Below, in pieces: positions 1-64,000 of a stretch of DNA of 64,000 nucleotides (positions are counted from its first letter, which is position 1; each line of letters starts with the position of its first letter). The notes beneath the pieces were generated by a model. That model searched no databases, had not been told where the DNA came from, and saw nothing but the letters and a program-made list of their open reading frames with translations. Made by a program: the position numbers and the translations under genes. The stretch is from a virus. The stretch lies in IMG/VR virus record IMGVR_UViG_3300044736_000098, positions 2,402 to 66,401 of that record. The stretch is one strand, 5' to 3'.

Positions 1-4
1 GCCA

Positions 5-1294
5 TCATGCCGCCCCATACAGCGTCGGCAGAATCATCTCGTGGCTGCCCGAGTAAATCGTGCCCTCGTCGACGGTGCCCAACTTGATCGGCAGATAGCG
101 CAACAGCCCGTGGCGCTCGTGGATAACGACCATGTTTTGCTGCGCCGGCTCTGGATCCGCGCGGATGGACTTGGCGAACTCGCCGAAGCCCACGCCGCTG
201 CCGTTACCAAAGCCGAAAGGTGTCATTCCCGTGGTGTGAAAATGACCAGAGAATACCCACCGCACCGGCCGGCGCTGGCGATATTCTGTGTCGACGATTT
301 TGCGGTGACCCTTGATGATCGTTGCCATCGGGCCAATGAAGCCGGTCCCGCCACCCGAACCCATACGATCGCCATGCGTGAGTAGCGCCGGCCAGCCCGC
401 GACGTCGAAATAGGCGTCAAAGCCGCGCGGCTGGAAATGGCGAATGGTCGGGACGTGTCGCAGCGCAGCTTCAACGAAGTCCGCCACAAGCGTGTCATAC
501 GACTGCAGGGTGACCAGCTTGGTCCGCGGCTTGCCCGGCGTGCTGCGGCCGTGGTTACCGACGACCGAGATGCAATGGATTTCCACGCTCTTGCGGAACC
601 GCTCTTTCAGGGCGAGGTGCAGCCGCAACACACCGGCCGAAATGTATTCCGCGGCGAACTTGACTTGCTCGAACGCGGTCCCGCCGTCCGTCTCAGCGTG
701 CTCCGGGTGCAATCCGGCGCCGGATATCAAATCGCCACCCAATAGGATGTTGACGCGCTCCGGAGCGCCGTCGGACGCCGGCCACGCGGAAGTCATAAGG
801 ATGCACGCCGTCTCGAATAACCGCCCTATGCGCTTCCGTGCCGTGGGCACATCGTAACTATTGACGCCCGCGACTTCCTCACGGTTGACCGTCTCGCCGA
901 CGTGCAGATCAGACAGGTGCAACACGACGGCTTGCCGCCCTTTGCCTTTCCCGTCGCCGTTGCGCAGGAATTTCGGTTGCAGCCGCGCGGGTTCTTTCGG
1001 AAGGCCCAAGACGTGTTCGCGGTGATTTTCCGCGTCGGCAGTACGGCGCTCGGCATCCCTTAAAAGGAGGCGTAAGCGCGCGTTTTCGTCTTGAGCGGCG
1101 CGGAGGCGGATAGGGTCGGAATTGTCCGTCACTTTTGGTGAAGTGGCGCGGCGGTCGCCTTCACGGATGCGATTAAGAAAGGCCCCGCGAGAAAGATTGA
1201 GGGACTTTGCGGCGCGTACTTGATTACCATTGTTCGCGGCCAGGGTTGCTATCGCTTCGCTAATCTGCGCATCAGACAGGGCGGGGGTGGCCAT
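5..1294 (-). CDS. Calcineurin-like metallophosphoesterase with N-terminal HTH/coiled coil
   Basis: Motifs HLSDLH, GGDL, GNHG, THGD, SGHFH; N-terminus GNQVRAAKSLNLSR is HTH-like. Confidence 0.85.
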   Translation of the reverse strand: MATPALSDAQISEAIATLAANNGNQVRAAKSLNLSRGAFLNRIREGDRRATSPKVTDNSDPIRLRAAQDENARLRLLLRDAERRTADAENHREHVLGLPKEPARLQPKFLRNGDGKGKGRQAVVLHLSDLHVGETVNREEVAGVNSYDVPTARKRIGRLFETACILMTSAWPASDGAPERVNILLGGDLISGAGLHPEHAETDGGTAFEQVKFAAEYISAGVLRLHLALKERFRKSVEIHCISVVGNHGRSTPGKPRTKLVTLQSYDTLVADFVEAALRHVPTIRHFQPRGFDAYFDVAGWPALLTHGDRMGSGGGTGFIGPMATIIKGHRKIVDTEYRQRRPVRWVFSGHFHTTGMTPFGFGNGSGVGFGEFAKSIRADPEPAQQNMVVIHERHGLLRYLPIKLGTVDEGTIYSGSHEMILPTLYGAA

Positions 1295-1638
1295 TAGGTA
1301 GCCCCGCCCTTGGATTCGAGCACCCTATCCAAGCGATCGGTCACACCGCGAATGTCACGTTTGATTTCCTCTACCAAGTCGCGAAATCGATCCTCGGCGT
1401 GGCGCAATTCTGGATCGGAAACGAATAGCGTTGCGGCAGCCACTTTATAATCGGACAGTTCTTTTTGCAGCGTCTCGACTTTCAATCCTAACGCGGTCGC
1501 AAGGATGGAAGCGGCCTGTGCAGATGTTTCCGTATTCGCGATGCGCTTGGAAAACGCCATCAAAAATCCGCCGACGAGTCCAAGTGCCATGATGACGGCA
1601 CAAATGGCTCCAATCGCCGCAGTTGAAATTTCAATCAC
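1294..1638 (-). CDS. Single-TM plus coiled-coil membrane protein (lysis-cassette associated)
   Basis: GTG start after GGAG; hydrophobic N-terminus AAIGAICAVIMALGLVGGFLM followed by coiled coil. Confidence 0.6.
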   Translation of the reverse strand: MIEISTAAIGAICAVIMALGLVGGFLMAFSKRIANTETSAQAASILATALGLKVETLQKELSDYKVAAATLFVSDPELRHAEDRFRDLVEEIKRDIRGVTDRLDRVLESKGGAT

Positions 1639-1730
1639 TTGGCGACTCCAGGCGGGGCGCCGACCGCAATACCAACCACGATCAGTGCAAGCCCGAACGC
1701 AATAGTAATATTGGCCAAGGCGCGTTTCAT
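1635..1730 (-). CDS. Small TM peptide (31 aa)
   Basis: MKRALANITIAFGLALIVVGIAVGAPPGVAK; ATGA/GTGA overlaps with both neighbours. Confidence 0.45.
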   Translation of the reverse strand: MKRALANITIAFGLALIVVGIAVGAPPGVAK

Positions 1731-1930
1731 CCGACAGCGACTCCGCTCGGTCGCAACGTGGCGATATCAAACGTCGCTTCGGATACGGCGTCGCCGTTTT
1801 TCCAAGCTGCGATAAGCTCGGATCGCTCCGGGTCCAGGTCCACGACGAGCATTTCAGTGCCGCCACTTTTCAACCGAACACGCGCGCCGAGGGGGTAGGC
1901 AAACCCTCGCTGCATAGTCATTTCCAGCAT
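1727..1930 (-). CDS. YodC/DUF2158-like small protein
   Basis: G.RVRLKSGG.EM.V motif. Confidence 0.65.
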   Translation of the reverse strand: MLEMTMQRGFAYPLGARVRLKSGGTEMLVVDLDPERSELIAAWKNGDAVSEATFDIATLRPSGVAVG

Positions 1931-2190
1931 CCCAAAGTGCGGCCGGTTTCGTTGTGGACACGGACCTGTTCGATGGTGGGCGGTGTGTCGCGCTTAGCTG
2001 AATAGTCAATCGCGCGCCACGCGGCGCACACGGCCCTACGATCTGTCGCGGTTGTGGGCATCCCGTTTGTTTGGCATCCAGCGAGTAGGCTTGCGACGGA
2101 CAGTGCGAACAGCGTTGTCGTGAGCCTGGTTGCCGCGTTCGATGGCCGCTGTGTTTGCGGCGTCCCACTGCGCTCTGACACGTTTTTCAC
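1918..2190 (-). CDS. o-spanin (Rz1-like lipoprotein)
   Basis: Lipobox LLAGC; overlaps the TM-anchored ORF downstream of the endolysin. Confidence 0.65.
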   Translation of the reverse strand: MKNVSERSGTPQTQRPSNAATRLTTTLFALSVASLLAGCQTNGMPTTATDRRAVCAAWRAIDYSAKRDTPPTIEQVRVHNETGRTLGCWK

Positions 2191-2383
2191 CGAGGGTAAC
2201 TCCTATTGCGACGGCGACTGAAAACGTCGCGATGATGGCGCCAATGGCGACGAACCAAAGCTTGCTCTTGATGGTCGGTGCGTAGACGGCGCCAGCCGCG
2301 CAGCCTAGAAGCAGAAGACCGGCGAGGCCGAAGTGCCATACGAGGGGCCAAAGCCCGACAGATGCGATTTGGAGCCACTGCAT
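2036..2383 (-). CDS. i-spanin (Rz-like)
   Basis: N-terminal TM helices then a helical domain; position after endolysin. Confidence 0.6.
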   Translation of the reverse strand: MQWLQIASVGLWPLVWHFGLAGLLLLGCAAGAVYAPTIKSKLWFVAIGAIIATFSVAVAIGVTLGEKRVRAQWDAANTAAIERGNQAHDNAVRTVRRKPTRWMPNKRDAHNRDRS

Positions 2384-2489
2384 CAGCCGCCGTTCCCTTC
2401 AAATAAGCAGAGCAGTCCGAGCAGCGCGAAGATGCCCGCGAGGATGTAAAGCGGCGTGAAGTTGACTGCACTGGTAAATGTCAGAGCGG

Positions 2490-3095
2490 CTACTTGCACT
2501 TTTTCCACCATGGGCAGGACTTAGAAGCTGCTACGGTGGCTACGGCGGCCCGTCGTGCGGGATGGCTCACGGTCGCACTCGGCGCGCTCAAACCCTCCAA
2601 GCACAGATCACGCTCGCTCTTGCGGCCGTCACCAATGCCACTACGGCGCGCGACGAGACCCTTGCGGACCTGGCCATCGGATCGGACGTACCAGCCTTGA
2701 AACGCGTTACAGCCGCCGCGGATATCGCCGGCATTCATCAGGCGGACCATGCTCGACTTGCACACGGCGGCGGGGCCGGCGTTGTACGCAGCGTCAAGCA
2801 GCGCAGCCATGGACTTGTCCGGCAGCGGAACCTTGACGCACTTCTGCAAAGGCGCGAGATACTTCGGCAGGCTTTGCGCAAGCATATCGTCGCACTGCGC
2901 ATCGGTAAACCGCGTGCCGACCTTGACCTTGCCGAATTCGTCCGTTTGACCATGGCAGTACGTGATCGGATGGCCCGTTCCGATGGCGTCGCGCTTGGCC
3001 ACGTGGTCGGTGCCTTCCCAATTCGGTAGGAAGGCGACGCAGCACGCGATGGCACCAGCTCCGCCGACTGTGGCTGTGGTTTTTGCCTTGCTCAT
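2490..3095 (-). CDS. Endolysin, GH24 muramidase (possibly SAR-type)
   Basis: WEG...D..G....TYCHGQT, AYNAG, GLVARR; weakly hydrophobic Gly/Ala-rich N-terminus. Confidence 0.9.
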   Translation of the reverse strand: MSKAKTTATVGGAGAIACCVAFLPNWEGTDHVAKRDAIGTGHPITYCHGQTDEFGKVKVGTRFTDAQCDDMLAQSLPKYLAPLQKCVKVPLPDKSMAALLDAAYNAGPAAVCKSSMVRLMNAGDIRGGCNAFQGWYVRSDGQVRKGLVARRSGIGDGRKSERDLCLEGLSAPSATVSHPARRAAVATVAASKSCPWWKKCK

Positions 3096-3337
3096 GCCGT
3101 CGCGTCCTGCGCTTCGGTACTCGGCTCGGTCGGCACGGCGGGCGCTTGCTTGGTCAAACGCATTGCGCCTACGATCGCGTAACCGGCCATATTAAGGCCC
3201 ATGAAAAGCACGGGATTCAGCACTTCTCCGAACGCCGCCAACCCAACCAAACCGCCGTTCAAAACAAAGAAAAACAGCCCGACGCGAATGCTCCACAGCC
3301 GGTGAAATTCCTTACCTGCGTTGTCAATTAGGCGCAT
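3092..3337 (-). CDS. Holin (2 TM)
   Basis: MRLIDN...RLWSIR pattern, two TM segments, directly upstream of endolysin. Confidence 0.7.
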   Translation of the reverse strand: MRLIDNAGKEFHRLWSIRVGLFFFVLNGGLVGLAAFGEVLNPVLFMGLNMAGYAIVGAMRLTKQAPAVPTEPSTEAQDATA

Positions 3338-3418
3338 TCTGGCAATATACGCCTAATTTGCAAAAAGTCAACAAATATCGCAGTGGACGCGCGGGGGTTG
3401 CGGTGGTAAAAGAGGCAA

Positions 3419-3601
3419 ATGCGCTATGACCAATCAGAATGGCATTTTTACAAAAACCCGTGGTGGCGCGAGGTGACGCTTATTGACGGCACCAAAAAAC
3501 GCGGCGAAGAGTTGATGCGCCGGATTATAAACGGCGGGGCGCAATACCGACTTCGCAGTGCGTCGGAAGAAACCGAATACGACTATCTAATGGCATGGTG
3601 A
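3419..3601 (+). CDS. Hypothetical protein (moron, opposite strand)
   Basis: 60-aa ORF filling the gap between holin and tail genes. Confidence 0.5.
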   Translation: MRYDQSEWHFYKNPWWREVTLIDGTKKRGEELMRRIINGGAQYRLRSASEETEYDYLMAW

Positions 3602-3625
3602 ATACAACAACCGGAGACCATTCCA

Positions 3626-3907
3626 ATGCTTCGCACTGCATTCGTTGTTGCGTTTCTGTCGGTTATCCTCCCGACCATCGCGCCGGCCGAAGACCTTCTT
3701 CCGAACACAATTGACTGCGCCGCTTTCACCAAGCGTGCGGATGGCACTTGGTATGTTCCTTCCCGCACCACTTTCGACGCTGGCGAGACCAAAGCCATGA
3801 CGATTGACCATTCCAACGTGGCACCTGGTGCCGTTACGGTCGGTAGTAGAAACGGTAAATCGGCGGACCTATACGCTCTTATCGAGGCGAAGTGCGGAAA
3901 GAAGTAA
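3626..3907 (+). CDS. Secreted protein with signal peptide (moron)
   Basis: GGAG SD; signal peptide ending APA; two Cys. Confidence 0.65.
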   Translation: MLRTAFVVAFLSVILPTIAPAEDLLPNTIDCAAFTKRADGTWYVPSRTTFDAGETKAMTIDHSNVAPGAVTVGSRNGKSADLYALIEAKCGKK

Positions 3908-3909
3908 CC

Positions 3910-4641
3910 TTATGTCACTATCCCGCGGAGCGCGAGCGCGGCCGTGATTTCCGTAATCGCGACCGGCAAATCGGTATCGTCAACCGTCATATTCCACATC
4001 AACGCAGCGGCAATTTTGACGGGTCCAGTAAAGGAAGCCGAGTCGCCGCGAGCCGAGCCGATCGCAATCGACCGACTGAGGTCAAGCGCGCGCGTCTTGC
4101 CGGTGTTGGTCTTGAGATTGGACGACACCAGCGCCCCGCTCTTGTACTGACTTAGCGCAGAAATGTAATTCAAGGCACCTTGCGTCCGCATCACCAATAA
4201 ACGGAAGTCCGAGGCCGGGGTGGCAATGCTGACTGGCGTCGTCTGCTGCACGGTATTGTCGGTCGCATGGGTGTTGACCAAAATCCCGCCGGACGTATAT
4301 ATCCCCGCATTCGTGGCGCCGTTCGTGCCATCATAGTTACCGATGAAAAAATCCGGATTGGCGCAATCTGCGCAGACGATCCACGTCGAATTGAGCGCCT
4401 CGAAATTGCAAGTGTCGAACCAATTGTTATAGGCGAGGTTCGCGTAGTTCGACGCAAACGTCGGCGCGCCGACGACAAGCAGCGGCCTTCCCGGATTGGC
4501 GCCATTAAGCCTGCTGGCGTTGAGGTTGCCGCCGAAAATATACTCTCCGATCATGGTATCGCGATGTACGCTTGTAAGTTTTTGACAGTGACCTATGGCG
4601 TTCACGCCGGCATCTCCGACGAACCCGATATTGAGTGACAT
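3910..4641 (-). CDS. Tail/receptor-binding associated protein
   Basis: Beta-rich 243-aa ORF directly after the tail esterase. Confidence 0.55.
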   Translation of the reverse strand: MSLNIGFVGDAGVNAIGHCQKLTSVHRDTMIGEYIFGGNLNASRLNGANPGRPLLVVGAPTFASNYANLAYNNWFDTCNFEALNSTWIVCADCANPDFFIGNYDGTNGATNAGIYTSGGILVNTHATDNTVQQTTPVSIATPASDFRLLVMRTQGALNYISALSQYKSGALVSSNLKTNTGKTRALDLSRSIAIGSARGDSASFTGPVKIAAALMWNMTVDDTDLPVAITEITAALALRGIVT

Positions 4642-4661
4642 TGGACGCTAGGCCTCGATTT

Positions 4662-6449
4662 TCAGAGTTCGGAAATGACGCACCAGTTGTGCATCGGCTT
4701 GTTGATGCCGGCAGGATCAAAAACCAAATCCTCCCCGGCGGAATCGCGCAGGCATCCGCGCGGGCCGGTCAGGCGGCCCGGAAGATTGCCGCTGTGCGGC
4801 GACCATGCATAGCGAACCTTATCAGTGCTCGCGAGTGCGCCCGAGCATGTGATTTTGACGCGATCAGGGCCGGCCATCTCGACGCTCGTGATGGTGCGCG
4901 CGGACCCTCCGGAGTCTACGACGCCAAAGCCGAAATTACCGGGGTCGGAAACCTGCACCGTGTCCAAGACAAGTGGCGGGCGCGGCACGTCAAATATGAC
5001 GGTCATCACATTGCCCTGCACGATCTTGCGCAGCGGGGCGAGCGGCTTCCAGTCGCGGCCTTCCAGCACGACGCGTTTATAGGCGAGTCCCATATATGCG
5101 CCGACCCACTTGGCCGCGATATTTGTGAAATGAACGTCCCCGGAATTGTAGTCAATGAAGTAGAGCGGCATCACCAGCTTGACCAGTAGATTGGTCTGCG
5201 CAACTTCGTATTGCCCAAGGGCGATATCGGGCGTCGTTCCGCCGGAATAATAACCATGTGCCGCTACCTGCGTGGCGAACAGATAGACCGGGTTGGTCTG
5301 CCCGGTCTTGGCCTGGATATCGGTTTGAAGATCGGCCTGCAGTTGTGCGAGCGCGGTCTTATAGGTTGCCTTCGCGGTAGATGCTATGTCGCTTTCGCCT
5401 TGAATGAACGGAACCGCCTGACAGGCGATCGGTGCGTTAACCGACCCCGCCAGGGCAATCATCCGATCGACGGCGCTCATCATTTTAGTGTAGTCCGTCG
5501 ATCCCTTGGCAAGCGATGCGATCGCCGTGCCGCCTTCGCCGGCCGCAGCTGCAACCATTTGAAATTTATGGTTGGCCCATGTCAGATTGTTTTCTACAGC
5601 GATCAGCGCAGCGATCATCTGACACGCACCGGACAGCGGAGACTCGCCGGTGTTCCCCGCGTCTGCCTCGACCAGCGGCACAAGCGCCTGCGAGCCATAC
5701 GGATAGCTGGCAAGCGTCCCTACCCCTCCAGACAGCATCAGCGCGGACGGCGATGCCGTTGTGGACAAAGCCGGATGCGCGTTCCAACCGATTGAGTTGC
5801 TTTGCCCATAGGCAAGAAAAAGGTTGTATTCGTAATCGGTGCGCAGACGCGGCAGCACCGCCGAACGTAGAACGGAGAGTGACTTGGAATGTACGCCGGA
5901 AGGCGATACGCGAAACGCCGCGGCGCCGTAGGCGTCAGATATCTGGAAATCGTCATTTGCCAGGAGTTGAATCAGCGCGGTTTTCTGATTAAACACATTA
6001 ATGCTGGAAAATACCGTGGGCGCCACGCCGGGGCCATTCGGGTTGGTTCCCACGTCGTCACGAACGGATTGTGCGGTGTCGCGTGCATGAATCCACTGCC
6101 AGCCTGCCGGCGACGCCGACCAGCTATAGATGCCTTCATTGGCCACGCTGCCGCCGACAACGGGATCAGTATGGGTGCCAGCGTCTGTCCCGGTGACCTC
6201 GGCGCGCTGGCCCGCAGTCGAGCCGGCAATTGGAGACAGCGCAGCCCAGGTCCGTTCGACCAACACTGGAACGTGAGCGGCATCCGAAATTCCCGCGACC
6301 CCGGCTTCAACGGCCGCGACACGGGTTTCCGTGATCGAAAGCGCGTTGATGCACTCGCCCTTATCCGGTTGATTTACGCCGCTGGCACGAACGCCGTCAA
6401 TGACGTAAGCCCGCCAGGCGATGCGCGCAGCGTCGAGAATTGATCCCAT
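4662..6449 (-). CDS. Tail-associated SGNH/SASA (sialate O-acetylesterase-like) protein
   Basis: YGQSN, QGESD and DVH motifs; N-terminal region resembles a phage tail anchor. Confidence 0.8.
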   Translation of the reverse strand: MGSILDAARIAWRAYVIDGVRASGVNQPDKGECINALSITETRVAAVEAGVAGISDAAHVPVLVERTWAALSPIAGSTAGQRAEVTGTDAGTHTDPVVGGSVANEGIYSWSASPAGWQWIHARDTAQSVRDDVGTNPNGPGVAPTVFSSINVFNQKTALIQLLANDDFQISDAYGAAAFRVSPSGVHSKSLSVLRSAVLPRLRTDYEYNLFLAYGQSNSIGWNAHPALSTTASPSALMLSGGVGTLASYPYGSQALVPLVEADAGNTGESPLSGACQMIAALIAVENNLTWANHKFQMVAAAAGEGGTAIASLAKGSTDYTKMMSAVDRMIALAGSVNAPIACQAVPFIQGESDIASTAKATYKTALAQLQADLQTDIQAKTGQTNPVYLFATQVAAHGYYSGGTTPDIALGQYEVAQTNLLVKLVMPLYFIDYNSGDVHFTNIAAKWVGAYMGLAYKRVVLEGRDWKPLAPLRKIVQGNVMTVIFDVPRPPLVLDTVQVSDPGNFGFGVVDSGGSARTITSVEMAGPDRVKITCSGALASTDKVRYAWSPHSGNLPGRLTGPRGCLRDSAGEDLVFDPAGINKPMHNWCVISEL

Positions 6450-6451
6450 GA

Positions 6452-7087
6452 TTATTTCAACCCTTGCTGCTTCTTAAGTTCGTCGATTTGTTGCTGCAAA
6501 TACTGGCAATGCGCGATCAGATACGGGACGGCCTTGCTGTAGTCGACCATCCACAATTCCTTGAAAGGATTGTCGAGGTCGAGATGCTTATCGCTATCTC
6601 CCGGCGTGACCATGCGCGGTAGAACCGCATAAGCCTCTTGCGCGACGACGCCGACGCCGTGAATTAGATTGCGCTCATCGTCATGGTCATAAATTTTGAG
6701 ACCGCAAATCACGTCTCGCGCAATCTCAAAGTCGAGTTGAACGCGATATGGTTTCCCGCGCTCGTCCGACGATGTATTGTAATTTGCCGTGAGCGCGGCC
6801 TGATTCATATTGATCGCACCGCATTGAGTATCGGCCGAGTTGCTGAAATCTATTGCGGTAAGCACGCCTGCAGTGTTATTTCCTCTGATGGCAACCCCAT
6901 TTCCCGTAGCCATGAAGAGATGCGTGAACGCGCCCGCGCGACCTATATTTCCCGCTACCGCATACTCGAAAAGAAGCGTTGAGTTCGAGGAAAATCCGAC
7001 TGCGTTCGCAGCCGGCAAATACACGCCATTGGTGGGGATGATCGAACTTGTAACGTTAAGATATCCAGGGGCAGAGAATCCGCTCAT
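6452..7087 (-). CDS. Tail fibre protein with peptidase S74-like intramolecular chaperone domain
   Basis: TSSDERGK, GVVAQE, VDYSK..P.L and C-terminal coiled coil. Confidence 0.75.
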   Translation of the reverse strand: MSGFSAPGYLNVTSSIIPTNGVYLPAANAVGFSSNSTLLFEYAVAGNIGRAGAFTHLFMATGNGVAIRGNNTAGVLTAIDFSNSADTQCGAINMNQAALTANYNTSSDERGKPYRVQLDFEIARDVICGLKIYDHDDERNLIHGVGVVAQEAYAVLPRMVTPGDSDKHLDLDNPFKELWMVDYSKAVPYLIAHCQYLQQQIDELKKQQGLK

Positions 7088-8112
7088 CAGACATAATCCA
7101 AATTGAACGCGGTTATGTCGGCGGCGACGAGCACCGTAGTATCAGCATCAGCAACTAGTTTTGTGAAGGCGTACCCGATGCCGTTTGCGAAAGAGAGGCC
7201 GAGCGGGAAATCGTAGACAAATGCTTGGCCGGCCGGACACGGGATTTTCTTGCGGATGGTGGTGGTGCCCGGAACAGGTGGATTCACCGCAGAGTCGTAG
7301 AGCACTAAGAACACGTCATAGGCGGCGTTGTTCTTCCCGCAGGCCGAATAGATGCGGCCTGCGCTCGTCTTGACGTTAGTTGCGTTCGTCGAAGCCGCAG
7401 CGGAGGCCATACGCGCCGTTGATGCAATACCGCCTGTGGCGGCGCTGGCATCGGCGACCGCGCGACCGATCAGGTTTGATCCCGCCGGCGTTGCCGCGAT
7501 CAAATCCGCATGAAGCGTGGTAGCGATATCGGTGTGAAGCTGCACCTCGTCTGTATGATTGGTTGCCAGTGCGGTGATGATGGTGGCCTGGTTGGCGGCG
7601 GTGCCGGCTCCCGTGGGCAAAGGCAGCGACGCGGCCGATACCGGCTGCGTGGCCTGCCAGAAGGTGCCTGTGACGGCATGCGTTCCGACCGTCAGCGTAC
7701 CGGCGAGCAACGCGCGGATTGCCTCTTCCTTGGCAAGCAGTGTCGTCCCGATATCCGCGTGCAGTTGGACTTCGTCGGTATGATTGGTCGCCAGCGCGGT
7801 AATAATGCTCGCAAGCGATGTATTGCCGGTATCCTGCTTTGCTTCGGTCGCGGGAGCTGCAATGAGTTTCGCCAGGATCGCCGCGAGCGTGGTTTGCGTG
7901 GCGGGATCGGCGCTCAACTTCGCCAAGACGGCAGCGAGCGTGGTTTGCGTTCCGAGAAGCCCTAACGCCGTGGTGATTGCGTTTATTGCCAGCAAATCTT
8001 CATTGGAAAGCACAACGGGTCGAGACCCCGCGGCGGCTGCGCGGCCGGGCGCGGGCGGTAGTTCAACGGCTTTTCGCGCGTTGTCTGCGTCAATGACTTC
8101 TATTTGGGCCAT
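7087..8112 (-). CDS. Ala/Thr-rich virion protein with internal repeats
   Basis: Duplicated ITALATNHTDEVQLH.DI and TQTTLAA.LAKL segments. Confidence 0.65.
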   Translation of the reverse strand: MAQIEVIDADNARKAVELPPAPGRAAAAGSRPVVLSNEDLLAINAITTALGLLGTQTTLAAVLAKLSADPATQTTLAAILAKLIAAPATEAKQDTGNTSLASIITALATNHTDEVQLHADIGTTLLAKEEAIRALLAGTLTVGTHAVTGTFWQATQPVSAASLPLPTGAGTAANQATIITALATNHTDEVQLHTDIATTLHADLIAATPAGSNLIGRAVADASAATGGIASTARMASAAASTNATNVKTSAGRIYSACGKNNAAYDVFLVLYDSAVNPPVPGTTTIRKKIPCPAGQAFVYDFPLGLSFANGIGYAFTKLVADADTTVLVAADITAFNLDYV

Positions 8113-8199
8113 TTAGTGAGAAATCCTCGCGCAAAGCTGGCGTCTGCCCTTGTACCATCTCTAGTGTTGAAAGTCAACAATATTGCAAAAAGTTCTCAA

Positions 8200-9747
8200 T
8201 CAAATTTCGTCAAAAAGCAACGGGATATACATGCTGTCTAGCGGGTTTGAAAAATCCAAACGACCAAGCGGAGGAATGATGCGAATGAAGGTCCACGTGA
8301 TGCGCCCGGCCAGTATGTTGATTTCCGCGCTCTGAATCTCCACTACGCAATCCTGCAGGCCGTTGACTGCGGTGTAGTTCAAAGACACCCATCGCTTGCC
8401 AACATAGCGCAACCCGGAAAGCTTGGTAACAAACGAACCCGTTTTGCTCGTGCTGAGACGAAGCAGTGCGCGATTTCCTAAACGAACCGCCTGCGTTGGA
8501 CTCTGCACCCACGACAGATCAAGCGCCTGCGACCGAACGACTCCCGTATTAGAAATCGCAGCCTCGTTCCGTACAGGGTCGGTTTGGGCCGATGCATATT
8601 TCTGTGTCGGGTCGGTGTAGCTAATTTCCAGTTGATTGACCAACTGCTCGTTAGCGCGGCCGTGATTCAAAACAAACCCAAAAATGTGCGCGTCTGTAAT
8701 AGGCGGTTCAAGCGGCTCGCGATATTTGCCAACCGTGAGCGAAAACGTTCCCTCGCCGGTTTCCAGCATGTGACCGTCGCATGTGGCCAGTATTTTGTTG
8801 ATTATATCTTCCGGCTTGTTGTCAAATTGATACCATCCGGCCGACCGATAACGAGGTTCGCCAGCGGCATCTTCGTCGCAAATATTCGCTTCAATCATCC
8901 ATAGCGCGAGCATTGCGGGCGGCAGTATCGTGTCTAGATCGAGGCCCATACCGCCATCAACGCGCGTCAGGTAATCGATCAGTTGCAAAACGGGATTTGG
9001 CGATGCCCGCCATGTCGCAGGGTTGGCACGGCTTTGCGCCACATCGCGCGGATCCCATATCGGCGAGCACCTGGCTACAACGGACAGTTCGGGCTTGCCC
9101 TGTGGATACACCCTGGAAAATGTCGAAGGATCGGAGAGTGCACCGCATTTGAGGCCCGCATACGCAATGCCATCGCCGCGATATGCCGCCGTCCACAAAC
9201 CGTTAATGTTGGCGTCGCTTATAAAACTCGAAAGGACAGTTTGCGACGCCGCGCCCATGCGGATTTCGATTTGCACACGCCCGCCACCAAACTGATCGGC
9301 GCCGACGGTTGCAACGGTCCCAAGCCCGCCGGCCGAAATATCGGGGGAAACGGACACTTCTTGATCGTGCAAATAGATATGTTGAATGGACTCCACTGGT
9401 CCGTGGTGAAAAGCAATCACGTCATACGACGTTCGATTTGCTTCCTCATAAAGCATGTAGGAGCCGGCGAGCCGATTATCCCAATAGCCGCGAATGCGTG
9501 GCGGGATTGCCTGCTTGATGGATTGCGCACCGGCCTCGGGCTTGGGGATGCTTTGGTTAGGAGAAAGAGCGGCACTAAGCCCGATAGACGCGCCCAGGAT
9601 GGCCGTACTACCGACTATTGTAGCAAGACTCGTCCCGCCTATCGTGGTGGCAGAAAGCGCGCCAAGGCCCGCGATGCCCGTTCCGGCTTCCGCAGCGCCG
9701 GCAGCAGAGAGTATGGCGGAACCGATCAAAAACGTAACATCAGGCAC
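8200..9747 (-). CDS. Tail tip / central tail protein
   Basis: GTG start at 9747; IWDPR, W..SPNP.L...DYL motifs typical of tail-tip proteins. Confidence 0.8.
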   Translation of the reverse strand: MPDVTFLIGSAILSAAGAAEAGTGIAGLGALSATTIGGTSLATIVGSTAILGASIGLSAALSPNQSIPKPEAGAQSIKQAIPPRIRGYWDNRLAGSYMLYEEANRTSYDVIAFHHGPVESIQHIYLHDQEVSVSPDISAGGLGTVATVGADQFGGGRVQIEIRMGAASQTVLSSFISDANINGLWTAAYRGDGIAYAGLKCGALSDPSTFSRVYPQGKPELSVVARCSPIWDPRDVAQSRANPATWRASPNPVLQLIDYLTRVDGGMGLDLDTILPPAMLALWMIEANICDEDAAGEPRYRSAGWYQFDNKPEDIINKILATCDGHMLETGEGTFSLTVGKYREPLEPPITDAHIFGFVLNHGRANEQLVNQLEISYTDPTQKYASAQTDPVRNEAAISNTGVVRSQALDLSWVQSPTQAVRLGNRALLRLSTSKTGSFVTKLSGLRYVGKRWVSLNYTAVNGLQDCVVEIQSAEINILAGRITWTFIRIIPPLGRLDFSNPLDSMYIPLLFDEI

Positions 9748-10147
9748 GCGCCACCTCCCAAGTTCGAATGGTGGGGAGGGCCGCGATGGCCAATACAACA
9801 TCGCGCGCGACCACAGCGCGCAGCATAGCGGACGTACAAATTGCACCCGTGGGACGAGACAGGACGCGGCCGGCGCGCACGGCAAACGGAGCCAACACAA
9901 GAGCTACGTCACCGGCCTTCGGTGTATCCGTCTCGCGCAGGCCGATCGCCGCGAAACGCTTGGAGCACGATGCAAGAATGCCGCCTTCGCTCCGGAGCAA
10001 CGCGTCCCACTGGCGAGGGGTATACGTGCCGCGGCGATCGGACATTGGATCAGTCATGCCGTTTTCTACGAGCCAATCCGCCATGAACACGCAACAGTCC
10101 ACTTTGCGCACCGCGGCCTTTTCCAAGTAGTCGGCCAATTTGGTCAT
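9740..10147 (-). CDS. Tail assembly protein, NlpC/P60-like (DUF6950-like)
   Basis: DCCVFMADW and GDV motifs; synteny. Confidence 0.7.
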   Translation of the reverse strand: MTKLADYLEKAAVRKVDCCVFMADWLVENGMTDPMSDRRGTYTPRQWDALLRSEGGILASCSKRFAAIGLRETDTPKAGDVALVLAPFAVRAGRVLSRPTGAICTSAMLRAVVARDVVLAIAALPTIRTWEVARA

Positions 10148-10752
10148 GTGAATTGTGGCCACGGTTTAATCCAGCCGTGCGCATATCGGCCGACGAGATT
10201 GCAGAACATATCGCCAGTCGAGCGTGCTTGCTGGTCTTGATTGGTCAAATACGACAGAGATGGGCGACGGCGAGCTGTCATCAATGACCCCGCCGAAAGT
10301 ACCACTTTCCGAATAATCGGCTGTTCCGGGTCCGTCGTTTCTGCTTGCTGCGTCGAAAGGAAATCGGCCGTGTAATTCGCAAACCAGTGAACCGCTCCAA
10401 GTAATTGCCAGTCGGTTCCCAAAAAACCAATGCCGACCGAAGTGCGCGCTCCACTGATGATTTCAGCATCGTTACCGGACGCGACCGCCAAGACGTCGCC
10501 GGACACGCCGCTTAGTGCGAACTCGACGCGCTGTGCAGCGCCGTTCAACATCTGATTGAACGTGGGCAAGTCGAATATTTCACCAAAACCGACATATTCA
10601 GTGCCGTCGGGATCAAGCGTATTGGTGACAGCGATATGCCCAAATCCAAGCCACAACAGCACGGGATTCGGTTCGGTCTCGACGCGAAAAAACGCTGCGA
10701 TGTTTTGCACATCAAGTTCAAGCGCGGCGATTTCGGCGGCGTTTAGGTTCAT
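10144..10752 (-). CDS. Minor tail protein
   Basis: Synteny; ends T.QDQQAR..GD.F...V. Confidence 0.7.
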   Translation of the reverse strand: MNLNAAEIAALELDVQNIAAFFRVETEPNPVLLWLGFGHIAVTNTLDPDGTEYVGFGEIFDLPTFNQMLNGAAQRVEFALSGVSGDVLAVASGNDAEIISGARTSVGIGFLGTDWQLLGAVHWFANYTADFLSTQQAETTDPEQPIIRKVVLSAGSLMTARRRPSLSYLTNQDQQARSTGDMFCNLVGRYAHGWIKPWPQFT

Positions 10753-10922
10753 GCGCCACCCGCGTCAATCTCGGCGCTCAATCCAGCAGCACGCAGGCGG
10801 TCAGCTAACAAGCGTATCCGCTCAGCAGCTTGCGCCATGATAACAGCGGCAGCGTGCCAGTTGTCATCAGTCAACAGTTGCGCTTCCCTGTCCATAACGA
10901 CGAGCATGCTGTTTGTTTTCAT
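10749..10922 (-). CDS. Small hypothetical protein (57 aa)
   Basis: MKTNSMLVVMDREAQ...; ATGA overlaps at both ends. Confidence 0.5.
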   Translation of the reverse strand: MKTNSMLVVMDREAQLLTDDNWHAAAVIMAQAAERIRLLADRLRAAGLSAEIDAGGA

Positions 10923-11611
10923 GTTGCGTACTTCGACTCAACAAACTTCACGGACGCGAGCGAAAAGGGGAACGTCGTTACGTTCAAATTCATGGCCGCC
11001 GAGTTGACCAGCTTCATAGTGCAACGTGGCCGATCGAACTCCAGGACAGTACCGTTCGATATGGCTTCGCGTAGTGGCGGGTTGAACGTGATGCTTGCCA
11101 CGCTTCCAGACTGTTGCGCCGTCGCGATTTCATACAGTCGCCAGTTATACGTCGGATGTTGAATCGAAAACTTTTCGCCACCCTGTAACGCGGCGCAGTT
11201 ATTCAGATTCAACACCATGGATGTTGCGCGGCGCGCCGCGCCGCCGCTGTTGGTTACGTCGATAACGGGCTGTTGATATCCTGACCCGTCCGAAAAGAAA
11301 GACCCGTCGCTATGGGGTAAAATAAGTTCTACTACATTGGTGGGAAACGGCGCGAATATCGTGTCCAGGCACGGCACAATCAGCGGAGTCACGCCGCCGT
11401 TAGTAATCTGGCGCACCGCTCGCCAGCATAACGTCGCAAGACGATCGCGGAATCGAATGTTGTTGAGCGACGCCATCCAAAAACCGCCGCCATCGGAACG
11501 CACGTCAACGGATGCGCCGGGCGTTTGCCCTGCACCCATTGTATTACCGGCGATATTCCAGTCGTGATCGCCTTCGGTAAATACGCGAGACGGAAACTCA
11601 ATGAGGGTCAT
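10919..11611 (-). CDS. Distal tail protein
   Basis: Directly follows tape measure; GGGFW and F.PPLREA motifs. Confidence 0.7.
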   Translation of the reverse strand: MTLIEFPSRVFTEGDHDWNIAGNTMGAGQTPGASVDVRSDGGGFWMASLNNIRFRDRLATLCWRAVRQITNGGVTPLIVPCLDTIFAPFPTNVVELILPHSDGSFFSDGSGYQQPVIDVTNSGGAARRATSMVLNLNNCAALQGGEKFSIQHPTYNWRLYEIATAQQSGSVASITFNPPLREAISNGTVLEFDRPRCTMKLVNSAAMNLNVTTFPFSLASVKFVESKYAT

Positions 11612-14262
11612 TAACTGACTCCCGTGCTGGCGTAGCGCTGCTGCGATTGGCTCTGCTTCACGATACCCGCGATCTTCTGTTCGTGCGCGGCCAACACGCG
11701 CTGTATTCCTTGCACAGTGCGGTCATCGGCGTTGCCGTTGATAACGACGCTGGCGCCTGCAAAGTTATTGGTAACGCCGCCGTTCGAGTTCACCGCGGCG
11801 GGTGGCGTGACGTAGCCGCCACCCGCGTAGCCGCGCAGTTTATTCAGATTACCCACGCCGATACGGCTCGTGGCCGCGGCGTCCATAACGTATTCACCGC
11901 GATGGACGATACCAGCCGGTTCGAATTTTCCTCCTGAGCCGGTATAGCCGCCTCCCGCAAATCCAGCCGGTGCAGTGGGACCGAAGCCGCCAACGCCGTC
12001 CGTGGCACTCTTGACACTGCCAAAGCTAAACCCGCCGAAACCACCAAACACACCCTGCAGCGAGCGCATTATCGGACTAAGGATCGCCATTTTGAAGATC
12101 ATTTCTTCAACAGCACGGACCCCCGCCTTACCCATGTCCCTTAAACCGTTGCCTACAGACTTCGTGCGATCAAGAATGTCCACAAAACCCGTTGTTAGCG
12201 TCCCCGACATAGAATTAGATAGTCCGCTCAGCGCACCGTTTGTTCGCAGTGTGGATGCCTCGACGCTACCAAGGGCCGTCGCAACGTCTGGATAAATGCC
12301 TTTCAATTGCTGCGCGATTTGCACATCTTCCGGCGCGAGAAGCGACGTGCTGGCGCCGAATTTGATTTCGCCCGCAACCTTTGCCTTCTCCAGCAATTGA
12401 ACCCGCTCGGCGTACTTCGTGTTTTCCGCGACCAACCGATTATATTGCGCTTGATCGAAACCCGTATTATTGCGGGCCGCCTCCGCTCGCAAGGCAGTGT
12501 AGGATTGCCAGTTGGCTTTGAGCAGCGCGACTTCGCCGGTAGTCTTGCCAAGCGAAATAATTTCAACCTGCGTCGCGCCGACGCTATCCTGCGCCGCGCG
12601 CAATCGGTCCTGTGCGGCGGTCGTAAGGGCGTAACTGGCCTGTGCGCCCGCGACGGCGGCCGCTTTACTAGCAAGGCCTTGTTTCTCCGAAAGCGAAAGA
12701 TTTTGACCGGCCAGGCTTAACATCGTCTGTTGATACGCAATGTCCGCGCGCTGCGACGGCGATTTTGCGTTGATTGCTTTTAGTTGAAGATCGGATGCCG
12801 CCGAGGAACTCTCGACGGTCGTGCGGAAGGAGTCTAACATTTGCTGAGAGCGCGACTTGGCTAGTGCAACATCGCCTTGGCCAAGGCCAAGTGCTTTTAT
12901 CATCGGCGAGTCAGCATTTGCGCTTTGAACCGCCGTGTTAACGTCGGTCAAGTTCCTCTTTATGCCCACTTCCGGCACGAGACTGCTTAGAACCGGACCA
13001 AGCGTCAACGATTGCGCGTTGGTTTGAACCTTGCGCATTTCCTCGGCTGCGTCTCTAAGCTTGTTGCCGAGTTTTTCGGATTCCTCTTCTGCGCGCTGCA
13101 AGTCCCTCGTAAACTGCTCCATCGCCGCCGATTGAAGCGGGCTATTGCGAGTCAGACTGTTCGGCGACTGCAGTTCCGTAATTTGATCCTTGATCTTTTT
13201 AATCTTATCCAGGGACTGCGCGAATTTGGTTTGATCGGACTCGCTACCGCCGAGCAGTTGACCGATGACGCTCACGCCACCGGACAGGCGGGTTTTGAAA
13301 CCCTCCCAAACCTTCGAAAGACCACTGGCAGAGTCGGCCGCGCCTTCCGTGCTGTTTTTCACACCATCGAGAATAAGCTTTTGAGCCGCGGTCGCGTTGT
13401 TTTGCGTGACCAGGGATTTGATAAGGCTCTGTGTATTGAAATCAAGAAACCCTAAACGCTCGTTAAGCTGATCGGCTCCCGCGACCGGATCCACTAAAGC
13501 CTTGGCGAGCAGCGTGGCTGCCTTGGTAGTGTCGACTCCCATGACTTTTGCGAAATCACGCGTCACGGAGATCGCCGAACCGAACAAGTCTTTGCTGATT
13601 TTTCCGGTTTGCGCCAATGTAGACGCGATGTCTGATGCAGCGGTAACAGACACTTTGCCAGCCGACGCCGACGCCATGGAGATGCTATTGATATCATCAA
13701 CAGTCGCGCCCGATGCCTTGCCGATGCCCTTTAGCGAGAGTTGAATTTTCTCTTGTGAATCGGACCATGATTTCGCGACAAAAAAAGCGCCGGCCGCGAG
13801 CGCGAGCGCGGCGGCAATAGCGCCGCGTGCGGGTGTAACGAATTCCGATAGTTTTCCGATCACTTCGCCGAATGCGCCGGAAATTCCACCTTCTCCGCTC
13901 GCAGCGAAGCTGAGATGATTCATTTGCTGCGTTAGCGCTTGCGTCAGCGGAATACCGAGCGCGATGCTTTCACCCATGGAACGAATGGAGTGGAAAGCGG
14001 ATTGCGCCTGAATCGACATGCCCGCGTGAGCGTGGGAAGCACGCTCTGATGCTTCGGCAAGACCGTCTGTCGCCGCAGCGGCGGGCGCGGCAGCCTCGTG
14101 CAAGGCTCGGACAGCCAAACCGGACTTGGCGCCCGCTACCGCCAGCTTATCCGTGCTAACGGCTGCGGCGGTGCTTTTGGCTGCGAGCTGGTCAAGCGCG
14201 GCATTTGCCGCTGTAACGGGTCGCGAATCGACCGCAATTCCGAGTGAGGCAATGTCGGTCAC
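11611..14262 (-). CDS. Tail tape measure protein
   Basis: 883 aa, Ala-rich helical; C-terminal FAGGGYTG.GGK.EPAGIVH.GEYV. Confidence 0.93.
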   Translation of the reverse strand: MTDIASLGIAVDSRPVTAANAALDQLAAKSTAAAVSTDKLAVAGAKSGLAVRALHEAAAPAAAATDGLAEASERASHAHAGMSIQAQSAFHSIRSMGESIALGIPLTQALTQQMNHLSFAASGEGGISGAFGEVIGKLSEFVTPARGAIAAALALAAGAFFVAKSWSDSQEKIQLSLKGIGKASGATVDDINSISMASASAGKVSVTAASDIASTLAQTGKISKDLFGSAISVTRDFAKVMGVDTTKAATLLAKALVDPVAGADQLNERLGFLDFNTQSLIKSLVTQNNATAAQKLILDGVKNSTEGAADSASGLSKVWEGFKTRLSGGVSVIGQLLGGSESDQTKFAQSLDKIKKIKDQITELQSPNSLTRNSPLQSAAMEQFTRDLQRAEEESEKLGNKLRDAAEEMRKVQTNAQSLTLGPVLSSLVPEVGIKRNLTDVNTAVQSANADSPMIKALGLGQGDVALAKSRSQQMLDSFRTTVESSSAASDLQLKAINAKSPSQRADIAYQQTMLSLAGQNLSLSEKQGLASKAAAVAGAQASYALTTAAQDRLRAAQDSVGATQVEIISLGKTTGEVALLKANWQSYTALRAEAARNNTGFDQAQYNRLVAENTKYAERVQLLEKAKVAGEIKFGASTSLLAPEDVQIAQQLKGIYPDVATALGSVEASTLRTNGALSGLSNSMSGTLTTGFVDILDRTKSVGNGLRDMGKAGVRAVEEMIFKMAILSPIMRSLQGVFGGFGGFSFGSVKSATDGVGGFGPTAPAGFAGGGYTGSGGKFEPAGIVHRGEYVMDAAATSRIGVGNLNKLRGYAGGGYVTPPAAVNSNGGVTNNFAGASVVINGNADDRTVQGIQRVLAAHEQKIAGIVKQSQSQQRYASTGVS

Positions 14263-14513
14263 GCGGCACCCCCGAACAGCGCATCAAACAGCGCGGGCGT
14301 AATGCCTTGCTTGGGAGCCGGCGCAGGCGCGGGTTCTTCCGGCGCGCCAAACGCTGCGCGCAGAATCGCATTCACAAATTTATTGCGGGATGAAATTGCA
14401 CGGGCTAGGGCGTCGATCGGCATTTTACTCACTTGGTCGTATGTGTAGCCGCAAACGCCCATGCCGTCGTTTTCCAGCCACGCCAAATAGTCAGCGTGGC
14501 TTAGACTTCCCCC
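14259..14513 (-). CDS. Tail assembly chaperone, -1 frameshift extension (gpT-like)
   Basis: Open in the -1 frame from the slippery GGGGGAA (14513-14507) to the tape measure start. Confidence 0.7.
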   Translation of the reverse strand, partial: GGSLSHADYLAWLENDGMGVCGYTYDQVSKMPIDALARAISSRNKFVNAILRAAFGAPEEPAPAPAPKQGITPALFDALFGGAA

Positions 14514-14824
14514 GACCCCGAACCCTCCGACGGCGCTGCAGGGCGACCGCCGTTACAAAGGTAATCGACGAATGTGGAAAGCGGCGTAACCAGATACGGC
14601 ATGCCGGTTTTGTATACGGCGTTTTCGACGTCGCTCGCTTTCTTGTCGAGACCGGCAGCGGTCACGAGGATGTAGTAGTCCAGATCGCCTTGGCCGAGCC
14701 GGTTTGCCACATGCGAAAAACCGCCGTTCGCATTGATGCGCTTCGCCGCGGCCAGGCTCGACTTGAGCACCACTTCCTTACCGTCAAGCATGATGGCGAC
14801 TTCGCCGATACTGGTGTCAGCCAT
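14501..14824 (-). CDS. Tail assembly chaperone (gpG-like)
   Basis: Between tail tube and tape measure; ends in GGGGGAA GTC TAA. Confidence 0.8.
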   Translation of the reverse strand: MADTSIGEVAIMLDGKEVVLKSSLAAAKRINANGGFSHVANRLGQGDLDYYILVTAAGLDKKASDVENAVYKTGMPYLVTPLSTFVDYLCNGGRPAAPSEGSGSGEV

Positions 14825-14854
14825 GTGCGTTCCTTACTTCCGAGACGCGCGCCG

Positions 14855-15586
14855 TTACTGGATAGCGGCGACGCGAACAATGTTGCTGTTGATTTCAATG
14901 GTGCTGTCGAGATTGCGAATTGTGTTCGCGGCGCCGGCCGACTCCTGCGCGTTCATGACAAGGCCGATGAAATAGCGCTGCGAAGCGACGGGAACCGACG
15001 AGCGCGTGTGGACACCGGACTGCGTGCCAGTCGTGGTGATGGCCGAGCCGCCCGCGGTGGCGGCAAGCGTGTAGCTGTTGGCATCCGGCACTGTCTTGAC
15101 AAAATAGGTGGTGCCGGCAACAAGGCCGGTCGGCAGGGCGCCGGTCGTCGCGAATGAGACCTGATCGCCAACGGATAGGCCGTGCGCCGTATCGGTCACC
15201 ACGCCCGGCGCCGCGATGGTGACGGTCACAACAGCCGACGTGACCGGCGCTGCGTCGTTCCAGAGAATTTTGAACGCATAGTTGTTCTTGTTGCTCGGCA
15301 GAGAAGCGGCGATCAGCGCAAGCTGGCCGGCGTCGGAAGCATTGAAGGCGAAAATGTTCTGCATCGAGCCGGCGTTGGCCGTACCCTTCTGCTTTGCATC
15401 TCGTCCGCGATTGATCAGCGGCGTGGTGATAAGCGCGCCAGCGTCGCCAATGGTCCCCGCCTGTGACCAGCCGTCGATTTCGGTCCATGTCTGACTCGTG
15501 AAATCGGAAGCAACGAAATCGGCATTCTTGTCGGAAAGAACGCCGCCGATATAGATGTGGGAACCGGCAACTGGAAAAAGCGACAT
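14855..15586 (-). CDS. Major tail tube protein with inserted beta domain
   Basis: W.EI.G...G..GD...K.KGT.NAG tube signature; insert PGVVT.TAHGL..GD.V. Confidence 0.85.
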   Translation of the reverse strand: MSLFPVAGSHIYIGGVLSDKNADFVASDFTSQTWTEIDGWSQAGTIGDAGALITTPLINRGRDAKQKGTANAGSMQNIFAFNASDAGQLALIAASLPSNKNNYAFKILWNDAAPVTSAVVTVTIAAPGVVTDTAHGLSVGDQVSFATTGALPTGLVAGTTYFVKTVPDANSYTLAATAGGSAITTTGTQSGVHTRSSVPVASQRYFIGLVMNAQESAGAANTIRNLDSTIEINSNIVRVAAIQ

Positions 15587-15598
15587 GGGCGTGACGTC

Positions 15599-16042
15599 CT
15601 ATTTTACAAAAGTGCGGTAGCGGATGCTAACCGGCGTTCGGGTGTAAGGTGCATCAGCGATGGGCGATGCGACGGAAGGCGTCTCGTAGACGGTCACGGT
15701 AACTGCGCCGTTGACCAACCTTGTTCCGCTGGTCCCTGCGTATTGCGGAAACCATGCGGCAACCGCGTCGGCGAGTGCAGAAGGCGCGATTGCCCCGCCG
15801 CCTTGTTTGGTGACCACCGTCACCTGTAGAATTCCTGCGTGTTCGTCCCACGCGCTAATCCCGATACCCTGCGTTTGGGCGCGAAGCACCGAGACGTCCA
15901 AGTAACTGTCCGGTTTGGTCTGCCCCGCCTTGGGGAACACCACATCCGGATACGCCACCGGCAACGAAAGAGAGACCCCTAGCGCCTTAACGCGGTCTAA
16001 CAGCGCTTCCGTGATCTGCGCTTCGACGCCCACAGCGGTCAT
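15599..16042 (-). CDS. Tail terminator-like protein
   Basis: Synteny; GILQVTV motif. Confidence 0.7.
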   Translation of the reverse strand: MTAVGVEAQITEALLDRVKALGVSLSLPVAYPDVVFPKAGQTKPDSYLDVSVLRAQTQGIGISAWDEHAGILQVTVVTKQGGGAIAPSALADAVAAWFPQYAGTSGTRLVNGAVTVTVYETPSVASPIADAPYTRTPVSIRYRTFVK

Positions 16043-16083
16043 GTTGCTTTATACCGCCAATTTTGCAAAAAGTCAACAGAAAG

Positions 16084-16494
16084 CTATTTGGGCAGTTCGG
16101 AGGCGGCCTGGTCAACGATGCCTTGAAATTCTAGGATTGTGGTTCGCACCATGCCGGATGGCGTTTGTTTGGAGTGGCCGAACTCCAACGCCGTTGCGTA
16201 TTCTAGGTTGTTGACCAGGTACACCACTTCTCCCGCCTTAAGACCAAGTGATTCAGCCGTGACGCGGGAGATGGTTGCCGTTCCAGTCTTGTCGTCGATT
16301 TCCAGTGTGCCGGCGGGAATCGAACCAATACCTAACAACCAATTAGCACGTGCGCGGCCGGTATCTACTGGTGTTTTCAAAATGACGCGGCTAAACATTT
16401 CAAGCGCGATCTTGCGAAACACCAAATCCGCGTTACCCTTAGCCTTCGCGCAAAACTCGGCAATCTGCGCGGCGAAGATGCTGCCGTTACTCAT
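16084..16494 (-). CDS. HK97 gp10-like neck protein
   Basis: TPVDTGRARANW, NNLEYA..LEFGHS.Q.P.GMVR. Confidence 0.85.
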   Translation of the reverse strand: MSNGSIFAAQIAEFCAKAKGNADLVFRKIALEMFSRVILKTPVDTGRARANWLLGIGSIPAGTLEIDDKTGTATISRVTAESLGLKAGEVVYLVNNLEYATALEFGHSKQTPSGMVRTTILEFQGIVDQAASELPK

Positions 16495-16874
16495 CCTCTT
16501 ATATGGCAATCAAACAGCACACTCGTCGCGGCCGGTGCGAGCGGCTTATCCGTCAAGATCGACTTCACCACGCCGCCGACCACGAGCGCGTCGCCGGGCA
16601 GGATAGTCGTCACGCCGAGCGCATTGAGCGGCCCGGCCGCGACCAGCCATCGCTCGTCATTTTCCAAGACGTTGCCGCCCTGCATCTGTTTCCAGGTGAA
16701 TTCGATCTTGACGGCAAACGTGGGGTAGTCCGTGGGCGTAAGCGTAGGAGCGTAGTCGGTGCCGGATGCGACTTGACGGCGCAGGCTGGCAACGGCGCCG
16801 AAGTCCCGAATCAGTTCGTCGCCGTCGTCGCGGCTTTCGAGGCAGTTGAAGGGATCTGGCGCGGGGAGGGTCAC
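16491..16874 (-). CDS. Head closure/adaptor protein
   Basis: GTG start; ELIRDFG; synteny in neck module. Confidence 0.65.
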   Translation of the reverse strand: MTLPAPDPFNCLESRDDGDELIRDFGAVASLRRQVASGTDYAPTLTPTDYPTFAVKIEFTWKQMQGGNVLENDERWLVAAGPLNALGVTTILPGDALVVGGVVKSILTDKPLAPAATSVLFDCHIRG

Positions 16875-17188
16875 GCTTCTACCAACTTTCCGTCGCGGAC
16901 GTATCCGTGCCAGATTCCCACGGCGTGAAGCGAAGGCGAAAGCGTCGGACAACAACCCTCGGTGCCGGACCATGACCACGATGCGCCGCAGTCGTTTTTG
17001 TGGTCAATTGTCCATTCGGAATGAATAAATGCGAGCGGGTTGTTGTGCGGAATTCCCAACACTAAAACTCGGCGGAGCGTAGCCGGGTCCACTTGCCACG
17101 TGAATTCGCCGGCCGCTTCGATTCGATCTTCGTTTGGGCAATACACCATTGGAATCGGCGCGTGTCCATGTTGCGGGGTCGCGGTCAC
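16871..17188 (-). CDS. DUF6527-like protein
   Basis: W.W.G....PTLSPSL.....WHGYVRDG motif. Confidence 0.6.
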   Translation of the reverse strand: MTATPQHGHAPIPMVYCPNEDRIEAAGEFTWQVDPATLRRVLVLGIPHNNPLAFIHSEWTIDHKNDCGASWSWSGTEGCCPTLSPSLHAVGIWHGYVRDGKLVEA

Positions 17189-17748
17189 GCCCGCACCAAC
17201 TTGACGTTCCCGCTGCTCGAACCCGGCGTGCTTGTCACAAGCGCTCGCAACAGCCCCTCAATAACCAAGTAGCGGTCCACGACCGGCGCACCGTCCATGT
17301 AGACGATATCTTTGCGGAGCGGCCCCACCGACTTGCCAATGGATTTGATCTGCCCACCGCGGACTAGTGTCGGCTCCAGCGTTGCGCCACCGAGGGCAAG
17401 TAGAGCGGCTTCCATGGCTGCCGTCTTGACTTGCACCGGAATGCTGGCGATCGGAACTTGAAATCCGTTCTCATCCAAGAGCGGATAAATCCAAGAGCGT
17501 ACCAACGTGCGCGTGCCATCGGCACGCGGCCAGGCGAGCGCCTGTACCTGAGAACTGGCCAGGCCGACCCACCGGCCGCGGTATTGATTGTCGAGGTATG
17601 TGGCGGCCTTGCGCGCCGCCGCTTCCTTATCGGCAGTGACGGCAGCGCCCCACGCTGTCACGCCGCGGCTGGAGAAGTAAGTATCCGCGTCCGCAATGGC
17701 GAAGTAGGACTCCGCCGCCGCGTCGCCCGCTGTTGAATTGAGAGGCAT
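17185..17748 (-). CDS. Head-tail connector (DnaT-like domain family)
   Basis: AESY...ADAD.YF, A..YLD, Q.LAWPR, IP.QVK.A..EAA, VGPL. Confidence 0.8.
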   Translation of the reverse strand: MPLNSTAGDAAAESYFAIADADTYFSSRGVTAWGAAVTADKEAAARKAATYLDNQYRGRWVGLASSQVQALAWPRADGTRTLVRSWIYPLLDENGFQVPIASIPVQVKTAAMEAALLALGGATLEPTLVRGGQIKSIGKSVGPLRKDIVYMDGAPVVDRYLVIEGLLRALVTSTPGSSSGNVKLVRA

Positions 17749-17756
17749 GCCTACTC

Positions 17757-18269
17757 CTACGCGGCCCTTGTGACCAGTTTCCAAACAGGAACGGCTTTCG
17801 TCCCTGCATTGACGTACAAATTACCGGCAGTCGTGTCGGTGTAGCGCGAACCGATGCCCGCAACGCCGAATCCCGTGCCCGCAGCGCCATCAACCGGAGC
17901 GCCCGCGCCAATGTACTCTTTAACGTCGCCGACGGTGCCTGACACCGGAACGTGTGCGAGCAGAGCGGCGGCCGCTGCAGCGGCGAGGGCAGCCGCCAGC
18001 GCTTCACTTGCCGTGGGAAAATCGACCTGCGCGGCGTCGTATGTAATCGACCCTAGCGTGGCCGCAATCTGGTAGCGCTTGACGGTCGCGAATGGCCCGA
18101 GCACGACGGATGTGCCGGCTGCTAATTCACTCACACCTGCGGTATCGCCGAGACGCTCAGAAAACGGCCATACACTACCAGTGGACAGCGCCGCCGCAGT
18201 CACGGTAAGCTGCTCGCCCGCAGGCAGTGTGATTGATGTGGTCGCGCCCTTTGAAAGCGTAGTGGTCAT
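17757..18269 (-). CDS. Head decoration/structural protein
   Basis: Ala/Gly/Thr-rich; GS.YTD...G.LYVN.GT...P.W. Confidence 0.6.
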   Translation of the reverse strand: MTTTLSKGATTSITLPAGEQLTVTAAALSTGSVWPFSERLGDTAGVSELAAGTSVVLGPFATVKRYQIAATLGSITYDAAQVDFPTASEALAAALAAAAAAALLAHVPVSGTVGDVKEYIGAGAPVDGAAGTGFGVAGIGSRYTDTTAGNLYVNAGTKAVPVWKLVTRAA

Positions 18270-18718
18270 TTAGCCAAGTCCTTTTTCCAGTAAATCGAGT
18301 GCGCGAAGGCCCATTGATACGGCGGTGCAAATGTTCGATAGTCGGCGCGAATGAAGTTGTTCGCCGACGGCGGATTCCAAGTCGTGTCCGAAATAATCGC
18401 TGCGAAACCCTGACACCGCGCCCAGCGCTCGGCGACGCGCATCATTCGCAGTTGCAGTGCATTGCCGCGGTGCTCGGGCAATACGCCAACCCGCGTCAAG
18501 TAGACGGTGTTGGGCAGGACGTTCGACGGCATGATGCCGCAATATGCGACAGGATGATCCTCAAAGAACGTCAACCACCAATGCACCGAATCGTATTTGT
18601 TGCGCGGCAGTTCCGTCTTGACCTGCAACGTATCAATATCGGAAGCATATTCGTCGGCGTCCACCTGCCGGATAACGTAAGGCTGTGCGCGTCGCTCTTT
18701 AATGCTGCGCGCGGCCAT
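18266..18718 (-). CDS. GNAT-family acetyltransferase
   Basis: RVGVLPEHRGNALQ acetyl-CoA motif A; N..S.NNF. Confidence 0.8.
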   Translation of the reverse strand: MAARSIKERRAQPYVIRQVDADEYASDIDTLQVKTELPRNKYDSVHWWLTFFEDHPVAYCGIMPSNVLPNTVYLTRVGVLPEHRGNALQLRMMRVAERWARCQGFAAIISDTTWNPPSANNFIRADYRTFAPPYQWAFAHSIYWKKDLAK

Positions 18719-18722
18719 ATCG

Positions 18723-19037
18723 CTACCCCCGCGCTTTCAACGCAGCCTCGATAACCTGAATGGCCTGCGCTTTATTTTCTACAGCGCGACCGGATATCGT
18801 AGCGGCGAGTTTCCGAAGCGCGGCGGCGTCCGATTCCCGCCAGTAGGTAGGCAGATTGGCGAGCGGGTCGGCGGGAACGGGTGGCGCAGGCGGAAGCGGC
18901 GGCAACGCGGGTGCGGCCGGCAGTTCGATATACCGCTCGTGCTTCGCGGCGTCGAAGTCCGACTCGTTGATTTCAACGAAAGCACCCTGCGACGGATGAC
19001 TCGCCTTGACCTTGACGGTTGGGCACTTATCGGACAT
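18723..19037 (-). CDS. Head-associated hypothetical protein
   Basis: GGAAG SD; FVEINESDFD...H motif of the kind seen after capsid genes. Confidence 0.65.
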   Translation of the reverse strand: MSDKCPTVKVKASHPSQGAFVEINESDFDAAKHERYIELPAAPALPPLPPAPPVPADPLANLPTYWRESDAAALRKLAATISGRAVENKAQAIQVIEAALKARG

Positions 19038-19099
19038 TGCGCTTCCTTGGGATTGGTGAAGTGGCCCCGCCGGAACGGAGCCACCCTTAGAAAAAAAAA

Positions 19100-19291
19100 C
19101 TAGCCGAGATCGTAGTTCCCGACCGTGCTGCCGGCGTCGTTCATGACGAATACTCTGCCGCTACCGTAGCAGCACCATCCGTTCGAAACCGAGCCACCGT
19201 CGCCAGTACAGCCGAACGCTTCAAGTACGGGCGTACGCGGATCGGCATCCTGCATCCCATCCGGTTTATACGAAACGTTGATCGTCAACAT
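19100..19291 (-). CDS. Small hypothetical protein with own promoter (moron)
   Basis: AAGGAG SD; repeated promoter at 19378-19405. Confidence 0.6.
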   Translation of the reverse strand: MLTINVSYKPDGMQDADPRTPVLEAFGCTGDGGSVSNGWCCYGSGRVFVMNDAGSTVGNYDLG

Positions 19292-19408
19292 TCGTACTTC
19301 TCCTTCGATGCTCGGAAACCGCCGAGCGCGGGGAGGGAACGGGGCGGTTTGACGCGCCCCGCTCTTTTCTCATTGCAAACCTACAACCAATTTGCAAAAA
19401 GTCAACAA

Positions 19409-20575
19409 TTATCCGAGCAAGAGGCCGGTGTGGCGGGGAGCGATCATCTTCACGCCCCAAGCCAAGTTGACTTCCCAACGGACCTGACGCTTCTGCTTGT
19501 AGACGCAGAATTCGTAGGCAATTCCGGACACGGGGTCCTGAATCACCATCACGTCGTCGGCATCGTCGCCGCCGTCCGGCATGGCCGGCGCGCGGGTAGC
19601 GAGCTGGATAGCCGAACGATGGAAGAACATATTGCGGGCCGCAGCCGCAACAACGGTGATCGCCTTGGTGGCCGCCGACATGGCGACGCGAAGGCCCGGC
19701 TCCGCGATAACCAGCGTGCCGCCGTTCGACACATCGGTATCGCCGGAAACCACGACGTACTGGTTACTGTCACCCGCGAAGGTAACGACGTCGCCAGGGA
19801 TCAGGGTGCCGGTGCCGGCCGACGCGAGGGTAAACGAGGTGGCGCCGACAGCATAGCCCGCGTTGTCCGTGGTGGCGGACGCCGCAGTACCGACGGTCAC
19901 AGCGCGAGCGACCTTATCGGAGTTGTGGATGCTGAAACCTTCCACTTCGCCGATGATGCCCTTGCGGAGCAGTTCGTCGGTGCCGGATTCGTTGATCCGG
20001 AACAAGCTCGCCTGCTTGCCGCGGATTTTCGCGGTGGCAGCCGAACCGAGCACCATATGCCGATCGCTCGTCGGGGCACCGTTGTCGTCAAGCACCTGGA
20101 GCGAGTTCGCGAAGTCCGACAGATCGGACGCGGTGCCGAACGGGGTAGTTCCCGCCGTACCAACCGCGCGGCTGGCCGAGATATGCAGCGCGGCCAAGTC
20201 GGTTTCTACTTCGTTCGTCAGGGTCCGGAGCGCCTGCGCGATACGGTCACGATTGATCGTGCCGAGCGTGCCGGCGTTGTTGAGGCCCTTGTTTTCCTCG
20301 CCGTTGATACCGAACGGCACAGAACGTGCCTTGGTGATCTGCAGATCGACGTAGAGAATCGTCTGCGCGGGCGGGGAGGCGGCAACGTTGGTCACGGTCA
20401 GGTTTTCGGCGGCCATCGGGCCGACGATGGGCGATCGAACGTTTTCGTTGAGGGCAGCGCGGGCGGCCGACGCATCGCGGGAAACAGCCGGAATGAAGCC
20501 GACCTGTTCGCGGGACACGACGTCTATGGCCGCGTAGATGTCGGGGATCAGGCCGGTAAGAGTCAGAATGGTCAT
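19409..20575 (-). CDS. Major capsid protein (P22 coat-like family)
   Basis: 388 aa after scaffold; DVVSRE.VGFIP start, AWGVK end. Confidence 0.9.
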   Translation of the reverse strand: MTILTLTGLIPDIYAAIDVVSREQVGFIPAVSRDASAARAALNENVRSPIVGPMAAENLTVTNVAASPPAQTILYVDLQITKARSVPFGINGEENKGLNNAGTLGTINRDRIAQALRTLTNEVETDLAALHISASRAVGTAGTTPFGTASDLSDFANSLQVLDDNGAPTSDRHMVLGSAATAKIRGKQASLFRINESGTDELLRKGIIGEVEGFSIHNSDKVARAVTVGTAASATTDNAGYAVGATSFTLASAGTGTLIPGDVVTFAGDSNQYVVVSGDTDVSNGGTLVIAEPGLRVAMSAATKAITVVAAAARNMFFHRSAIQLATRAPAMPDGGDDADDVMVIQDPVSGIAYEFCVYKQKRQVRWEVNLAWGVKMIAPRHTGLLLG

Positions 20576-20623
20576 AGCGTGTAGTGCCTTTCAGTGATGC
20601 GGGGCCGAACGGCTTGCCGCGGG

Positions 20624-21385
20624 TTAGTCGACGACTTTGTGCGTTTTGACAGCCGCCGCTTGCTCCAGAGGACCAAGCTTTGCGAAGTCTGCACGCGTGA
20701 TAGTCTTTGCGCCGGATCCCCCGCCGCCCTTCGGTGGCGTCCCGCCACCAGCACCCGCGCCTTCGAAAAGACTCGGGTATTCTTTGATCGCCTCTTTCAC
20801 GAGATCGTCGTAATTGGCGAGGCCATTGGACAGCGAACCGACCATCGGTTTGCCGTCGGCATCGAGAATGGACGAACTGGCGTTGCCGTTGTCGTCGAAT
20901 TCAATCTTGACGCGATTGCCGATCAGAGTCGGGAGTGCCTTAAGACCTTCCGCCGACGCCTTCGCCTTGGTCAAAGCAGTCGCCAGGCTGGTATTGACCA
21001 CGGCTTGCTCAGCGATCTTGAGCGCCGATAGACGCTGCTTTTCGGCCGTGCTGATCTTGCCGTCATATTCGAGTTTCTGGTCGCCGAGTTTCTTGGCGAG
21101 CACTTCGTCGAACTTGCCGGCCTTGATGGCCAGTTGCTCCGCCTTGGTGCGCTCGGCGGCGAGCATTTCGTCGATTTCTTCCGGCGACTTGCCGAGCCGT
21201 TCCCAGGCGGCAACCTTGTCCTTGGCGGCCTTGTTGAGATTGCGCTCCGAATCGAGGGCGCGTTTCAGTCCGCTTACGTCCTCGACTTCAAAGTCGAGGT
21301 GAAACTTTCCGTCTTTCGGCACATACGCACCGCGCACAGCTTCGGGAACGGATTCGAGGGTATCAACTACTGCAGCCAAGGCCAT
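20624..21385 (-). CDS. Capsid scaffolding protein
   Basis: EDVSGLK.AL..ER coiled coil; P.LF plus Gly-rich tail. Confidence 0.85.
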   Translation of the reverse strand: MALAAVVDTLESVPEAVRGAYVPKDGKFHLDFEVEDVSGLKRALDSERNLNKAAKDKVAAWERLGKSPEEIDEMLAAERTKAEQLAIKAGKFDEVLAKKLGDQKLEYDGKISTAEKQRLSALKIAEQAVVNTSLATALTKAKASAEGLKALPTLIGNRVKIEFDDNGNASSSILDADGKPMVGSLSNGLANYDDLVKEAIKEYPSLFEGAGAGGGTPPKGGGGSGAKTITRADFAKLGPLEQAAAVKTHKVVD

Positions 21386-21452
21386 TTAAGCATCCCGCTT
21401 ATTAGAAACCCGAAATCCCTTCGGGCAGGGTGTTAGTTCTTCCGCTGCGCCG

Positions 21453-21665
21453 TCAGGACTGCGCAGGCTCAATCGGTGGTTCGACGATGACGAGTCGACG
21501 GGTATCGGTGCAATACGTGTTGAAAAGAACGCCGGAATCGACGTCAGTCGTGCCGGTCTCTTTCCAATCGTCGGAAAGCGCCTGTTTCTCAGCGTCCCAA
21601 ACGCGATCCTCGGTAATCACGCGCACCTTGCGGTGGCCGTTGTGGACAAGAACAGTGGTCGTCAT
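21453..21665 (-). CDS. Small hypothetical protein
   Basis: AAGGAG SD; 70 aa. Confidence 0.55.
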   Translation of the reverse strand: MTTTVLVHNGHRKVRVITEDRVWDAEKQALSDDWKETGTTDVDSGVLFNTYCTDTRRLVIVEPPIEPAQS

Positions 21666-21679
21666 TTCGACTCCTTGAG

Positions 21680-22774
21680 TTAGCGTTTACTTGCCTTGGC
21701 CCTTAGAGCCTCAGTCGTGAGCGGTCGTCCGTCTTGCGACAAGAGGTCACGAAAATTGATCTTCCCGGCGCGCCACAAGTCCGCTTTACCAGCGCCAAGC
21801 ACAGCGTCTTGTCGCTCTACGGATTGTTTGCGTAGCCACTGCTCAAAATTCATATCGGCCGGCTTCTGGCCGTCCATGCTGGCGCGCGTGGTGTGTGGAA
21901 TCTCTGCCGCGTCCACGCCTATCTCTTTCCAGCTTTTCAGAACGGGAATGCTCGTGCTGCGGCAGCCCCAATGCAGTTTTCCCGGCCCTTCAAGCCACGG
22001 CGGCCCGCCATCCTTGGAAAAATGCTCGGGCGTATTGCTGTAGAGGTGCTTGTCTCGGGTGATGCACCAAACAGACGTCCGCGTATCGAGCGTGGCGTGC
22101 CACTGCAGCGACGTAATCAGGTCGTCATTCTCATGATACATCTGCTCGCGGCCCGCATTCGCCGCAGCCTGTACCGACGCGCGCACCAGACGCTCCGCGT
22201 CACTTCGCGCAATATCCATAATGCCGCGCTGTCCCGTCTTGCCGCGCACGCGCTCGATTAGCTTCGCGTTGGGTTCGCCAAGCGCCACGCCTTTGCGCAT
22301 TTCATCGGCGAAGCGGTTGGACAGCCCCGCCGCTTGGCGACCCCACCAATCTGCAGAAGCGGCACCCTGGATAAAGACGTTGCTGACTAAGTTCTGCAGA
22401 GCGGAGCGGGTCAAGCCCGCGTCAACAAAATTCGCTTGTGTCGCCGTGTTCATGGCGTCGCCGGTCCACGTCGATTCCTGATCAACGATTTCCCGAATCT
22501 CACGCGCCATCAACGTCGATACGTCGCGATATCCGCCTTTGATCGCGCTACGCACTTCCGTCAGAAGCTTGTCGAGGCGCTTGCGCTGTGCGATTGCTTG
22601 TGTGACACCAGTCGGGTCCACCTTCGCCAACTGGCCGACCAATTCGCTTTCCAATTCGCGCAGAAACACAAGCACCTTGTCCCGCGTGCCCGCCTCCAGC
22701 CGCAGCAAGTCGACTGCCCGTTCCGTGAACAAGTCGACTAGCGCGTCGTTGGTGGAAAGCGTTGCGGTGGTCAA
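21680..22774 (-). CDS. Minor head protein (MuF/SPP1 gp7 family)
   Basis: W.ATLD.RTS..C...D, P..HWGCRST. Confidence 0.9.
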   Translation of the reverse strand: MTTATLSTNDALVDLFTERAVDLLRLEAGTRDKVLVFLRELESELVGQLAKVDPTGVTQAIAQRKRLDKLLTEVRSAIKGGYRDVSTLMAREIREIVDQESTWTGDAMNTATQANFVDAGLTRSALQNLVSNVFIQGAASADWWGRQAAGLSNRFADEMRKGVALGEPNAKLIERVRGKTGQRGIMDIARSDAERLVRASVQAAANAGREQMYHENDDLITSLQWHATLDTRTSVWCITRDKHLYSNTPEHFSKDGGPPWLEGPGKLHWGCRSTSIPVLKSWKEIGVDAAEIPHTTRASMDGQKPADMNFEQWLRKQSVERQDAVLGAGKADLWRAGKINFRDLLSQDGRPLTTEALRAKASKR

Positions 22775-23382
22775 TGGACCAACTCCGCTTTGATTCGGCG
22801 AAACCCGGATGCGGTTTTAGTGAAACTTGTCACCTTGAATTTATGTCCGCGACCAAAAAGAAGTTCTGCTTCGCCCTTGTCAGCAATTGCCAGCGCGTGT
22901 GTTCCGGCAGGAACGGATATTTCAATCATGTGTTTGGAGAATTTTGTCGCTGATTGCTTGCTTGCGGATGTCGAAACAAATGCTTTATCGACGAACGATG
23001 CCGACTTAGAGTTAGCCCAAGACTCTTCAAGTTTCTCGCTGAGCGAGCGCCCCACGCCGCGATAAACCACAACCGGCCTCGACAACGGCGATTTATTAAT
23101 TGCGTTATCAAGATGCGTCACGAGTTGCGACATTCGACTTGATTTTCGCAAACCCGAATTGATGGTGTGAAATTGCTCGCCAATATATTTTTCAACAGCA
23201 ACCGCTTCTTCTGTTGTCAACGAATTAGTTCCGAGTGATTCTTGTCCAAGCATTTTCAGCGCGTCTTTTGTCTGTTGATACGACTCTTGCGTTAGTGGTC
23301 CGCCGATGGCCGCCGCAACCGCACCAATACCGCCGCGAGTCCATTTTCCGTCTTTGTCGCGTAGTTCGGATGCAGCAAACAT
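22771..23382 (-). CDS. ADP-ribosyltransferase (VIP2/Alt-like, R-S-E clade)
   Basis: Y...F..IN.GLR, VYRG, FVSTS, EAELL; N-terminal RDKDGKWT. Confidence 0.85.
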   Translation of the reverse strand: MFAASELRDKDGKWTRGGIGAVAAAIGGPLTQESYQQTKDALKMLGQESLGTNSLTTEEAVAVEKYIGEQFHTINSGLRKSSRMSQLVTHLDNAINKSPLSRPVVVYRGVGRSLSEKLEESWANSKSASFVDKAFVSTSASKQSATKFSKHMIEISVPAGTHALAIADKGEAELLFGRGHKFKVTSFTKTASGFRRIKAELVH

Positions 23383-23384
23383 CG

Positions 23385-24875
23385 TTAGTCGGTAACCTGC
23401 ACATCATCAGCATTCCACGCGAATCTCGTGGGTGTTCCGCTACCCGGCGCGTTAAAGTCCATACCTTGACCGGGAGGCGCTGCAAGCGTCGGCGCTTCGT
23501 CGGCAAGCCGCTGCGCTTCTCTTTCCGGATCGAAAGCCGGCCCGAGGTAGTCGCGCCGCTGCATCTCATCCCACAGCGTTTCGCGCGAAAGATCACCTTG
23601 TGCGCGTGTTGCATTGAGTTGCTGCAGATCGCCGCGCATTGATGCGACGCCGAAGTCTTTGTTCACTTCGATTTCGCCGCCCTTGTCCGCGCCGAGTCCG
23701 ATGTACTCGCCCATATACCCGAACGCGCATTCGATTGCGTCCTCAAGGGCACGCGCCATCATGGCAAGCGGGGAGTTCTCTTTCGAGTCGTCGCGAATTT
23801 CTCCAGTGGCGGACTGCGCGCCAGATTTTTTACTCGTGAGCAAATGGAGGCCCATAGCTTCCATTTGCCGCTCAAGATTTTCTAAATCCTTGTCACCAGA
23901 GTCGATCGCGTGGCCCGTGTGCTCGACGTAGGTAAGCTTGGCGTTAGGATTGGTGGTTTGAACAGCTTCGGAAGCGCCGATATTCCATTTGGCGCCCTCA
24001 TCAAATCCTGCAGCAAATAGAACCGGCACGCGCGCAACGTGGAGAATGTTGCGCTGGTCGCTCTGCGACTGCCAATGCGCGACGTTGGTATCCGCAAGTT
24101 TTTCAAGCGGCGGTGAAAACGTCATGAAGCCGGTGCGGTTCGCGTAGAACGGCACGAGCGTGATTTTAGTCAGGCTGTTCGTGCCGTTTGCGTGCGGAAT
24201 CCACTCGTCTCGCTGATCGCCGCTTGCCGACTTCCGGAAAGTTTGCCAAGTGCCGGGTTCGATTACCCGAATCTGCGCGATTTCTTTTTCAAGGTACGGG
24301 CCATCTTCTTCGGTCACGCATTCCGAAATGCGAACCTGAGTCAGCGTCTCAGCGCCATCAACAGTTGTCGATTTCCAACCGATAAGATTTTCGACAGGAA
24401 TATGTTTGAGGTACGGCCGCCACTTCGTCGCAATATAGTCGGCCTTGGTGGCCGGCTGCTTGTCGGCGCGTTGGGGCGGCGGCGGAGCGTCAACCAGAAT
24501 ATAACCGCCGCCGACTTGCAAACCGTCATAAAGCAAGTCACGGGCAAAGAGATTCAGATGGCGGCCGGTTAGGTCAATATCTTCCGCGAAGTCCTGCAAC
24601 ACTTGCGGCACGTTGTCCGCAAGTTGGATTTCTTTTTGGAAAACCTTGCCGGTCATGTCCTCGACGGTTTTGCCGAACGCATTGAACAGCGTGGACCGCG
24701 CCTTGCGATTGTCGTATGCTGCTTGGGTCTCTGCCGGCTCTTTCGGCAGGTACAACGTGCCGGCCTCGCGCATTGCTTTCGTCCCGCCCATAAGCGTGCG
24801 GGGTAGCTTTGCTGCCGCAATCATCGCGCCTTGCGTCTTGGAAACCGTCGCTACTGATTTGTTCGCGTCGGTCAT
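23385..24875 (-). CDS. Portal protein (DUF4055 family)
   Basis: MREAG..YLP.EP.E....Y..R; follows TerL. Confidence 0.9.
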   Translation of the reverse strand: MTDANKSVATVSKTQGAMIAAAKLPRTLMGGTKAMREAGTLYLPKEPAETQAAYDNRKARSTLFNAFGKTVEDMTGKVFQKEIQLADNVPQVLQDFAEDIDLTGRHLNLFARDLLYDGLQVGGGYILVDAPPPPQRADKQPATKADYIATKWRPYLKHIPVENLIGWKSTTVDGAETLTQVRISECVTEEDGPYLEKEIAQIRVIEPGTWQTFRKSASGDQRDEWIPHANGTNSLTKITLVPFYANRTGFMTFSPPLEKLADTNVAHWQSQSDQRNILHVARVPVLFAAGFDEGAKWNIGASEAVQTTNPNAKLTYVEHTGHAIDSGDKDLENLERQMEAMGLHLLTSKKSGAQSATGEIRDDSKENSPLAMMARALEDAIECAFGYMGEYIGLGADKGGEIEVNKDFGVASMRGDLQQLNATRAQGDLSRETLWDEMQRRDYLGPAFDPEREAQRLADEAPTLAAPPGQGMDFNAPGSGTPTRFAWNADDVQVTD

Positions 24876-26158
24876 ATAAGAAGCTCCCGCCGTGTCATCG
24901 TGTTCGCACGCCGCACGTTCTCCACGGCGTAGCGCGCCGAATCGATCGTGTGGTTTTTCTTGTCATCAAGGACGTTGGTTATTTCGTCCGTGTGCGGGTC
25001 AATCTTGAACGAGTAGTGTTCGAATTCCTGCGCGACGTGCTTGCAATCCGGATGGATCACAATGTCGTACTGCTTAAGGAATTCAACGCCTTCCTCGATT
25101 GATCCCGGCCCTTTGAGCGCCGCCTGCATGCGCGAATAGCCGTTGCGCTGCATGTAGGAAATGGTCTCGGGCCTGGCGCTGTCCGAAATGAACGGCACGC
25201 GCTGCCCAAGGGATTGCCAGTTCGGTTCCGCGCGGCGCCGTCCCGCGGTCCACGTCGGGTCGAGCTGGTCGAACAGCGCAGGCGTGCGGTCAATTTCGCA
25301 ACCGATCGCCCAAACTTCGCGCCAGAAGTACAGCGTGCGGCCGACAATGAAACAGATCAGGCCGACAGTCGGATCTTGGGAGAAGCCCCAATCCGCGCCG
25401 CCGTAGAGAATGGTTCCGGTCGGCGGCGGTTCGAAGTGTTCAACGCGCCAGTTCTTAAAGACGCGCGCTTGGCTGTTTTTTTCGTACTCGCCGCCCCACA
25501 CGTGCGCGTACATGTCGCGATCACGGCGGAAGTCGTAGTCCTTGTCCGCCGGCAGCTCGGTTTCGTGAAACCAAGGATTATGCTGCCAGTTCGCCTCAAC
25601 GATGCGCAGGCGAGGTGGGGCTTCCCACTTTTCACCGTCTTTACGCGGACCATTGCCGCGCAGAAAGTCGTCAACCGGATCAGTCGGATTTTTTGGGTTC
25701 CACGAAAACCACAATTCCGAACCTGGTTTTCGCAAGGTAGGTCGAAGGAGTCTAAGGGAGGTTTGCGAAAGCGTCTGCGCTTCCTCTACCCACGCAACGT
25801 CGTAGCCTTCAAGCGACTTGATGCTGTCCGCGGTATGATTCTGCATACCCTGGAAAATGATAAGGCCGCCACCGGGCGTCTTGATTTCCGCCTTTTGAAC
25901 GTCGAACAAGTGTCCAACGCCCAAGGATAAAATCTTACCCTCGATGGTCCGCTTCGCCGACTGCGCAAGTGATTTTTGCACTTCGCGAATACAAACCGCG
26001 TGGGTCGCGCGCTGGCGAACGCACTTGCGTACCAACTTCTCCGCGAAATAATGCGACTTCGCCGACCCGCGTCCGCCATGCGCGCCGATATAGCGGCCTG
26101 TCTGCTCCAGGGGCAGAAAGACACGGGCTAGGCTGGTATCGATAGTGCGCCCCATCAA
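24872..26158 (-). CDS. Terminase large subunit (PBSX family)
   Basis: Walker A GGRGSAKS, WVEEA, WNP, DWGF..DP, NH.IDS.RY. Confidence 0.95.
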   Translation of the reverse strand: MMGRTIDTSLARVFLPLEQTGRYIGAHGGRGSAKSHYFAEKLVRKCVRQRATHAVCIREVQKSLAQSAKRTIEGKILSLGVGHLFDVQKAEIKTPGGGLIIFQGMQNHTADSIKSLEGYDVAWVEEAQTLSQTSLRLLRPTLRKPGSELWFSWNPKNPTDPVDDFLRGNGPRKDGEKWEAPPRLRIVEANWQHNPWFHETELPADKDYDFRRDRDMYAHVWGGEYEKNSQARVFKNWRVEHFEPPPTGTILYGGADWGFSQDPTVGLICFIVGRTLYFWREVWAIGCEIDRTPALFDQLDPTWTAGRRRAEPNWQSLGQRVPFISDSARPETISYMQRNGYSRMQAALKGPGSIEEGVEFLKQYDIVIHPDCKHVAQEFEHYSFKIDPHTDEITNVLDDKKNHTIDSARYAVENVRRANTMTRRELLI

Positions 26159-26613
26159 GCGTGCGCCACGAGCGGGTCAATAATCGTGACCCGGATTTCG
26201 TCGATCTGCTCGGCGGGCGGCGCGTCTTGCTTGCCAGCCTTACCCGGCTTGCCGCCCACCACGCCCAGTTCTTCGGCGATCTGGCGAAACACGGCGCGCG
26301 CTTCGGCCGGCTGGTTATTGTTTTCGTATCGTTCGGCCTGGCGGCTCAGCACGATCAAACGGGCGCGCTGTTCTGCAAACGGCGCCGCTGTGGGATCAAG
26401 CAGGATGCGTTCCCTCTCGCCCTGGAAAAGCGAATAAAGATCCGGCGCAATGACGGCCAAGCGCGGGTCGGTCGCGCGCACGTCATCTTCGTGGCATGCC
26501 GTATCCCGGAAACGCGCCGCGAACGCGATCGCGATATCCTTGGGCGTCTCGAAAGCCGCCAGCCGGCGCACGATGAATTCTTTCTGCTCTTGAGTGTGCG
26601 CGTTACGTGCCAT
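26155..26613 (-). CDS. Terminase small subunit (DUF2280-like)
   Basis: K.FIV..LA.F.TP...A and QIAEE.G; directly upstream of TerL. Confidence 0.8.
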   Translation of the reverse strand: MARNAHTQEQKEFIVRRLAAFETPKDIAIAFAARFRDTACHEDDVRATDPRLAVIAPDLYSLFQGERERILLDPTAAPFAEQRARLIVLSRQAERYENNNQPAEARAVFRQIAEELGVVGGKPGKAGKQDAPPAEQIDEIRVTIIDPLVAHA

Positions 26614-26998
26614 AAGACTACAGGGCGTCCCGCCCCGCCCTTCCGCGCTCCGCAAGCAGCCTCGTTAGATTGGAAAACGCGGCGTCCGGGGCACGGTCCC
26701 GAAGTGAGCCGCCCGAATGCTTTTGCAAGCCGGGCCGCGCGCGTATCCGGAGCACCTGCAAAGGTGACAGGCAGCACACGGGCTTACTGGCCAGCGCCCG
26801 CTCCGAATCAATAGCCCGCCGGGGACCGATCTGGCCAAGTCCGGCGGGTGTTAAATGATTGCCCCGGTTTTGTCCCGTCCTGCGCGGCGATCAACCCGCG
26901 TGGTGTCGGTTTTGTCCGTGGCTCGGAGCAACGGAGATACCGCCTCCAAATGCCGGTAGCGTGCGGTTCATGACACCGCAGAGGCGTTCCGACGTACC

Positions 26999-27075
26999 TG
27001 GTAGCAGGGACCGGATTCGAACCGGCGACCTCGTGGTTATGAGCCACGCGAGCTAGGCCACTGCTCCACCCTGCA
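26999..27075 (-). tRNA. tRNA-fMet (initiator, CAT), CCA encoded
   Basis: TGCAGGG TG GAGC AGTGGCCTA GCTC G CGTGG CTCATAA CCACG AGGTC GCCGG TTCGAAT CCGGT CCCTGCT ACCA; 1:72 mismatch and A11:U24 are initiator features. Confidence 0.92.
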
Positions 27076-27275
27076 AACTTGTCGTCCGGCGCCGCTGCTA
27101 CTAGCGCAGCGCCCTATGTGACTTACTTGGCGGCGTGGCTGTCAGGCGGCGCCGGACGATTTGAAAAATAACCCCGCTGAGGCGCTTCAATGAGAGGCGT
27201 GCGGGGTGTTGTTTTATGCGGAAAGTCAGCGAACGGTTACATGGTGTGATCCTGAGACTTTCTCACGGCTCGCAG

Positions 27276-27304
27276 AATGTATCATTCGCTGCCCCGTTTG
27301 TCAA
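27276..27304 (-). promoter_or_regulatory. Probable late promoter
   Basis: TTGACA-N17-TACATT upstream of tRNA and terminase. Confidence 0.6.
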
Positions 27305-27333
27305 CAGTCGACAAAATCGCCGGAAGTTGACAG

Positions 27334-27738
27334 TTAGGCGGGCGTCCGGAGTTCGAGCGCGTACCGCATACCCTCGCGAATCGTCTCGACCTTTTCCAAG
27401 TCGACCGTCTTAGCGCCGGCTTCGCGCTGATCCGCCAGCCACAGGCCGATCAGAAATTCCTCGTCGAAACCGTTGACCGCTTCCGGGTCGACTGGTTCGG
27501 ACTCGACCTTGGGTGCATCCGCCAGGTATTCTTCCGGCGGCGGCAGAAACACGCATTCCGTGCCTTTGATCGTGGCCAGGGCGAGAATCATGCCGTTGGC
27601 GTAACCGTACATATACGGATTCACGTTGAAGTTGCCGGGGGTCGATTGAATCGCCACCATATTTTCCAAGTCCGTGATCGCCTTGGTGGCTCGCTGTGTC
27701 TCTGCCGAAGTATGATACGGCTGTCTCTTGGTGCTCAC
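27334..27738 (-). CDS. Hypothetical protein
   Basis: GTG start after GAAGGA; GN...N.YM.G.ANG.ILA. Confidence 0.6.
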   Translation of the reverse strand: MSTKRQPYHTSAETQRATKAITDLENMVAIQSTPGNFNVNPYMYGYANGMILALATIKGTECVFLPPPEEYLADAPKVESEPVDPEAVNGFDEEFLIGLWLADQREAGAKTVDLEKVETIREGMRYALELRTPA

Positions 27739-28229
27739 TTCGTTTCCTTCCGTGGGTTGAATTGCCAGTCTCTCCGCATCCCCCTGGGCACGTTGCCCCG
27801 CAGAGCTGCGAAATGTTTCAGCGCCGTGGCCAGGTGCTCCCGCGCCGTGCCCTTGCGCCACCGATTCGACGCGTCAATGTCCATGAGCGACGTTTCCGCG
27901 TAGAGTACCGCGTCAGCCACCCGCAAATAAATCGTATCGCGTAAGTCCGATCGCCACTGCCTCTGCACCGTGGTCAACGTGACCCGCGTAGCCGCATGAT
28001 CGTCCGCAGCGTCGGCGCGGAGCGCAAGGGGGATATCTAGATCCGGGTCGCGCACGACGGGTTGGCCTGCGGCCATCTTGAACGCGGCAAGAATTTCGTC
28101 CGCCGCCTGGTACTCGAACATATCCATGTATGGGCGAAGGCGCGCGAGCGGCGCCGTGGACATGCGCGATCCGGCGCGAACTACTGTGCGAATCTTATTG
28201 GAGCGGGGAGGGGAGGGACGGCGTTTCAC
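27735..28229 (-). CDS. Putative late-gene regulator (C-terminal HTH-like)
   Basis: Position before late promoter; SL.DI......R.G.A...L..AL. Confidence 0.5.
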   Translation of the reverse strand: MKRRPSPPRSNKIRTVVRAGSRMSTAPLARLRPYMDMFEYQAADEILAAFKMAAGQPVVRDPDLDIPLALRADAADDHAATRVTLTTVQRQWRSDLRDTIYLRVADAVLYAETSLMDIDASNRWRKGTAREHLATALKHFAALRGNVPRGMRRDWQFNPRKETK

Positions 28230-28718
28230 AGTCTTTTGCAGCCCGGTCCACGAGGACAGCGCGCGTTGCGCCAGTCACACTTACAGGGCGGCGCCCCGCG
28301 CCACGCGTCTCGGAGGGACTCGCCCAAGTCCCCATCAACTGCGCAACGGTATGCGTTGGCGTCCCGGCATAGACGCCCGCCGTGGTCACGTCGAAGGCAT
28401 GTGCCTTTTCGCGCAGTTCCGCCGCGCGCTCGTGGCCGCTGTCCGCCAATGCGTGCATTTGAATCGAAAGCGTAATGAATACGCAACCCGAGCACGTACA
28501 ATTCGAAATCGTGCGTTCCCTGCGTGTGGTCCCACTTGAACCACTGCGGCGAGAAGCCGACCGACAGTTTGTTGGAAAAACTTCTGCCGTCTCCGACGAA
28601 CGAGTCGGGGAACGTGGTTTCCCAACAAACGCGAAAAAGACAATAGCTGTACCATGCGCGGCGATACCGACGGCTCGGTGTGCGCCAGCGGAAATTAGCG
28701 CCCGCGCGCCGTGTTGCT

Positions 28719-28985
28719 TCAAGCGCCATGGAGAAACTCCGCACGCCGTGCCGCCACGGACTTAGCCGGTTTGCTCCCGTAATCAATGCCAACGTAGCGC
28801 GGCCCCTTAGGAGGCAACCCGTCGACCAAATTGCTACGCACGCCCCATCCCAACCCGGCGTCCAGCTCGTAGCGCTCCGCCTTCGCTTTGCCTTTCCAGA
28901 ACGCGTTGATGTGGTCGGCGAGCAGCCCGGCGCCGTACTTGGAGAAAAAATCAGTTTTGGGCGGGAAGGGGGACTTTTTCATCAT
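28719..28985 (-). CDS. Hypothetical protein
   Basis: LA..I.AFW and VRSNLV.GLP; overlapping-operon arrangement. Confidence 0.6.
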   Translation of the reverse strand: MMKKSPFPPKTDFFSKYGAGLLADHINAFWKGKAKAERYELDAGLGWGVRSNLVDGLPPKGPRYVGIDYGSKPAKSVAARRAEFLHGA

Positions 28986-29224
28986 GCCACCACTCGCTGC
29001 GTGGTGGTGACTTCAACAAGGACGCCACCCCACGCGTACCAGCGCGTTTCTTCGCCGTAGATAGTGGAAACCGTTGTTTTTATGTCAGCCCCACCGTTCC
29101 AGAGCATTGCGTCGAGCAGTAGTTGCTCAAGAGTCGACTTGCCTACGCCTTGTGAACCTTCAATGGTCACACGAATGATGCGGGGTTGCGGCGGGTGGTA
29201 CTGTACGGGTTTCACTTGCTGCAT
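28982..29224 (-). CDS. Hypothetical protein with P-loop-like GSQGVGKST
   Basis: First gene after repeated promoter; AAGGA SD. Confidence 0.55.
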   Translation of the reverse strand: MQQVKPVQYHPPQPRIIRVTIEGSQGVGKSTLEQLLLDAMLWNGGADIKTTVSTIYGEETRWYAWGGVLVEVTTTQRVVA

Positions 29225-29927
29225 TTCCTTGTGTCGGGGTGCAGCATGTAGGCAAATTTGTAAAAAGTCAACAGAAATCTAGCGTCCTATCAAAAGGGAC
29301 GGCACACATGCGTCGTCTCGTTATAGTATCCGGTACAAAACCCGTGACTCTCTGCTTTCCCAAAAATATAACCGAACACCGCCCCGCATAGCGTGAAAAC
29401 AATTGCCGCATAGATCGTCACGTCTCATCCTCCACCTGTTCGCGCGGAAAGAACGGGTCGCGCGCCTCGTAAATCTGGCGCATGGCGCAACAGTAGCCGA
29501 AGCTCGCGTGGCAGCGATCGAGCAACCGTTGCGCTTCGACCGCTATTGCGTAGTCCACGGCTTTCTTAAGTTGGGCAGTATCAAATTGCATTTAGCGTAT
29601 CTCGTTTATCATTTTAGTCGATCACGCGTCTCTAATGATCCGCCAGCGGTCGCGGTGTTGACTGGCCGGGGCAGTTCGCTAGGGTGCAGTAGGCGTAACG
29701 ATCACGTAGTCCACATGTCCCGCACACCGAACCCGGACGACCGCCACCCTTTCCGATCCGTCCCGGCGCCAAGCGTTCGACTGCTTCCCAAAACACAAGA
29801 GCGGCGGCATCGTTCGTTGTGAAACCCGGCAGCCGCTCAATTGCACCCGTCGATATGTCAATGGAAACGACATTGCCGAACGTCATCCTGGAAGCACGCA
29901 AAGGTCCATCTAACATCTTTCCAGTAA

Positions 29928-30212
29928 TCACGTCACCACCTCCGCCGCTGCATCCGCCAAAATTCTGTAGCAATACTGCTTGCTAACCCCACACAATACC
30001 GCAATCCGCTCCACCACGATACCCTGTGCCGCCAGTCCGCGCACCATCCTCGGTGTGTCCGAGGTGGCGGTGCGGGCCTTCCTGGGGCGGGTGGGGCGTG
30101 CCTTTCTCAAGACGCCGTAGACGTAGCCGAGAGAAACGGGGAGGGCGTCCGCGATTTGCTGTGCGTCGTTGCCGGCGTCGTGGGCGGCGAGGATGGCGGC
30201 GGTGTGGTTCAT
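29928..30212 (-). CDS. Double-HTH small DNA-binding protein
   Basis: AQQIADALPVSLGYVY and ERIAVLCGVSKQYCYRIL. Confidence 0.6.
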   Translation of the reverse strand: MNHTAAILAAHDAGNDAQQIADALPVSLGYVYGVLRKARPTRPRKARTATSDTPRMVRGLAAQGIVVERIAVLCGVSKQYCYRILADAAAEVVT

Positions 30213-30709
30213 GCGACCCACGAGCGCGACAGAACGGTCCACTTCTCGCGAGGCTGTGCAACCATCGCCAGGGCAGCGGCTTTGGCTTCGTCAAGGCTCT
30301 GGGTTTCGCCTGCTGCTATTTGGTTGTGAAACGGGCCGCCCTTGCGAAGCCGCGTGTACACCTCGAAACCACACATACGCCCGCCCTGACTGTGTGGACA
30401 GTCATATGCGAGCAACTCAACACGCTCGCCGGCAGCATCAAGGAACATATGAACGGCGCGGCCCGGTCCTTTTGGTTCTGTTATCCATTCAATCGTTTTC
30501 ATTGGTGCCCGCTCGCTTGTTGCCATTTCCAGTTCGCCGAACGAGCGCAAGAAGCGCCTGGAATGGTCCGGGACAGCGATACACGCCACCGGACCGTCGT
30601 ATCCTTTGAGAAACGGAACGACCTCGCCGATACGACCGATGCCAATCAATTTGCGCGGCGCAGTCCACGAGTATACGCGCACCTTGTCGCCAACTTTGAA
30701 CGTGGTCAT
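30209..30709 (-). CDS. Hypothetical protein
   Basis: MTTFKVGDKVRV start; ATGA overlaps. Confidence 0.55.
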   Translation of the reverse strand: MTTFKVGDKVRVYSWTAPRKLIGIGRIGEVVPFLKGYDGPVACIAVPDHSRRFLRSFGELEMATSERAPMKTIEWITEPKGPGRAVHMFLDAAGERVELLAYDCPHSQGGRMCGFEVYTRLRKGGPFHNQIAAGETQSLDEAKAAALAMVAQPREKWTVLSRSWVA

Positions 30710-30894
30710 AGCCAAATCCGGTTATCGCGTTTCGCCGTCAGGCGGGAAATCGTTTCACGAGCACGAGCAACAAGCGTCTTTGCATTCGCATCGCCGCTAT
30801 CGGCAATCTCGCGCAGGTTACAGAGCGTCGTGCGCGCTGCGTGCAGGTCGCGTTCGTCTTGTTTGGTAAGGCGGGATTTTGATGCTTTGCTCAT
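30706..30894 (-). CDS. Small leaderless hypothetical protein (intact copy of duplicated gene)
   Basis: ATG 6 nt after the -10 of the repeated promoter; second copy at 62303-62492. Confidence 0.65.
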   Translation of the reverse strand: MSKASKSRLTKQDERDLHAARTTLCNLREIADSGDANAKTLVARARETISRLTAKRDNRIWL

Positions 30895-30941
30895 AACGCG
30901 AACTTACGCCAATTCTGCAAACAGTCAACACATAATTGAAC
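30706..30941. repeat. Direct repeat copy 1 (about 236 bp; copy 2 at 62303-62540)
   Basis: 30706-30858 identical to 62303-62455 (153 bp); remainder similar. Confidence 0.95.
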
Positions 30942-31000
30942 TGGTCACGGTTTAGTTATCTCGCCGTTTGTACAGCCACGCTTTACTTTCCCGCCCCGCT

Positions 31001-32610
31001 TCAAACTGCCCCGGAGAGGCCCGGCATCGGCACCGGCAAAACCGTCCCATCCGCCGTAATCTGCAACACGCTAGTCCTGCTTGCCCCATTTGGCACTAAA
31101 AGCGCCCCGTCCTGCCGTATCCACCGTGCATCGGCGGCGTGGCTGGAGAGGGAAGCAGGTACGCTAAAGACTTCGCCCTTGTCCGTCACCACCTCGCACG
31201 TTCCGTCACGTTCCCACGCCTTGCGAATCGGCAGCCATCCGCCATCCCGCGCCGAACCTGTTTTGTAGCTCGAAATTAGGGCGGCACCGCTCGGGGTTTC
31301 CAGAAGCTTCGCCACCGCGGCTGGTCCGCGCTCGCCGGCACGCATGTCGTATCCGCAGCCGGGGCAATCCATCACGCCCTTGGCCACGCACGCAAGGCAC
31401 GCGGGGCATAACTTGGTCATTGGTTCGTCGCAGGACCAGCACCGCGCCGCAGCCGCGGCGTTTCTTTTTGAGCACACCTCACAGGATACTAGGCGCGCGG
31501 CTGTGTCTTTGGGGCGGATAAAATCGAGCGGGCCATGTGTAGAAATCAGATTCGCGAAATCGAGGACAATTGCGTCGGCCTTGCCGGCCGCGATACTAGT
31601 TTCAATGCTGCCGCCGATCGTCCGCAACAGTCTACCTGTCATCTGGATATATAACCCCAACGACTTCGTTGCGCGACGCATGACGAGCATGTCCACTTCT
31701 TGGACGTCGAACCCTGTGGTCAGCGCCGAAACGTTGACCAGGCAGCGCAGCCGACCCGCACGATATGCCGCAATGGTCGCCGCGCGCTGCCCCGCTGGCG
31801 TCTCGCCGAGCACCAGACCTGTCGCCACGCCCCACTCATTGAGTCGCGCTGTCATGGCTTTCGCCGCCTTGGTAGACGCCTCGAACACTAACCAAGCGCG
31901 TCGATCCCTTCCAAGAACGAGCATCTGCGCAATATGATTATCAATCAGGCCGAGCATCTGCGCATCTTGCGATTCGCCCGTGAAGTCGCCTTGTCGCGTC
32001 TTTAGCTTGGTAGAATCAATTTTGTCATCCACCGTTACGCTAAAAGCGGGAACTAGGTAGCCGTCGCGAATACCGTCAACAATGGTGTATCGATAAGATA
32101 CTGCGGAAAAAGGGGCTTCCTCGCCATCCACAAGCGAACCACCTTGGAGTCGAAATACGGTGCCACTGAAACCCGCAATGCGTACCATCAGGAAAAGTTC
32201 CGCAATAACTCGCGATACATACCTTGCTGCGCGTGGGGCAGCAAGTGCGCCTCGTCAATAAAAATATTGGCAATCGGACCAAATGATGCTCCGTTTTTGT
32301 AGACCGATTGGATAGCCGCACTGATAACCGGAGCGCGCCACGTGCGTTCGCCAAGGGCCGCGGCGTTAATGCCGCACGTGAGACCGAGCGCACGGCATGC
32401 AATGGCGTTCTGTTCGACTAACTCGCGGGTGTGCGCAAGGATCAAGGACCGCTCGCCACGCTCCCAACCGCGCCGCGCCAGTTCTGCCATAATCAGGGAT
32501 TTACCAGAGCCGACACATGAATCGACCAGTGGGCGCTCTACGCCGTTACGCCACGCCGCTTCGACCGCATCGGCTGCCGCAAGCTGATTTGGGCGGAGAA
32601 CTACCTGCAT
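31001..32610 (-). CDS. SF2 DEAH helicase (RadD/YejH-like) with C-terminal Zn ribbons; frameshifted near 32188
   Basis: GSGKS and DEAH in 32188-32610; SGT, LTTGFD, QM.GR and CxxC repeats in 31001-32188. Confidence 0.85.
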
Positions 32611-33593
32611 TACAGAATTCGCGAGTAGGTCGAACCGGCCAAAACGCGCCGAACCTGGTCAACGTTGCGCGCACCAACCCGCTCAGCGACAACCTCGACA
32701 TCATGTCCAAGGGACGAAAGGAATCGCGCATCCCGAATCTGTTGCGCTTTAAGTCGATCCGATCCTGCACAAATCACTTTCTCCGCGTAACTCGGATCCA
32801 GCCAATTCGCCGCAGCGAGAGGATTGGGAACACCTTTGCGGGATGCATTTTCAAAAAAACGGTTGATTACTCTCTGCACGTCGTCTGCATCGACGCGTTC
32901 GTTTTTGCCGATGGCACCAATTCTGCGGAGATAAGCAAGACCAGCGTTTCCACCCGGAATCATATTCAGACCGAGCGGGTATAGTGTATCCCGCGCGACA
33001 ATGCGTTCCTCCATCGCCATGGCACGTTGTTCGGAATTAGCGTGACCTACAATTTGGTGCATCGTGGTAGTCGCCACGCCCTGCCACTGCTTTATCGCTT
33101 TGTGAAAGCGATAGTGCGATCCCGAATTTGCAGCGCGAAGATGCTCCGACCAACGAGTGCGCCAACCTCGCTTAGTGAGACCTGTATATCCAGCGTTGAC
33201 GATCTGATCGCCGTTCTGATCGGTCAAAAATGAATGTCGATATATGTGATAGTGCCCGAAATATTCCGGGTTGGTCGCCATATATATCGGGAGAGCGGTG
33301 ACTTCACGAAAGCCTCCGCGATCGACGAATATGGCCAGCGTTGTGTTTATGACCGCTGATTCATACTCATCCTTGCCGGGTATATGTTTGATGTCAGACT
33401 CGTCGAGCGGCATGAACCTGTAGGTAACGGCCCCGGTGTCCTGATGAAGGTGAACGATCGCATTGCCTACGGCCCGCGAGATGATCGTTTGCGGGTCCAT
33501 ATCGCTCAGTTTGTCGAGTACAATATCGACGTAACTCGCCACATCGCGACCAAAACCCGTCAGGTGGCGGAAATTATCTCGATCTAAATTCAT
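32610..33593 (-). CDS. GIY-YIG-like endonuclease
   Basis: HIYRH...YTGLT.R....RW.EH...FH.AI...EE....LN; leaderless from own promoter. Confidence 0.65.
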   Translation of the reverse strand: MNLDRDNFRHLTGFGRDVASYVDIVLDKLSDMDPQTIISRAVGNAIVHLHQDTGAVTYRFMPLDESDIKHIPGKDEYESAVINTTLAIFVDRGGFREVTALPIYMATNPEYFGHYHIYRHSFLTDQNGDQIVNAGYTGLTKRGWRTRWSEHLRAANSGSHYRFHKAIKQWQGVATTTMHQIVGHANSEQRAMAMEERIVARDTLYPLGLNMIPGGNAGLAYLRRIGAIGKNERVDADDVQRVINRFFENASRKGVPNPLAAANWLDPSYAEKVICAGSDRLKAQQIRDARFLSSLGHDVEVVAERVGARNVDQVRRVLAGSTYSRIL

Positions 33594-33623
33594 GCAGGAA
33601 ACTTACATCACAACTGCAAAATG

Positions 33624-33701
33624 TCAACGAAATTGCACGCGGAAGGCGTCCTCGACTGCATCTGCTGCGGCGATCTGGTTTGGTCGGAGAACTAGGGTCA
33701 C
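33624..33701 (-). pseudogene. Remnant 5' end of the helicase gene
   Basis: VTLVLRPNQIAAADAVEDAFR vs helicase MQVVLRPNQLAAADAVEAAWR. Confidence 0.8.
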
Positions 33702-34288
33702 GGGAGCGGGACCGGGCAGGGCGGCATCGCTTCGTCAACTGGCGGGACTTGCTCAAAATCCCAATTAGGAATCGGAACGCGCGTTTCCTCAACGAATTTT
33801 TTATATAAAAACGCTCCGCGGCGACCATCTTTGCGAGTGTTGAATACGTCCTCTTCAAAGCCCCACGCGACCGATTCAACTCGGCGACAATAAACGGCGT
33901 GGTCTTTGCCGCGATGCTGCCGAGTGCGATACGCGCTCCTGAATCCGGACCAGTTGCAGCGCGTCTTACCTTTGGACAATTCGATTCCATCGCGTTCTAC
34001 CAGCCACAGCGCATACGCGATCGCGCGCTGTTCGTTATAGTCGTCGGTCGTCAGGTCACTGCCGGGCCGTGGCGTGTGATGCTTTAACTTTTCAGGTGCG
34101 ACCGTGACAACTACCGAATCAATTTCCACGCTATGACGACGGGCAAACTGCGCCTGGACGACACTGCTCGCTTCGTCAGCGTGCCTAGCGTCGAAAAGAT
34201 GAAATTGCTGTACGGTAAAATCCGCGCAGCGCTCGCTAGGGCGCTTAATCGCCGTGGTAATAACTACGCGCTTCGGTCGTCGTTTCAT
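33698..34288 (-). CDS. Hypothetical protein (leaderless)
   Basis: 196 aa; ATG 6 nt after the -10 of the repeated promoter. Confidence 0.65.
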   Translation of the reverse strand: MKRRPKRVVITTAIKRPSERCADFTVQQFHLFDARHADEASSVVQAQFARRHSVEIDSVVVTVAPEKLKHHTPRPGSDLTTDDYNEQRAIAYALWLVERDGIELSKGKTRCNWSGFRSAYRTRQHRGKDHAVYCRRVESVAWGFEEDVFNTRKDGRRGAFLYKKFVEETRVPIPNWDFEQVPPVDEAMPPCPVPLP

Positions 34289-34334
34289 AGCGCGAACTTA
34301 CGCCAATTCTGCAAACAGTCAACGCATAATTGAG

Positions 34335-34613
34335 TTAAGCGGCGAGGGCGCGCGCCATCCGTGCATTCTCCGCCACCGATTGCTCCGCCCGTACCATATG
34401 AGCCTTGAACGGTGCGAACGCTTTTGAGAACTGCCGTAGTTTCGGACGATGCCCGCGCCAGGACGTGATCGGCAGCCACATCTCTTTGCGTAGGTAGTGC
34501 GACAACGGCCGGAATTTGAATCTCCGGTATACTCTGCCGTCTTTCGTCTCGACTGACGCGTGCCACTCGAATTCGTCAATGACGATGTTGGGCGTGCGAT
34601 AGAGGGTGGTCAT
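34335..34613 (-). CDS. Hypothetical protein
   Basis: ATGA overlap with upstream ORF. Confidence 0.5.
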   Translation of the reverse strand: MTTLYRTPNIVIDEFEWHASVETKDGRVYRRFKFRPLSHYLRKEMWLPITSWRGHRPKLRQFSKAFAPFKAHMVRAEQSVAENARMARALAA

Positions 34614-35067
34614 GTACGCAGCCACCACAACGCTAAACGTTGCAATCGTGTCGGACCTAAGCCGGGTGCACTCGCATCGTTAGTCATGCAATAACAGCCA
34701 CGTTCAATACAACCGACGCAGTTCTCACATTCTAAAACTGGAAACGCGACGCGCTGGAGCCACTGCCTAAACACTGGACACCTCCGCCGCAATCGCATGC
34801 GCCTCCGCCCAAGAGAGGCCCGCATTGAGCAGGAGATTCAGGGCGCGTCGGTAGGTCATGCCTTCCGAGCCTCCGCGACACGTTTCCGGATGTGTTTAAG
34901 TTGCATTTGCAAATCCTCGCAAACGCTAAGCGCGTAGTCCGTTGCGTCTGCGCTGCAAAAATCTGGATTCCACATGCCCGTTGCGAGATGTGCGGACGCG
35001 CCGACGGACAGTCGCGCAACGTTGGCGACGTAAGTTGCGAGCGCCGCGTTTGTGAATGTCTTGGTGG

Positions 35068-35331
35068 TCACGTCTGCGGCTCCGCGTCCGGCGGGATGAA
35101 ATCGGTCGTCATCACGGACGCGTCCCAACCTTCGGCATAAAGGCACTCAAAGCGCACCGCCGCACTTGGCGACATAATGTAAGCATGCTCGCGGTTCGTA
35201 TAAGGATCGTTCGCCAAACGCGCGGCAAGTCGAGCAGCGCGGGTTTTCCAGCCGTCCGTACTTGGACAGCGAACCGCTTTCTTGCCCTTGGCGTAACGGG
35301 CGTCAGAGATGCTGTAAGGGGCGTTTTCCAT
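35068..35331 (-). CDS. Hypothetical protein (leaderless)
   Basis: DGWKTRA.RL...YT.RE.AY; ATG 6 nt after -10. Confidence 0.65.
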   Translation of the reverse strand: MENAPYSISDARYAKGKKAVRCPSTDGWKTRAARLAARLANDPYTNREHAYIMSPSAAVRFECLYAEGWDASVMTTDFIPPDAEPQT

Positions 35332-35581
35332 ACCGCAAAGCTACAACAAATTTGCAAACAGTCAACAATTAATTGCGCTCTAAGGCGAGATAGTTCGGTG
35401 CCAAAGCCGAAATAAATCCGACCCTCTCGCGCGTCCGCACCACTTCCTCCCCGAACCGGCTCCCGTACCCCTCTGGGGCACATCCTGGCCGCGTCCTCGT
35501 CGTTCACGTCCCATATCAGGCGGCACACGGCGCAGTGCATCTGATCGCTTCCGGTGTGGCGAGCTGCGCAGGGGGTTTCCA

Positions 35582-36025
35582 TCATGAGCCGAGCGCCGCG
35601 TGAAGTATCGTAACGTCACCGCCGCTATGCGGGTCATGTTTCACCGCTGCGTGTACGGCTGTCCCCGCGCCGGCACCGGCAAACATGGCGCCAAGCGCAT
35701 AATCCATACCCGATCCGAACGCGAAATAATCTGCCTCACACCGGAACGCGCCATTCACTTCGAACACATCGATGTCGCCCGCTTTGCGGAAAATCACGCC
35801 GCGATCATGATGTCGCTCCGATTCGGTAGCCTTTGGCTGTTCGTCGTTTTCGCCAGCAAGAAACCAGGCGATAAACAGCGCGTTGAAATTTGCGTTACCG
35901 GCTGCGCCTGCCATGTCGCCATCGTCGCGCCGGACTATCTTGACGACGCGGCCAATCATTGTGCCGCCCTGACACATCGCCGTGTCGGCCGCGAGCACAC
36001 CGTCTTTGAATGCGATGGTGGTCAC
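35582..36025 (-). CDS. Ntn-hydrolase (proteasome-beta/HslV-like) protein
   Basis: N-terminal TTIA....LAAD; A.GSG..A.GAM; D..SGG. Confidence 0.75.
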   Translation of the reverse strand: MTTIAFKDGVLAADTAMCQGGTMIGRVVKIVRRDDGDMAGAAGNANFNALFIAWFLAGENDEQPKATESERHHDRGVIFRKAGDIDVFEVNGAFRCEADYFAFGSGMDYALGAMFAGAGAGTAVHAAVKHDPHSGGDVTILHAALGS

Positions 36026-36315
36026 TTTCCGTTCGCCTCCACAGATAGCACCGTCGCCACAGACAGCCTCTTAGTCGGCACTTCCCCTACAGCCATAGCG
36101 ACTACCGGATGCGTCACGCCCCGTAGATGCAGGAATATCGGAGCTCCCGCAGCAATGCGCTCGCGTTCTGCCTCTGACGACGGCGCCCATGCGGAAATCA
36201 TGAACCCTTCATGGTCGCAAACTTCCAAGGGGCGACACGGCCCGTCACGTTCCTCGTTCCAGTCCGGCGGCTCGCCGATGCGGCGCGTCACGTCCGTGAG
36301 TGCGAGGGATTTCAT
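36022..36315 (-). CDS. Hypothetical protein
   Basis: PPDW....G.C..L, SAW.PS..E, HPVV. Confidence 0.6.
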   Translation of the reverse strand: MKSLALTDVTRRIGEPPDWNEERDGPCRPLEVCDHEGFMISAWAPSSEAERERIAAGAPIFLHLRGVTHPVVAMAVGEVPTKRLSVATVLSVEANGK

Positions 36316-36523
36316 GCCTTGGCCACCTCGGCGGCGGCCGTTTGCGCGAGTTCAGCCGCGATTCGTCCCAGCGATTCTTCTCCGTGGCGATGAAGGTTTA
36401 TCGTCGGATTTTTGATATGATCCGCTAAGGAAAAATTGATCGGACGGAAGGATTTCCACCAATTCAAGATTGCCTCCCGTATAGCATCAGGCGCGGGTTT
36501 TGGTAGACTCTGAATTGGCTTGC

Positions 36524-36985
36524 TCACCCTTGCGCCTCCAACGTCTGATAATAAAACGCGTGCAGGAAGCCCAACCGAAACGGATCCCGCCCAAGGCGCC
36601 GCATATGCCACGCCCACAAAATACGCCCGGTGCGGCCGTTGCCGTCGGTGTAGGGATGCAGCATTTCGAAGCCAACATGGACTTGGTAAGGCGAGGTGGA
36701 CACGTGAGTATCGTTCAAGATGCTGCGGAGGCGGTCCCGAATCACAATTCCACCCCGCGGCGCGATGTAGTTACCCACGCGCACGTCGAGGCCCGGCCGG
36801 TCGCGTAGGACGTGACCAGGTGCGAAGGCTTGCTGCACGTTGTTCAAGTCTTGCAGCGTCAGCGTTTCCATTTCGAGGAAACGCGCCGCCGTCACCAATT
36901 CGTGCTGATACGGGTCGCGGTGGATACCCTCGATGGCATTGGACTCGCGCAGGAAAGCGGAAAGTCGGGCGTCTGTACGGGTCAT
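36524..36985 (-). CDS. Fic-domain protein (AMPylase-like)
   Basis: ESNAIEG and catalytic HPYTDGNGRTGR. Confidence 0.9.
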   Translation of the reverse strand: MTRTDARLSAFLRESNAIEGIHRDPYQHELVTAARFLEMETLTLQDLNNVQQAFAPGHVLRDRPGLDVRVGNYIAPRGGIVIRDRLRSILNDTHVSTSPYQVHVGFEMLHPYTDGNGRTGRILWAWHMRRLGRDPFRLGFLHAFYYQTLEAQG

Positions 36986-37170
36986 GAGGCGAACTCCTCC
37001 CGACCTGCAGCGGTCAGACGCCATTTCCATGTTGATTTGACGAATTCAATCAACCCAAGCCGCTTGAGACGTTGCCGCGCCTTATCAGTTGGGCGATCAC
37101 TCGACGAAATATCCTCGCCGGCAAGCAGCCGTTTAATTTGTGAATACTCGATGTCGTCAAGCCGCCGCAT
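36982..37170 (-). CDS. Small winged-helix-like protein
   Basis: RQRLKRLGLIEF....WRLT.AG. Confidence 0.5.
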   Translation of the reverse strand: MRRLDDIEYSQIKRLLAGEDISSSDRPTDKARQRLKRLGLIEFVKSTWKWRLTAAGREEFAS

Positions 37171-37708
37171 TTGCTACCCCCGTGTGCGCCCTACTCAACA
37201 CACGCAAAGCCGCATTCGCCGCCCGCGTCTGCCCTATCGCATCGTTAAGCGCCACATGCGGCGGCGGGACCGCGAAGTCGCGCAGGGACACGGACGCGAG
37301 GTCGTACAAGGTGCGGGTGTCGCGCACGCTCCAGAAGGCCCAAGGCGGTTCGAGGCCGGCCGCGCGGTAAAGGTGCTCAAGCAGGGGACAGTCGAACGTC
37401 GCGCCGTGGCACCAGATCAGCGCGTCCCCTGCCGGCGCGGCCCATGCGATCCAGGCGGAGAAATGTTCGAGCGCGGCGCGGACGGGAACGGGATTCGACG
37501 TCGCGGCCTGCCATGCTTCGGGCGACTGCGTGCCCCACCATTGCAAGGTCGAAACGTCTTTGACTAGGCCGAGCGCCTCTTGCTCTGGAACGGAGAGGTT
37601 CAAAGTCGTGTGCGCCTCGTCCGAAAAACGCACGAACGCTGCGGCGAGCACGATGGCGCCGGGACGCGTGCCCAAGGTTTCGATATCCAGCATCAAGTGC
37701 GTGGTCAT
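37157..37708 (-). CDS. DEDD 3'-5' exo(ribo)nuclease (Rv2179c/DUF5051-like)
   Basis: MLDIETLG, TLQWW, W.HGA.FD, RD.RT, H.AL.DA..Q. Confidence 0.85.
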   Translation of the reverse strand: MTTHLMLDIETLGTRPGAIVLAAAFVRFSDEAHTTLNLSVPEQEALGLVKDVSTLQWWGTQSPEAWQAATSNPVPVRAALEHFSAWIAWAAPAGDALIWCHGATFDCPLLEHLYRAAGLEPPWAFWSVRDTRTLYDLASVSLRDFAVPPPHVALNDAIGQTRAANAALRVLSRAHTGVANAAA

Positions 37709-37947
37709 AGTCCGAGCGCCTTTCGTACATCAGCACGCGCTTGGTAGTCGCCCGACGCTGCGGCGATCTGAATGACGCGCAGCAGTTTATCGAATTCGTT
37801 CTTTTCGGCCGGCAACTGAAAAACGAATTCGGGCCAATGCTTTCCAATTGGGACAACCGAAACCGCTGTTGCTGTGTCTACATCAGCGACGACGTTGCCT
37901 TTCCAATAGGAGCGGCGCATTCCATGATCGACAAACGAGTGGTCCAC
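37705..37947 (-). CDS. Hypothetical protein
   Basis: GTG after GGAGG, downstream of structured leader. Confidence 0.55.
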   Translation of the reverse strand: MDHSFVDHGMRRSYWKGNVVADVDTATAVSVVPIGKHWPEFVFQLPAEKNEFDKLLRVIQIAAASGDYQARADVRKALGL

Positions 37948-38048
37948 GTTTCGCCTCCAAATTGTTGCCCCGGCCCGCAATCCCGCCCGTCGGCTACGCG
38001 GTATTTATCCGGGGCCTTACCTCGCAAGGGCGAACCCGATGCGAGAAT

Positions 38049-38114
38049 GTGGCCCTCTACCAAACTGAGATACGTTCCGAAGAACGGTTGGACTCGAACC
38101 AACGACCCGCCACT
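38049..38114 (-). ncRNA. Circularly permuted tRNA-like RNA (T arm, capped acceptor stem, D arm; YrlA-module-like)
   Basis: A GTGGC GGGTC GTTGG TTCGAGT CCAAC CGTTC TTCG GAACG TA TCTC AGTTTGGTA GAGG GCCAC. Confidence 0.75.
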
Positions 38115-38120
38115 GACGCA

Positions 38121-38148
38121 AACCTACAACCAATTTGCCGAAAGTCAA
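38121..38148 (-). promoter_or_regulatory. Repeated phage promoter driving the tRNA-like RNA
   Basis: TTGACT-N16-TAGGTT; predicted +1 at 38114. Confidence 0.75.
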
Positions 38149-38438
38149 CAGAAATAATCAGGCACGGGATCGTGGGGATCGTCGCAAGGCGAGGCCGCCA
38201 CCGCTATTGGTCCGTCTACCAGGATAGCCACATGGGCCGACGAAATTCGCTTGATGCCCCACGCGACGTCCCGGTCGAAATCGAAAGCACGTTCGGCGAT
38301 GGGCTTGCACTCCGCAAGAGAAAAGCCCAACTGGCCAACCATGCCGCTATACCGTTCCGCCGCAGCCGCTTTGACCACGGCAGGCGCAGCGAACGGAGCC
38401 GCCACTAAGAGCGAGAGGAAGCCGCGTCGAGTGGTCAC
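38145..38438 (-). CDS. Hypothetical protein with Tat-like N-terminus
   Basis: MTTRRGFLSLL. Confidence 0.5.
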   Translation of the reverse strand: MTTRRGFLSLLVAAPFAAPAVVKAAAAERYSGMVGQLGFSLAECKPIAERAFDFDRDVAWGIKRISSAHVAILVDGPIAVAASPCDDPHDPVPDYFC

Positions 38439-38710
38439 GCCCGCTCCCTCACGACTTCGCGCCCCAACGCTGTAAGGGCGACATCCGCACGCCCCGGCCC
38501 GCCCATTTGCATCAATCCCCTACCCACCAGGTCGTCGAGTTCGTCGCACCATATCGTCGCGCTCTTTGTGCCGGCGTGTGCGCGTAGAGCGCACTCAGAG
38601 AAATGCCAGCGGTAGCGTTCCACGAAATAGCGAGCGTGCAGCGCCAGGAAGTTGCGTTGGGGAATGGACAGGGGCGCTAGGGGCGGGGAGGCAACGTGGG
38701 GCAGAGTCAT
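38435..38710 (-). CDS. Hypothetical protein
   Basis: Overlapping-operon arrangement. Confidence 0.5.
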   Translation of the reverse strand: MTLPHVASPPLAPLSIPQRNFLALHARYFVERYRWHFSECALRAHAGTKSATIWCDELDDLVGRGLMQMGGPGRADVALTALGREVVRERA

Positions 38711-38907
38711 GCGCGACGTTTTCGCTTCGCGTCACGCGCTTTCAAATCTGCGAACATCGCATTACATTTTTCTACCCCATGCTCTATGACGAACCTATCG
38801 ACTGCTATGCGACTAGTGATCCGCGCCAATTGATTCGGCGACGACATTTCGTTTGTCAAAGCATCAAACCGTTTCAGTTCATCCGATGTGTACGGCTTAT
38901 CTACCAC
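38707..38907 (-). CDS. Hypothetical protein
   Basis: GGAGG SD; overlaps neighbours. Confidence 0.55.
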   Translation of the reverse strand: MVDKPYTSDELKRFDALTNEMSSPNQLARITSRIAVDRFVIEHGVEKCNAMFADLKARDAKRKRRA

Positions 38908-39592
38908 TAAACCCCCTCCAGCGCTGTTCGAGCCGCTTCAAACTCAATCATCCATGTTGAGTAAAAGCGCCCAGCGGCACCGTCATGGGAGTGGTTTGGT
39001 GCGCCCTTGGAACGGGACACGCCGATCAGCGTAAGCGCCACTAGCGCGATAACAATCCAACCGCGGCGGCCGGGGGTCATTTCATCCATCCCGCGCCGAC
39101 GGCGAGCGCTTTCCAGTAGGGGAAATCTTCAACCGTCGTTGACCAGTCGAATGCATCGCACAGCGCCCCATCCGGCGCCGTAACTGGTGGGGCACGTCGT
39201 CTCTCCAATGATCGAACGTGCCGGGAGACCACGCAATCACTGCTTCCGCAATCCGTGTCACCCTCGCACCTGTCGTTCCAGATCGCGAATGATTCGGTTA
39301 ACCGGCCGCGTGAGTTTCTTGCCCCTGTAGAATTCGAGCATCGCAGAGTCGACCACAACACGACGCGGCAAACCGAAGTGCGATGCGTTGTTCGCAAGGA
39401 TTGCTTTCGCCGCTGCCTCTCGGGCACCATTAGCTTGCGCCTTGCGGCCCGCGAGGTTGGCGTTTTGGTTGGCGATCGCCGCCGCCTTTTCGCGCCACTC
39501 GGGCAGGCGCCGCGCTGCTTTCCAGGTATTGCGCACGTGGCCGCGATACGAAGTCGCTGCGCGTGGTCCCTTGGTTTTGACTGGTGCGTGCA

Positions 39593-40339
39593 TCACGCCG
39601 CCGCCTTTGGTGCAACAAGTTTCCACTTCCTGCACTTCGCGATCGCAAGCATGTGCGCGACGATCAGCAACGACTCGTCACCGATCGGCGTTCCTTTCCT
39701 GGTGCGCTTCCAATGCGCAATTGCCTCTTTCGGATCCAGGTTACGACAACCGGCTTTGACGCGTGGACCTTCCTCAGGGAAATTGGTCAATAAGAAGCGA
39801 TATCCATCTGATCGCAACCCACCATCAATGATCGGCTGGCCGTCGAGGTTGGCGCCGTCGAGGTTGGCGCCGTCGAGGTTGGCGCGTGTGAGGTTGGCGC
39901 CGTCGAGGTTGGCGCCGTCGAGGTTGGCGCGTGTGAGGTTGGCGCCGTCGAGGTTGGCGCGTGTGAGGTTGGCGCCGTAGAGGTTGGCGCGTGTGAGGTT
40001 GGCGCGTGTGAGGTTGGCGCCGTAGAGGTTGGCGCGTGTGAGGTTGGCGCGTGTGAGGTTGGCGCCGTCGAGGTTGGCGCGTGTGAGGTTGGCGCGTGTG
40101 AGGTTGGCGCCGTCGAGGTTGGCGCGTGTGAGGTTGGCGCCGTCGAGGTTGGCGCGTGTGAGGTTGGCGCCGTAGAGGTTGGCGCCGTCGAGGTTGGCGC
40201 CGTCGAGGTTGGCTGAATTTTCTTTCGCCCAACGAACCGCCAGGCCCATCTTGATCGACGGTAACGCATCGTCCGCGCAATCAATCTCCGCAGTGAATTG
40301 CATTTCACCCGACCAGCGATTCAATACATTGAATTTCAT
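39593..40339 (-). CDS. Pentapeptide repeat protein
   Basis: 25 ANLxx repeats; C-terminal R.DGY.F...AGCR. Confidence 0.92.
   Translation of the reverse strand: MKFNVLNRWSGEMQFTAEIDCADDALPSIKMGLAVRWAKENSANLDGANLDGANLYGANLTRANLDGANLTRANLDGANLTRANLTRANLDGANLTRANLTRANLYGANLTRANLTRANLYGANLTRANLDGANLTRANLDGANLDGANLTRANLDGANLDGANLDGQPIIDGGLRSDGYRFLLTNFPEEGPRVKAGCRNLDPKEAIAHWKRTRKGTPIGDESLLIVAHMLAIAKCRKWKLVAPKAAA
39839..40213. repeat. 15-bp tandem repeat x25 (three unit variants)
   Basis: GCCAACCTC followed by GACGGC, TACGGC or ACACGC on the minus strand. Confidence 0.95.
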
Positions 40340-40387
40340 GGCACGTTCCTCTGTTCTAGTGTCAACCTACAACCGATTTGCAAAAAG

Positions 40388-40828
40388 TCAACAGCTAAAT
40401 ACAGGCAAGCCGTCCACGGTCACCGTATCGTCGTCCATGCCTACAGCGGAAGGGTCGCAGTCGCAGAGGTCGCAAGTGGTTTCGACAATCCAATTCCACC
40501 TTTCCGACCGGCTACAGAGCGCGCCGGCAACCGTCGAGCCATCCAGGCGGCGGAGCGTGACGCGCCGCTCGTTGTATTCGGCGCCGCGCAGTAACTCAGC
40601 GGACGGGGCGCGCAGGGGCGTCACGTTTGAAGCGGTCGGCACGGACTTCGACGTCGTTATCCAATCCGAAAAACTGCGCTCTGCACTTTCCATGGGTAGC
40701 GCGCCCCGCTCTTGCTTCCTCAACGTCTCCACCGCAGCCGTTACCGCGAGCTGGTGCTGCAGGGACACGCCGGACCAGTCCAGCGCGGCGATGCGATCTG
40801 CGAGAGTGCTATTCGAGAGGGCGGTCAT
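40388..40828 (-). CDS. Hypothetical protein
   Basis: 146-aa ORF in operon. Confidence 0.5.
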   Translation of the reverse strand: MTALSNSTLADRIAALDWSGVSLQHQLAVTAAVETLRKQERGALPMESAERSFSDWITTSKSVPTASNVTPLRAPSAELLRGAEYNERRVTLRRLDGSTVAGALCSRSERWNWIVETTCDLCDCDPSAVGMDDDTVTVDGLPVFSC

Positions 40829-40829
40829 A

Positions 40830-41042
40830 TCAGGCGCTCCGAGTCTTGTAGCCCTTGCGGCTCATTTCGAACTGTTGTTTGCGCGTCTTTGTTAGAACAC
40901 CTGTCTCAATGAATTCAAAACCGTGCGACGCCGACGTGTGACCAAACGTTTCGAGCCATCCGTGTAGGCGCTCCGCTGCCTTGTCCATGGATTCAACATC
41001 GTCTGTTTTGATAACCACCAAAAGCGAATGCGTCTTGGTCAC
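40830..41042 (-). CDS. Hypothetical protein
   Basis: GGAGG SD. Confidence 0.5.
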   Translation of the reverse strand: MTKTHSLLVVIKTDDVESMDKAAERLHGWLETFGHTSASHGFEFIETGVLTKTRKQQFEMSRKGYKTRSA

Positions 41043-41205
41043 TTCACTTCCTCCACATTGTAGACTTCGCGAGCGACCAATCGCGGCTTGCCGCGGACGC
41101 GCAAGATGCGAGTATCCAATTCCCGATGGATGCGAACGGCGCCTTTCGCTTCAAGGCGTCGCGCTCGCGCCTTCTCGGCGGACGTCGTTGCGGTATAGGA
41201 GACGG

Positions 41206-41499
41206 TCATGGCGAAACTCCTGCGGCTTTAAGCGCGCCGGCCGCAAGAGCCTTCGCCGAGACACTGGCCGCAGTTGCGTGTATCTGGCGCAGCGCGCAAA
41301 TCATCGCCCAAAACTCCGGATCGCGTTCCCGACCCCACTGCACCTTATAATCGGCGGCGAGCTGGCGCTGCTCTTTCGGCGTGATGACGGTTTGCCGCTC
41401 CCCATTGCGTGCATAGGATACGGTCCCTGCTCGGGCGTAAACCCAATTTGGGCCGAAGCGCTCGGTAGTGAATTCGCCAAATGACTTTTGCTGTAGCAC
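41206..41499 (-). CDS. Hypothetical protein
   Basis: GTG after GGAG, downstream of repeated promoter at 41547. Confidence 0.5.
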   Translation of the reverse strand: MLQQKSFGEFTTERFGPNWVYARAGTVSYARNGERQTVITPKEQRQLAADYKVQWGRERDPEFWAMICALRQIHATAASVSAKALAAGALKAAGVSP

Positions 41500-41574
41500 A
41501 CCAAGCTCCCTTGTTTGTCCCGTTAACTTACTGCCAATTTGTCGTAAGTCAACAGATATTTGAAGTATCACGGG

Positions 41575-41890
41575 GATGTGAGCGGTTCAATTATGTGTTG
41601 AATTTTGGAGCAAAAAGTATTCAACCGTTCCACAATGTGACATTCAGTCGTTTCTATCGTTGATTCAGTAAGTTACGATTTCCAAAAAGCCTTCGGGAAT
41701 ATTGAACTTTGAAAAATAAACATTTTTGGAAATCATCTCAGAAGGGCTGTCAACACGTAATTGAACCAGTGGTGTGAGCGCCAGAAAATGTTATTGAAAA
41801 TACCCCAAAAAAAGTTCAATGTTTCATGTCGTTGATATTACTAACGAAACGACTGAAACATTTTTGATAAAACTATTCAGTGGCTAGGTA
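41575..41890. other. AT-rich non-coding island with interleaved inverted repeats (candidate origin)
   Basis: Four IR pairs; near primase/VapE gene. Confidence 0.55.
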
Positions 41891-41893
41891 TTT

Positions 41894-42580
41894 TCAACAT
41901 ATAAGTGATATTTCAGGTAAAACAGCGTTAATTGATTTCAATTTCATGTTGATACGATCTTGTCGCCGTTGGTCTCTTCGAGCGCGCACTTCTGCTCGAT
42001 GTTGGCGCTTTGCTATCTTTTTTGCCTTGCGAGCCGCTAACGCAGCCATAGCGCGTTCGTGCCGCTCCGGTGTCCATTTATGACCGCTCCGACATGCGCG
42101 CCGTGCTTTCGACTCGGCCGAATGTTTCCGACCTTTGCTCGCCGCTCCAATCTTCGCGCGGGTCTCGGGCGTTCGTTTCAAGCCCCTGTGTTTCGCGGCA
42201 CGACGCTCCACTGATTCTCGCGGATGCACAAGACCAAGAGCGCCTTGACCGCCATTGGTCGTGTTCGCACAGAGCGGCCAGAGCAATCGCAGCGTGGCTA
42301 TCCAATAGCGTTCGCGCTCTGCCCAATCCTTGTCCGTCGGCACGGTCTCCATGATTTGAACGCAAATGTGCTTACCGCAGCCACGTATCCACGCAGCAAT
42401 TGCGCGGTGCGGGTGTTTAACGGCTGTGGCGTAGTGTTCCACGAGGCGTTTTTCTGCAGAGAATATCGTCTTGCCGCAATAGAACGGATACCCGTTCGAC
42501 CAGCCGTTGGCGATCGTCTCGGGACGCGTGTCGACGAGCCAATAGATAGTTGTGGGGAGTGTGTTGGGCTGGCGGGGCAT
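41894..42580 (-). CDS. GIY-YIG homing endonuclease with NUMOD3 repeats
   Basis: IYWL.D..., YCGKT, RL.EH, ERE.YWI, N...GG.G, ETRAKIG.A.KGRKHS.E. Confidence 0.85.
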   Translation of the reverse strand: MPRQPNTLPTTIYWLVDTRPETIANGWSNGYPFYCGKTIFSAEKRLVEHYATAVKHPHRAIAAWIRGCGKHICVQIMETVPTDKDWAERERYWIATLRLLWPLCANTTNGGQGALGLVHPRESVERRAAKHRGLKRTPETRAKIGAASKGRKHSAESKARRACRSGHKWTPERHERAMAALAARKAKKIAKRQHRAEVRARRDQRRQDRINMKLKSINAVLPEISLIC

Positions 42581-42684
42581 GCGAGGAAGGTACAGGGTAT
42601 TTGCAAAAAGTCAACAAAAACGGGCGTATCTAGCAAAATTCATCGGCATCCGCTACAACCCCACGTCGAACGGAAGGAAACAGC

Positions 42685-42963
42685 ATGCGCGCCGTACTTC
42701 CTTTACTCCTTCTCCTACTGCCCTTCACGGCCTCGGCAGCCACGCCCAACGAAACGGCGTGCATCTTGAAAGCCGCCGAGACGCTGCCGCGCATACCAGG
42801 CTTGGAAATCAAAAACAGCAAGGCGGCACCCGCCTCCGAGTGGATTCGAGTGGAACTGGAAATCGCAGCCGCCGGCCAGACTGAGACGTACAGTTACCTG
42901 TGCGCAACGTGCCGCCGCAAAGCACGTCAACGCGTCCGAGTCGCGAGGTGCGGACCTTGGTAA
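42685..42963 (+). CDS. Secreted protein, probably 3'-truncated (moron remnant)
   Basis: Signal peptide MRAVLPLLLLLLPFTASA; runs into the MTase remnant. Confidence 0.5.
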   Translation: MRAVLPLLLLLLPFTASAATPNETACILKAAETLPRIPGLEIKNSKAAPASEWIRVELEIAAAGQTETYSYLCATCRRKARQRVRVARCGPW

Positions 42964-43207
42964 AATCGCCGTGGTTCGTCACTCGGGGGTAGTGGTGGCG
43001 CAACACAGCGGACGGAAACGGTTCAATCTCGGCGAAACCTACCGACCGCCAGCCGAGCGGTGTCCACGCAACGCTTGCGGCCTCGATGCCGCTGCAGACG
43101 GAAAAGAAGCGGATATCTGATCCAAAGAGGGACCACGTAGCGTCTTGGAGGGACGTACCTTGGTAGAGGACGTTGCGGCCGCGCCGAGTAGTGATGAGGA
43201 CGTTCAC
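42908..43207 (-). pseudogene. Truncated C5-cytosine DNA methyltransferase
   Basis: FSVCSGIEAA, EIEPFP, GDF, DVLCGGT, then loss of homology right before catalytic PCQ. Confidence 0.85.
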
Positions 43208-45855
43208 TGGTGTGCCTTGCTAATCCCAACCAACGGCCGCCCGTGGCTGTCCGACCCAACGGTGTAGCGCACACCAAGCCGGGGAATATCAGCGATGTGC
43301 GCAATGGCGCCGCGCACCCAAACCGCCGCGCGTTTGCCGTGTATGGTCGTTTTCTCCTGGCGAAAGCCCATGCGCTTCATGATCGCGCCGCGGGCACTGG
43401 TGGCGCCGCCGTTACGCCAGCCGCACAGACTGGCGAGCTGCACCAGGTCGGCCGCTGTGATGTAGGACAGTGCGGCGGTGTGCTCAGCCGGCGCGAACCA
43501 ATCGGCAAGCAGGACTTCCATATCCGTAGCGGAGCGTGCGGCCTCTTGGTGCTCTGTAGCGGTTCCCCAAACACTGCGGGGCAGTGCGAAGTCGTGGCCA
43601 GCCGCCTCAAGGGTCGCAGCCTCGCCAATGATTTGCCGAATGTGTTCGGAAAGCCAAGCCAAGTTTAACTCGCCAGGCATGGCGACGGGCAGGAAGCGGC
43701 GGTTGCCTGTCGGATCCTGCAGCGGTTCGTCGCCATTGACCGTGCCCAGGAAGATGTTACGGCGAGGGCGATTGGACACCGAACGCGCATAGGCGGTGCG
43801 GCCGCGATCGATCTGCCTGGAAAGCATGGCCTTCACGTGATCAACGTTGGCGCTGTTGCGCTGTCCCATCTCGCCAATTTCAACGAGGCATTTGCCGGCA
43901 AGCGAAAGCACAAGCTCTTTACTGGCGTCGCCGAGCAACACCTCGTCGGAGAACCAAGCCGTGCTGCATCGGGCGAGTTGCGAGAGGGATGACGTACCCA
44001 TATCGGCAATGATGGTCGCAATGGTGCTTTTACCAGTGCCTTGCGGGCCGAAAAATACCGCCATGTAATCGTGTTTGCAGCCGGGCTGCCGAATGCGTCG
44101 AACCATACCGCCGATGATGTTGCGGGACACGGCCTGGTGATACGGATCGCACGGGGTGCCGGCTGTATGCGAAAGCCACGTAGAGAGACGCGGCGTACCG
44201 TCCCACTCCGCCTGCAGGGAAGCGAGAAGATCGCAGGCGGGATCGACTGAGTTGGTGTACGCGATGCTTTCCAGTGATTCCCAAAAGAACCGATCTGCTG
44301 GCCGGAATCGAATTTCGGTTCGGTTACCGCGCGTGCGCAGCTTGGATATCACGCTGTCGTCAACAAAAGTCCAATCGGCCCAGCGCAGTTCGTCATCCAC
44401 GCCGCCTTTGATCTCCATCCGTTCGAGCCACAGATTCCAGCGTATCTCTAAAGAGAGTTGGGCCAGGAAAACGATGCAGTTGTCGGAATTGTCGTGCTGA
44501 ATTTCGCCTTTGTGGTCGCGTTTCCAGTCGTCGATGGTGACGAAAGCGCGCTCTACCTTATTGGAAAAGGCGTTGCCGGCGTTCTTTATCTTCCCGTCCG
44601 GCAGCGTGCGGCCCAGGCTACGGACGCGGCGGCAGACAGTCTCGAAAATATCGGGATGCACGTTCTGCAAAATACCTAAAACGTCGATCACGCGAGTGGG
44701 GACAAACTTCTGCGGCGGCTCCGCCAGGCTAATGACGCGGGATATGGCGTCATTGAGAAGCGAGTAAAGGCCGTGGGCGTTGAGGGACGGCGGGAGCGTG
44801 GGCACGTCGTCGGAAAGCGGGCGGGAGGGCGCGTCGGACGTGGCGGATAGGAACTCTTGGAGGATGGCTTCGCCGTATTCGGCTTGCTTTTCGCCGCGGC
44901 CGAGCATGGGAACGCCTGCGGTAAGCGGGAGAATAGGGGCACCGGAAAGGGTTGCACCGGCCGCCGCTGCTATCTGCGCAACGCCATCGAACATTGCAGT
45001 GGTAGATTTGCGGACGGTTCCGCGCCAGCCGAGCGAGTGGGCGCGTGCAAGAAAGGAGTTGAGGGTGACGGAATCGGAGGTGGGGTCGGTGGCGAAGGAT
45101 TGCCATTTGTTCGCGGCCACCTCAGGCGTCACGGTGTTGTCGTGGCATATCTCCCACAGATCAAAACCAGCGTCGCCCTGGTCAACGCGAAGTGCCATGC
45201 CGATCTGGCACCAGTCCTCATAGCTGGAAAAAGCGTCGTGCTCGGCGAGCCACGTCAAGAGCGCAGCGACGTCGCCCTGGTCGCGGCTGCCGGGCGGTGT
45301 TGCCGTAGAGCGCGGCGAAAGGGATCGCGTACAGTGTGCAAGCAGCGCGTCAGGGCAGGGATGGGGCGGCTCGGCGTCGGGAAAGAGGCTGTAAGAGCGG
45401 CCTTCAAAAGTGCTGCCGGCGGCGACCGTGTATCCTACGGCGCGAATGTTGATACGCTTTTTGATCGCGTCCGGCTGTCTGAGTTGGGACGCGTCAACGT
45501 GCGGAGGGAGCGCAAAATAGACGTGCCATCCGCCCGACGGGGATTCCAAATGCGGCGTAAAAGGTACGGGAACGCCCCACGTGTTGCATAATTCGACCCA
45601 AAGGCGCCACGCTTCGTTGCGGTCGCCACTGGTGTCGATGTCAACGATTATCCAGCGCGAGGCGAATGCGACTACGCCGAAGTTGCAATCGGGATGGCTA
45701 GAGCGCCATGCGGACCAAACGGCGGGGGCCGTGCTGAAATCGTGTTTAAAGGAGCCTACAATTCCGGTTGGCGCCTTGCTGCCGGCAGGCATTGGAAAAA
45801 GTGCCGCCCCGTTGGCGGCGTAATACGCGAGGTCGGTGGACAGGGCAGTGTCCAT
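43204..45855 (-). CDS. Bifunctional primase-polymerase / PriCT-2 / VapE-like helicase
   Basis: VDID, SGGWHVYF, Y..W..IGMAL, GPQGTGKS, DPTGNRRF. Confidence 0.92.
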   Translation of the reverse strand: MDTALSTDLAYYAANGAALFPMPAGSKAPTGIVGSFKHDFSTAPAVWSAWRSSHPDCNFGVVAFASRWIIVDIDTSGDRNEAWRLWVELCNTWGVPVPFTPHLESPSGGWHVYFALPPHVDASQLRQPDAIKKRINIRAVGYTVAAGSTFEGRSYSLFPDAEPPHPCPDALLAHCTRSLSPRSTATPPGSRDQGDVAALLTWLAEHDAFSSYEDWCQIGMALRVDQGDAGFDLWEICHDNTVTPEVAANKWQSFATDPTSDSVTLNSFLARAHSLGWRGTVRKSTTAMFDGVAQIAAAAGATLSGAPILPLTAGVPMLGRGEKQAEYGEAILQEFLSATSDAPSRPLSDDVPTLPPSLNAHGLYSLLNDAISRVISLAEPPQKFVPTRVIDVLGILQNVHPDIFETVCRRVRSLGRTLPDGKIKNAGNAFSNKVERAFVTIDDWKRDHKGEIQHDNSDNCIVFLAQLSLEIRWNLWLERMEIKGGVDDELRWADWTFVDDSVISKLRTRGNRTEIRFRPADRFFWESLESIAYTNSVDPACDLLASLQAEWDGTPRLSTWLSHTAGTPCDPYHQAVSRNIIGGMVRRIRQPGCKHDYMAVFFGPQGTGKSTIATIIADMGTSSLSQLARCSTAWFSDEVLLGDASKELVLSLAGKCLVEIGEMGQRNSANVDHVKAMLSRQIDRGRTAYARSVSNRPRRNIFLGTVNGDEPLQDPTGNRRFLPVAMPGELNLAWLSEHIRQIIGEAATLEAAGHDFALPRSVWGTATEHQEAARSATDMEVLLADWFAPAEHTAALSYITAADLVQLASLCGWRNGGATSARGAIMKRMGFRQEKTTIHGKRAAVWVRGAIAHIADIPRLGVRYTVGSDSHGRPLVGISKAHQ

Positions 45856-47108
45856 TAAGCGGCCACCCGCCCAAGAGAGAGGCGCAGCGACGTGTTGTGG
45901 CGAATGCGAGCGGCGGCCATGGTCGTGTAGGCAGGATTGAGTTCGATCAAAAGGGCATTGCGTTGCAGAGAGTTGGCAACGAGCGCCGTGGTACCGGCGC
46001 CGCCGAACGGGTCGAGTACAGTACCGCCGATCGGACAGCCCGCCAAGATGCATGGCCGTACCAGGTCCGGCGGGAACGTGGCGAAATGCACGCCTTTGAA
46101 TGGGCGGGTGGCAATCGACCAGACGGAACGGGGCTGGCGAAGCGTGGCGGGTTCGTTCTCCGGATCAAAGAAACGGTCGTTGAACCCCGTATACTGGCGA
46201 TTGCCAGTGCCGTCCTGCGTATGCTTGCGCGCCAGTGACGTAATGCTTTCGTTCGGCCGCCGTGAACCCTTGGTGACGCCTGCGGCCTCGTAAGCGTCCG
46301 ATTTGTCGCCGCCCGCTTGTTCGCCGGATAGGGCGCGCGGTTGTGCATAGCGACGCTTGCTTGACTCGGCAACTGGCTCCTTTATCGCCTCCATATCGTA
46401 GTAATATCGCGCGCTGCGAGAGAACATATACAGCATCTCGTGCGCGGGCGTCGTGCGATCGGTGACGGACACCGGCATGGGATTCGGCTTGTGCCAAATG
46501 ATTTCGTCGCGCAGCCACCAGCCGTCGGCTTGCAGGGCGAGCGCTACGCGTGCGGGTATCATGAGGCGCTGCTTGTCTGCTAAGCCGGGATTGGTTTTAC
46601 CGCGCCCAACACCCGTAGCGCCGTGAAGTCCTTTTGCGTGCTTGCCGCCAGTCGAGCCGCCCCACTTACTGCCTGCGGCATACGAGTCGCCGAGATTGAG
46701 CCATAACGTCCCATCCGCCCGCAACACCCTTCGGCACTCGCGAAACACAGCAACCAGCTCCGCCACATATGCGTCTGGCGTGGCTTCAAGGCCAATTTGC
46801 AGGTCGGTATGCACGGCACCGCATTTGCACGTACCACCCTCGCGCCAACGTCCATTTTTCAAATGCTCTTTATTCGCTTCGCCTGCCGCTATGAACGCAC
46901 CGGACGATGAAACGGCTGCGGTTTGCGTGGTGTAGTAGCGCTCCGAACCTTCGTGATTACAAGTCGGGTCCCCGCCGAACCATTTCGCGGTTCCATAGTT
47001 TCTTAAGCCAAAGTAAGGCGGGGACGTGACGACGCAATGCACGCTATTGCTGGCCACGGAAGCAAGCCGCGTTCGCACGTCACCAACTAGGATGCGCGTT
47101 GTGGTCAT
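45855..47108 (-). CDS. DNA methyltransferase (N4C/N6A, beta class)
   Basis: VTSPPY, H.A.FP, LDPFGGAGTT. Confidence 0.92.
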   Translation of the reverse strand: MTTTRILVGDVRTRLASVASNSVHCVVTSPPYFGLRNYGTAKWFGGDPTCNHEGSERYYTTQTAAVSSSGAFIAAGEANKEHLKNGRWREGGTCKCGAVHTDLQIGLEATPDAYVAELVAVFRECRRVLRADGTLWLNLGDSYAAGSKWGGSTGGKHAKGLHGATGVGRGKTNPGLADKQRLMIPARVALALQADGWWLRDEIIWHKPNPMPVSVTDRTTPAHEMLYMFSRSARYYYDMEAIKEPVAESSKRRYAQPRALSGEQAGGDKSDAYEAAGVTKGSRRPNESITSLARKHTQDGTGNRQYTGFNDRFFDPENEPATLRQPRSVWSIATRPFKGVHFATFPPDLVRPCILAGCPIGGTVLDPFGGAGTTALVANSLQRNALLIELNPAYTTMAAARIRHNTSLRLSLGRVAA

Positions 47109-47896
47109 GCGGCCAGCCTCTCGCGTATCCTGGCGGCACGCTCCAACCCTGCCACCAACGGCGCCAGCCACACCTTCGAAATGCGTTCCTGCGCAATAGC
47201 AAAGTAAGTCGGATCGCGCTCAATGCCGATGAAACGGCGGCCGGTTTGGAGGGCAGCCACGCCAGTGGTGCCGGACCCCATCGTATTGTCCAAGACGGTA
47301 TCGCCGGGGTTGGTGTAGGTCCGGATCAGGTATTCCATCAGCGCGACGGGTTTTTGAGTGGGATGGAGTCCAAGTTCCAGTTTGTTGTCACCCGGTATCG
47401 GTAAGACGCTGCATGGGTTGTGTTGTCCGAGATTAACTCCAATCCGGGTTACAGTCGCATCAACGTCGCCAACGTGCTCGCCGTGTCCTCTCGTGCGTTT
47501 GACGTTGTACGCCTTACCCTCGCGCCACTGCTTGTTGTAGGTTGGTAACGAACGATAGAATACGGCGACATCCTCGTGCCGCTTTAATGGCATGCGATTC
47601 GCGTTTAGAGCGCCTGTGTATTTATTGACCTTGTCCCATATCCACTCATATCGAAAATCCGTGTAGTTGCTGGCGATCAACGCTGTGGTAAACGGCTGCG
47701 ACGCCGTAAGCACAATCGCCGCGTTTGGCTTCGCTACTCTCCTGTACTCACGCCACAACGGCTCGAACGGAATCACCGAATCCCACGCACACGCAGTGGT
47801 CCCATACGGTAAATCCGCCAGCACAAGGTCCACGCTGCCCGCCTCAAGGCGCGCCATCACTTCCAAGCAGTCGCCTTGGTAAAGTTGGAGGGTCAC
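47105..47896 (-). CDS. DNA methyltransferase (beta class)
   Basis: DLPYG, HPTQKP, LDNTMGSGTTG. Confidence 0.92.
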   Translation of the reverse strand: MTLQLYQGDCLEVMARLEAGSVDLVLADLPYGTTACAWDSVIPFEPLWREYRRVAKPNAAIVLTASQPFTTALIASNYTDFRYEWIWDKVNKYTGALNANRMPLKRHEDVAVFYRSLPTYNKQWREGKAYNVKRTRGHGEHVGDVDATVTRIGVNLGQHNPCSVLPIPGDNKLELGLHPTQKPVALMEYLIRTYTNPGDTVLDNTMGSGTTGVAALQTGRRFIGIERDPTYFAIAQERISKVWLAPLVAGLERAARIRERLAA

Positions 47897-48519
47897 GCGC
47901 GAAGCGCCTGGATACGGGCGGCCCTAGCGAGGCCAGCAAGTAGGGGAGCAAGGTCCGGAGCGGGCGCGGCAGTCGGCAACGCAAGTCGCTCGTACCTGGT
48001 CACTGACGCGCTGCGCGGACCCCATACGGTCCACAGACAATTAAAATACGGCGAGCCGCTGCCCGTGAAATCCACCCGCCACGTCAACGCGTAAATCGCT
48101 TCGGGAACGCGACGATTCCACAATTTTGAACGGGCAGCGGCATGCCAAAGGTTGACGTTGAGCAACATGGCGATATGCGGCACATCAAGGTCAAGCGCGT
48201 GTTTGATGAAAGCCGTTACCAGTTTGCCGAACGGCGGGTTGGTGATTAGGGCGTCCGCGCGGCGCTTGCGTTCTGCTAAAAAATCAAGCCCGCCGGTCCC
48301 ATATCCGCGGTCAACAAGATCCGTGCCGATAACCCGGAAACCCGCGTTTTCCAGGGGTTTTGCGATTCCGCCGTCACCACACGCAGGCTCCCAAACTGTT
48401 CGCGGCCAATGAGCAAGGCGTGGAATCAATGCGACGGTCGGCTCTGGCGGCGTCGGATAAAAATCGTTTTCACGTCGTTCGCCGCCGTTGATAGCGGCCC
48501 GAATCATTCCGTGCGTCAT
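47893..48519 (-). CDS. SAM-dependent (N6A-type) methyltransferase
   Basis: DFYPTP, WEPACGDG, ITNPPF. Confidence 0.88.
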   Translation of the reverse strand: MTHGMIRAAINGGERRENDFYPTPPEPTVALIPRLAHWPRTVWEPACGDGGIAKPLENAGFRVIGTDLVDRGYGTGGLDFLAERKRRADALITNPPFGKLVTAFIKHALDLDVPHIAMLLNVNLWHAAARSKLWNRRVPEAIYALTWRVDFTGSGSPYFNCLWTVWGPRSASVTRYERLALPTAAPAPDLAPLLAGLARAARIQALRA

Positions 48520-48764
48520 CGGAGAGGCACCGGACAGGCAGGGAGCGCAACGGGACACGCCGGCAACGCAACCTCGCATCCCAACACCGCCGCCACTGCG
48601 GCGCTACAAGTCGCTTCCACTTGCACGCGCCACCCACCGCCCCGCTCCACTTGAAGCGATGCCTGCCAGCCCCAGCCGTCGCCGGGCAGAGCGGGATGCT
48701 TGGTGCGACAGATATTCAGCGCAACAAATTCGGTGCGGTCTAGGGCGTCGAGGGTGGGGAGCAT
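48516..48764 (-). CDS. Hypothetical protein (leaderless)
   Basis: ATG 6 nt after the -10 of the repeated promoter. Confidence 0.55.
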   Translation of the reverse strand: MLPTLDALDRTEFVALNICRTKHPALPGDGWGWQASLQVERGGGWRVQVEATCSAAVAAVLGCEVALPACPVALPACPVPLR

Positions 48765-48894
48765 TCGCCCAAACTACGGCAATTTTGTAAAAAGTCAACA
48801 GAAAGCGAAGCGATGTTGATAAATGAGGGACGTGGAAAAAGTCACAGGGTCGCGGCGGGACGCAACAGTTAGTGTCAACGGCGGCGGGCAGACA

Positions 48895-49299
48895 CTACTT
48901 CGGCCGCCAGTTCGTGCCCTTCTCTTTCAGCTCCCGGATCAAACGCTTCGTGAGACCGTCCTGCGGATTGATGCCCTTGTCGCCGAGCGCCTTGATTGTC
49001 TTGGTCAACTCGCGGGCGTCCTCGATTGAAATAAAATCGTCCGCGCCCTTGTTCAAAACGCCCAACTTCAACAGACACCGTTCCTCGCCGCAAAAATAAT
49101 TCGCCGACAAGGTAATAGAGCCGCTCGGAAGTACCGTGTAACGCAAGCCTGTCACCATATCGTCGGACAGGTTCGCCCGCGTCATAAGGCTCTTGCCGTT
49201 CTGCAGATCCTTGGCAATGCCAAACAGGGTTGCTTCCGTGAATTTGGTCCCCTTTTTCATACCTTGTTTTTCGGTTTCTCGAATGTACTGACGCGCCAT
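48895..49299 (-). CDS. Stand-alone integrase arm-type DNA-binding domain protein
   Basis: GL.Y.V.PSG......Y.....LG......I.DAR.......G.NP; GGAGG SD; TTGACA-N17-TAAAAC promoter at 49332-49360. Confidence 0.7.
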   Translation of the reverse strand: MARQYIRETEKQGMKKGTKFTEATLFGIAKDLQNGKSLMTRANLSDDMVTGLRYTVLPSGSITLSANYFCGEERCLLKLGVLNKGADDFISIEDARELTKTIKALGDKGINPQDGLTKRLIRELKEKGTNWRPK

Positions 49300-49552
49300 A
49301 ATTAGTCACCTCCAAAATGCCGTAGGGGCGAGTTTTATTTGCGGGCGGACGGCGTGTCAATGAAAAAGATTGCAATAAGTGTTGACTTTTGGCAAAAAAC
49401 AAAAAAGCAGCGAGTCGCGCCTTCCCGCCGCAATTCTTTTACAAATCTGTTGACTTTTCCCAAATCGGGTCTACTTTGGCTTCGCACTGCATCCACTTAC
49501 CCGGACCAATTTTATGGCACCGGACTTTTCAGCCCCATGGGAAAACACCATC

Positions 49553-50212
49553 ATGTCAATTACAATACGGCTCACGCCCACGTCGCATCACGTGGAGTTC
49601 GAGGTCGGCTCGCCCGAAGAAGGAATCGGCTTTGTCTCGGAGAAGGGCGACGCACTGATGCGCCTGCTTGACGTGCTGGATCGATTGCCCAAGGGCGAAG
49701 GCAGCGAGCTGGAAGTGCCCGCAGAAGCCGGCGCACCCGTGAAGGAACGCAAACCGCGCGGCCCGAACAAACCCAAGGTGGAAGCGGTAGCCCCGGCACC
49801 ACTGGCCGTTCCGGGTGCAGCGCCAAGCCCGCCGGTTCCGACTGCGCCAGTTGCTCCTGTGGCGCCCGCACCGGCCGCACCGATCAATACCGCAGAGGGT
49901 GCGAACGGTATTCCTGCGTTCCTCGACCGCACGGGCGCTCCTGCCGCACCTCCCGCCCCGGCTGCACCTCCCCCGCCACCACCGGCCCCTCCCGCACTCC
50001 CGCCGTCGGGCGTGCTTGCGGAGAAGATCATCGCGAACCTGGACAAGCGCAAGGCCGGGACGCCGGACGGTGGCCAGTCGCTCGCCGATTGGCTCGCCGG
50101 CTGCGGCATTACGATCAAGGGCGCGACCTACGACGAAGCGATCGCCGTGCTGCGACTGCAAACGGACGCGAAGCTGCAACCGCTGTTGGGACCGCTCGAA
50201 ATCGCCGCTTAA
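49553..50212 (+). CDS. Pro/Ala-rich early protein
   Basis: First gene after rightward promoter; GIPAFLDR motif. Confidence 0.7.
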   Translation: MSITIRLTPTSHHVEFEVGSPEEGIGFVSEKGDALMRLLDVLDRLPKGEGSELEVPAEAGAPVKERKPRGPNKPKVEAVAPAPLAVPGAAPSPPVPTAPVAPVAPAPAAPINTAEGANGIPAFLDRTGAPAAPPAPAAPPPPPPAPPALPPSGVLAEKIIANLDKRKAGTPDGGQSLADWLAGCGITIKGATYDEAIAVLRLQTDAKLQPLLGPLEIAA

Positions 50213-50537
50213 GGGCCGCAGAAGGGAAGGGCCGCGCGACGTGGTGTTGCGCGGCCAAGATGGGGACGGGACGAGACGTGGCGAACGACGTGGAAATCAA
50301 AGTCGGCGGCACCTACAACTTAGGTGGTCAATCTCGATTCCCGCATCGTGTACTCGCCATAACGGAACATCCTTCTGTGCCGGGCGACAAGCGTGTTTTT
50401 ACGCGGGTTTTGCGCCCCGACGGCTCCCTTGGTTCCAACGAAAACAAGTGGAGCCTCGCGGTTTTAGCGTCTCGTGTCGTCGAGGAAGTTGCGATTGACC
50501 AGAGGTGCGACGGTTGTAAGCCGGCGGAGATACGCGG

Positions 50538-50768
50538 ATGCTAGTCACCATCGTCGCCACGCTCTGCTCCCTCGCGGGCCTCTGCGTCGAGGAAATCGTG
50601 ACCGATTCCACCCTCGAACCCCAACTTACTTTCCAGTCGTGCCTTTCGGGAGCGCAAGCGCCGCTCGCCAAGTGGAAAGGCGAGCATCCGATTTATCGCT
50701 CTGAGCGTTACAGGATCGCCGGGTGGAAGTGCGTACCAGGGCGCTACGAGTTGCGGGGACGGGTGTAG
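50538..50768 (+). CDS. Small Cys-containing hypothetical protein
   Basis: GGAG SD. Confidence 0.55.
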   Translation: MLVTIVATLCSLAGLCVEEIVTDSTLEPQLTFQSCLSGAQAPLAKWKGEHPIYRSERYRIAGWKCVPGRYELRGRV

Positions 50769-51034
50769 TGATGCAGTGCCCGAAGTGTCACGCACTATCA
50801 GGTGACGACTGGTCGCAGTGCGGTGACGGGCCGTGTCCGATGCAGTGGAATTACAACTGTCGTTACCCCCGGCTCTCTTGGTGGCGATTGTGACGGCTCG
50901 TGTCAATGTCCGCCGCCCGCACCCTGCGAACCCTGCGAATATTGCGGCCCCGGCAAATCGACAGGACTGCCGGGCAACGCTTGCGAAAATTGCATGAATA
51001 CGGGACTTAAGAACCCGACAGCGGAGGATTTAGC

Positions 51035-52153
51035 ATGAACGCGCACGTAGACGAGTCTGCACAACATGCGGTTTATTCGCCTAGTTCCGGTCACGTATGG
51101 GCGGCGGAAGATGGCTGCACAGCGGCGCCGGAAGCTATCGCCGCGATGTACCGCGTAGTTCCAGAAGTAGAGGGCGAGGAAGCAATCGCTGGCACCGCCG
51201 CGCATGACGAACTGGAAAGGTGCATTGGCTCCCTCTCGGGCGATTTCGTCGATCCCGCGACAATGCCCATCCTTGAACCGGACCCGGATCATCCCGCCGC
51301 TTACGGCGTAGCCCTGATGATTGCCTACATTCGCCAGCTCCCACCTGGTCGGATGTGGGTCGAGCAACGCGTCATCTTGACCAAGGAAATTTGGGGCCGC
51401 GCCGATATCCAACACTGGCACGAGGAAAGCGTCACGCTCACTATACCCGATTTGAAAAACGGGTTCGTCGGCGTCGACGCAGAGGACAACGAGCAGACGC
51501 AAATTTACGCCGCCGCCGCAATCGGGATGCACAAACTGCCGGCGAAATGGATACGGCACGCAATTTGTCAGCCGAACGATTTTAGACCCGGCCCTAGAAT
51601 CAAGCAGCATGTGCAGAGCGTAGAGTCACTCTCTACGTTTGCCAACCGCGTCGCCGCCATTCCCTACGGTCCCAAGACGTTCCGTTTCGGCGAACACTGC
51701 CGCGACTGCCCGCTGCTCGGCACGTGCCCGCCGACCAAGGACGTATTGGCGCAATTCGCCGCGGTTGTCGCTACCGGCACCGACCCGACGCCCGCGCAAA
51801 TCCCGCTGTTCGTGGCCCTCAAAAAGCCGATAGACCATTTCTTCGAAGGGCTGATGAAAAACGGCACCAAGAAAGCCTTGGCGGGCCATGTGCCGCCGGG
51901 GATGAAACTGGTCACGGCGACGAAGCACCGGCAGTGGAAGTCGGAAGCGGACGCGCGGGCCGCTGTCCTGCGGGAACGGGGTGTCGAGGCGCTGAAACCG
52001 CCGACGCCGGCACAAGCAGAGGATATGGGAATCGACATATCGGGGCTTGCGGATAAGCCCGAAGGCGGCCCGGCCCTGGCATTCGAATCGGATCGCCGCG
52101 CTACATGGGCACCGAAGTCGGCTGCCGAGATGTTCAAGGACGTGACGGGATGA
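51035..52153 (+). CDS. DUF2800 / Cas4-like PD-(D/E)XK exonuclease
   Basis: SPS...W...C, GT.AH, VEQ, GRAD, DLK.G, Q..IY, G.HC..CP. Confidence 0.85.
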   Translation: MNAHVDESAQHAVYSPSSGHVWAAEDGCTAAPEAIAAMYRVVPEVEGEEAIAGTAAHDELERCIGSLSGDFVDPATMPILEPDPDHPAAYGVALMIAYIRQLPPGRMWVEQRVILTKEIWGRADIQHWHEESVTLTIPDLKNGFVGVDAEDNEQTQIYAAAAIGMHKLPAKWIRHAICQPNDFRPGPRIKQHVQSVESLSTFANRVAAIPYGPKTFRFGEHCRDCPLLGTCPPTKDVLAQFAAVVATGTDPTPAQIPLFVALKKPIDHFFEGLMKNGTKKALAGHVPPGMKLVTATKHRQWKSEADARAAVLRERGVEALKPPTPAQAEDMGIDISGLADKPEGGPALAFESDRRATWAPKSAAEMFKDVTG

Positions 52154-53550
52154 CTATCACAGGAGCTGATCTTATCCGATGGGGATACACGCCCGGTCCG
52201 TGGTTTAAGGCTGCGATTGCGCACGCGGCAACCCTTGCTGACCTTTCCGAACCGGACCTGCGCGCCGCTCTTTCCCGCTTCGCACCAGCGCCGGTCATTT
52301 ACCAAACGCGCCGCGAATCTGGCGCGCTCTCGTTCCACATGAACCTTGAAGCGGACACACCTGACGAGGTGACCAACGCGGCCGCAGTTGCCGAGCATAT
52401 GGCGGAGCTGATGCGCGTGCCGACCATTCGCGCTGGTGCCGTGATGCCTGATGCGTGCCCGGCCGGTTCGGCGAAGGGTACGATTCCCGTCGGCGGCATC
52501 GTTGCCGCGGAGAACGCTATTCATCCCGGTTACCACTCGGCGGATATTTGCTGTTCAATGGCGATTTCGGTGTTCGACAAGGGCGTGGACCCCGGCGCGG
52601 TGCTTGACGCTGGTATGAAGTTGTCGCACTTCGGCGCGGGTGGTCGTCCATATAGCGCGGACATGCGCCCGTCCGATTCGCTTCTTTCGCAGTTCGAAGG
52701 CAACCGCTTCCTTTCGACAACGACCGAGGCGGCAACGCGCCATTTCGGAACGCAGGGCGACGGTAACCATTTTTTCTACGTTGGGGTAGTGAAGTCCACG
52801 GGGCAAGTGGCGTTGGTAACGCACCACGGTTCGCGTAAGCCTGGCGCGCTGCTTTATAAGGCAGGTATGGCGGTGGCAGAGCGTAATACGCGGCTGGTTG
52901 CGCCGTCTGTGCCGAAGCATCAGGCCTGGATCGTGGCCGACTCGGAGGATGGGCAGGAGTACTGGAAAGCTCTGCAGATCATCCGCACATGGACAAAGAA
53001 AAATCACTTCGCCATTCATGACGCCGTTGCGAAGTACATCGGAACGCGCGTCAAAGATCGATTCTGGAACGAACACAACTTCGTTTGGCAAAAGTCCGAT
53101 GGACTCTTTTATCACGGGAAGGGCGCGACGCCTGCGTTTCCCTACTTCGCCGCCGACACGAACGGCTTGACGTTGATTCCGATGAATATGGCCGAACCGA
53201 TTCTGATAACGCGCGGCCTTGACGCGCCGAGCGGGTTGGGTTTCTCGCCGCACGGTGCCGGTCGAAATTTGAGCCGTACGGGGTTCAAGCGGACCCTTGG
53301 GAGCCACGAGACGGAAGCGGCGCTGCACGCGGCGGCCGGCCTCTCGGGGCAAGTGGATTGCCGTTGGTTTTCGGGCACACCGGACACCGGCGAAATGCCT
53401 GGTGCGTACAAAAACGCGGCTTCGGTGCGGAGGCAGATTGCGACGTTCGGACTGACTGAAATCGTCGACGAGGTGTTGCCTTATGGGTGCATCATGGCGG
53501 GCGAGGTCGACTGGCGACGAGCGGGAAAAGAAATGGGCGCGGACGCGTAG
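52150..53550 (+). CDS. rtcB: RtcB-family RNA ligase
   Basis: MPDAC, ADICC, GDGNHF, HHGSR, EHN, HGKGATP, SPHGAGR, E.PGAYK. Confidence 0.92.
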   Translation: MTITGADLIRWGYTPGPWFKAAIAHAATLADLSEPDLRAALSRFAPAPVIYQTRRESGALSFHMNLEADTPDEVTNAAAVAEHMAELMRVPTIRAGAVMPDACPAGSAKGTIPVGGIVAAENAIHPGYHSADICCSMAISVFDKGVDPGAVLDAGMKLSHFGAGGRPYSADMRPSDSLLSQFEGNRFLSTTTEAATRHFGTQGDGNHFFYVGVVKSTGQVALVTHHGSRKPGALLYKAGMAVAERNTRLVAPSVPKHQAWIVADSEDGQEYWKALQIIRTWTKKNHFAIHDAVAKYIGTRVKDRFWNEHNFVWQKSDGLFYHGKGATPAFPYFAADTNGLTLIPMNMAEPILITRGLDAPSGLGFSPHGAGRNLSRTGFKRTLGSHETEAALHAAAGLSGQVDCRWFSGTPDTGEMPGAYKNAASVRRQIATFGLTEIVDEVLPYGCIMAGEVDWRRAGKEMGADA

Positions 53551-53640
53551 AGTTTCACTTTAACTGTTGACTTTTCGCGAATACGCCGTAAGTTAGCATT
53601 TCTTGCAATCTTGCAACTTTGTAGAACCCCGGAGTGACCA

Positions 53641-54516
53641 ATGACCGACGTGAAGCACAAGAGCCAACGTTCCGAAACCCTACTGATCGGCGAAGCGCGA
53701 ATCGCTTTCCCATTCCATCACGAGAAGCGCACCAAGTCGGCGGGCGGCGCCCCGCTCGAAAAGCCCCGGCACGACGCCGTGGTGCTCGTTCCGAAACTCA
53801 ATGCCGACCCGACGCAGTGCCCGAATTACGCGAAGCTGGCCGGGCTTTGCATGGAAGCCGCCACGAAGGCATGGGGTTCCTGGCCGCAGGGCGGCAAGTG
53901 GCCGGTGCAGGATGGCGACGTTCCCCACGTGTCGAAGCCGAAACCGGGCATTACGCCCAAGACTGCCGAGCAGATCGCGGCGGCGAACGTCTGGCGTAAA
54001 GGATGTTGGGTCATTGAAGTTTCCACGAACCTCGATCCGGGGCCGCGGGTGTGCGTGTTGCAGAACGGCGTGGCCGTCGAGATTCCGGCGAAAAGCATTG
54101 CGGGCCAGCAATTGTACAAATCTGGCGACTATGGGTATGTGTCGTTGAACGCGTATTCTTTTCAAAACCAGACGTTCGGCGTGAACTTTGGGTACGAGGG
54201 CGTGCTCTACACCCGTCCCGGCGAAGCGATCGGCTCATCCGGTCCCCGTTCGGCGCAAGCGATGTTCGGTGACGTGGCCGGGATGGCTCCGCCGTCGGCG
54301 CCGCCAGTGCCGAGCGTGGGTCCGCCGATGCCTCCGCAGCCGCAAGCGCCGCAGTATGCCGCTCCGGTAGCGCCTTTGGCGGCCCCTACGGCTCCGATCT
54401 ACGCCGCCCCTGTAGCACCCGCTGCCCCGCCCGCACCGCCCGCCCCGCCGATGCCTCCCGGCGCGATGGCACCGGCCGGCGGTCCCCCGATGCCGCCGTT
54501 CCCTGCGGCGAGGTAG
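53641..54516 (+). CDS. ssDNA-binding protein (DUF2815-like) with Pro-rich tail
   Basis: RIAFP, P.QDGD, Y.SG.Y, GV.FG, GE.IG; between exonuclease and polymerase. Confidence 0.8.
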   Translation: MTDVKHKSQRSETLLIGEARIAFPFHHEKRTKSAGGAPLEKPRHDAVVLVPKLNADPTQCPNYAKLAGLCMEAATKAWGSWPQGGKWPVQDGDVPHVSKPKPGITPKTAEQIAAANVWRKGCWVIEVSTNLDPGPRVCVLQNGVAVEIPAKSIAGQQLYKSGDYGYVSLNAYSFQNQTFGVNFGYEGVLYTRPGEAIGSSGPRSAQAMFGDVAGMAPPSAPPVPSVGPPMPPQPQAPQYAAPVAPLAAPTAPIYAAPVAPAAPPAPPAPPMPPGAMAPAGGPPMPPFPAAR

Positions 54517-54659
54517 CTCTTGAAGAGATACAGCGCGGGTTAGTTTTGCGTCCCGCGTTGTCGTAGAGGTTGGTGACACCTCGGAAAAACACCTAGGGGC
54601 CGGGCGAGTGCGGAACGTGCAAACCGCAATTTCCCGGCCCTCAATCCGTCAGGTGGCCA

Positions 54660-55007
54660 ATGCCCCGCACCATCTTTGTATTCGGTTCGAATCTGGCCGG
54701 CCGCCACGGCAAAGGCGCGGCCCTGTACGCTCGACAGCATCACGGCGCGGTGTACGGACGGGCAGAAGGGTTGCAGGGCGATAGCTACGCCATCCCTACC
54801 AAGGATGCGACCCTAAGAACATTGCCGCTGTCGGAGGTGCGGAAGCACGTAGAGGCGTTCCTAGCATTCACCGCCGCCCATCTCGACCTTACTTTCCATG
54901 TGACGCGAATCGGCTGCGGACTGGCCGGGTATACCGACGCGGACATTGCGCCGATGTTCGCGCAGGCGCCTGCGAATTGCTTGCTGCCCGAGGGGTGGCG
55001 GGCGTGA
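54660..55007 (+). CDS. Phage FVFGSN-family protein (Macro-like)
   Basis: IFVFGSNLAGRHGKGAA, SYAIPT, VTRIGCGLAG. Confidence 0.75.
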   Translation: MPRTIFVFGSNLAGRHGKGAALYARQHHGAVYGRAEGLQGDSYAIPTKDATLRTLPLSEVRKHVEAFLAFTAAHLDLTFHVTRIGCGLAGYTDADIAPMFAQAPANCLLPEGWRA

Positions 55008-55291
55008 CCGAAACAACAGTAGTCAACGTCCGATATGGCGCGTGCGACGTGCGGATCGATCGCAGCGGTCCCTATGGAAATCGTTACGTCATTGGTCAGC
55101 ATGGCAACCGCGCCACGGTGATTGAGAAGCACGAGCGGGACTGGCGTGCGATGCTTGCGGACCCGACGACGCGCGACCAAACCCTCTGCTGTCTACGGTA
55201 CATGAAAGGAAAACGGCTCGGCTGCCACTGTAAGCCGGCCGCGTGCCACGGGGACAACTACGTCCGTTTAATCGTGGAGTTTTGTCCGTGA
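55004..55291 (+). CDS. DUF4326-like protein
   Basis: DV.IDR...YGN, GK.LGC.C.P..CHGD. Confidence 0.8.
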   Translation: MTETTVVNVRYGACDVRIDRSGPYGNRYVIGQHGNRATVIEKHERDWRAMLADPTTRDQTLCCLRYMKGKRLGCHCKPAACHGDNYVRLIVEFCP

Positions 55292-57363
55292 CGTTTCGTC
55301 TGATCTATGACACCGAACTTAGGTCCGAAATCGACTTGCCCAACCGAGGCCTAGATATCTACGCCAAGCACCACACGACCGAAATGCTGTGCGCTACGGT
55401 TGCCACGGACAATTTCATCGGCACGTGCTCTTTCGTCCCGTCCAGTGACGGCCGCGAAGCCCTGGAAAAAGAAATGGCCGCGCTCGGTCTCAACGTCGTG
55501 TCACCTGACACACTGCTCGCCACGCTGCGCGCCGCTGACGTGGTAGTCGCCAGTAACGCGCCGTTCGACGCCACAGTAACGCGCGAAGTCCTTGGCATCA
55601 ACATTCCCCGCCATAAGTGGCGCTGCACGATGGCGCGGGCAATGCGCCACGGCCTACCGGGTTCGCTCGCGGCCGGCGCCTCCGTCTTGGGGCTGCAAGA
55701 GGGAAAAGACAAAGAGGGCAATAGGCTGATGAAACAGCTTATGAAGCCCCGATCGGCGTGGACGAAGTGGCACGCGACACCGCCCGAGCTACGGAAAAAA
55801 GCGGACCCCGGCGAAAAATGGTTCGAGGACAGCAAACGCCTCGCTAGGAATGCCGCGTACAACGCGTCCGACGTGCGGGTGTCTCGTGAGCTAGACAAAC
55901 GGCTTCCCGACCTGGAGTCTGCCGAGTTCGACATATGGCAGCACGTTTGGGACATGCGGGAAATCGGCATCCCCGTCGACGTCGAAATGATAAACGGCGC
56001 GATCGCCATGTCGGAGGAAGCGCAGCGCGATTTGATTGATCGTATCCGCGCCTACACGGGCGGGATGATTCAGTCCCTCAAGGCGCCGGGCCAGCTCGTC
56101 GCATGGGCCGATCGCTACGGCTACTATATGCCGTCGTGGACAAAAGACACAGTAGCCGAAGCGCTCGCGGATCCAAACTGCCCCGAGCCGGTGCGCGTGG
56201 TGGCACTGGCCCGGCAAGAGGCGTCCCGCGGCAGCGTGGCGAAGTTTGAGACAGCCGCCGAGATGGTTTCGCCGGATGGTCGTCTGCGCCATCAGATCGA
56301 ATATGCGGGCACGTCCACGTTGCGGCTGGCGGGGCGGGGCGTCCAGCCGCTTAACCTGCCGCGGCCTAAGATCGAAGCGGACAAATCGGCGGGCCTCGCG
56401 GACGTAAGGGCGGGGCGACCCGTCCGTGTGCCGGCGTGGAAACTGGACTATGACCCGGCACGGGCGCTTGAAGCCATACGCGCGGGTGACTTAGCGGCGC
56501 TCCGCAACATCGGCGACCCTGAAGAAATCCTGTCCGAAAACATCCGGCCGATGATTTGCACCGTGCCGGGAAAAAAGATCGTGTCGCCGGACCTGTCAGC
56601 CATCGAGGCGCGCGGCGTATTTTGGCTTTCGGGCTGTGAGAAAGCGTTGCAAGCGTATCGACGTAACGAGGATTTATATTCGGCGCTCGGTAGCACCATC
56701 GTCGGCTTTCCGGTCAACAAAAAAGACAATCCCGAGGAACGCCAGTTGGGGAAGGTCGGGATTTTGAGTTGCGGATACGGTGCTGGCGCGGCTAAAGTCG
56801 CTTTCACCAATAAGATCGACGAAGAAACCGGCTACAAAATCGTGCAGGCGTATCGGTCGGAATACCCCGAGGTGCGCGCGTGCTGGTACGAACTGGAAAA
56901 CACGGCAGTTGCAGCAATCCAAAACCCCGGCTCTATGCTGGCGTGCTGCCAAGGTCGGGTGCATTTCGTTTTCGACGGTGGCAAGCAGTGGCTTGCGATG
57001 CGCCGGCCGTCCGGAACGTGGATGTATCTACCGGACGCGGGGGTCGACTTCGATGGTCGGCTCTTTTACCATTCGTGGATCAAAGGCGCGTGGCGCGAAG
57101 AGTCGATATGGGGCGGCGTGCTGATCAACTTCGTGGTGCAGGGCATGTGCCGAGAATTGATGTATCATGCCGAGATGCAATTGGCCGCCGATCCCCGATA
57201 TGAGTTATTTCTGCAGTGCTATGACAGCCTGTCGGCGCTCGTGGACGCGGATCAGGCACAAGAACTTTGCGACAATATGATTCGCGTGATGACGACCCCG
57301 CCGCCCTGGTGTCTGGATTTTCCGCTCGCGGCGGAAGGCAAGCCAAAGGAACGGTACTCATGA
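55288..57363 (+). CDS. DNA polymerase family A (phage type) with 3'-5' exonuclease
   Basis: YDTE, NAPFD, YN..DV, QP.NLPR, DLS.IE.R, R..GK...L..GYG, N..QG. Confidence 0.92.
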   Translation: MTFRLIYDTELRSEIDLPNRGLDIYAKHHTTEMLCATVATDNFIGTCSFVPSSDGREALEKEMAALGLNVVSPDTLLATLRAADVVVASNAPFDATVTREVLGINIPRHKWRCTMARAMRHGLPGSLAAGASVLGLQEGKDKEGNRLMKQLMKPRSAWTKWHATPPELRKKADPGEKWFEDSKRLARNAAYNASDVRVSRELDKRLPDLESAEFDIWQHVWDMREIGIPVDVEMINGAIAMSEEAQRDLIDRIRAYTGGMIQSLKAPGQLVAWADRYGYYMPSWTKDTVAEALADPNCPEPVRVVALARQEASRGSVAKFETAAEMVSPDGRLRHQIEYAGTSTLRLAGRGVQPLNLPRPKIEADKSAGLADVRAGRPVRVPAWKLDYDPARALEAIRAGDLAALRNIGDPEEILSENIRPMICTVPGKKIVSPDLSAIEARGVFWLSGCEKALQAYRRNEDLYSALGSTIVGFPVNKKDNPEERQLGKVGILSCGYGAGAAKVAFTNKIDEETGYKIVQAYRSEYPEVRACWYELENTAVAAIQNPGSMLACCQGRVHFVFDGGKQWLAMRRPSGTWMYLPDAGVDFDGRLFYHSWIKGAWREESIWGGVLINFVVQGMCRELMYHAEMQLAADPRYELFLQCYDSLSALVDADQAQELCDNMIRVMTTPPPWCLDFPLAAEGKPKERYS

Positions 57364-57579
57364 CTCCAATATGGCTTCGTCTCACGTTGACCAAGATGCG
57401 CGACAGGTACGTAGCAGATGCAGTGACGCTTGCTCGTATATTTCCCAATAACGATTACGAGACGCAGAGCGATTGCGCTATTGAGACGCGGCGCAACCTG
57501 GAGACCGCTACTCATGAAATCAACGGGCTACTGGCGATGTCCGACGTTCCGTTGATGGCTCTGACAAGGAAAAAGTAGC

Positions 57580-57981
57580 GTGCCGCAGATAACCGAGTGG
57601 CATATCCAAAGGGCATTCACCACGTTTTTCAAAGGCGAGAAGTGGAAAAACGGCCCGCTCAAAGGGCAGTGGAAAGTGCAGCCCTCTTGCCTTCCCGGTG
57701 TCGTCTCATGGCACACGCCGAACAATGGCAAGCGTGAGGACGGCGGTGCGCTCGAAGGCTCTTGGCTAAAAGATATCGGACTTGAACCTGGCATTCCGGA
57801 TTATTTTTTCTTGTGGGGCCGGTTGCATTTCATTGAATTCAAAAAGCCCGGAGGCGTGCTGTCCCCCGCGCAGAAATTAATACACCCGCGCCTGACTGCG
57901 GCCGGCGCGATCGGTTGCACCCTTGACGATCTGGAGGACGCGAAACGGGTGGTTCGCTCTTGGGGCTTAACTTTGTGTTGA
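57580..57981 (+). CDS. VRR-NUC nuclease
   Basis: H.PN, G.PD, FIEFK..GG.LS..Q. Confidence 0.85.
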   Translation: MPQITEWHIQRAFTTFFKGEKWKNGPLKGQWKVQPSCLPGVVSWHTPNNGKREDGGALEGSWLKDIGLEPGIPDYFFLWGRLHFIEFKKPGGVLSPAQKLIHPRLTAAGAIGCTLDDLEDAKRVVRSWGLTLC

Positions 57982-58028
57982 CTTACGACAAAATTGGCGT
58001 AGGTTAACGAGCAACAGAGGGAGCCGAC

Positions 58029-58646
58029 ATGACCCGCGACGCCAGCCATTCGACCAGTGACATTGTGACCGTATTCGCCCGCCAAGGTATCGCGATTTCC
58101 ACGATTGCCCGCGCTATGGCAATTCCGACGGAACGTGTCACCGGCATGTGCGAGCGCGCGAAGGCGGGCGGCGAGTTGCAAATGCTACCGCCGGCCATGC
58201 CGAACGATCCGCGCCATGCGCTGCTTGCAGAGTTGACCAATCTGCGGGCGCAACTGGACGATGCCCGCGCCGAAATTCGTGAGTTCAAAAATCAAAAGAA
58301 CGACGTTGGCGAGTTCTTTTCCGGCGTCGCCAAGATGACCCCGAGCGAGGCGAAAGTCGTTGGTGCAATAGCGCGCTACGGTCGCGCGTCAAAATCGACG
58401 CTGTATCACGCGCTCTATGGCGGCCTCGGCGACGATGAACAGCGCGAACCTAAAATCGTTGACGTGATGGTTTGTAAGTTGCGGAAAAAACTTCGGCAGC
58501 ACAACATCGAAATCGAAACGATTTGGGGCGTCGGCTACACCATGGACCCGGAAAGCGTGGCGCGACTGCGCGAACTCGCCGGGCAAACAACTTTTGCGAC
58601 GATTGATGCGCCCAAGCTTGTGCCCGAAGCGTTGGCAGTCGCATGA
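58029..58646 (+). CDS. Winged-helix regulator with CtrA/OmpR-like C-terminal domain, no receiver domain
   Basis: LYGG...EPKIVDVMVCKLRKKL...IETIWGVGY. Confidence 0.85.
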   Translation: MTRDASHSTSDIVTVFARQGIAISTIARAMAIPTERVTGMCERAKAGGELQMLPPAMPNDPRHALLAELTNLRAQLDDARAEIREFKNQKNDVGEFFSGVAKMTPSEAKVVGAIARYGRASKSTLYHALYGGLGDDEQREPKIVDVMVCKLRKKLRQHNIEIETIWGVGYTMDPESVARLRELAGQTTFATIDAPKLVPEALAVA

Positions 58647-58984
58647 TCCGCGTCGGCCTAATCTTCCTAACCCTGTGTCTGTGGCTCGGCTTGCTGCTCG
58701 GCTTCGCATTCGCCGCGCCCATGGTGGCATCCTACTACGGCGCGGAGTCCGGCACCCGCACGGCTTCCGGCGCTCGCTTCCACCCGAACGGCCTCACGGC
58801 GGCGCACAAGACGCTGCCTTTCGGTACTCGCTTACGGGTCTGTCTCACGGGATGCGTTGTCGTTGTTGTGACCGATCGCGGCCCCTTCATAGCGGGCAGG
58901 CAGTTGGACCTTTCGGAAGGTGCGGCGCGTCGGGTGGGGCTGGTGGGCCGGGGCGTGGCTGTGGTGCGCGTGGAGCGTCTATGA
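58643..58984 (+). CDS. RlpA-like DPBB lytic transglycosylase
   Basis: Signal peptide; ASYYG, TASG, TAAHKTLPFGT, DRGPF, LDLS. Confidence 0.88.
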   Translation: MIRVGLIFLTLCLWLGLLLGFAFAAPMVASYYGAESGTRTASGARFHPNGLTAAHKTLPFGTRLRVCLTGCVVVVVTDRGPFIAGRQLDLSEGAARRVGLVGRGVAVVRVERL

Positions 58985-59217
58985 CCCTCGATCCCGGCAT
59001 CATTCTCCAGATTGTCGCGTGCGGAACGACGTTGGCTGCAACGTGGATGGTCGGAAACAAACACGTATCGGGTCCGGCGTTGAACATCGCGGCAGCGCTG
59101 TGTTTCGCCGCAGTGAACGCTTACACGGATTTGTGGCTGTGCGCGGTGTTTAGCGCGACCATGGCCATAATGAACGCGCGCAATTTTTTCCGATGGCGCA
59201 GAGAGGAAACGGCGTGA
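58981..59217 (+). CDS. Small membrane protein
   Basis: Three hydrophobic segments. Confidence 0.6.
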   Translation: MTLDPGIILQIVACGTTLAATWMVGNKHVSGPALNIAAALCFAAVNAYTDLWLCAVFSATMAIMNARNFFRWRREETA

Positions 59218-59657
59218 TGGAGTCACCCTCGATTATACCGGACGTGCCGAAGTGCGCACAATGCAACGGACGCGGCACCATATGGCGCGGTAGCCAAGGC
59301 GGGGATTACGAGACTTGCGACTGCCAGTTCGACTACTTCAATAAATTGCGCGCCGCCAATCTCGCTAGGCAGTCCGAATGGGACGCAGGCAATCAAATTG
59401 ATGCGTCGTATCGCGGCAACGAACTGGCCGGCGAAGTCGGCGAGGCGTGCAACGTCATCAAGAAACTGGAACGCGAGCGGATGGGTATTCGCGGCTCGCG
59501 CGATACGGTTGACCATCTGGCGGAAGAACTGGCCGATGTGGTGATTTGCGTTGACCTGATCGCCATGCAGTACGGAATCGACTTGGATGGCGCGGTCGCC
59601 AGGAAGTTCAACGCGACGTCCGAAAAGGTCGGGCTTAAGACTCGGTTGGTGTCGTGA
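59217..59657 (+). CDS. MazG-like nucleotide pyrophosphohydrolase
   Basis: GEVGEACN..KK, EELADV, KFN. Confidence 0.85.
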   Translation: MESPSIIPDVPKCAQCNGRGTIWRGSQGGDYETCDCQFDYFNKLRAANLARQSEWDAGNQIDASYRGNELAGEVGEACNVIKKLERERMGIRGSRDTVDHLAEELADVVICVDLIAMQYGIDLDGAVARKFNATSEKVGLKTRLVS

Positions 59658-59796
59658 CCCCCGCCGCCCTCTACGAATCCCTTTCCTACCTTGGCCCTGT
59701 GTGGAGCGCGCTTGCCGCCGGCTTCGCGGCGGTCGGGCCGTGGGGAGAGTTGTATCTGACTGATGCGGGCGAGCGGTATTTGGCGGGGAGGGGAGA

Positions 59797-60102
59797 GTGA
59801 GCAAGGCAGACCAGGGGCTTGACGTTTCGATTGCGGATGGCGTGTTGACCATTTCTATCGGCGTTAACAGCCTCGGTAACGCTATTGAACTAGGTCCGGA
59901 CTTTGAACGCTATGACGAAGATCGACACGAATTTACATATCCGAAGGTCACCGACCCGGCGATTTTTGCGCGCGAAGTCTGCCGCGAACTGGAAAAAGAA
60001 TCGGAAACTGGCATAACGCGCGTCCATCGGATGCTTGATGCCGCTGCGAAAGAAGCAATCGAACAGGGAGCGGAAGGCGTTGTAATTCCGGGCGATACGT
60101 GA
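59797..60102 (+). CDS. Hypothetical protein
   Basis: GGAG SD; 101 aa. Confidence 0.6.
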   Translation: MSKADQGLDVSIADGVLTISIGVNSLGNAIELGPDFERYDEDRHEFTYPKVTDPAIFAREVCRELEKESETGITRVHRMLDAAAKEAIEQGAEGVVIPGDT

Positions 60103-60419
60103 CCCCCAACCCCCACGCACTCCTAACCCTTGACCAGGCTGCTGCACTTATCCCAGGCGCCGATGCTGGCACCTTGAAGCGTCGCATTCGGCAGGGTAAG
60201 TTGTCCGCGACCCGCCCTGGTAAAGCGTACCTGACGACCGCGGCGGATGTGCGGGAAATGGTCCGTCAATGTCGCGTCGCGCCAAAGGTCCGAGACTGTG
60301 GCTCCGCCCCGCGCGGCCCGACGGAACTCCCGCCGCATGGTTCGTCCTCGACGGAACACGCCAACGCGGCACTGGCCTCGGCGCTGGAGCAAGCGAACGC
60401 GAGAAAGAAACGGCGCTAA
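60099..60419 (+). CDS. Excisionase-like HTH protein
   Basis: LLTL.QAA....TL.R.I..G.L.A...G; overlaps int start. Confidence 0.7.
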   Translation: MTPNPHALLTLDQAAALIPGADAGTLKRRIRQGKLSATRPGKAYLTTAADVREMVRQCRVAPKVRDCGSAPRGPTELPPHGSSSTEHANAALASALEQANARKKRR

Positions 60420-61351
60420 AGAACTATCTGACCACCAAACACACCGCCTCCGTAAACACCGGATCCCGCGACCCCTCTCAAATACTGGTCGTCGACGTCC
60501 TCGCGAAGTACGTTCGCGACAAAGTGACGGACGACGTGACCCCGCTTCGCATTAAGGCGCTGGCGAAATGGTGGACCGGCCGCACCCTCGCTCAAGTCAC
60601 AGGCGACAATTGCCGCGCCTACGCAGCCACGCGCACCCCCGGCGCGGCCAGGCGCGAGCTGGAGGACTTGCGGGCGGCCATCAACCACCACCGCCGCGAG
60701 GGGCTTCACGACAAGATCGTGTCCGTGGTGCTCCCCGCCAAATCGCCCGGCCGGGAGCGGTGGTTGACCCGTGACGAAGCCGCGCACCTGATTCTGACGA
60801 CGTGGCGCTACCGCGAGCAGCAAAACTTCCGAGCCACCAACCGCCACACCCGCAGGCATGTCGCGCGGTTCATGGTCGTGGCCCGATATATGGGCAGCCG
60901 CGCTAGTGTCATCTGCGGTGCCAGCATTGAGCGCAAAAGGCCGGCAGGGCGTCCATGGGTGGATTTGACCAATGGGGTATTTTACGGCCGCGCCGAAGGC
61001 GAGCGCGCCACTAGGAAGCGCAAGCAGCTCGTACGCGTTCCTCTCGCCTTGTTGGCCCACATGCGGCGCTGGCGGGCCGCAGGGCAGCGCTACGTCGTCG
61101 AATGGAACAGCGAGCCGGTGTTGCGCGTCAGCAAGGCCCACGCCGCTGCTGTGGTCTCAGCGGGGTTGGGACCGGACGTGACGCCGCACACGTGGCGGCA
61201 TTCGCTGGCGACATGGCTGATGCAGGATGGCGTCGACCCGTTCAAGGCGGCCGGTTTTATCGGCATGTCGGTCGAGACATTGCTGCGGGTTTACGGGCAC
61301 CACCACCCGGACCATTCGGCGGACGTGCATAAGAGGCGGCGAGCGGCTTAG
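60269..61351 (+). CDS. int: Tyrosine integrase
   Basis: R (GSR), HTWRH, Y (RVYGHH). Confidence 0.93.
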   Translation: MSRRAKGPRLWLRPARPDGTPAAWFVLDGTRQRGTGLGAGASEREKETALKNYLTTKHTASVNTGSRDPSQILVVDVLAKYVRDKVTDDVTPLRIKALAKWWTGRTLAQVTGDNCRAYAATRTPGAARRELEDLRAAINHHRREGLHDKIVSVVLPAKSPGRERWLTRDEAAHLILTTWRYREQQNFRATNRHTRRHVARFMVVARYMGSRASVICGASIERKRPAGRPWVDLTNGVFYGRAEGERATRKRKQLVRVPLALLAHMRRWRAAGQRYVVEWNSEPVLRVSKAHAAAVVSAGLGPDVTPHTWRHSLATWLMQDGVDPFKAAGFIGMSVETLLRVYGHHHPDHSADVHKRRRAA

Positions 61352-61411
61352 GAGACCCGCCGCCAAGCGATTCGCTTCAACGATTCGAGCCGCTACGCCG
61401 GTCGGCGCTAT

Positions 61412-61612
61412 TCACGTAGCGTTTTTGACTAGGAAATCTATATGGTTATTTTCACGATGAGCGTATGCGTAGACCACATGAAAATGCGCGTCGATAAGGT
61501 TTTTGCGTTTCCAATCGTCTTTTTCCAGGTAGCGAATCACGGACATAATGTCGTCGCCGGCAAAGCCTAAATCGGCGTCACGTTGCCACTGCTTTTTGTT
61601 GAATCGAGCCAT
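61412..61612 (-). CDS. Hypothetical protein
   Basis: 66-aa ORF in att-proximal operon. Confidence 0.5.
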   Translation of the reverse strand: MARFNKKQWQRDADLGFAGDDIMSVIRYLEKDDWKRKNLIDAHFHVVYAYAHRENNHIDFLVKNAT

Positions 61613-61615
61613 GAC

Positions 61616-61834
61616 TTAAAACAATGGCTTTCCGGTGCATTCGCAATGGAGACGATACGCTCGCGCCCATGTGCCGACTTGCTGCTTGACGGTATGCGTT
61701 GGCGGCTGCGCGACCATGAAGCCGTGCGTCGCTGTATCGAAAGCGTCGGCCTTTTCGCGCAGTTCCGCAGCGCGGGCGTGACCGCTATCCGCCAAAGCGT
61801 GCATCTGAATCGAAAGGTCCGTGCGGGTAATCAT
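61616..61834 (-). CDS. Hypothetical protein (paralogous fragment at about 28322-28470)
   Basis: LSIQMHALADSGH.RAAELREKA shared by both. Confidence 0.65.
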   Translation of the reverse strand: MITRTDLSIQMHALADSGHARAAELREKADAFDTATHGFMVAQPPTHTVKQQVGTWARAYRLHCECTGKPLF

Positions 61835-62151
61835 GTTCGCGGTGCCTTCAAATATGGACAGTTGTAGAGCGGGCCACCGGGTACGCCCGAACAATCCCAA
61901 CCGCCACATGGACAATTCGGGAAACCGTCTTTGCGTGCCCCTTCCGCAAGCGCGTACCAGTAGTTCGTGCCTTCCGAGGTTCGCGACCAATCAAAGGCGT
62001 CGTACAAGGACCAGCCGGCATCGTGATCGGGCGGAGAATTGCGCCAAGTATCAACGTCACCCGTCGAGTTCTGTTGCTCGCTGGCACATTCCATGATCCG
62101 TTGGATGTGTAACGGGAACGCTGCCGCGAGTTGATCGAATCGGGTGGTCAT
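61831..62151 (-). CDS. Hypothetical protein (paralogue at about 39077-39261)
   Basis: AGW.L.DAFDWS.T.E...YW.ALA.GA shared by both. Confidence 0.6.
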   Translation of the reverse strand: MTTRFDQLAAAFPLHIQRIMECASEQQNSTGDVDTWRNSPPDHDAGWSLYDAFDWSRTSEGTNYWYALAEGARKDGFPNCPCGGWDCSGVPGGPLYNCPYLKAPRT

Positions 62152-62306
62152 AGCCACTCGTCCATGGCGTCGATCAGATCGCCGTTTTCTGAAATGGTGA
62201 TTTTCCAGCCGTATCGACGCCAGTGCCAAGCGCCGTTGTTGTAGGTGACGCCGTGCATGAGGCGAAACGCGCTTTGGGCAGCCGCAACGGCCTGTTCTCG
62301 GCTCAT
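62148..62306 (-). CDS. Small hypothetical protein (52 aa)
   Basis: MSREQAVAAAQ...; ATGA overlaps at both ends. Confidence 0.5.
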   Translation of the reverse strand: MSREQAVAAAQSAFRLMHGVTYNNGAWHWRRYGWKITISENGDLIDAMDEWL

Positions 62307-62492
62307 AGCCAAATCCGGTTATCGCGTTTCGCCGTCAGGCGGGAAATCGTTTCACGAGCACGAGCAACAAGCGTCTTTGCATTCGCATCGCCGCTATCGG
62401 CAATCTCGCGCAGGTTACAGAGCGTCGTGCGCGCTGCGTGCAGGTCGCGTTCGTCCCTGTTTGGTAAGGCGGGATTTTGCTGCTTTGTTCAT
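62303..62492 (-). pseudogene. Frameshifted copy of the 30706-30894 gene
   Basis: One extra base near 62456 relative to copy 1. Confidence 0.65.
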
Positions 62493-62656
62493 GCCCGCAA
62501 ACTTACGCCAAATTTGCAAACAGTCAACGCATAATTGAACCGCTCACAGAACTGTGTTCGCCAATGTTATTCCAATCATTGGCGAGAACATTTACGGATT
62601 CCAAGCCACTCCAACGCACCGGAAATGCCCGTAAATGCTGCTTTTCCCTGCGCGGC

Positions 62657-62708
62657 CACTGCGTTCGGGACGCAGGGGTCGCAGGTTCAAATCCTGCCAC
62701 TCCGACCA
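62657..62708 (+). other. att site (attR): 3' part of tRNA-Pro(CGG)
   Basis: CACTGCGTTCGGGACGCAGGGGTCGCAGGTTCAAATCCTGCCACTCCGACCA; no D arm or 5' acceptor strand upstream. Confidence 0.9.
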
Positions 62709-62865
62709 AATAATCATTAGGCTTTTTGCCTTCTTTCCCGAACATCTTCAAGGACAACCACCGATTCAACCACCGAAACGCGGTGCTTGGATGTAATGGC
62801 ATTTGCCGCGCCGTGCAAAAGTCGGGAGATGGTGGCCGTAAGTACCCAGCAGGACCTCGGCTGAC

Positions 62866-63066
62866 ATGCACGATCATCTGGGGCGTCTGCCTGCGCTGGA
62901 CCGCAGCTGACCGGCGGCGAGAACGGCATGCGCGGCGACGTCCGCCCGGCGGTGCTGCTTAGTCGCAGCGCGTTCTATTGGGCAGTTCTGGCCGGGGCGG
63001 CCGTCGGCTCCTTTGCGATTTGGCGGTTCGTGTGCTCGCCGTTCGGGATGACCCTGCGCGGCATCC
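62866..63066 (+). pseudogene. Host remnant of branched-chain amino acid ABC permease (LivM-like)
   Basis: W..LTGGENG and SPFG..LRGI across a frameshift. Confidence 0.65.
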
Positions 63067-63172
63067 AGCTTGACACGCTTCGTCGAGGAGCAGAAAATTC
63101 GAGAATGATGTCCACGGTGCGGACATAGCTGGCTGCGATCTAGCTCCAGCGGTCCGTGCAGGAAGAACGACG

Positions 63173-64000
63173 ATGGCAATCGGAAGCCGCTTCGATGATA
63201 TCGCTAAGCTCGTTGATACCGAGCAGGGATTCATCACCCGCGAAATCTTCGTGGATCCGGATCTCTATAAGGAGGAACTCGACAAGGTCTTTACGCGGGC
63301 CTGGCTGTTCATTGGTCATGAAAGCCTTATTCCAAATCCCGGCGATTTCTACACGAGTCGAATGGGCGAAGAGTCGGTCATCTTGTGCCGCGACAAGAAG
63401 CGGGTGGTGCACGCGTTCCTAAACTCGTGCCGGCATCGCGGCATGAAGGTATGCCGCTACGAGCAAGGCAACACCTCCATCTTCACCTGTCCCTACCATA
63501 GCTGGACCTATACGACCGACGGCAAGCTGCAGGGCGTGCCGCAATATCGCTCCCTCTATGACCCCAATCTCGATCGCGACGCCAACTCGCTCGTGTCGGT
63601 GGCCAAGCTCGCGATCTACAAGGGCACGGTGTGGGCGACCTGGGACAAGAACGCGCCGGAGTTCCTCGCCTATCTCGGCGACGCCAAAATCCATCTCGAT
63701 CAAGCCCTCGACTGCCGCGACGGACGCGAGGGGGGCTCCGAGGTGATCGGCGTCCACAAATGGGTGTTTCCCTCTAATTGGAAATTCGCGGCGGAGAATT
63801 TCTTGGGGGATACCTATCACAATCCGAGCCATCGCTCGGTCGACCTGATCGGCATCGGACCAAGCGCTGCTTCCGGCAAGAAGGGCCGACGCGACGACGA
63901 ACTGGAGAAGGCGCAGCACGTCTGGATCAGCTTTCCGGAAGGACATGGCGTACACAGCGCGATCCAGCCGGAGAACAACGAGTACATTGAGTCCTTCCTC
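63173..64000 (+). CDS. Host aromatic ring-hydroxylating dioxygenase alpha subunit (partial)
   Basis: Rieske CRHRG...CPYHSW; NWKFAAENF.GD.YH; runs off window end. Confidence 0.93.
   Translation, partial: MAIGSRFDDIAKLVDTEQGFITREIFVDPDLYKEELDKVFTRAWLFIGHESLIPNPGDFYTSRMGEESVILCRDKKRVVHAFLNSCRHRGMKVCRYEQGNTSIFTCPYHSWTYTTDGKLQGVPQYRSLYDPNLDRDANSLVSVAKLAIYKGTVWATWDKNAPEFLAYLGDAKIHLDQALDCRDGREGGSEVIGVHKWVFPSNWKFAAENFLGDTYHNPSHRSVDLIGIGPSAASGKKGRRDDELEKAQHVWISFPEGHGVHSAIQPENNEYIESFL

What the first reader, a model, noticed from the sequence alone, without database searches (positions are those of the whole stretch)
26999..53550. Candidate tRNA-protection kit: RtcB, tRNA-fMet, tRNA mimic and exoribonuclease
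Seen: one prophage carries an RtcB ligase (52150-53550), an initiator tRNA (26999-27075), the permuted tRNA mimic, and a DEDD exonuclease in the same predicted operon as the mimic (37157-37708). Known: RtcB reseals 2',3'-cyclic phosphate/5'-OH breaks such as those made by anticodon nucleases; some VapC toxins cut tRNA-fMet; YrlA, Ro and RtcB co-occur in bacterial RNA-repair loci. Inference: a replace, repair and decoy strategy against tRNA-cleaving defences. The genes are not adjacent, so the link is a hypothesis.
Basis: inference. Interest (0 to 1): 0.72.

Follow-up and report, generated by a model that had tools for sequence, protein, structure and literature searches.

The report
Four unlinked RNA-related phage accessory elements
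A soil prophage really does carry an RNA-repair ligase, an initiator-type tRNA, a tRNA look-alike RNA and an exonuclease, but its relatives carry them in different combinations, so they look like separate add-ons, not one defence kit.

Summary
All four elements exist at the stated places. They are an RtcB-family ligase with its catalytic histidines aligned, a tRNA-Met(CAU) with initiator hallmarks, a circularly permuted tRNA-like RNA that starts right after a repeated phage promoter, and a DEDDh exonuclease 340 nt downstream in the same terminator-free unit.

The proposed kit is not supported by comparison.
- RtcB is in 2 of 30 exonuclease-bearing viral records and 0 of 23 capsid relatives.
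- The exonuclease is in 4 of 26 RtcB-bearing records.
- A similar tRNA is in 3 of 47 relatives.
- The mimic is in 0 of 44 related records and is absent at the matching site of the closest relative.
- RtcB is cargo in a variable slot between the replication nuclease and the SSB gene.
- No Ro60 or RtcA gene is present.

Two results favour a partial link. RtcB loci in phages hold tRNA genes more often than exonuclease loci do (11/26 against 3/30). In bacteria, similar tRNA-like RNAs lie beside SPFH (80/104 loci) and RtcB (21/104 loci).

A rival role for the tRNA is to feed the phage's many leaderless mRNAs. The decoy idea for YrlA is already in print. No function was tested.

The parts
26999..27075 (-). 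tRNA-Met(CAU) of initiator type, CCA encoded. It lies between an intrinsic terminator that ends the early leftward genes and the packaging genes.
38121..38148 (-). One copy of the repeated phage promoter (TTGACT-N17-TAGGTT) that drives the mimic and the operon behind it.
38049..38114 (-). Circularly permuted tRNA-like RNA. In order: closing stem GUGGC/GCCAC, variable loop, T arm, 5-bp hairpin sealed by UUCG, U8-A9, D arm. There is no anticodon loop and no Ro-binding stem.
37705..37947 (-). 80-aa ORF with a GGAGG ribosome site and no family match. It is the first cistron after the mimic.
37157..37708 (-). DEDDh 3'-5' exonuclease of the Rv2179c-like family. Whether it acts on RNA or DNA is not settled.
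36524..36985 (-). Fic-domain protein in the same unit, with an HPYTDGNGR motif and an N-terminal SNAIEG.
35582..36025 (-). HslV-family peptidase-like ORF near the end of the same unit.
51035..52153 (+). DUF2800 / PD-(D/E)XK nuclease of the replication module. It forms the left border of the cargo slot.
52105..53550 (+). RtcB-family RNA ligase (phrog_1075), sitting as cargo in the slot between DUF2800 and SSB.
53641..54516 (+). Enc34-type ssDNA-binding protein with its own promoter copy at 53567-53594. It forms the right border of the cargo slot.
60269..61351 (+). Tyrosine integrase, which marks the element as a temperate phage.

Best explanation
The window is one roughly 60-kb temperate tailed prophage from a soil metagenome. 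Its host is probably an alphaproteobacterium (inferred). The four elements are separate accessory features, not one inherited module.

RtcB is a catalytically intact 3'-phosphate/5'-OH RNA ligase. It is carried as cargo in a variable slot of the replication module. It most likely reseals tRNA or other RNA cut by metal-independent RNases during infection (inferred from the family).

The tRNA is an initiator-type tRNA. It most likely raises the fMet-tRNA supply for a phage whose promoters mostly give leaderless mRNAs, and it may also replace host initiator tRNA (inferred).

The mimic is a lineage-specific, Ro-independent copy of the YrlA-type tRNA-like domain, made as the 5' end of an early operon. 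Its role is open: a competitor for tRNA-binding enzymes, or a stable 5' module or processing signal.

The exonuclease is a common phage DEDDh enzyme that relatives carry without the other three.
For: - Presence and integrity of all four elements.
- RtcB is in 2 of 30 exonuclease-bearing records (2 of 13 records at least 90% complete).
- RtcB is in 0 of 23 capsid relatives.
- The exonuclease is in 4 of 26 RtcB-bearing records and 1 of 23 capsid relatives.
- A window-like tRNA is in 3 of 47 records.
- YrlA-like RNA: none of 44 other records scored above 28 bits. The two best were checked. One spans adjacent tRNA genes. The other lies in a stretch with no paired T and D arms.
- The closest RtcB relative (89% identity) has the same promoter followed by a 12-nt hairpin, and no mimic.
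- The closest capsid relative (85%) has the exonuclease but neither mimic nor RtcB.
- Twelve close exonuclease loci have no tRNA-like motif upstream.
- Cargo slot: DUF2800 abuts SSB in G008. RtcB fills the slot in the window, G006 and G009. Other ORFs fill it in G003, G011 and G031.
- Leaderless layout: 8 of 12 promoter copies place ATG about 6 nt after the -10, at starts of ORFs of at least 60 aa.
- A review states that more fMet-tRNA strongly enhances leaderless translation (PMC9031893, passages read).
Against: - G009, a complete relative, holds RtcB, the exonuclease and a C1xA72 tRNA-CAT, which is three of the four elements.
- In bacteria, tRNA-like RNAs that match my T-arm/short-spacer/D-arm search pattern sit beside SPFH in 80 of 104 loci and beside an RtcB homologue in 21 of 104. 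23 of the 104 are permuted like the mimic and 81 are tandem tRNA-like units. An RtcB/tRNA-like partnership without Ro60 therefore exists elsewhere.
- Rv2179c is described as RNase T-like (PMC8628891, passage read), which would suit trimming of a tRNA-like RNA.
- Independent inheritance does not exclude cooperation within this one phage.
- G006 uses the same promoter family but has no such tRNA, so the tRNA is not required by the leaderless layout.
Confidence: 0.55

Rival explanations
1. The tRNA replaces cut initiator tRNA, RtcB reseals cut tRNAs, the mimic soaks up tRNA nucleases, and the exonuclease matures or recycles the mimic. All four act together against tRNA-cleaving defence.
For: - All four are in one phage.
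- G009 holds three of the four.
- RtcB loci are enriched for tRNA genes.
- Hughes et al. propose the YrlA tRNA-like domain as a competitive inhibitor of an anticodon nuclease (PMC7790460, passage read).
- The mimic and the exonuclease share a transcription unit.
Against: - The elements assort independently.
- The mimic is absent from every relative examined.
- RtcB lies 14 kb away on the other strand.
- The mimic lacks the anticodon loop.
- No viral record with a permuted tRNA-like element had RtcB (0 of 13). One of 13 had the exonuclease.
Confidence: 0.13
2. Only RtcB and the mimic are partners. They would be a phage version of bacterial RtcB operons that carry a tRNA-like RNA. The tRNA and the exonuclease are unrelated to this pair.
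For: - Bacterial loci run tRNA-like RNA, then SPFH, then RtcB on one strand.
- The Ferruginibacter RNA in L229 hits the same partial YrlA model region, 23-88, at 42 bits.
- The shared permuted fold has 96% paired cells, against 34-43% when partners are slid.
- G009 has SPFH, tRNA-Gln, RtcB and tRNA-Pro in the cargo slot.
- An SPFH gene inside the P. aeruginosa rtc locus is in print (PMC13086221, passage read).
Against: - The two are not adjacent here.
- None of the other RtcB phage records has such an RNA. Twenty-five of the 26 were scanned whole; for the 26th (L033, the same record as L008) only its two 20-kb loci were covered.
- 0 of 13 phage records with permuted tRNA-like RNAs have RtcB.
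- The phage RtcB is only 23-32% identical to the bacterial ones.
- The G009 SPFH did not match the bacterial SPFH by tblastn.
Confidence: 0.15
3. The mimic is a cis-acting 5' element of the operon mRNA. It could be a stable tRNA-like cap that blocks 5'-end decay, or a processing signal for tRNA-processing enzymes. On this reading it is not a trans-acting decoy.
For: - It starts where other promoter copies place a leaderless ATG.
- It is followed, with no terminator, by an ORF with a Shine-Dalgarno site.
- The closest relative has a simple hairpin at the same place.
Against: - The canonical T loop, D loop GG, U8 and the G15/C48 positions are kept, which is more than a plain stabilising hairpin needs (the reading of these positions is mine).
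- Related RNAs in bacteria look like separate genes ahead of operons.
Confidence: 0.2
4. RtcB serves DNA transactions of the replication module, such as sealing or capping 3'-phosphate DNA ends, and not tRNA repair.
For: - It sits between the replication nuclease and SSB and is co-oriented with PolA.
- E. coli RtcB acts on DNA 3'-phosphate ends, as cited in PMC7790460 (passage read).
Against: - The slot is variable cargo and is empty in G008.
- In G009 RtcB is flanked by tRNA genes.
- The family is annotated as a tRNA ligase in phages.
Confidence: 0.07

Closest known systems
Salmonella rsr-yrlBA-rtcBA RNA repair operon (Ro60/Rsr, YrlA Y RNA, RtcB, RtcA)
   Same: It combines an RtcB ligase with an RNA whose tRNA-like domain runs T arm, sealed acceptor-like hairpin, D arm. 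A decoy role for that domain has been proposed (PMC4201824 and PMC7790460, passages read).
   Different: - No TROVE/Ro60 gene and no RtcA gene is in the record.
- The RNA lacks the Ro-binding stem. Only model positions 23-88 match, at 36 bits against a gathering score of 69.
- RtcB and the RNA are 14 kb apart on opposite strands.
Phage tRNA sets accompanied by RNA ligases (RtcB, Rnl1, Rnl2) in large phages
   Same: It pairs phage-encoded tRNA with RtcB, read as supply plus repair against RNase effectors (PMC7824862 and PMC5648845, passages read). The T4 Pnk/Rnl1 against PrrC paradigm is recalled, not read.
   Different: This is a 60-kb temperate phage with a single tRNA, of initiator type, lying 25 kb from RtcB. 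It also carries a tRNA-like RNA without a TROVE protein.
Bacterial loci with tRNA-like RNA, SPFH/Band-7 and RtcB
   Same: The permuted tRNA-like fold, with covarying closing stem and hairpin, sits at the head of an operon in genomes that encode RtcB.
   Different: - The window has no SPFH gene in the 12 ORFs I scanned against Pfam: the operon behind the mimic, the pentapeptide gene and the right arm.
- The genes after the phage mimic are an unknown ORF, an exonuclease and Fic.
- Most bacterial cases are tandem tRNA-like units, not minimal permuted ones.
- Whether this bacterial system is already described I could not check. Burroughs and Aravind 2016 is not held.
Phage tRNAs as nuclease-resistant replacements (eLife 2023, PMC10264068; title and start of the abstract in a search listing only)
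   Same: It concerns a phage-encoded tRNA that differs from host-type tRNA. Here 29:41 is U:A, whereas alphaproteobacterial initiators have A:U (PMC5389676, passage read).
   Different: The anticodon loop here is the standard CUCAUAA. No nuclease or host is known for this phage.

Membership tests
RtcB RNA ligase (PF01139) | Domain match above the curated cut-off over most of the protein | tested here: met
   PF01139 scores 116.6 bits against a cut-off of 27. phrog_1075 scores 290 bits over residues 17-476 of 481.
RtcB RNA ligase (PF01139) | Metal-binding and guanylylated residues. The P. horikoshii numbers D95, C98, H203, H234, H329 and H404 are recalled. | tested here: met
   The alignment to 4dwr/1uc2 keeps H222 (GNHF), the His of THHGSR, the His of EHNF and H383 (HGAGR). 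D147 and C150 align only in a non-significant segment. MPDxH reads MPDAC.
RtcB RNA ligase (PF01139) | Joins 3'-phosphate or 2',3'-cyclic phosphate RNA ends to 5'-OH ends | not testable with these tools
   This needs an enzyme assay.
Bacterial initiator tRNA (tRNA-fMet) | CAU anticodon and a non-Watson-Crick 1:72 pair | tested here: met
   The anticodon is CAU. Positions 1 and 72 are U and U, whereas E. coli has C and A.
Bacterial initiator tRNA (tRNA-fMet) | Three consecutive G:C pairs at 29:41, 30:40 and 31:39 | tested here: not met
   The pairs are U29:A41, G30:C40 and G31:C39. Alphaproteobacteria naturally have A29:U41 (PMC5389676). The Mesorhizobium phage P1 tRNA has the same stem as the window.
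Bacterial initiator tRNA (tRNA-fMet) | Closest to known initiator genes, and A11:U24 in the D stem (feature recalled) | tested here: met
   It is 80.8% identical to the E. coli tRNA-Met cluster between mltA and amiC. The identity of that cluster as metZWV is recalled. GAGC/GCUC gives A11:U24.
YrlA Y RNA (RF02553) | Score at or above the Rfam gathering score | tested here: not met
   36.1 bits against 69, E 1.4e-4.
YrlA Y RNA (RF02553) | tRNA-like module: T arm, acceptor-like hairpin, D arm closed by a stem | tested here: met
   Model positions 23-88 align, and the fold of the isolated 73 nt shows this module. The architecture is shared, with covariation, by 18 other RNAs. The window's closing stem sits one column out of register in that alignment.
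YrlA Y RNA (RF02553) | Ro60-binding stem formed by the 5' and 3' ends | tested here: not met
   Model positions 1-22 and 89-114 are unmatched. The RNA begins 1-2 nt before the 5-bp closing stem, right after the promoter.
YrlA Y RNA (RF02553) | Encoded next to a Ro60/Rsr (TROVE) gene | tested here: not met
   PF05731 finds nothing in the 66.4-kb record, and the controls respond. The host genome is not available.
Rv2179c-like DEDDh exonuclease (PF16473) | Domain above cut-off with DEDDh residues | tested here: met
   106.3 bits against 27. D8, E10, D105, H151 and D156 are read from the translation. The motif assignment is mine.
Rv2179c-like DEDDh exonuclease (PF16473) | RNA, rather than DNA, as substrate | not testable with these tools
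   The nearest solved chains, 8ken and 8kel, are named 'Exodeoxyribonuclease'. Rv2179c itself is described as RNase T-like (PMC8628891).
Co-inherited RNA-protection module (the proposed kit) | Elements co-occur in relatives more than expected | tested here: not met
   Searches give 2/30, 0/23, 4/26, 0/44 and 3/47. Only G009 holds three of the four.

The most novel reading that the evidence does not exclude
The stand-alone tRNA-like RNA is the phage's own, Ro-independent version of the non-coding partner found at bacterial RtcB operons. It is made from the first base of an early transcript. It works with the phage RtcB, either by competing for tRNA-targeting nucleases or by presenting or activating repair. 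In parallel, the phage initiator tRNA keeps the leaderless phage mRNAs translated when host initiator tRNA is attacked.
Probability: 0.13. Interest if true: 0.75.

Novelty: new variant of a known kind. Interest (0 to 1): 0.4.

Why it matters
What the tRNA-like domain of bacterial Y RNAs does has been open since 2014. A phage that carries that domain alone, without the Ro-binding stem or Ro60, together with an intact RtcB, would be a minimal system to test whether the domain acts as a nuclease decoy or as an RtcB partner.

The pairing of a phage initiator tRNA with a mostly leaderless phage transcriptome gives a second, simple hypothesis: a tRNA supply for leaderless initiation.

As a four-part kit, however, the finding rests on co-presence in one genome only.

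Tried and rejected
- DNA search of 3 kb around the mimic against 50,697 phage records found no match.
- Blastn-short of the mimic region against 58 loci hit only the promoter part, in L008.
- The YrlA model run on 44 related records gave low hits only. The best (28 bits) spans two adjacent tRNA genes. The next (22.8 bits) lies in a stretch without T and D arms.
- Sub-threshold tRNA hits in G003, G005, G008 and G009 are anticodon-arm plus T-arm pieces. I read them as probable attP-type tRNA 3' parts. This was not tested, and I did not count them as mimics.
It returned mostly tightly spaced tandem tRNA genes.
- A narrower viral pattern gave 1 hit of a different design.
- The metagenome scan gave 1 hit, an ordinary YrlA next to a TROVE gene.
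- No RNA was close in sequence to the mimic (best alignment score 28 of a possible 66), so covariation of the mimic's own lineage could not be tested.
- Thermodynamic folding is not distinctive: z = -0.70 for the 73-nt element, and the longer context folds differently.
- Sequencing runs: no RNA holder is listed. Two soil-metagenome DNA runs hold the stretch, and one may be the source.
- I did not run structure prediction, complex prediction, the large protein searches or the protein atlas, because the families were clear.
- Supplements of Chen 2014 (the phage YrlA list) are closed and may bear on whether Ro-less phage YrlA-like RNAs are listed.
- Burroughs and Aravind 2016 is not held. It may already describe the SPFH-RtcB-tRNA-like loci.

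Full report
**Setting.** The window is 64,000 of the 66,401 bases of an IMG/VR provirus record, with about 59% G+C. Leftward genes 1-26.6 kb encode tape measure, major head protein, portal and large terminase. Leftward genes 27-50 kb encode a helicase, Fic, exonuclease, pentapeptide-repeat protein, PrimPol-VapE primase and a DNA methylase. Rightward genes 50.5-59.6 kb encode a DUF2800 nuclease, RtcB, an Enc34-type SSB and a family A polymerase, followed by an integrase at 60269-61351. No record of 50,697 deposited phages matches the mimic region at the DNA level. The only runs that hold the stretch are soil metagenomes.

**The four elements are real.**
- RtcB: PF01139 scores 116.6 bits and phrog_1075 'tRNA splicing ligase' scores 290 bits over nearly the whole protein. 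In the alignment to P. horikoshii RtcB the histidines of GNHF, HxGSR, HN and HGAGR are kept. The D-I-x-C motif aligns only in a weak segment, and MPDxH reads MPDAC.
- tRNA at 26999-27075(-): it has anticodon CAU and scores 59 bits with the Rfam tRNA model, with the 1:72 pair flagged as non-standard. It is 80.8% identical to the E. coli tRNA-Met cluster between mltA and amiC, which I recall to be the initiator genes metZWV. The alignment shows U1/U72, A11:U24, and G30:C40 and G31:C39, but U29:A41. Alphaproteobacterial initiators naturally carry A29:U41 (PMC5389676, passages read). The Mesorhizobium phage P1 tRNA has the same stem as the window. The nearest phage tRNAs come from phages of Mesorhizobium, Rhodobacter, Erythrobacter, Pseudomonas and Caulobacter. 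The alphaproteobacterial majority among them is my basis for the host guess.
- Exonuclease: it matches PF16473 (106 bits) and phrog_255, with DEDDh residues readable. Its nearest solved relatives are named 'Exodeoxyribonuclease', while Rv2179c is described as RNase T-like (PMC8628891, passage read). The substrate is therefore open.

**The mimic.** Rfam's YrlA model matches 38047-38112(-) at 36.1 bits (gathering score 69; E 1.4e-4), over model positions 23-88 only. This is the tRNA-like module without the flanking stem. Read directly, the RNA has these parts in order:
- closing stem, 5' strand GUGGC
- variable loop GGGUC
- T arm GUUGG-UUCGAGU-CCAAC
- hairpin CGUUC-UUCG-GAACG
- UA
- D arm UCUC-AGUUUGGUA-GAGG
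- closing stem, 3' strand GCCAC

The isolated 73 nt fold this way, although the energy is not unusual (z = -0.70). The RNA starts 6-7 nt after the -10 of promoter copy 38121-38148. This promoter family has 13 matches in the window against 0.5 expected. No minus-strand terminator follows before the next promoter at 35338-35365. The mimic therefore heads a unit with an 80-aa ORF, the exonuclease, a 62-aa ORF, Fic and an HslV-like peptidase. No TROVE gene and no RtcA gene is in the record.

**Do the elements travel together?** I collected three sets of relatives: 30 viral records with the exonuclease, 26 with RtcB and 23 with the capsid protein. The sets overlap little, which shows mosaicism.

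| Test | Result |
|---|---|
| RtcB in exonuclease-bearing records | 2 of 30 (2 of 13 near-complete) |
| RtcB in capsid relatives | 0 of 23 |
| Exonuclease in RtcB-bearing records | 4 of 26 |
| Exonuclease in capsid relatives | 1 of 23 |
| Window-like tRNA in relatives | 3 of 47, one a fragment at a contig end |
| YrlA-like RNA in related records | 0 of 44 convincing |

- At the matching site of the closest RtcB relative (89% identity) the same promoter is followed by AGTGGCGAACCAC and a ribosome site. The mimic looks like an insertion into, or a deletion from, that short hairpin.
- The closest capsid relative (85%) has the exonuclease but no mimic within 7 kb.
- Twelve close exonuclease loci have no tRNA-like motif upstream.
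- RtcB itself is cargo. DUF2800 abuts SSB in G008, RtcB fills the gap in the window, G006 and G009, and unrelated ORFs fill it in G003, G011 and G031.

**Results that speak for a partial link.**
- G009 carries RtcB, the exonuclease and a tRNA-CAT with C1xA72. Its RtcB is flanked by tRNA-Gln and tRNA-Pro and preceded by an SPFH gene.
- tRNA or tmRNA genes lie within the fetched 10 kb of RtcB in 11 of 26 loci, against 3 of 30 exonuclease loci (p = 0.012). RtcB phages are mostly larger, which confounds this comparison.
- A pattern for 'T arm, short spacer, D arm' hit 104 bacterial genome loci. An SPFH homologue lies within the locus (at most 8 kb) in 80, an RtcB homologue in 21, a TROVE homologue in 8 and the exonuclease in 0. 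The order is often RNA, SPFH, RtcB on one strand.
- Most of these RNAs are tandem tRNA-like units, but 23 are permuted like the mimic. The Ferruginibacter RNA hits the same partial YrlA region at 42 bits.
- An alignment of the window with 18 such RNAs supports the permuted fold. 96% of cells are paired, against 34-43% for slid partners, and all four hairpin pairs and three closing-stem pairs show compensatory changes. The rows were chosen by T- and D-loop motifs. The window's closing stem is one column out of register.
- Against this, 0 of 13 viral records with permuted tRNA-like RNAs have RtcB. Three have TROVE and one has the exonuclease (2 of 15 handles were not held).

**A rival role for the tRNA.** Eight of 12 promoter copies in family D2 place ATG about 6 nt after the -10, at the starts of ORFs of at least 60 aa. 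Most phage mRNAs should therefore be leaderless, and several relatives show the same layout. A review states that more fMet-tRNA strongly enhances leaderless translation and only mildly enhances canonical translation (PMC9031893, passages read). This explains an initiator tRNA without invoking defence. However, G006 shares the promoters and lacks such a tRNA.

**What is known.**
- Phage RtcB beside phage tRNAs as repair and supply is in print, as are TROVE proteins with a tRNA-like partner in some jumbo phages (PMC7824862; also PMC5648845; passages read).
- YrlA next to Ro60 occurs in more than 250 bacteria and phages (PMC4201824, passages read).
- The decoy idea for YrlA is stated in PMC7790460 (passage read).
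- An SPFH gene inside the P. aeruginosa rtc locus is noted in PMC13086221 (passage read).
- New here are the Ro-less, minimal form of the domain at +1 of a phage promoter, and its presence in a phage that also has RtcB.

**Verdict.** As a set of individually plausible roles it stands but is largely known. Function is untested.

Noticed in passing
L222-L325 (bacterial genome loci): tRNA-like RNAs, either tandem units with odd anticodon loops and weak acceptor stems or minimal permuted ones, lie beside an SPFH/Band-7 gene in 80 of 104 loci and beside RtcB in 21. The order is often RNA, SPFH, RtcB. In Mesorhizobium and Bradyrhizobium a caspase-TPR protein and a histidine phosphatase are nearby. 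This may already be described in a paper I could not read.
   Followed up: partly
window 27165-27306 (-): A TTGACA-N17-TACATT promoter-like site is followed after about 100 nt by a GC-rich hairpin and a U run. The sub-threshold 'abiF RNA' Rfam hit (27.1 bits) is this terminator hairpin. This may be a small RNA unit just upstream of the tRNA.
   Followed up: no
window 52105-53550 and L212-L215, L034: The gap between the DUF2800 nuclease and SSB is a variable cargo slot in this phage lineage. In G009 it also holds an SPFH gene and an ORF with a weak, below-cut-off Acb2/Tad1-hairpin match.
   Followed up: partly
window 3331-62531, promoter copies: Most copies of the repeated promoter put ATG about 6 nt after the -10, so the transcripts should be leaderless. 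At 38121-38148 the tRNA-like RNA takes the place of the ATG.
   Followed up: partly
window 30706-30858 and 62303-62455: A perfect 153-nt direct repeat lies 31.6 kb apart, with weaker similarity between 28321-28470 and 61664-61816.
   Followed up: no
window 36524-36985 (-): The Fic protein has an HPYTDGNGR motif and an N-terminal SNAIEG that fits the inhibitory S/TxxxE(G/N) motif (motif recalled). It is translationally coupled to a 62-aa ORF.
   Followed up: no
window 22771-23382 (-): A 203-aa ORF between portal and the next head gene gives weak NCBIfam matches to ADP-ribosyltransferase families (E 1.6e-5, far below the cut-offs).
   Followed up: no
L092, L105, L110, L139, L146, L153, L169 (viral contigs): Permuted tRNA-like elements in large viral contigs have no TROVE or RtcB gene in the six of these records that were held (L146's was not). 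Several are flanked by a repeated CAGCAA motif (ACAGCAA in most).
   Followed up: no
window 39770-40288: The pentapeptide-repeat gene (PF00805, 199 bits) shows as 24 overlapping copies of a 15-nt period.
   Followed up: no
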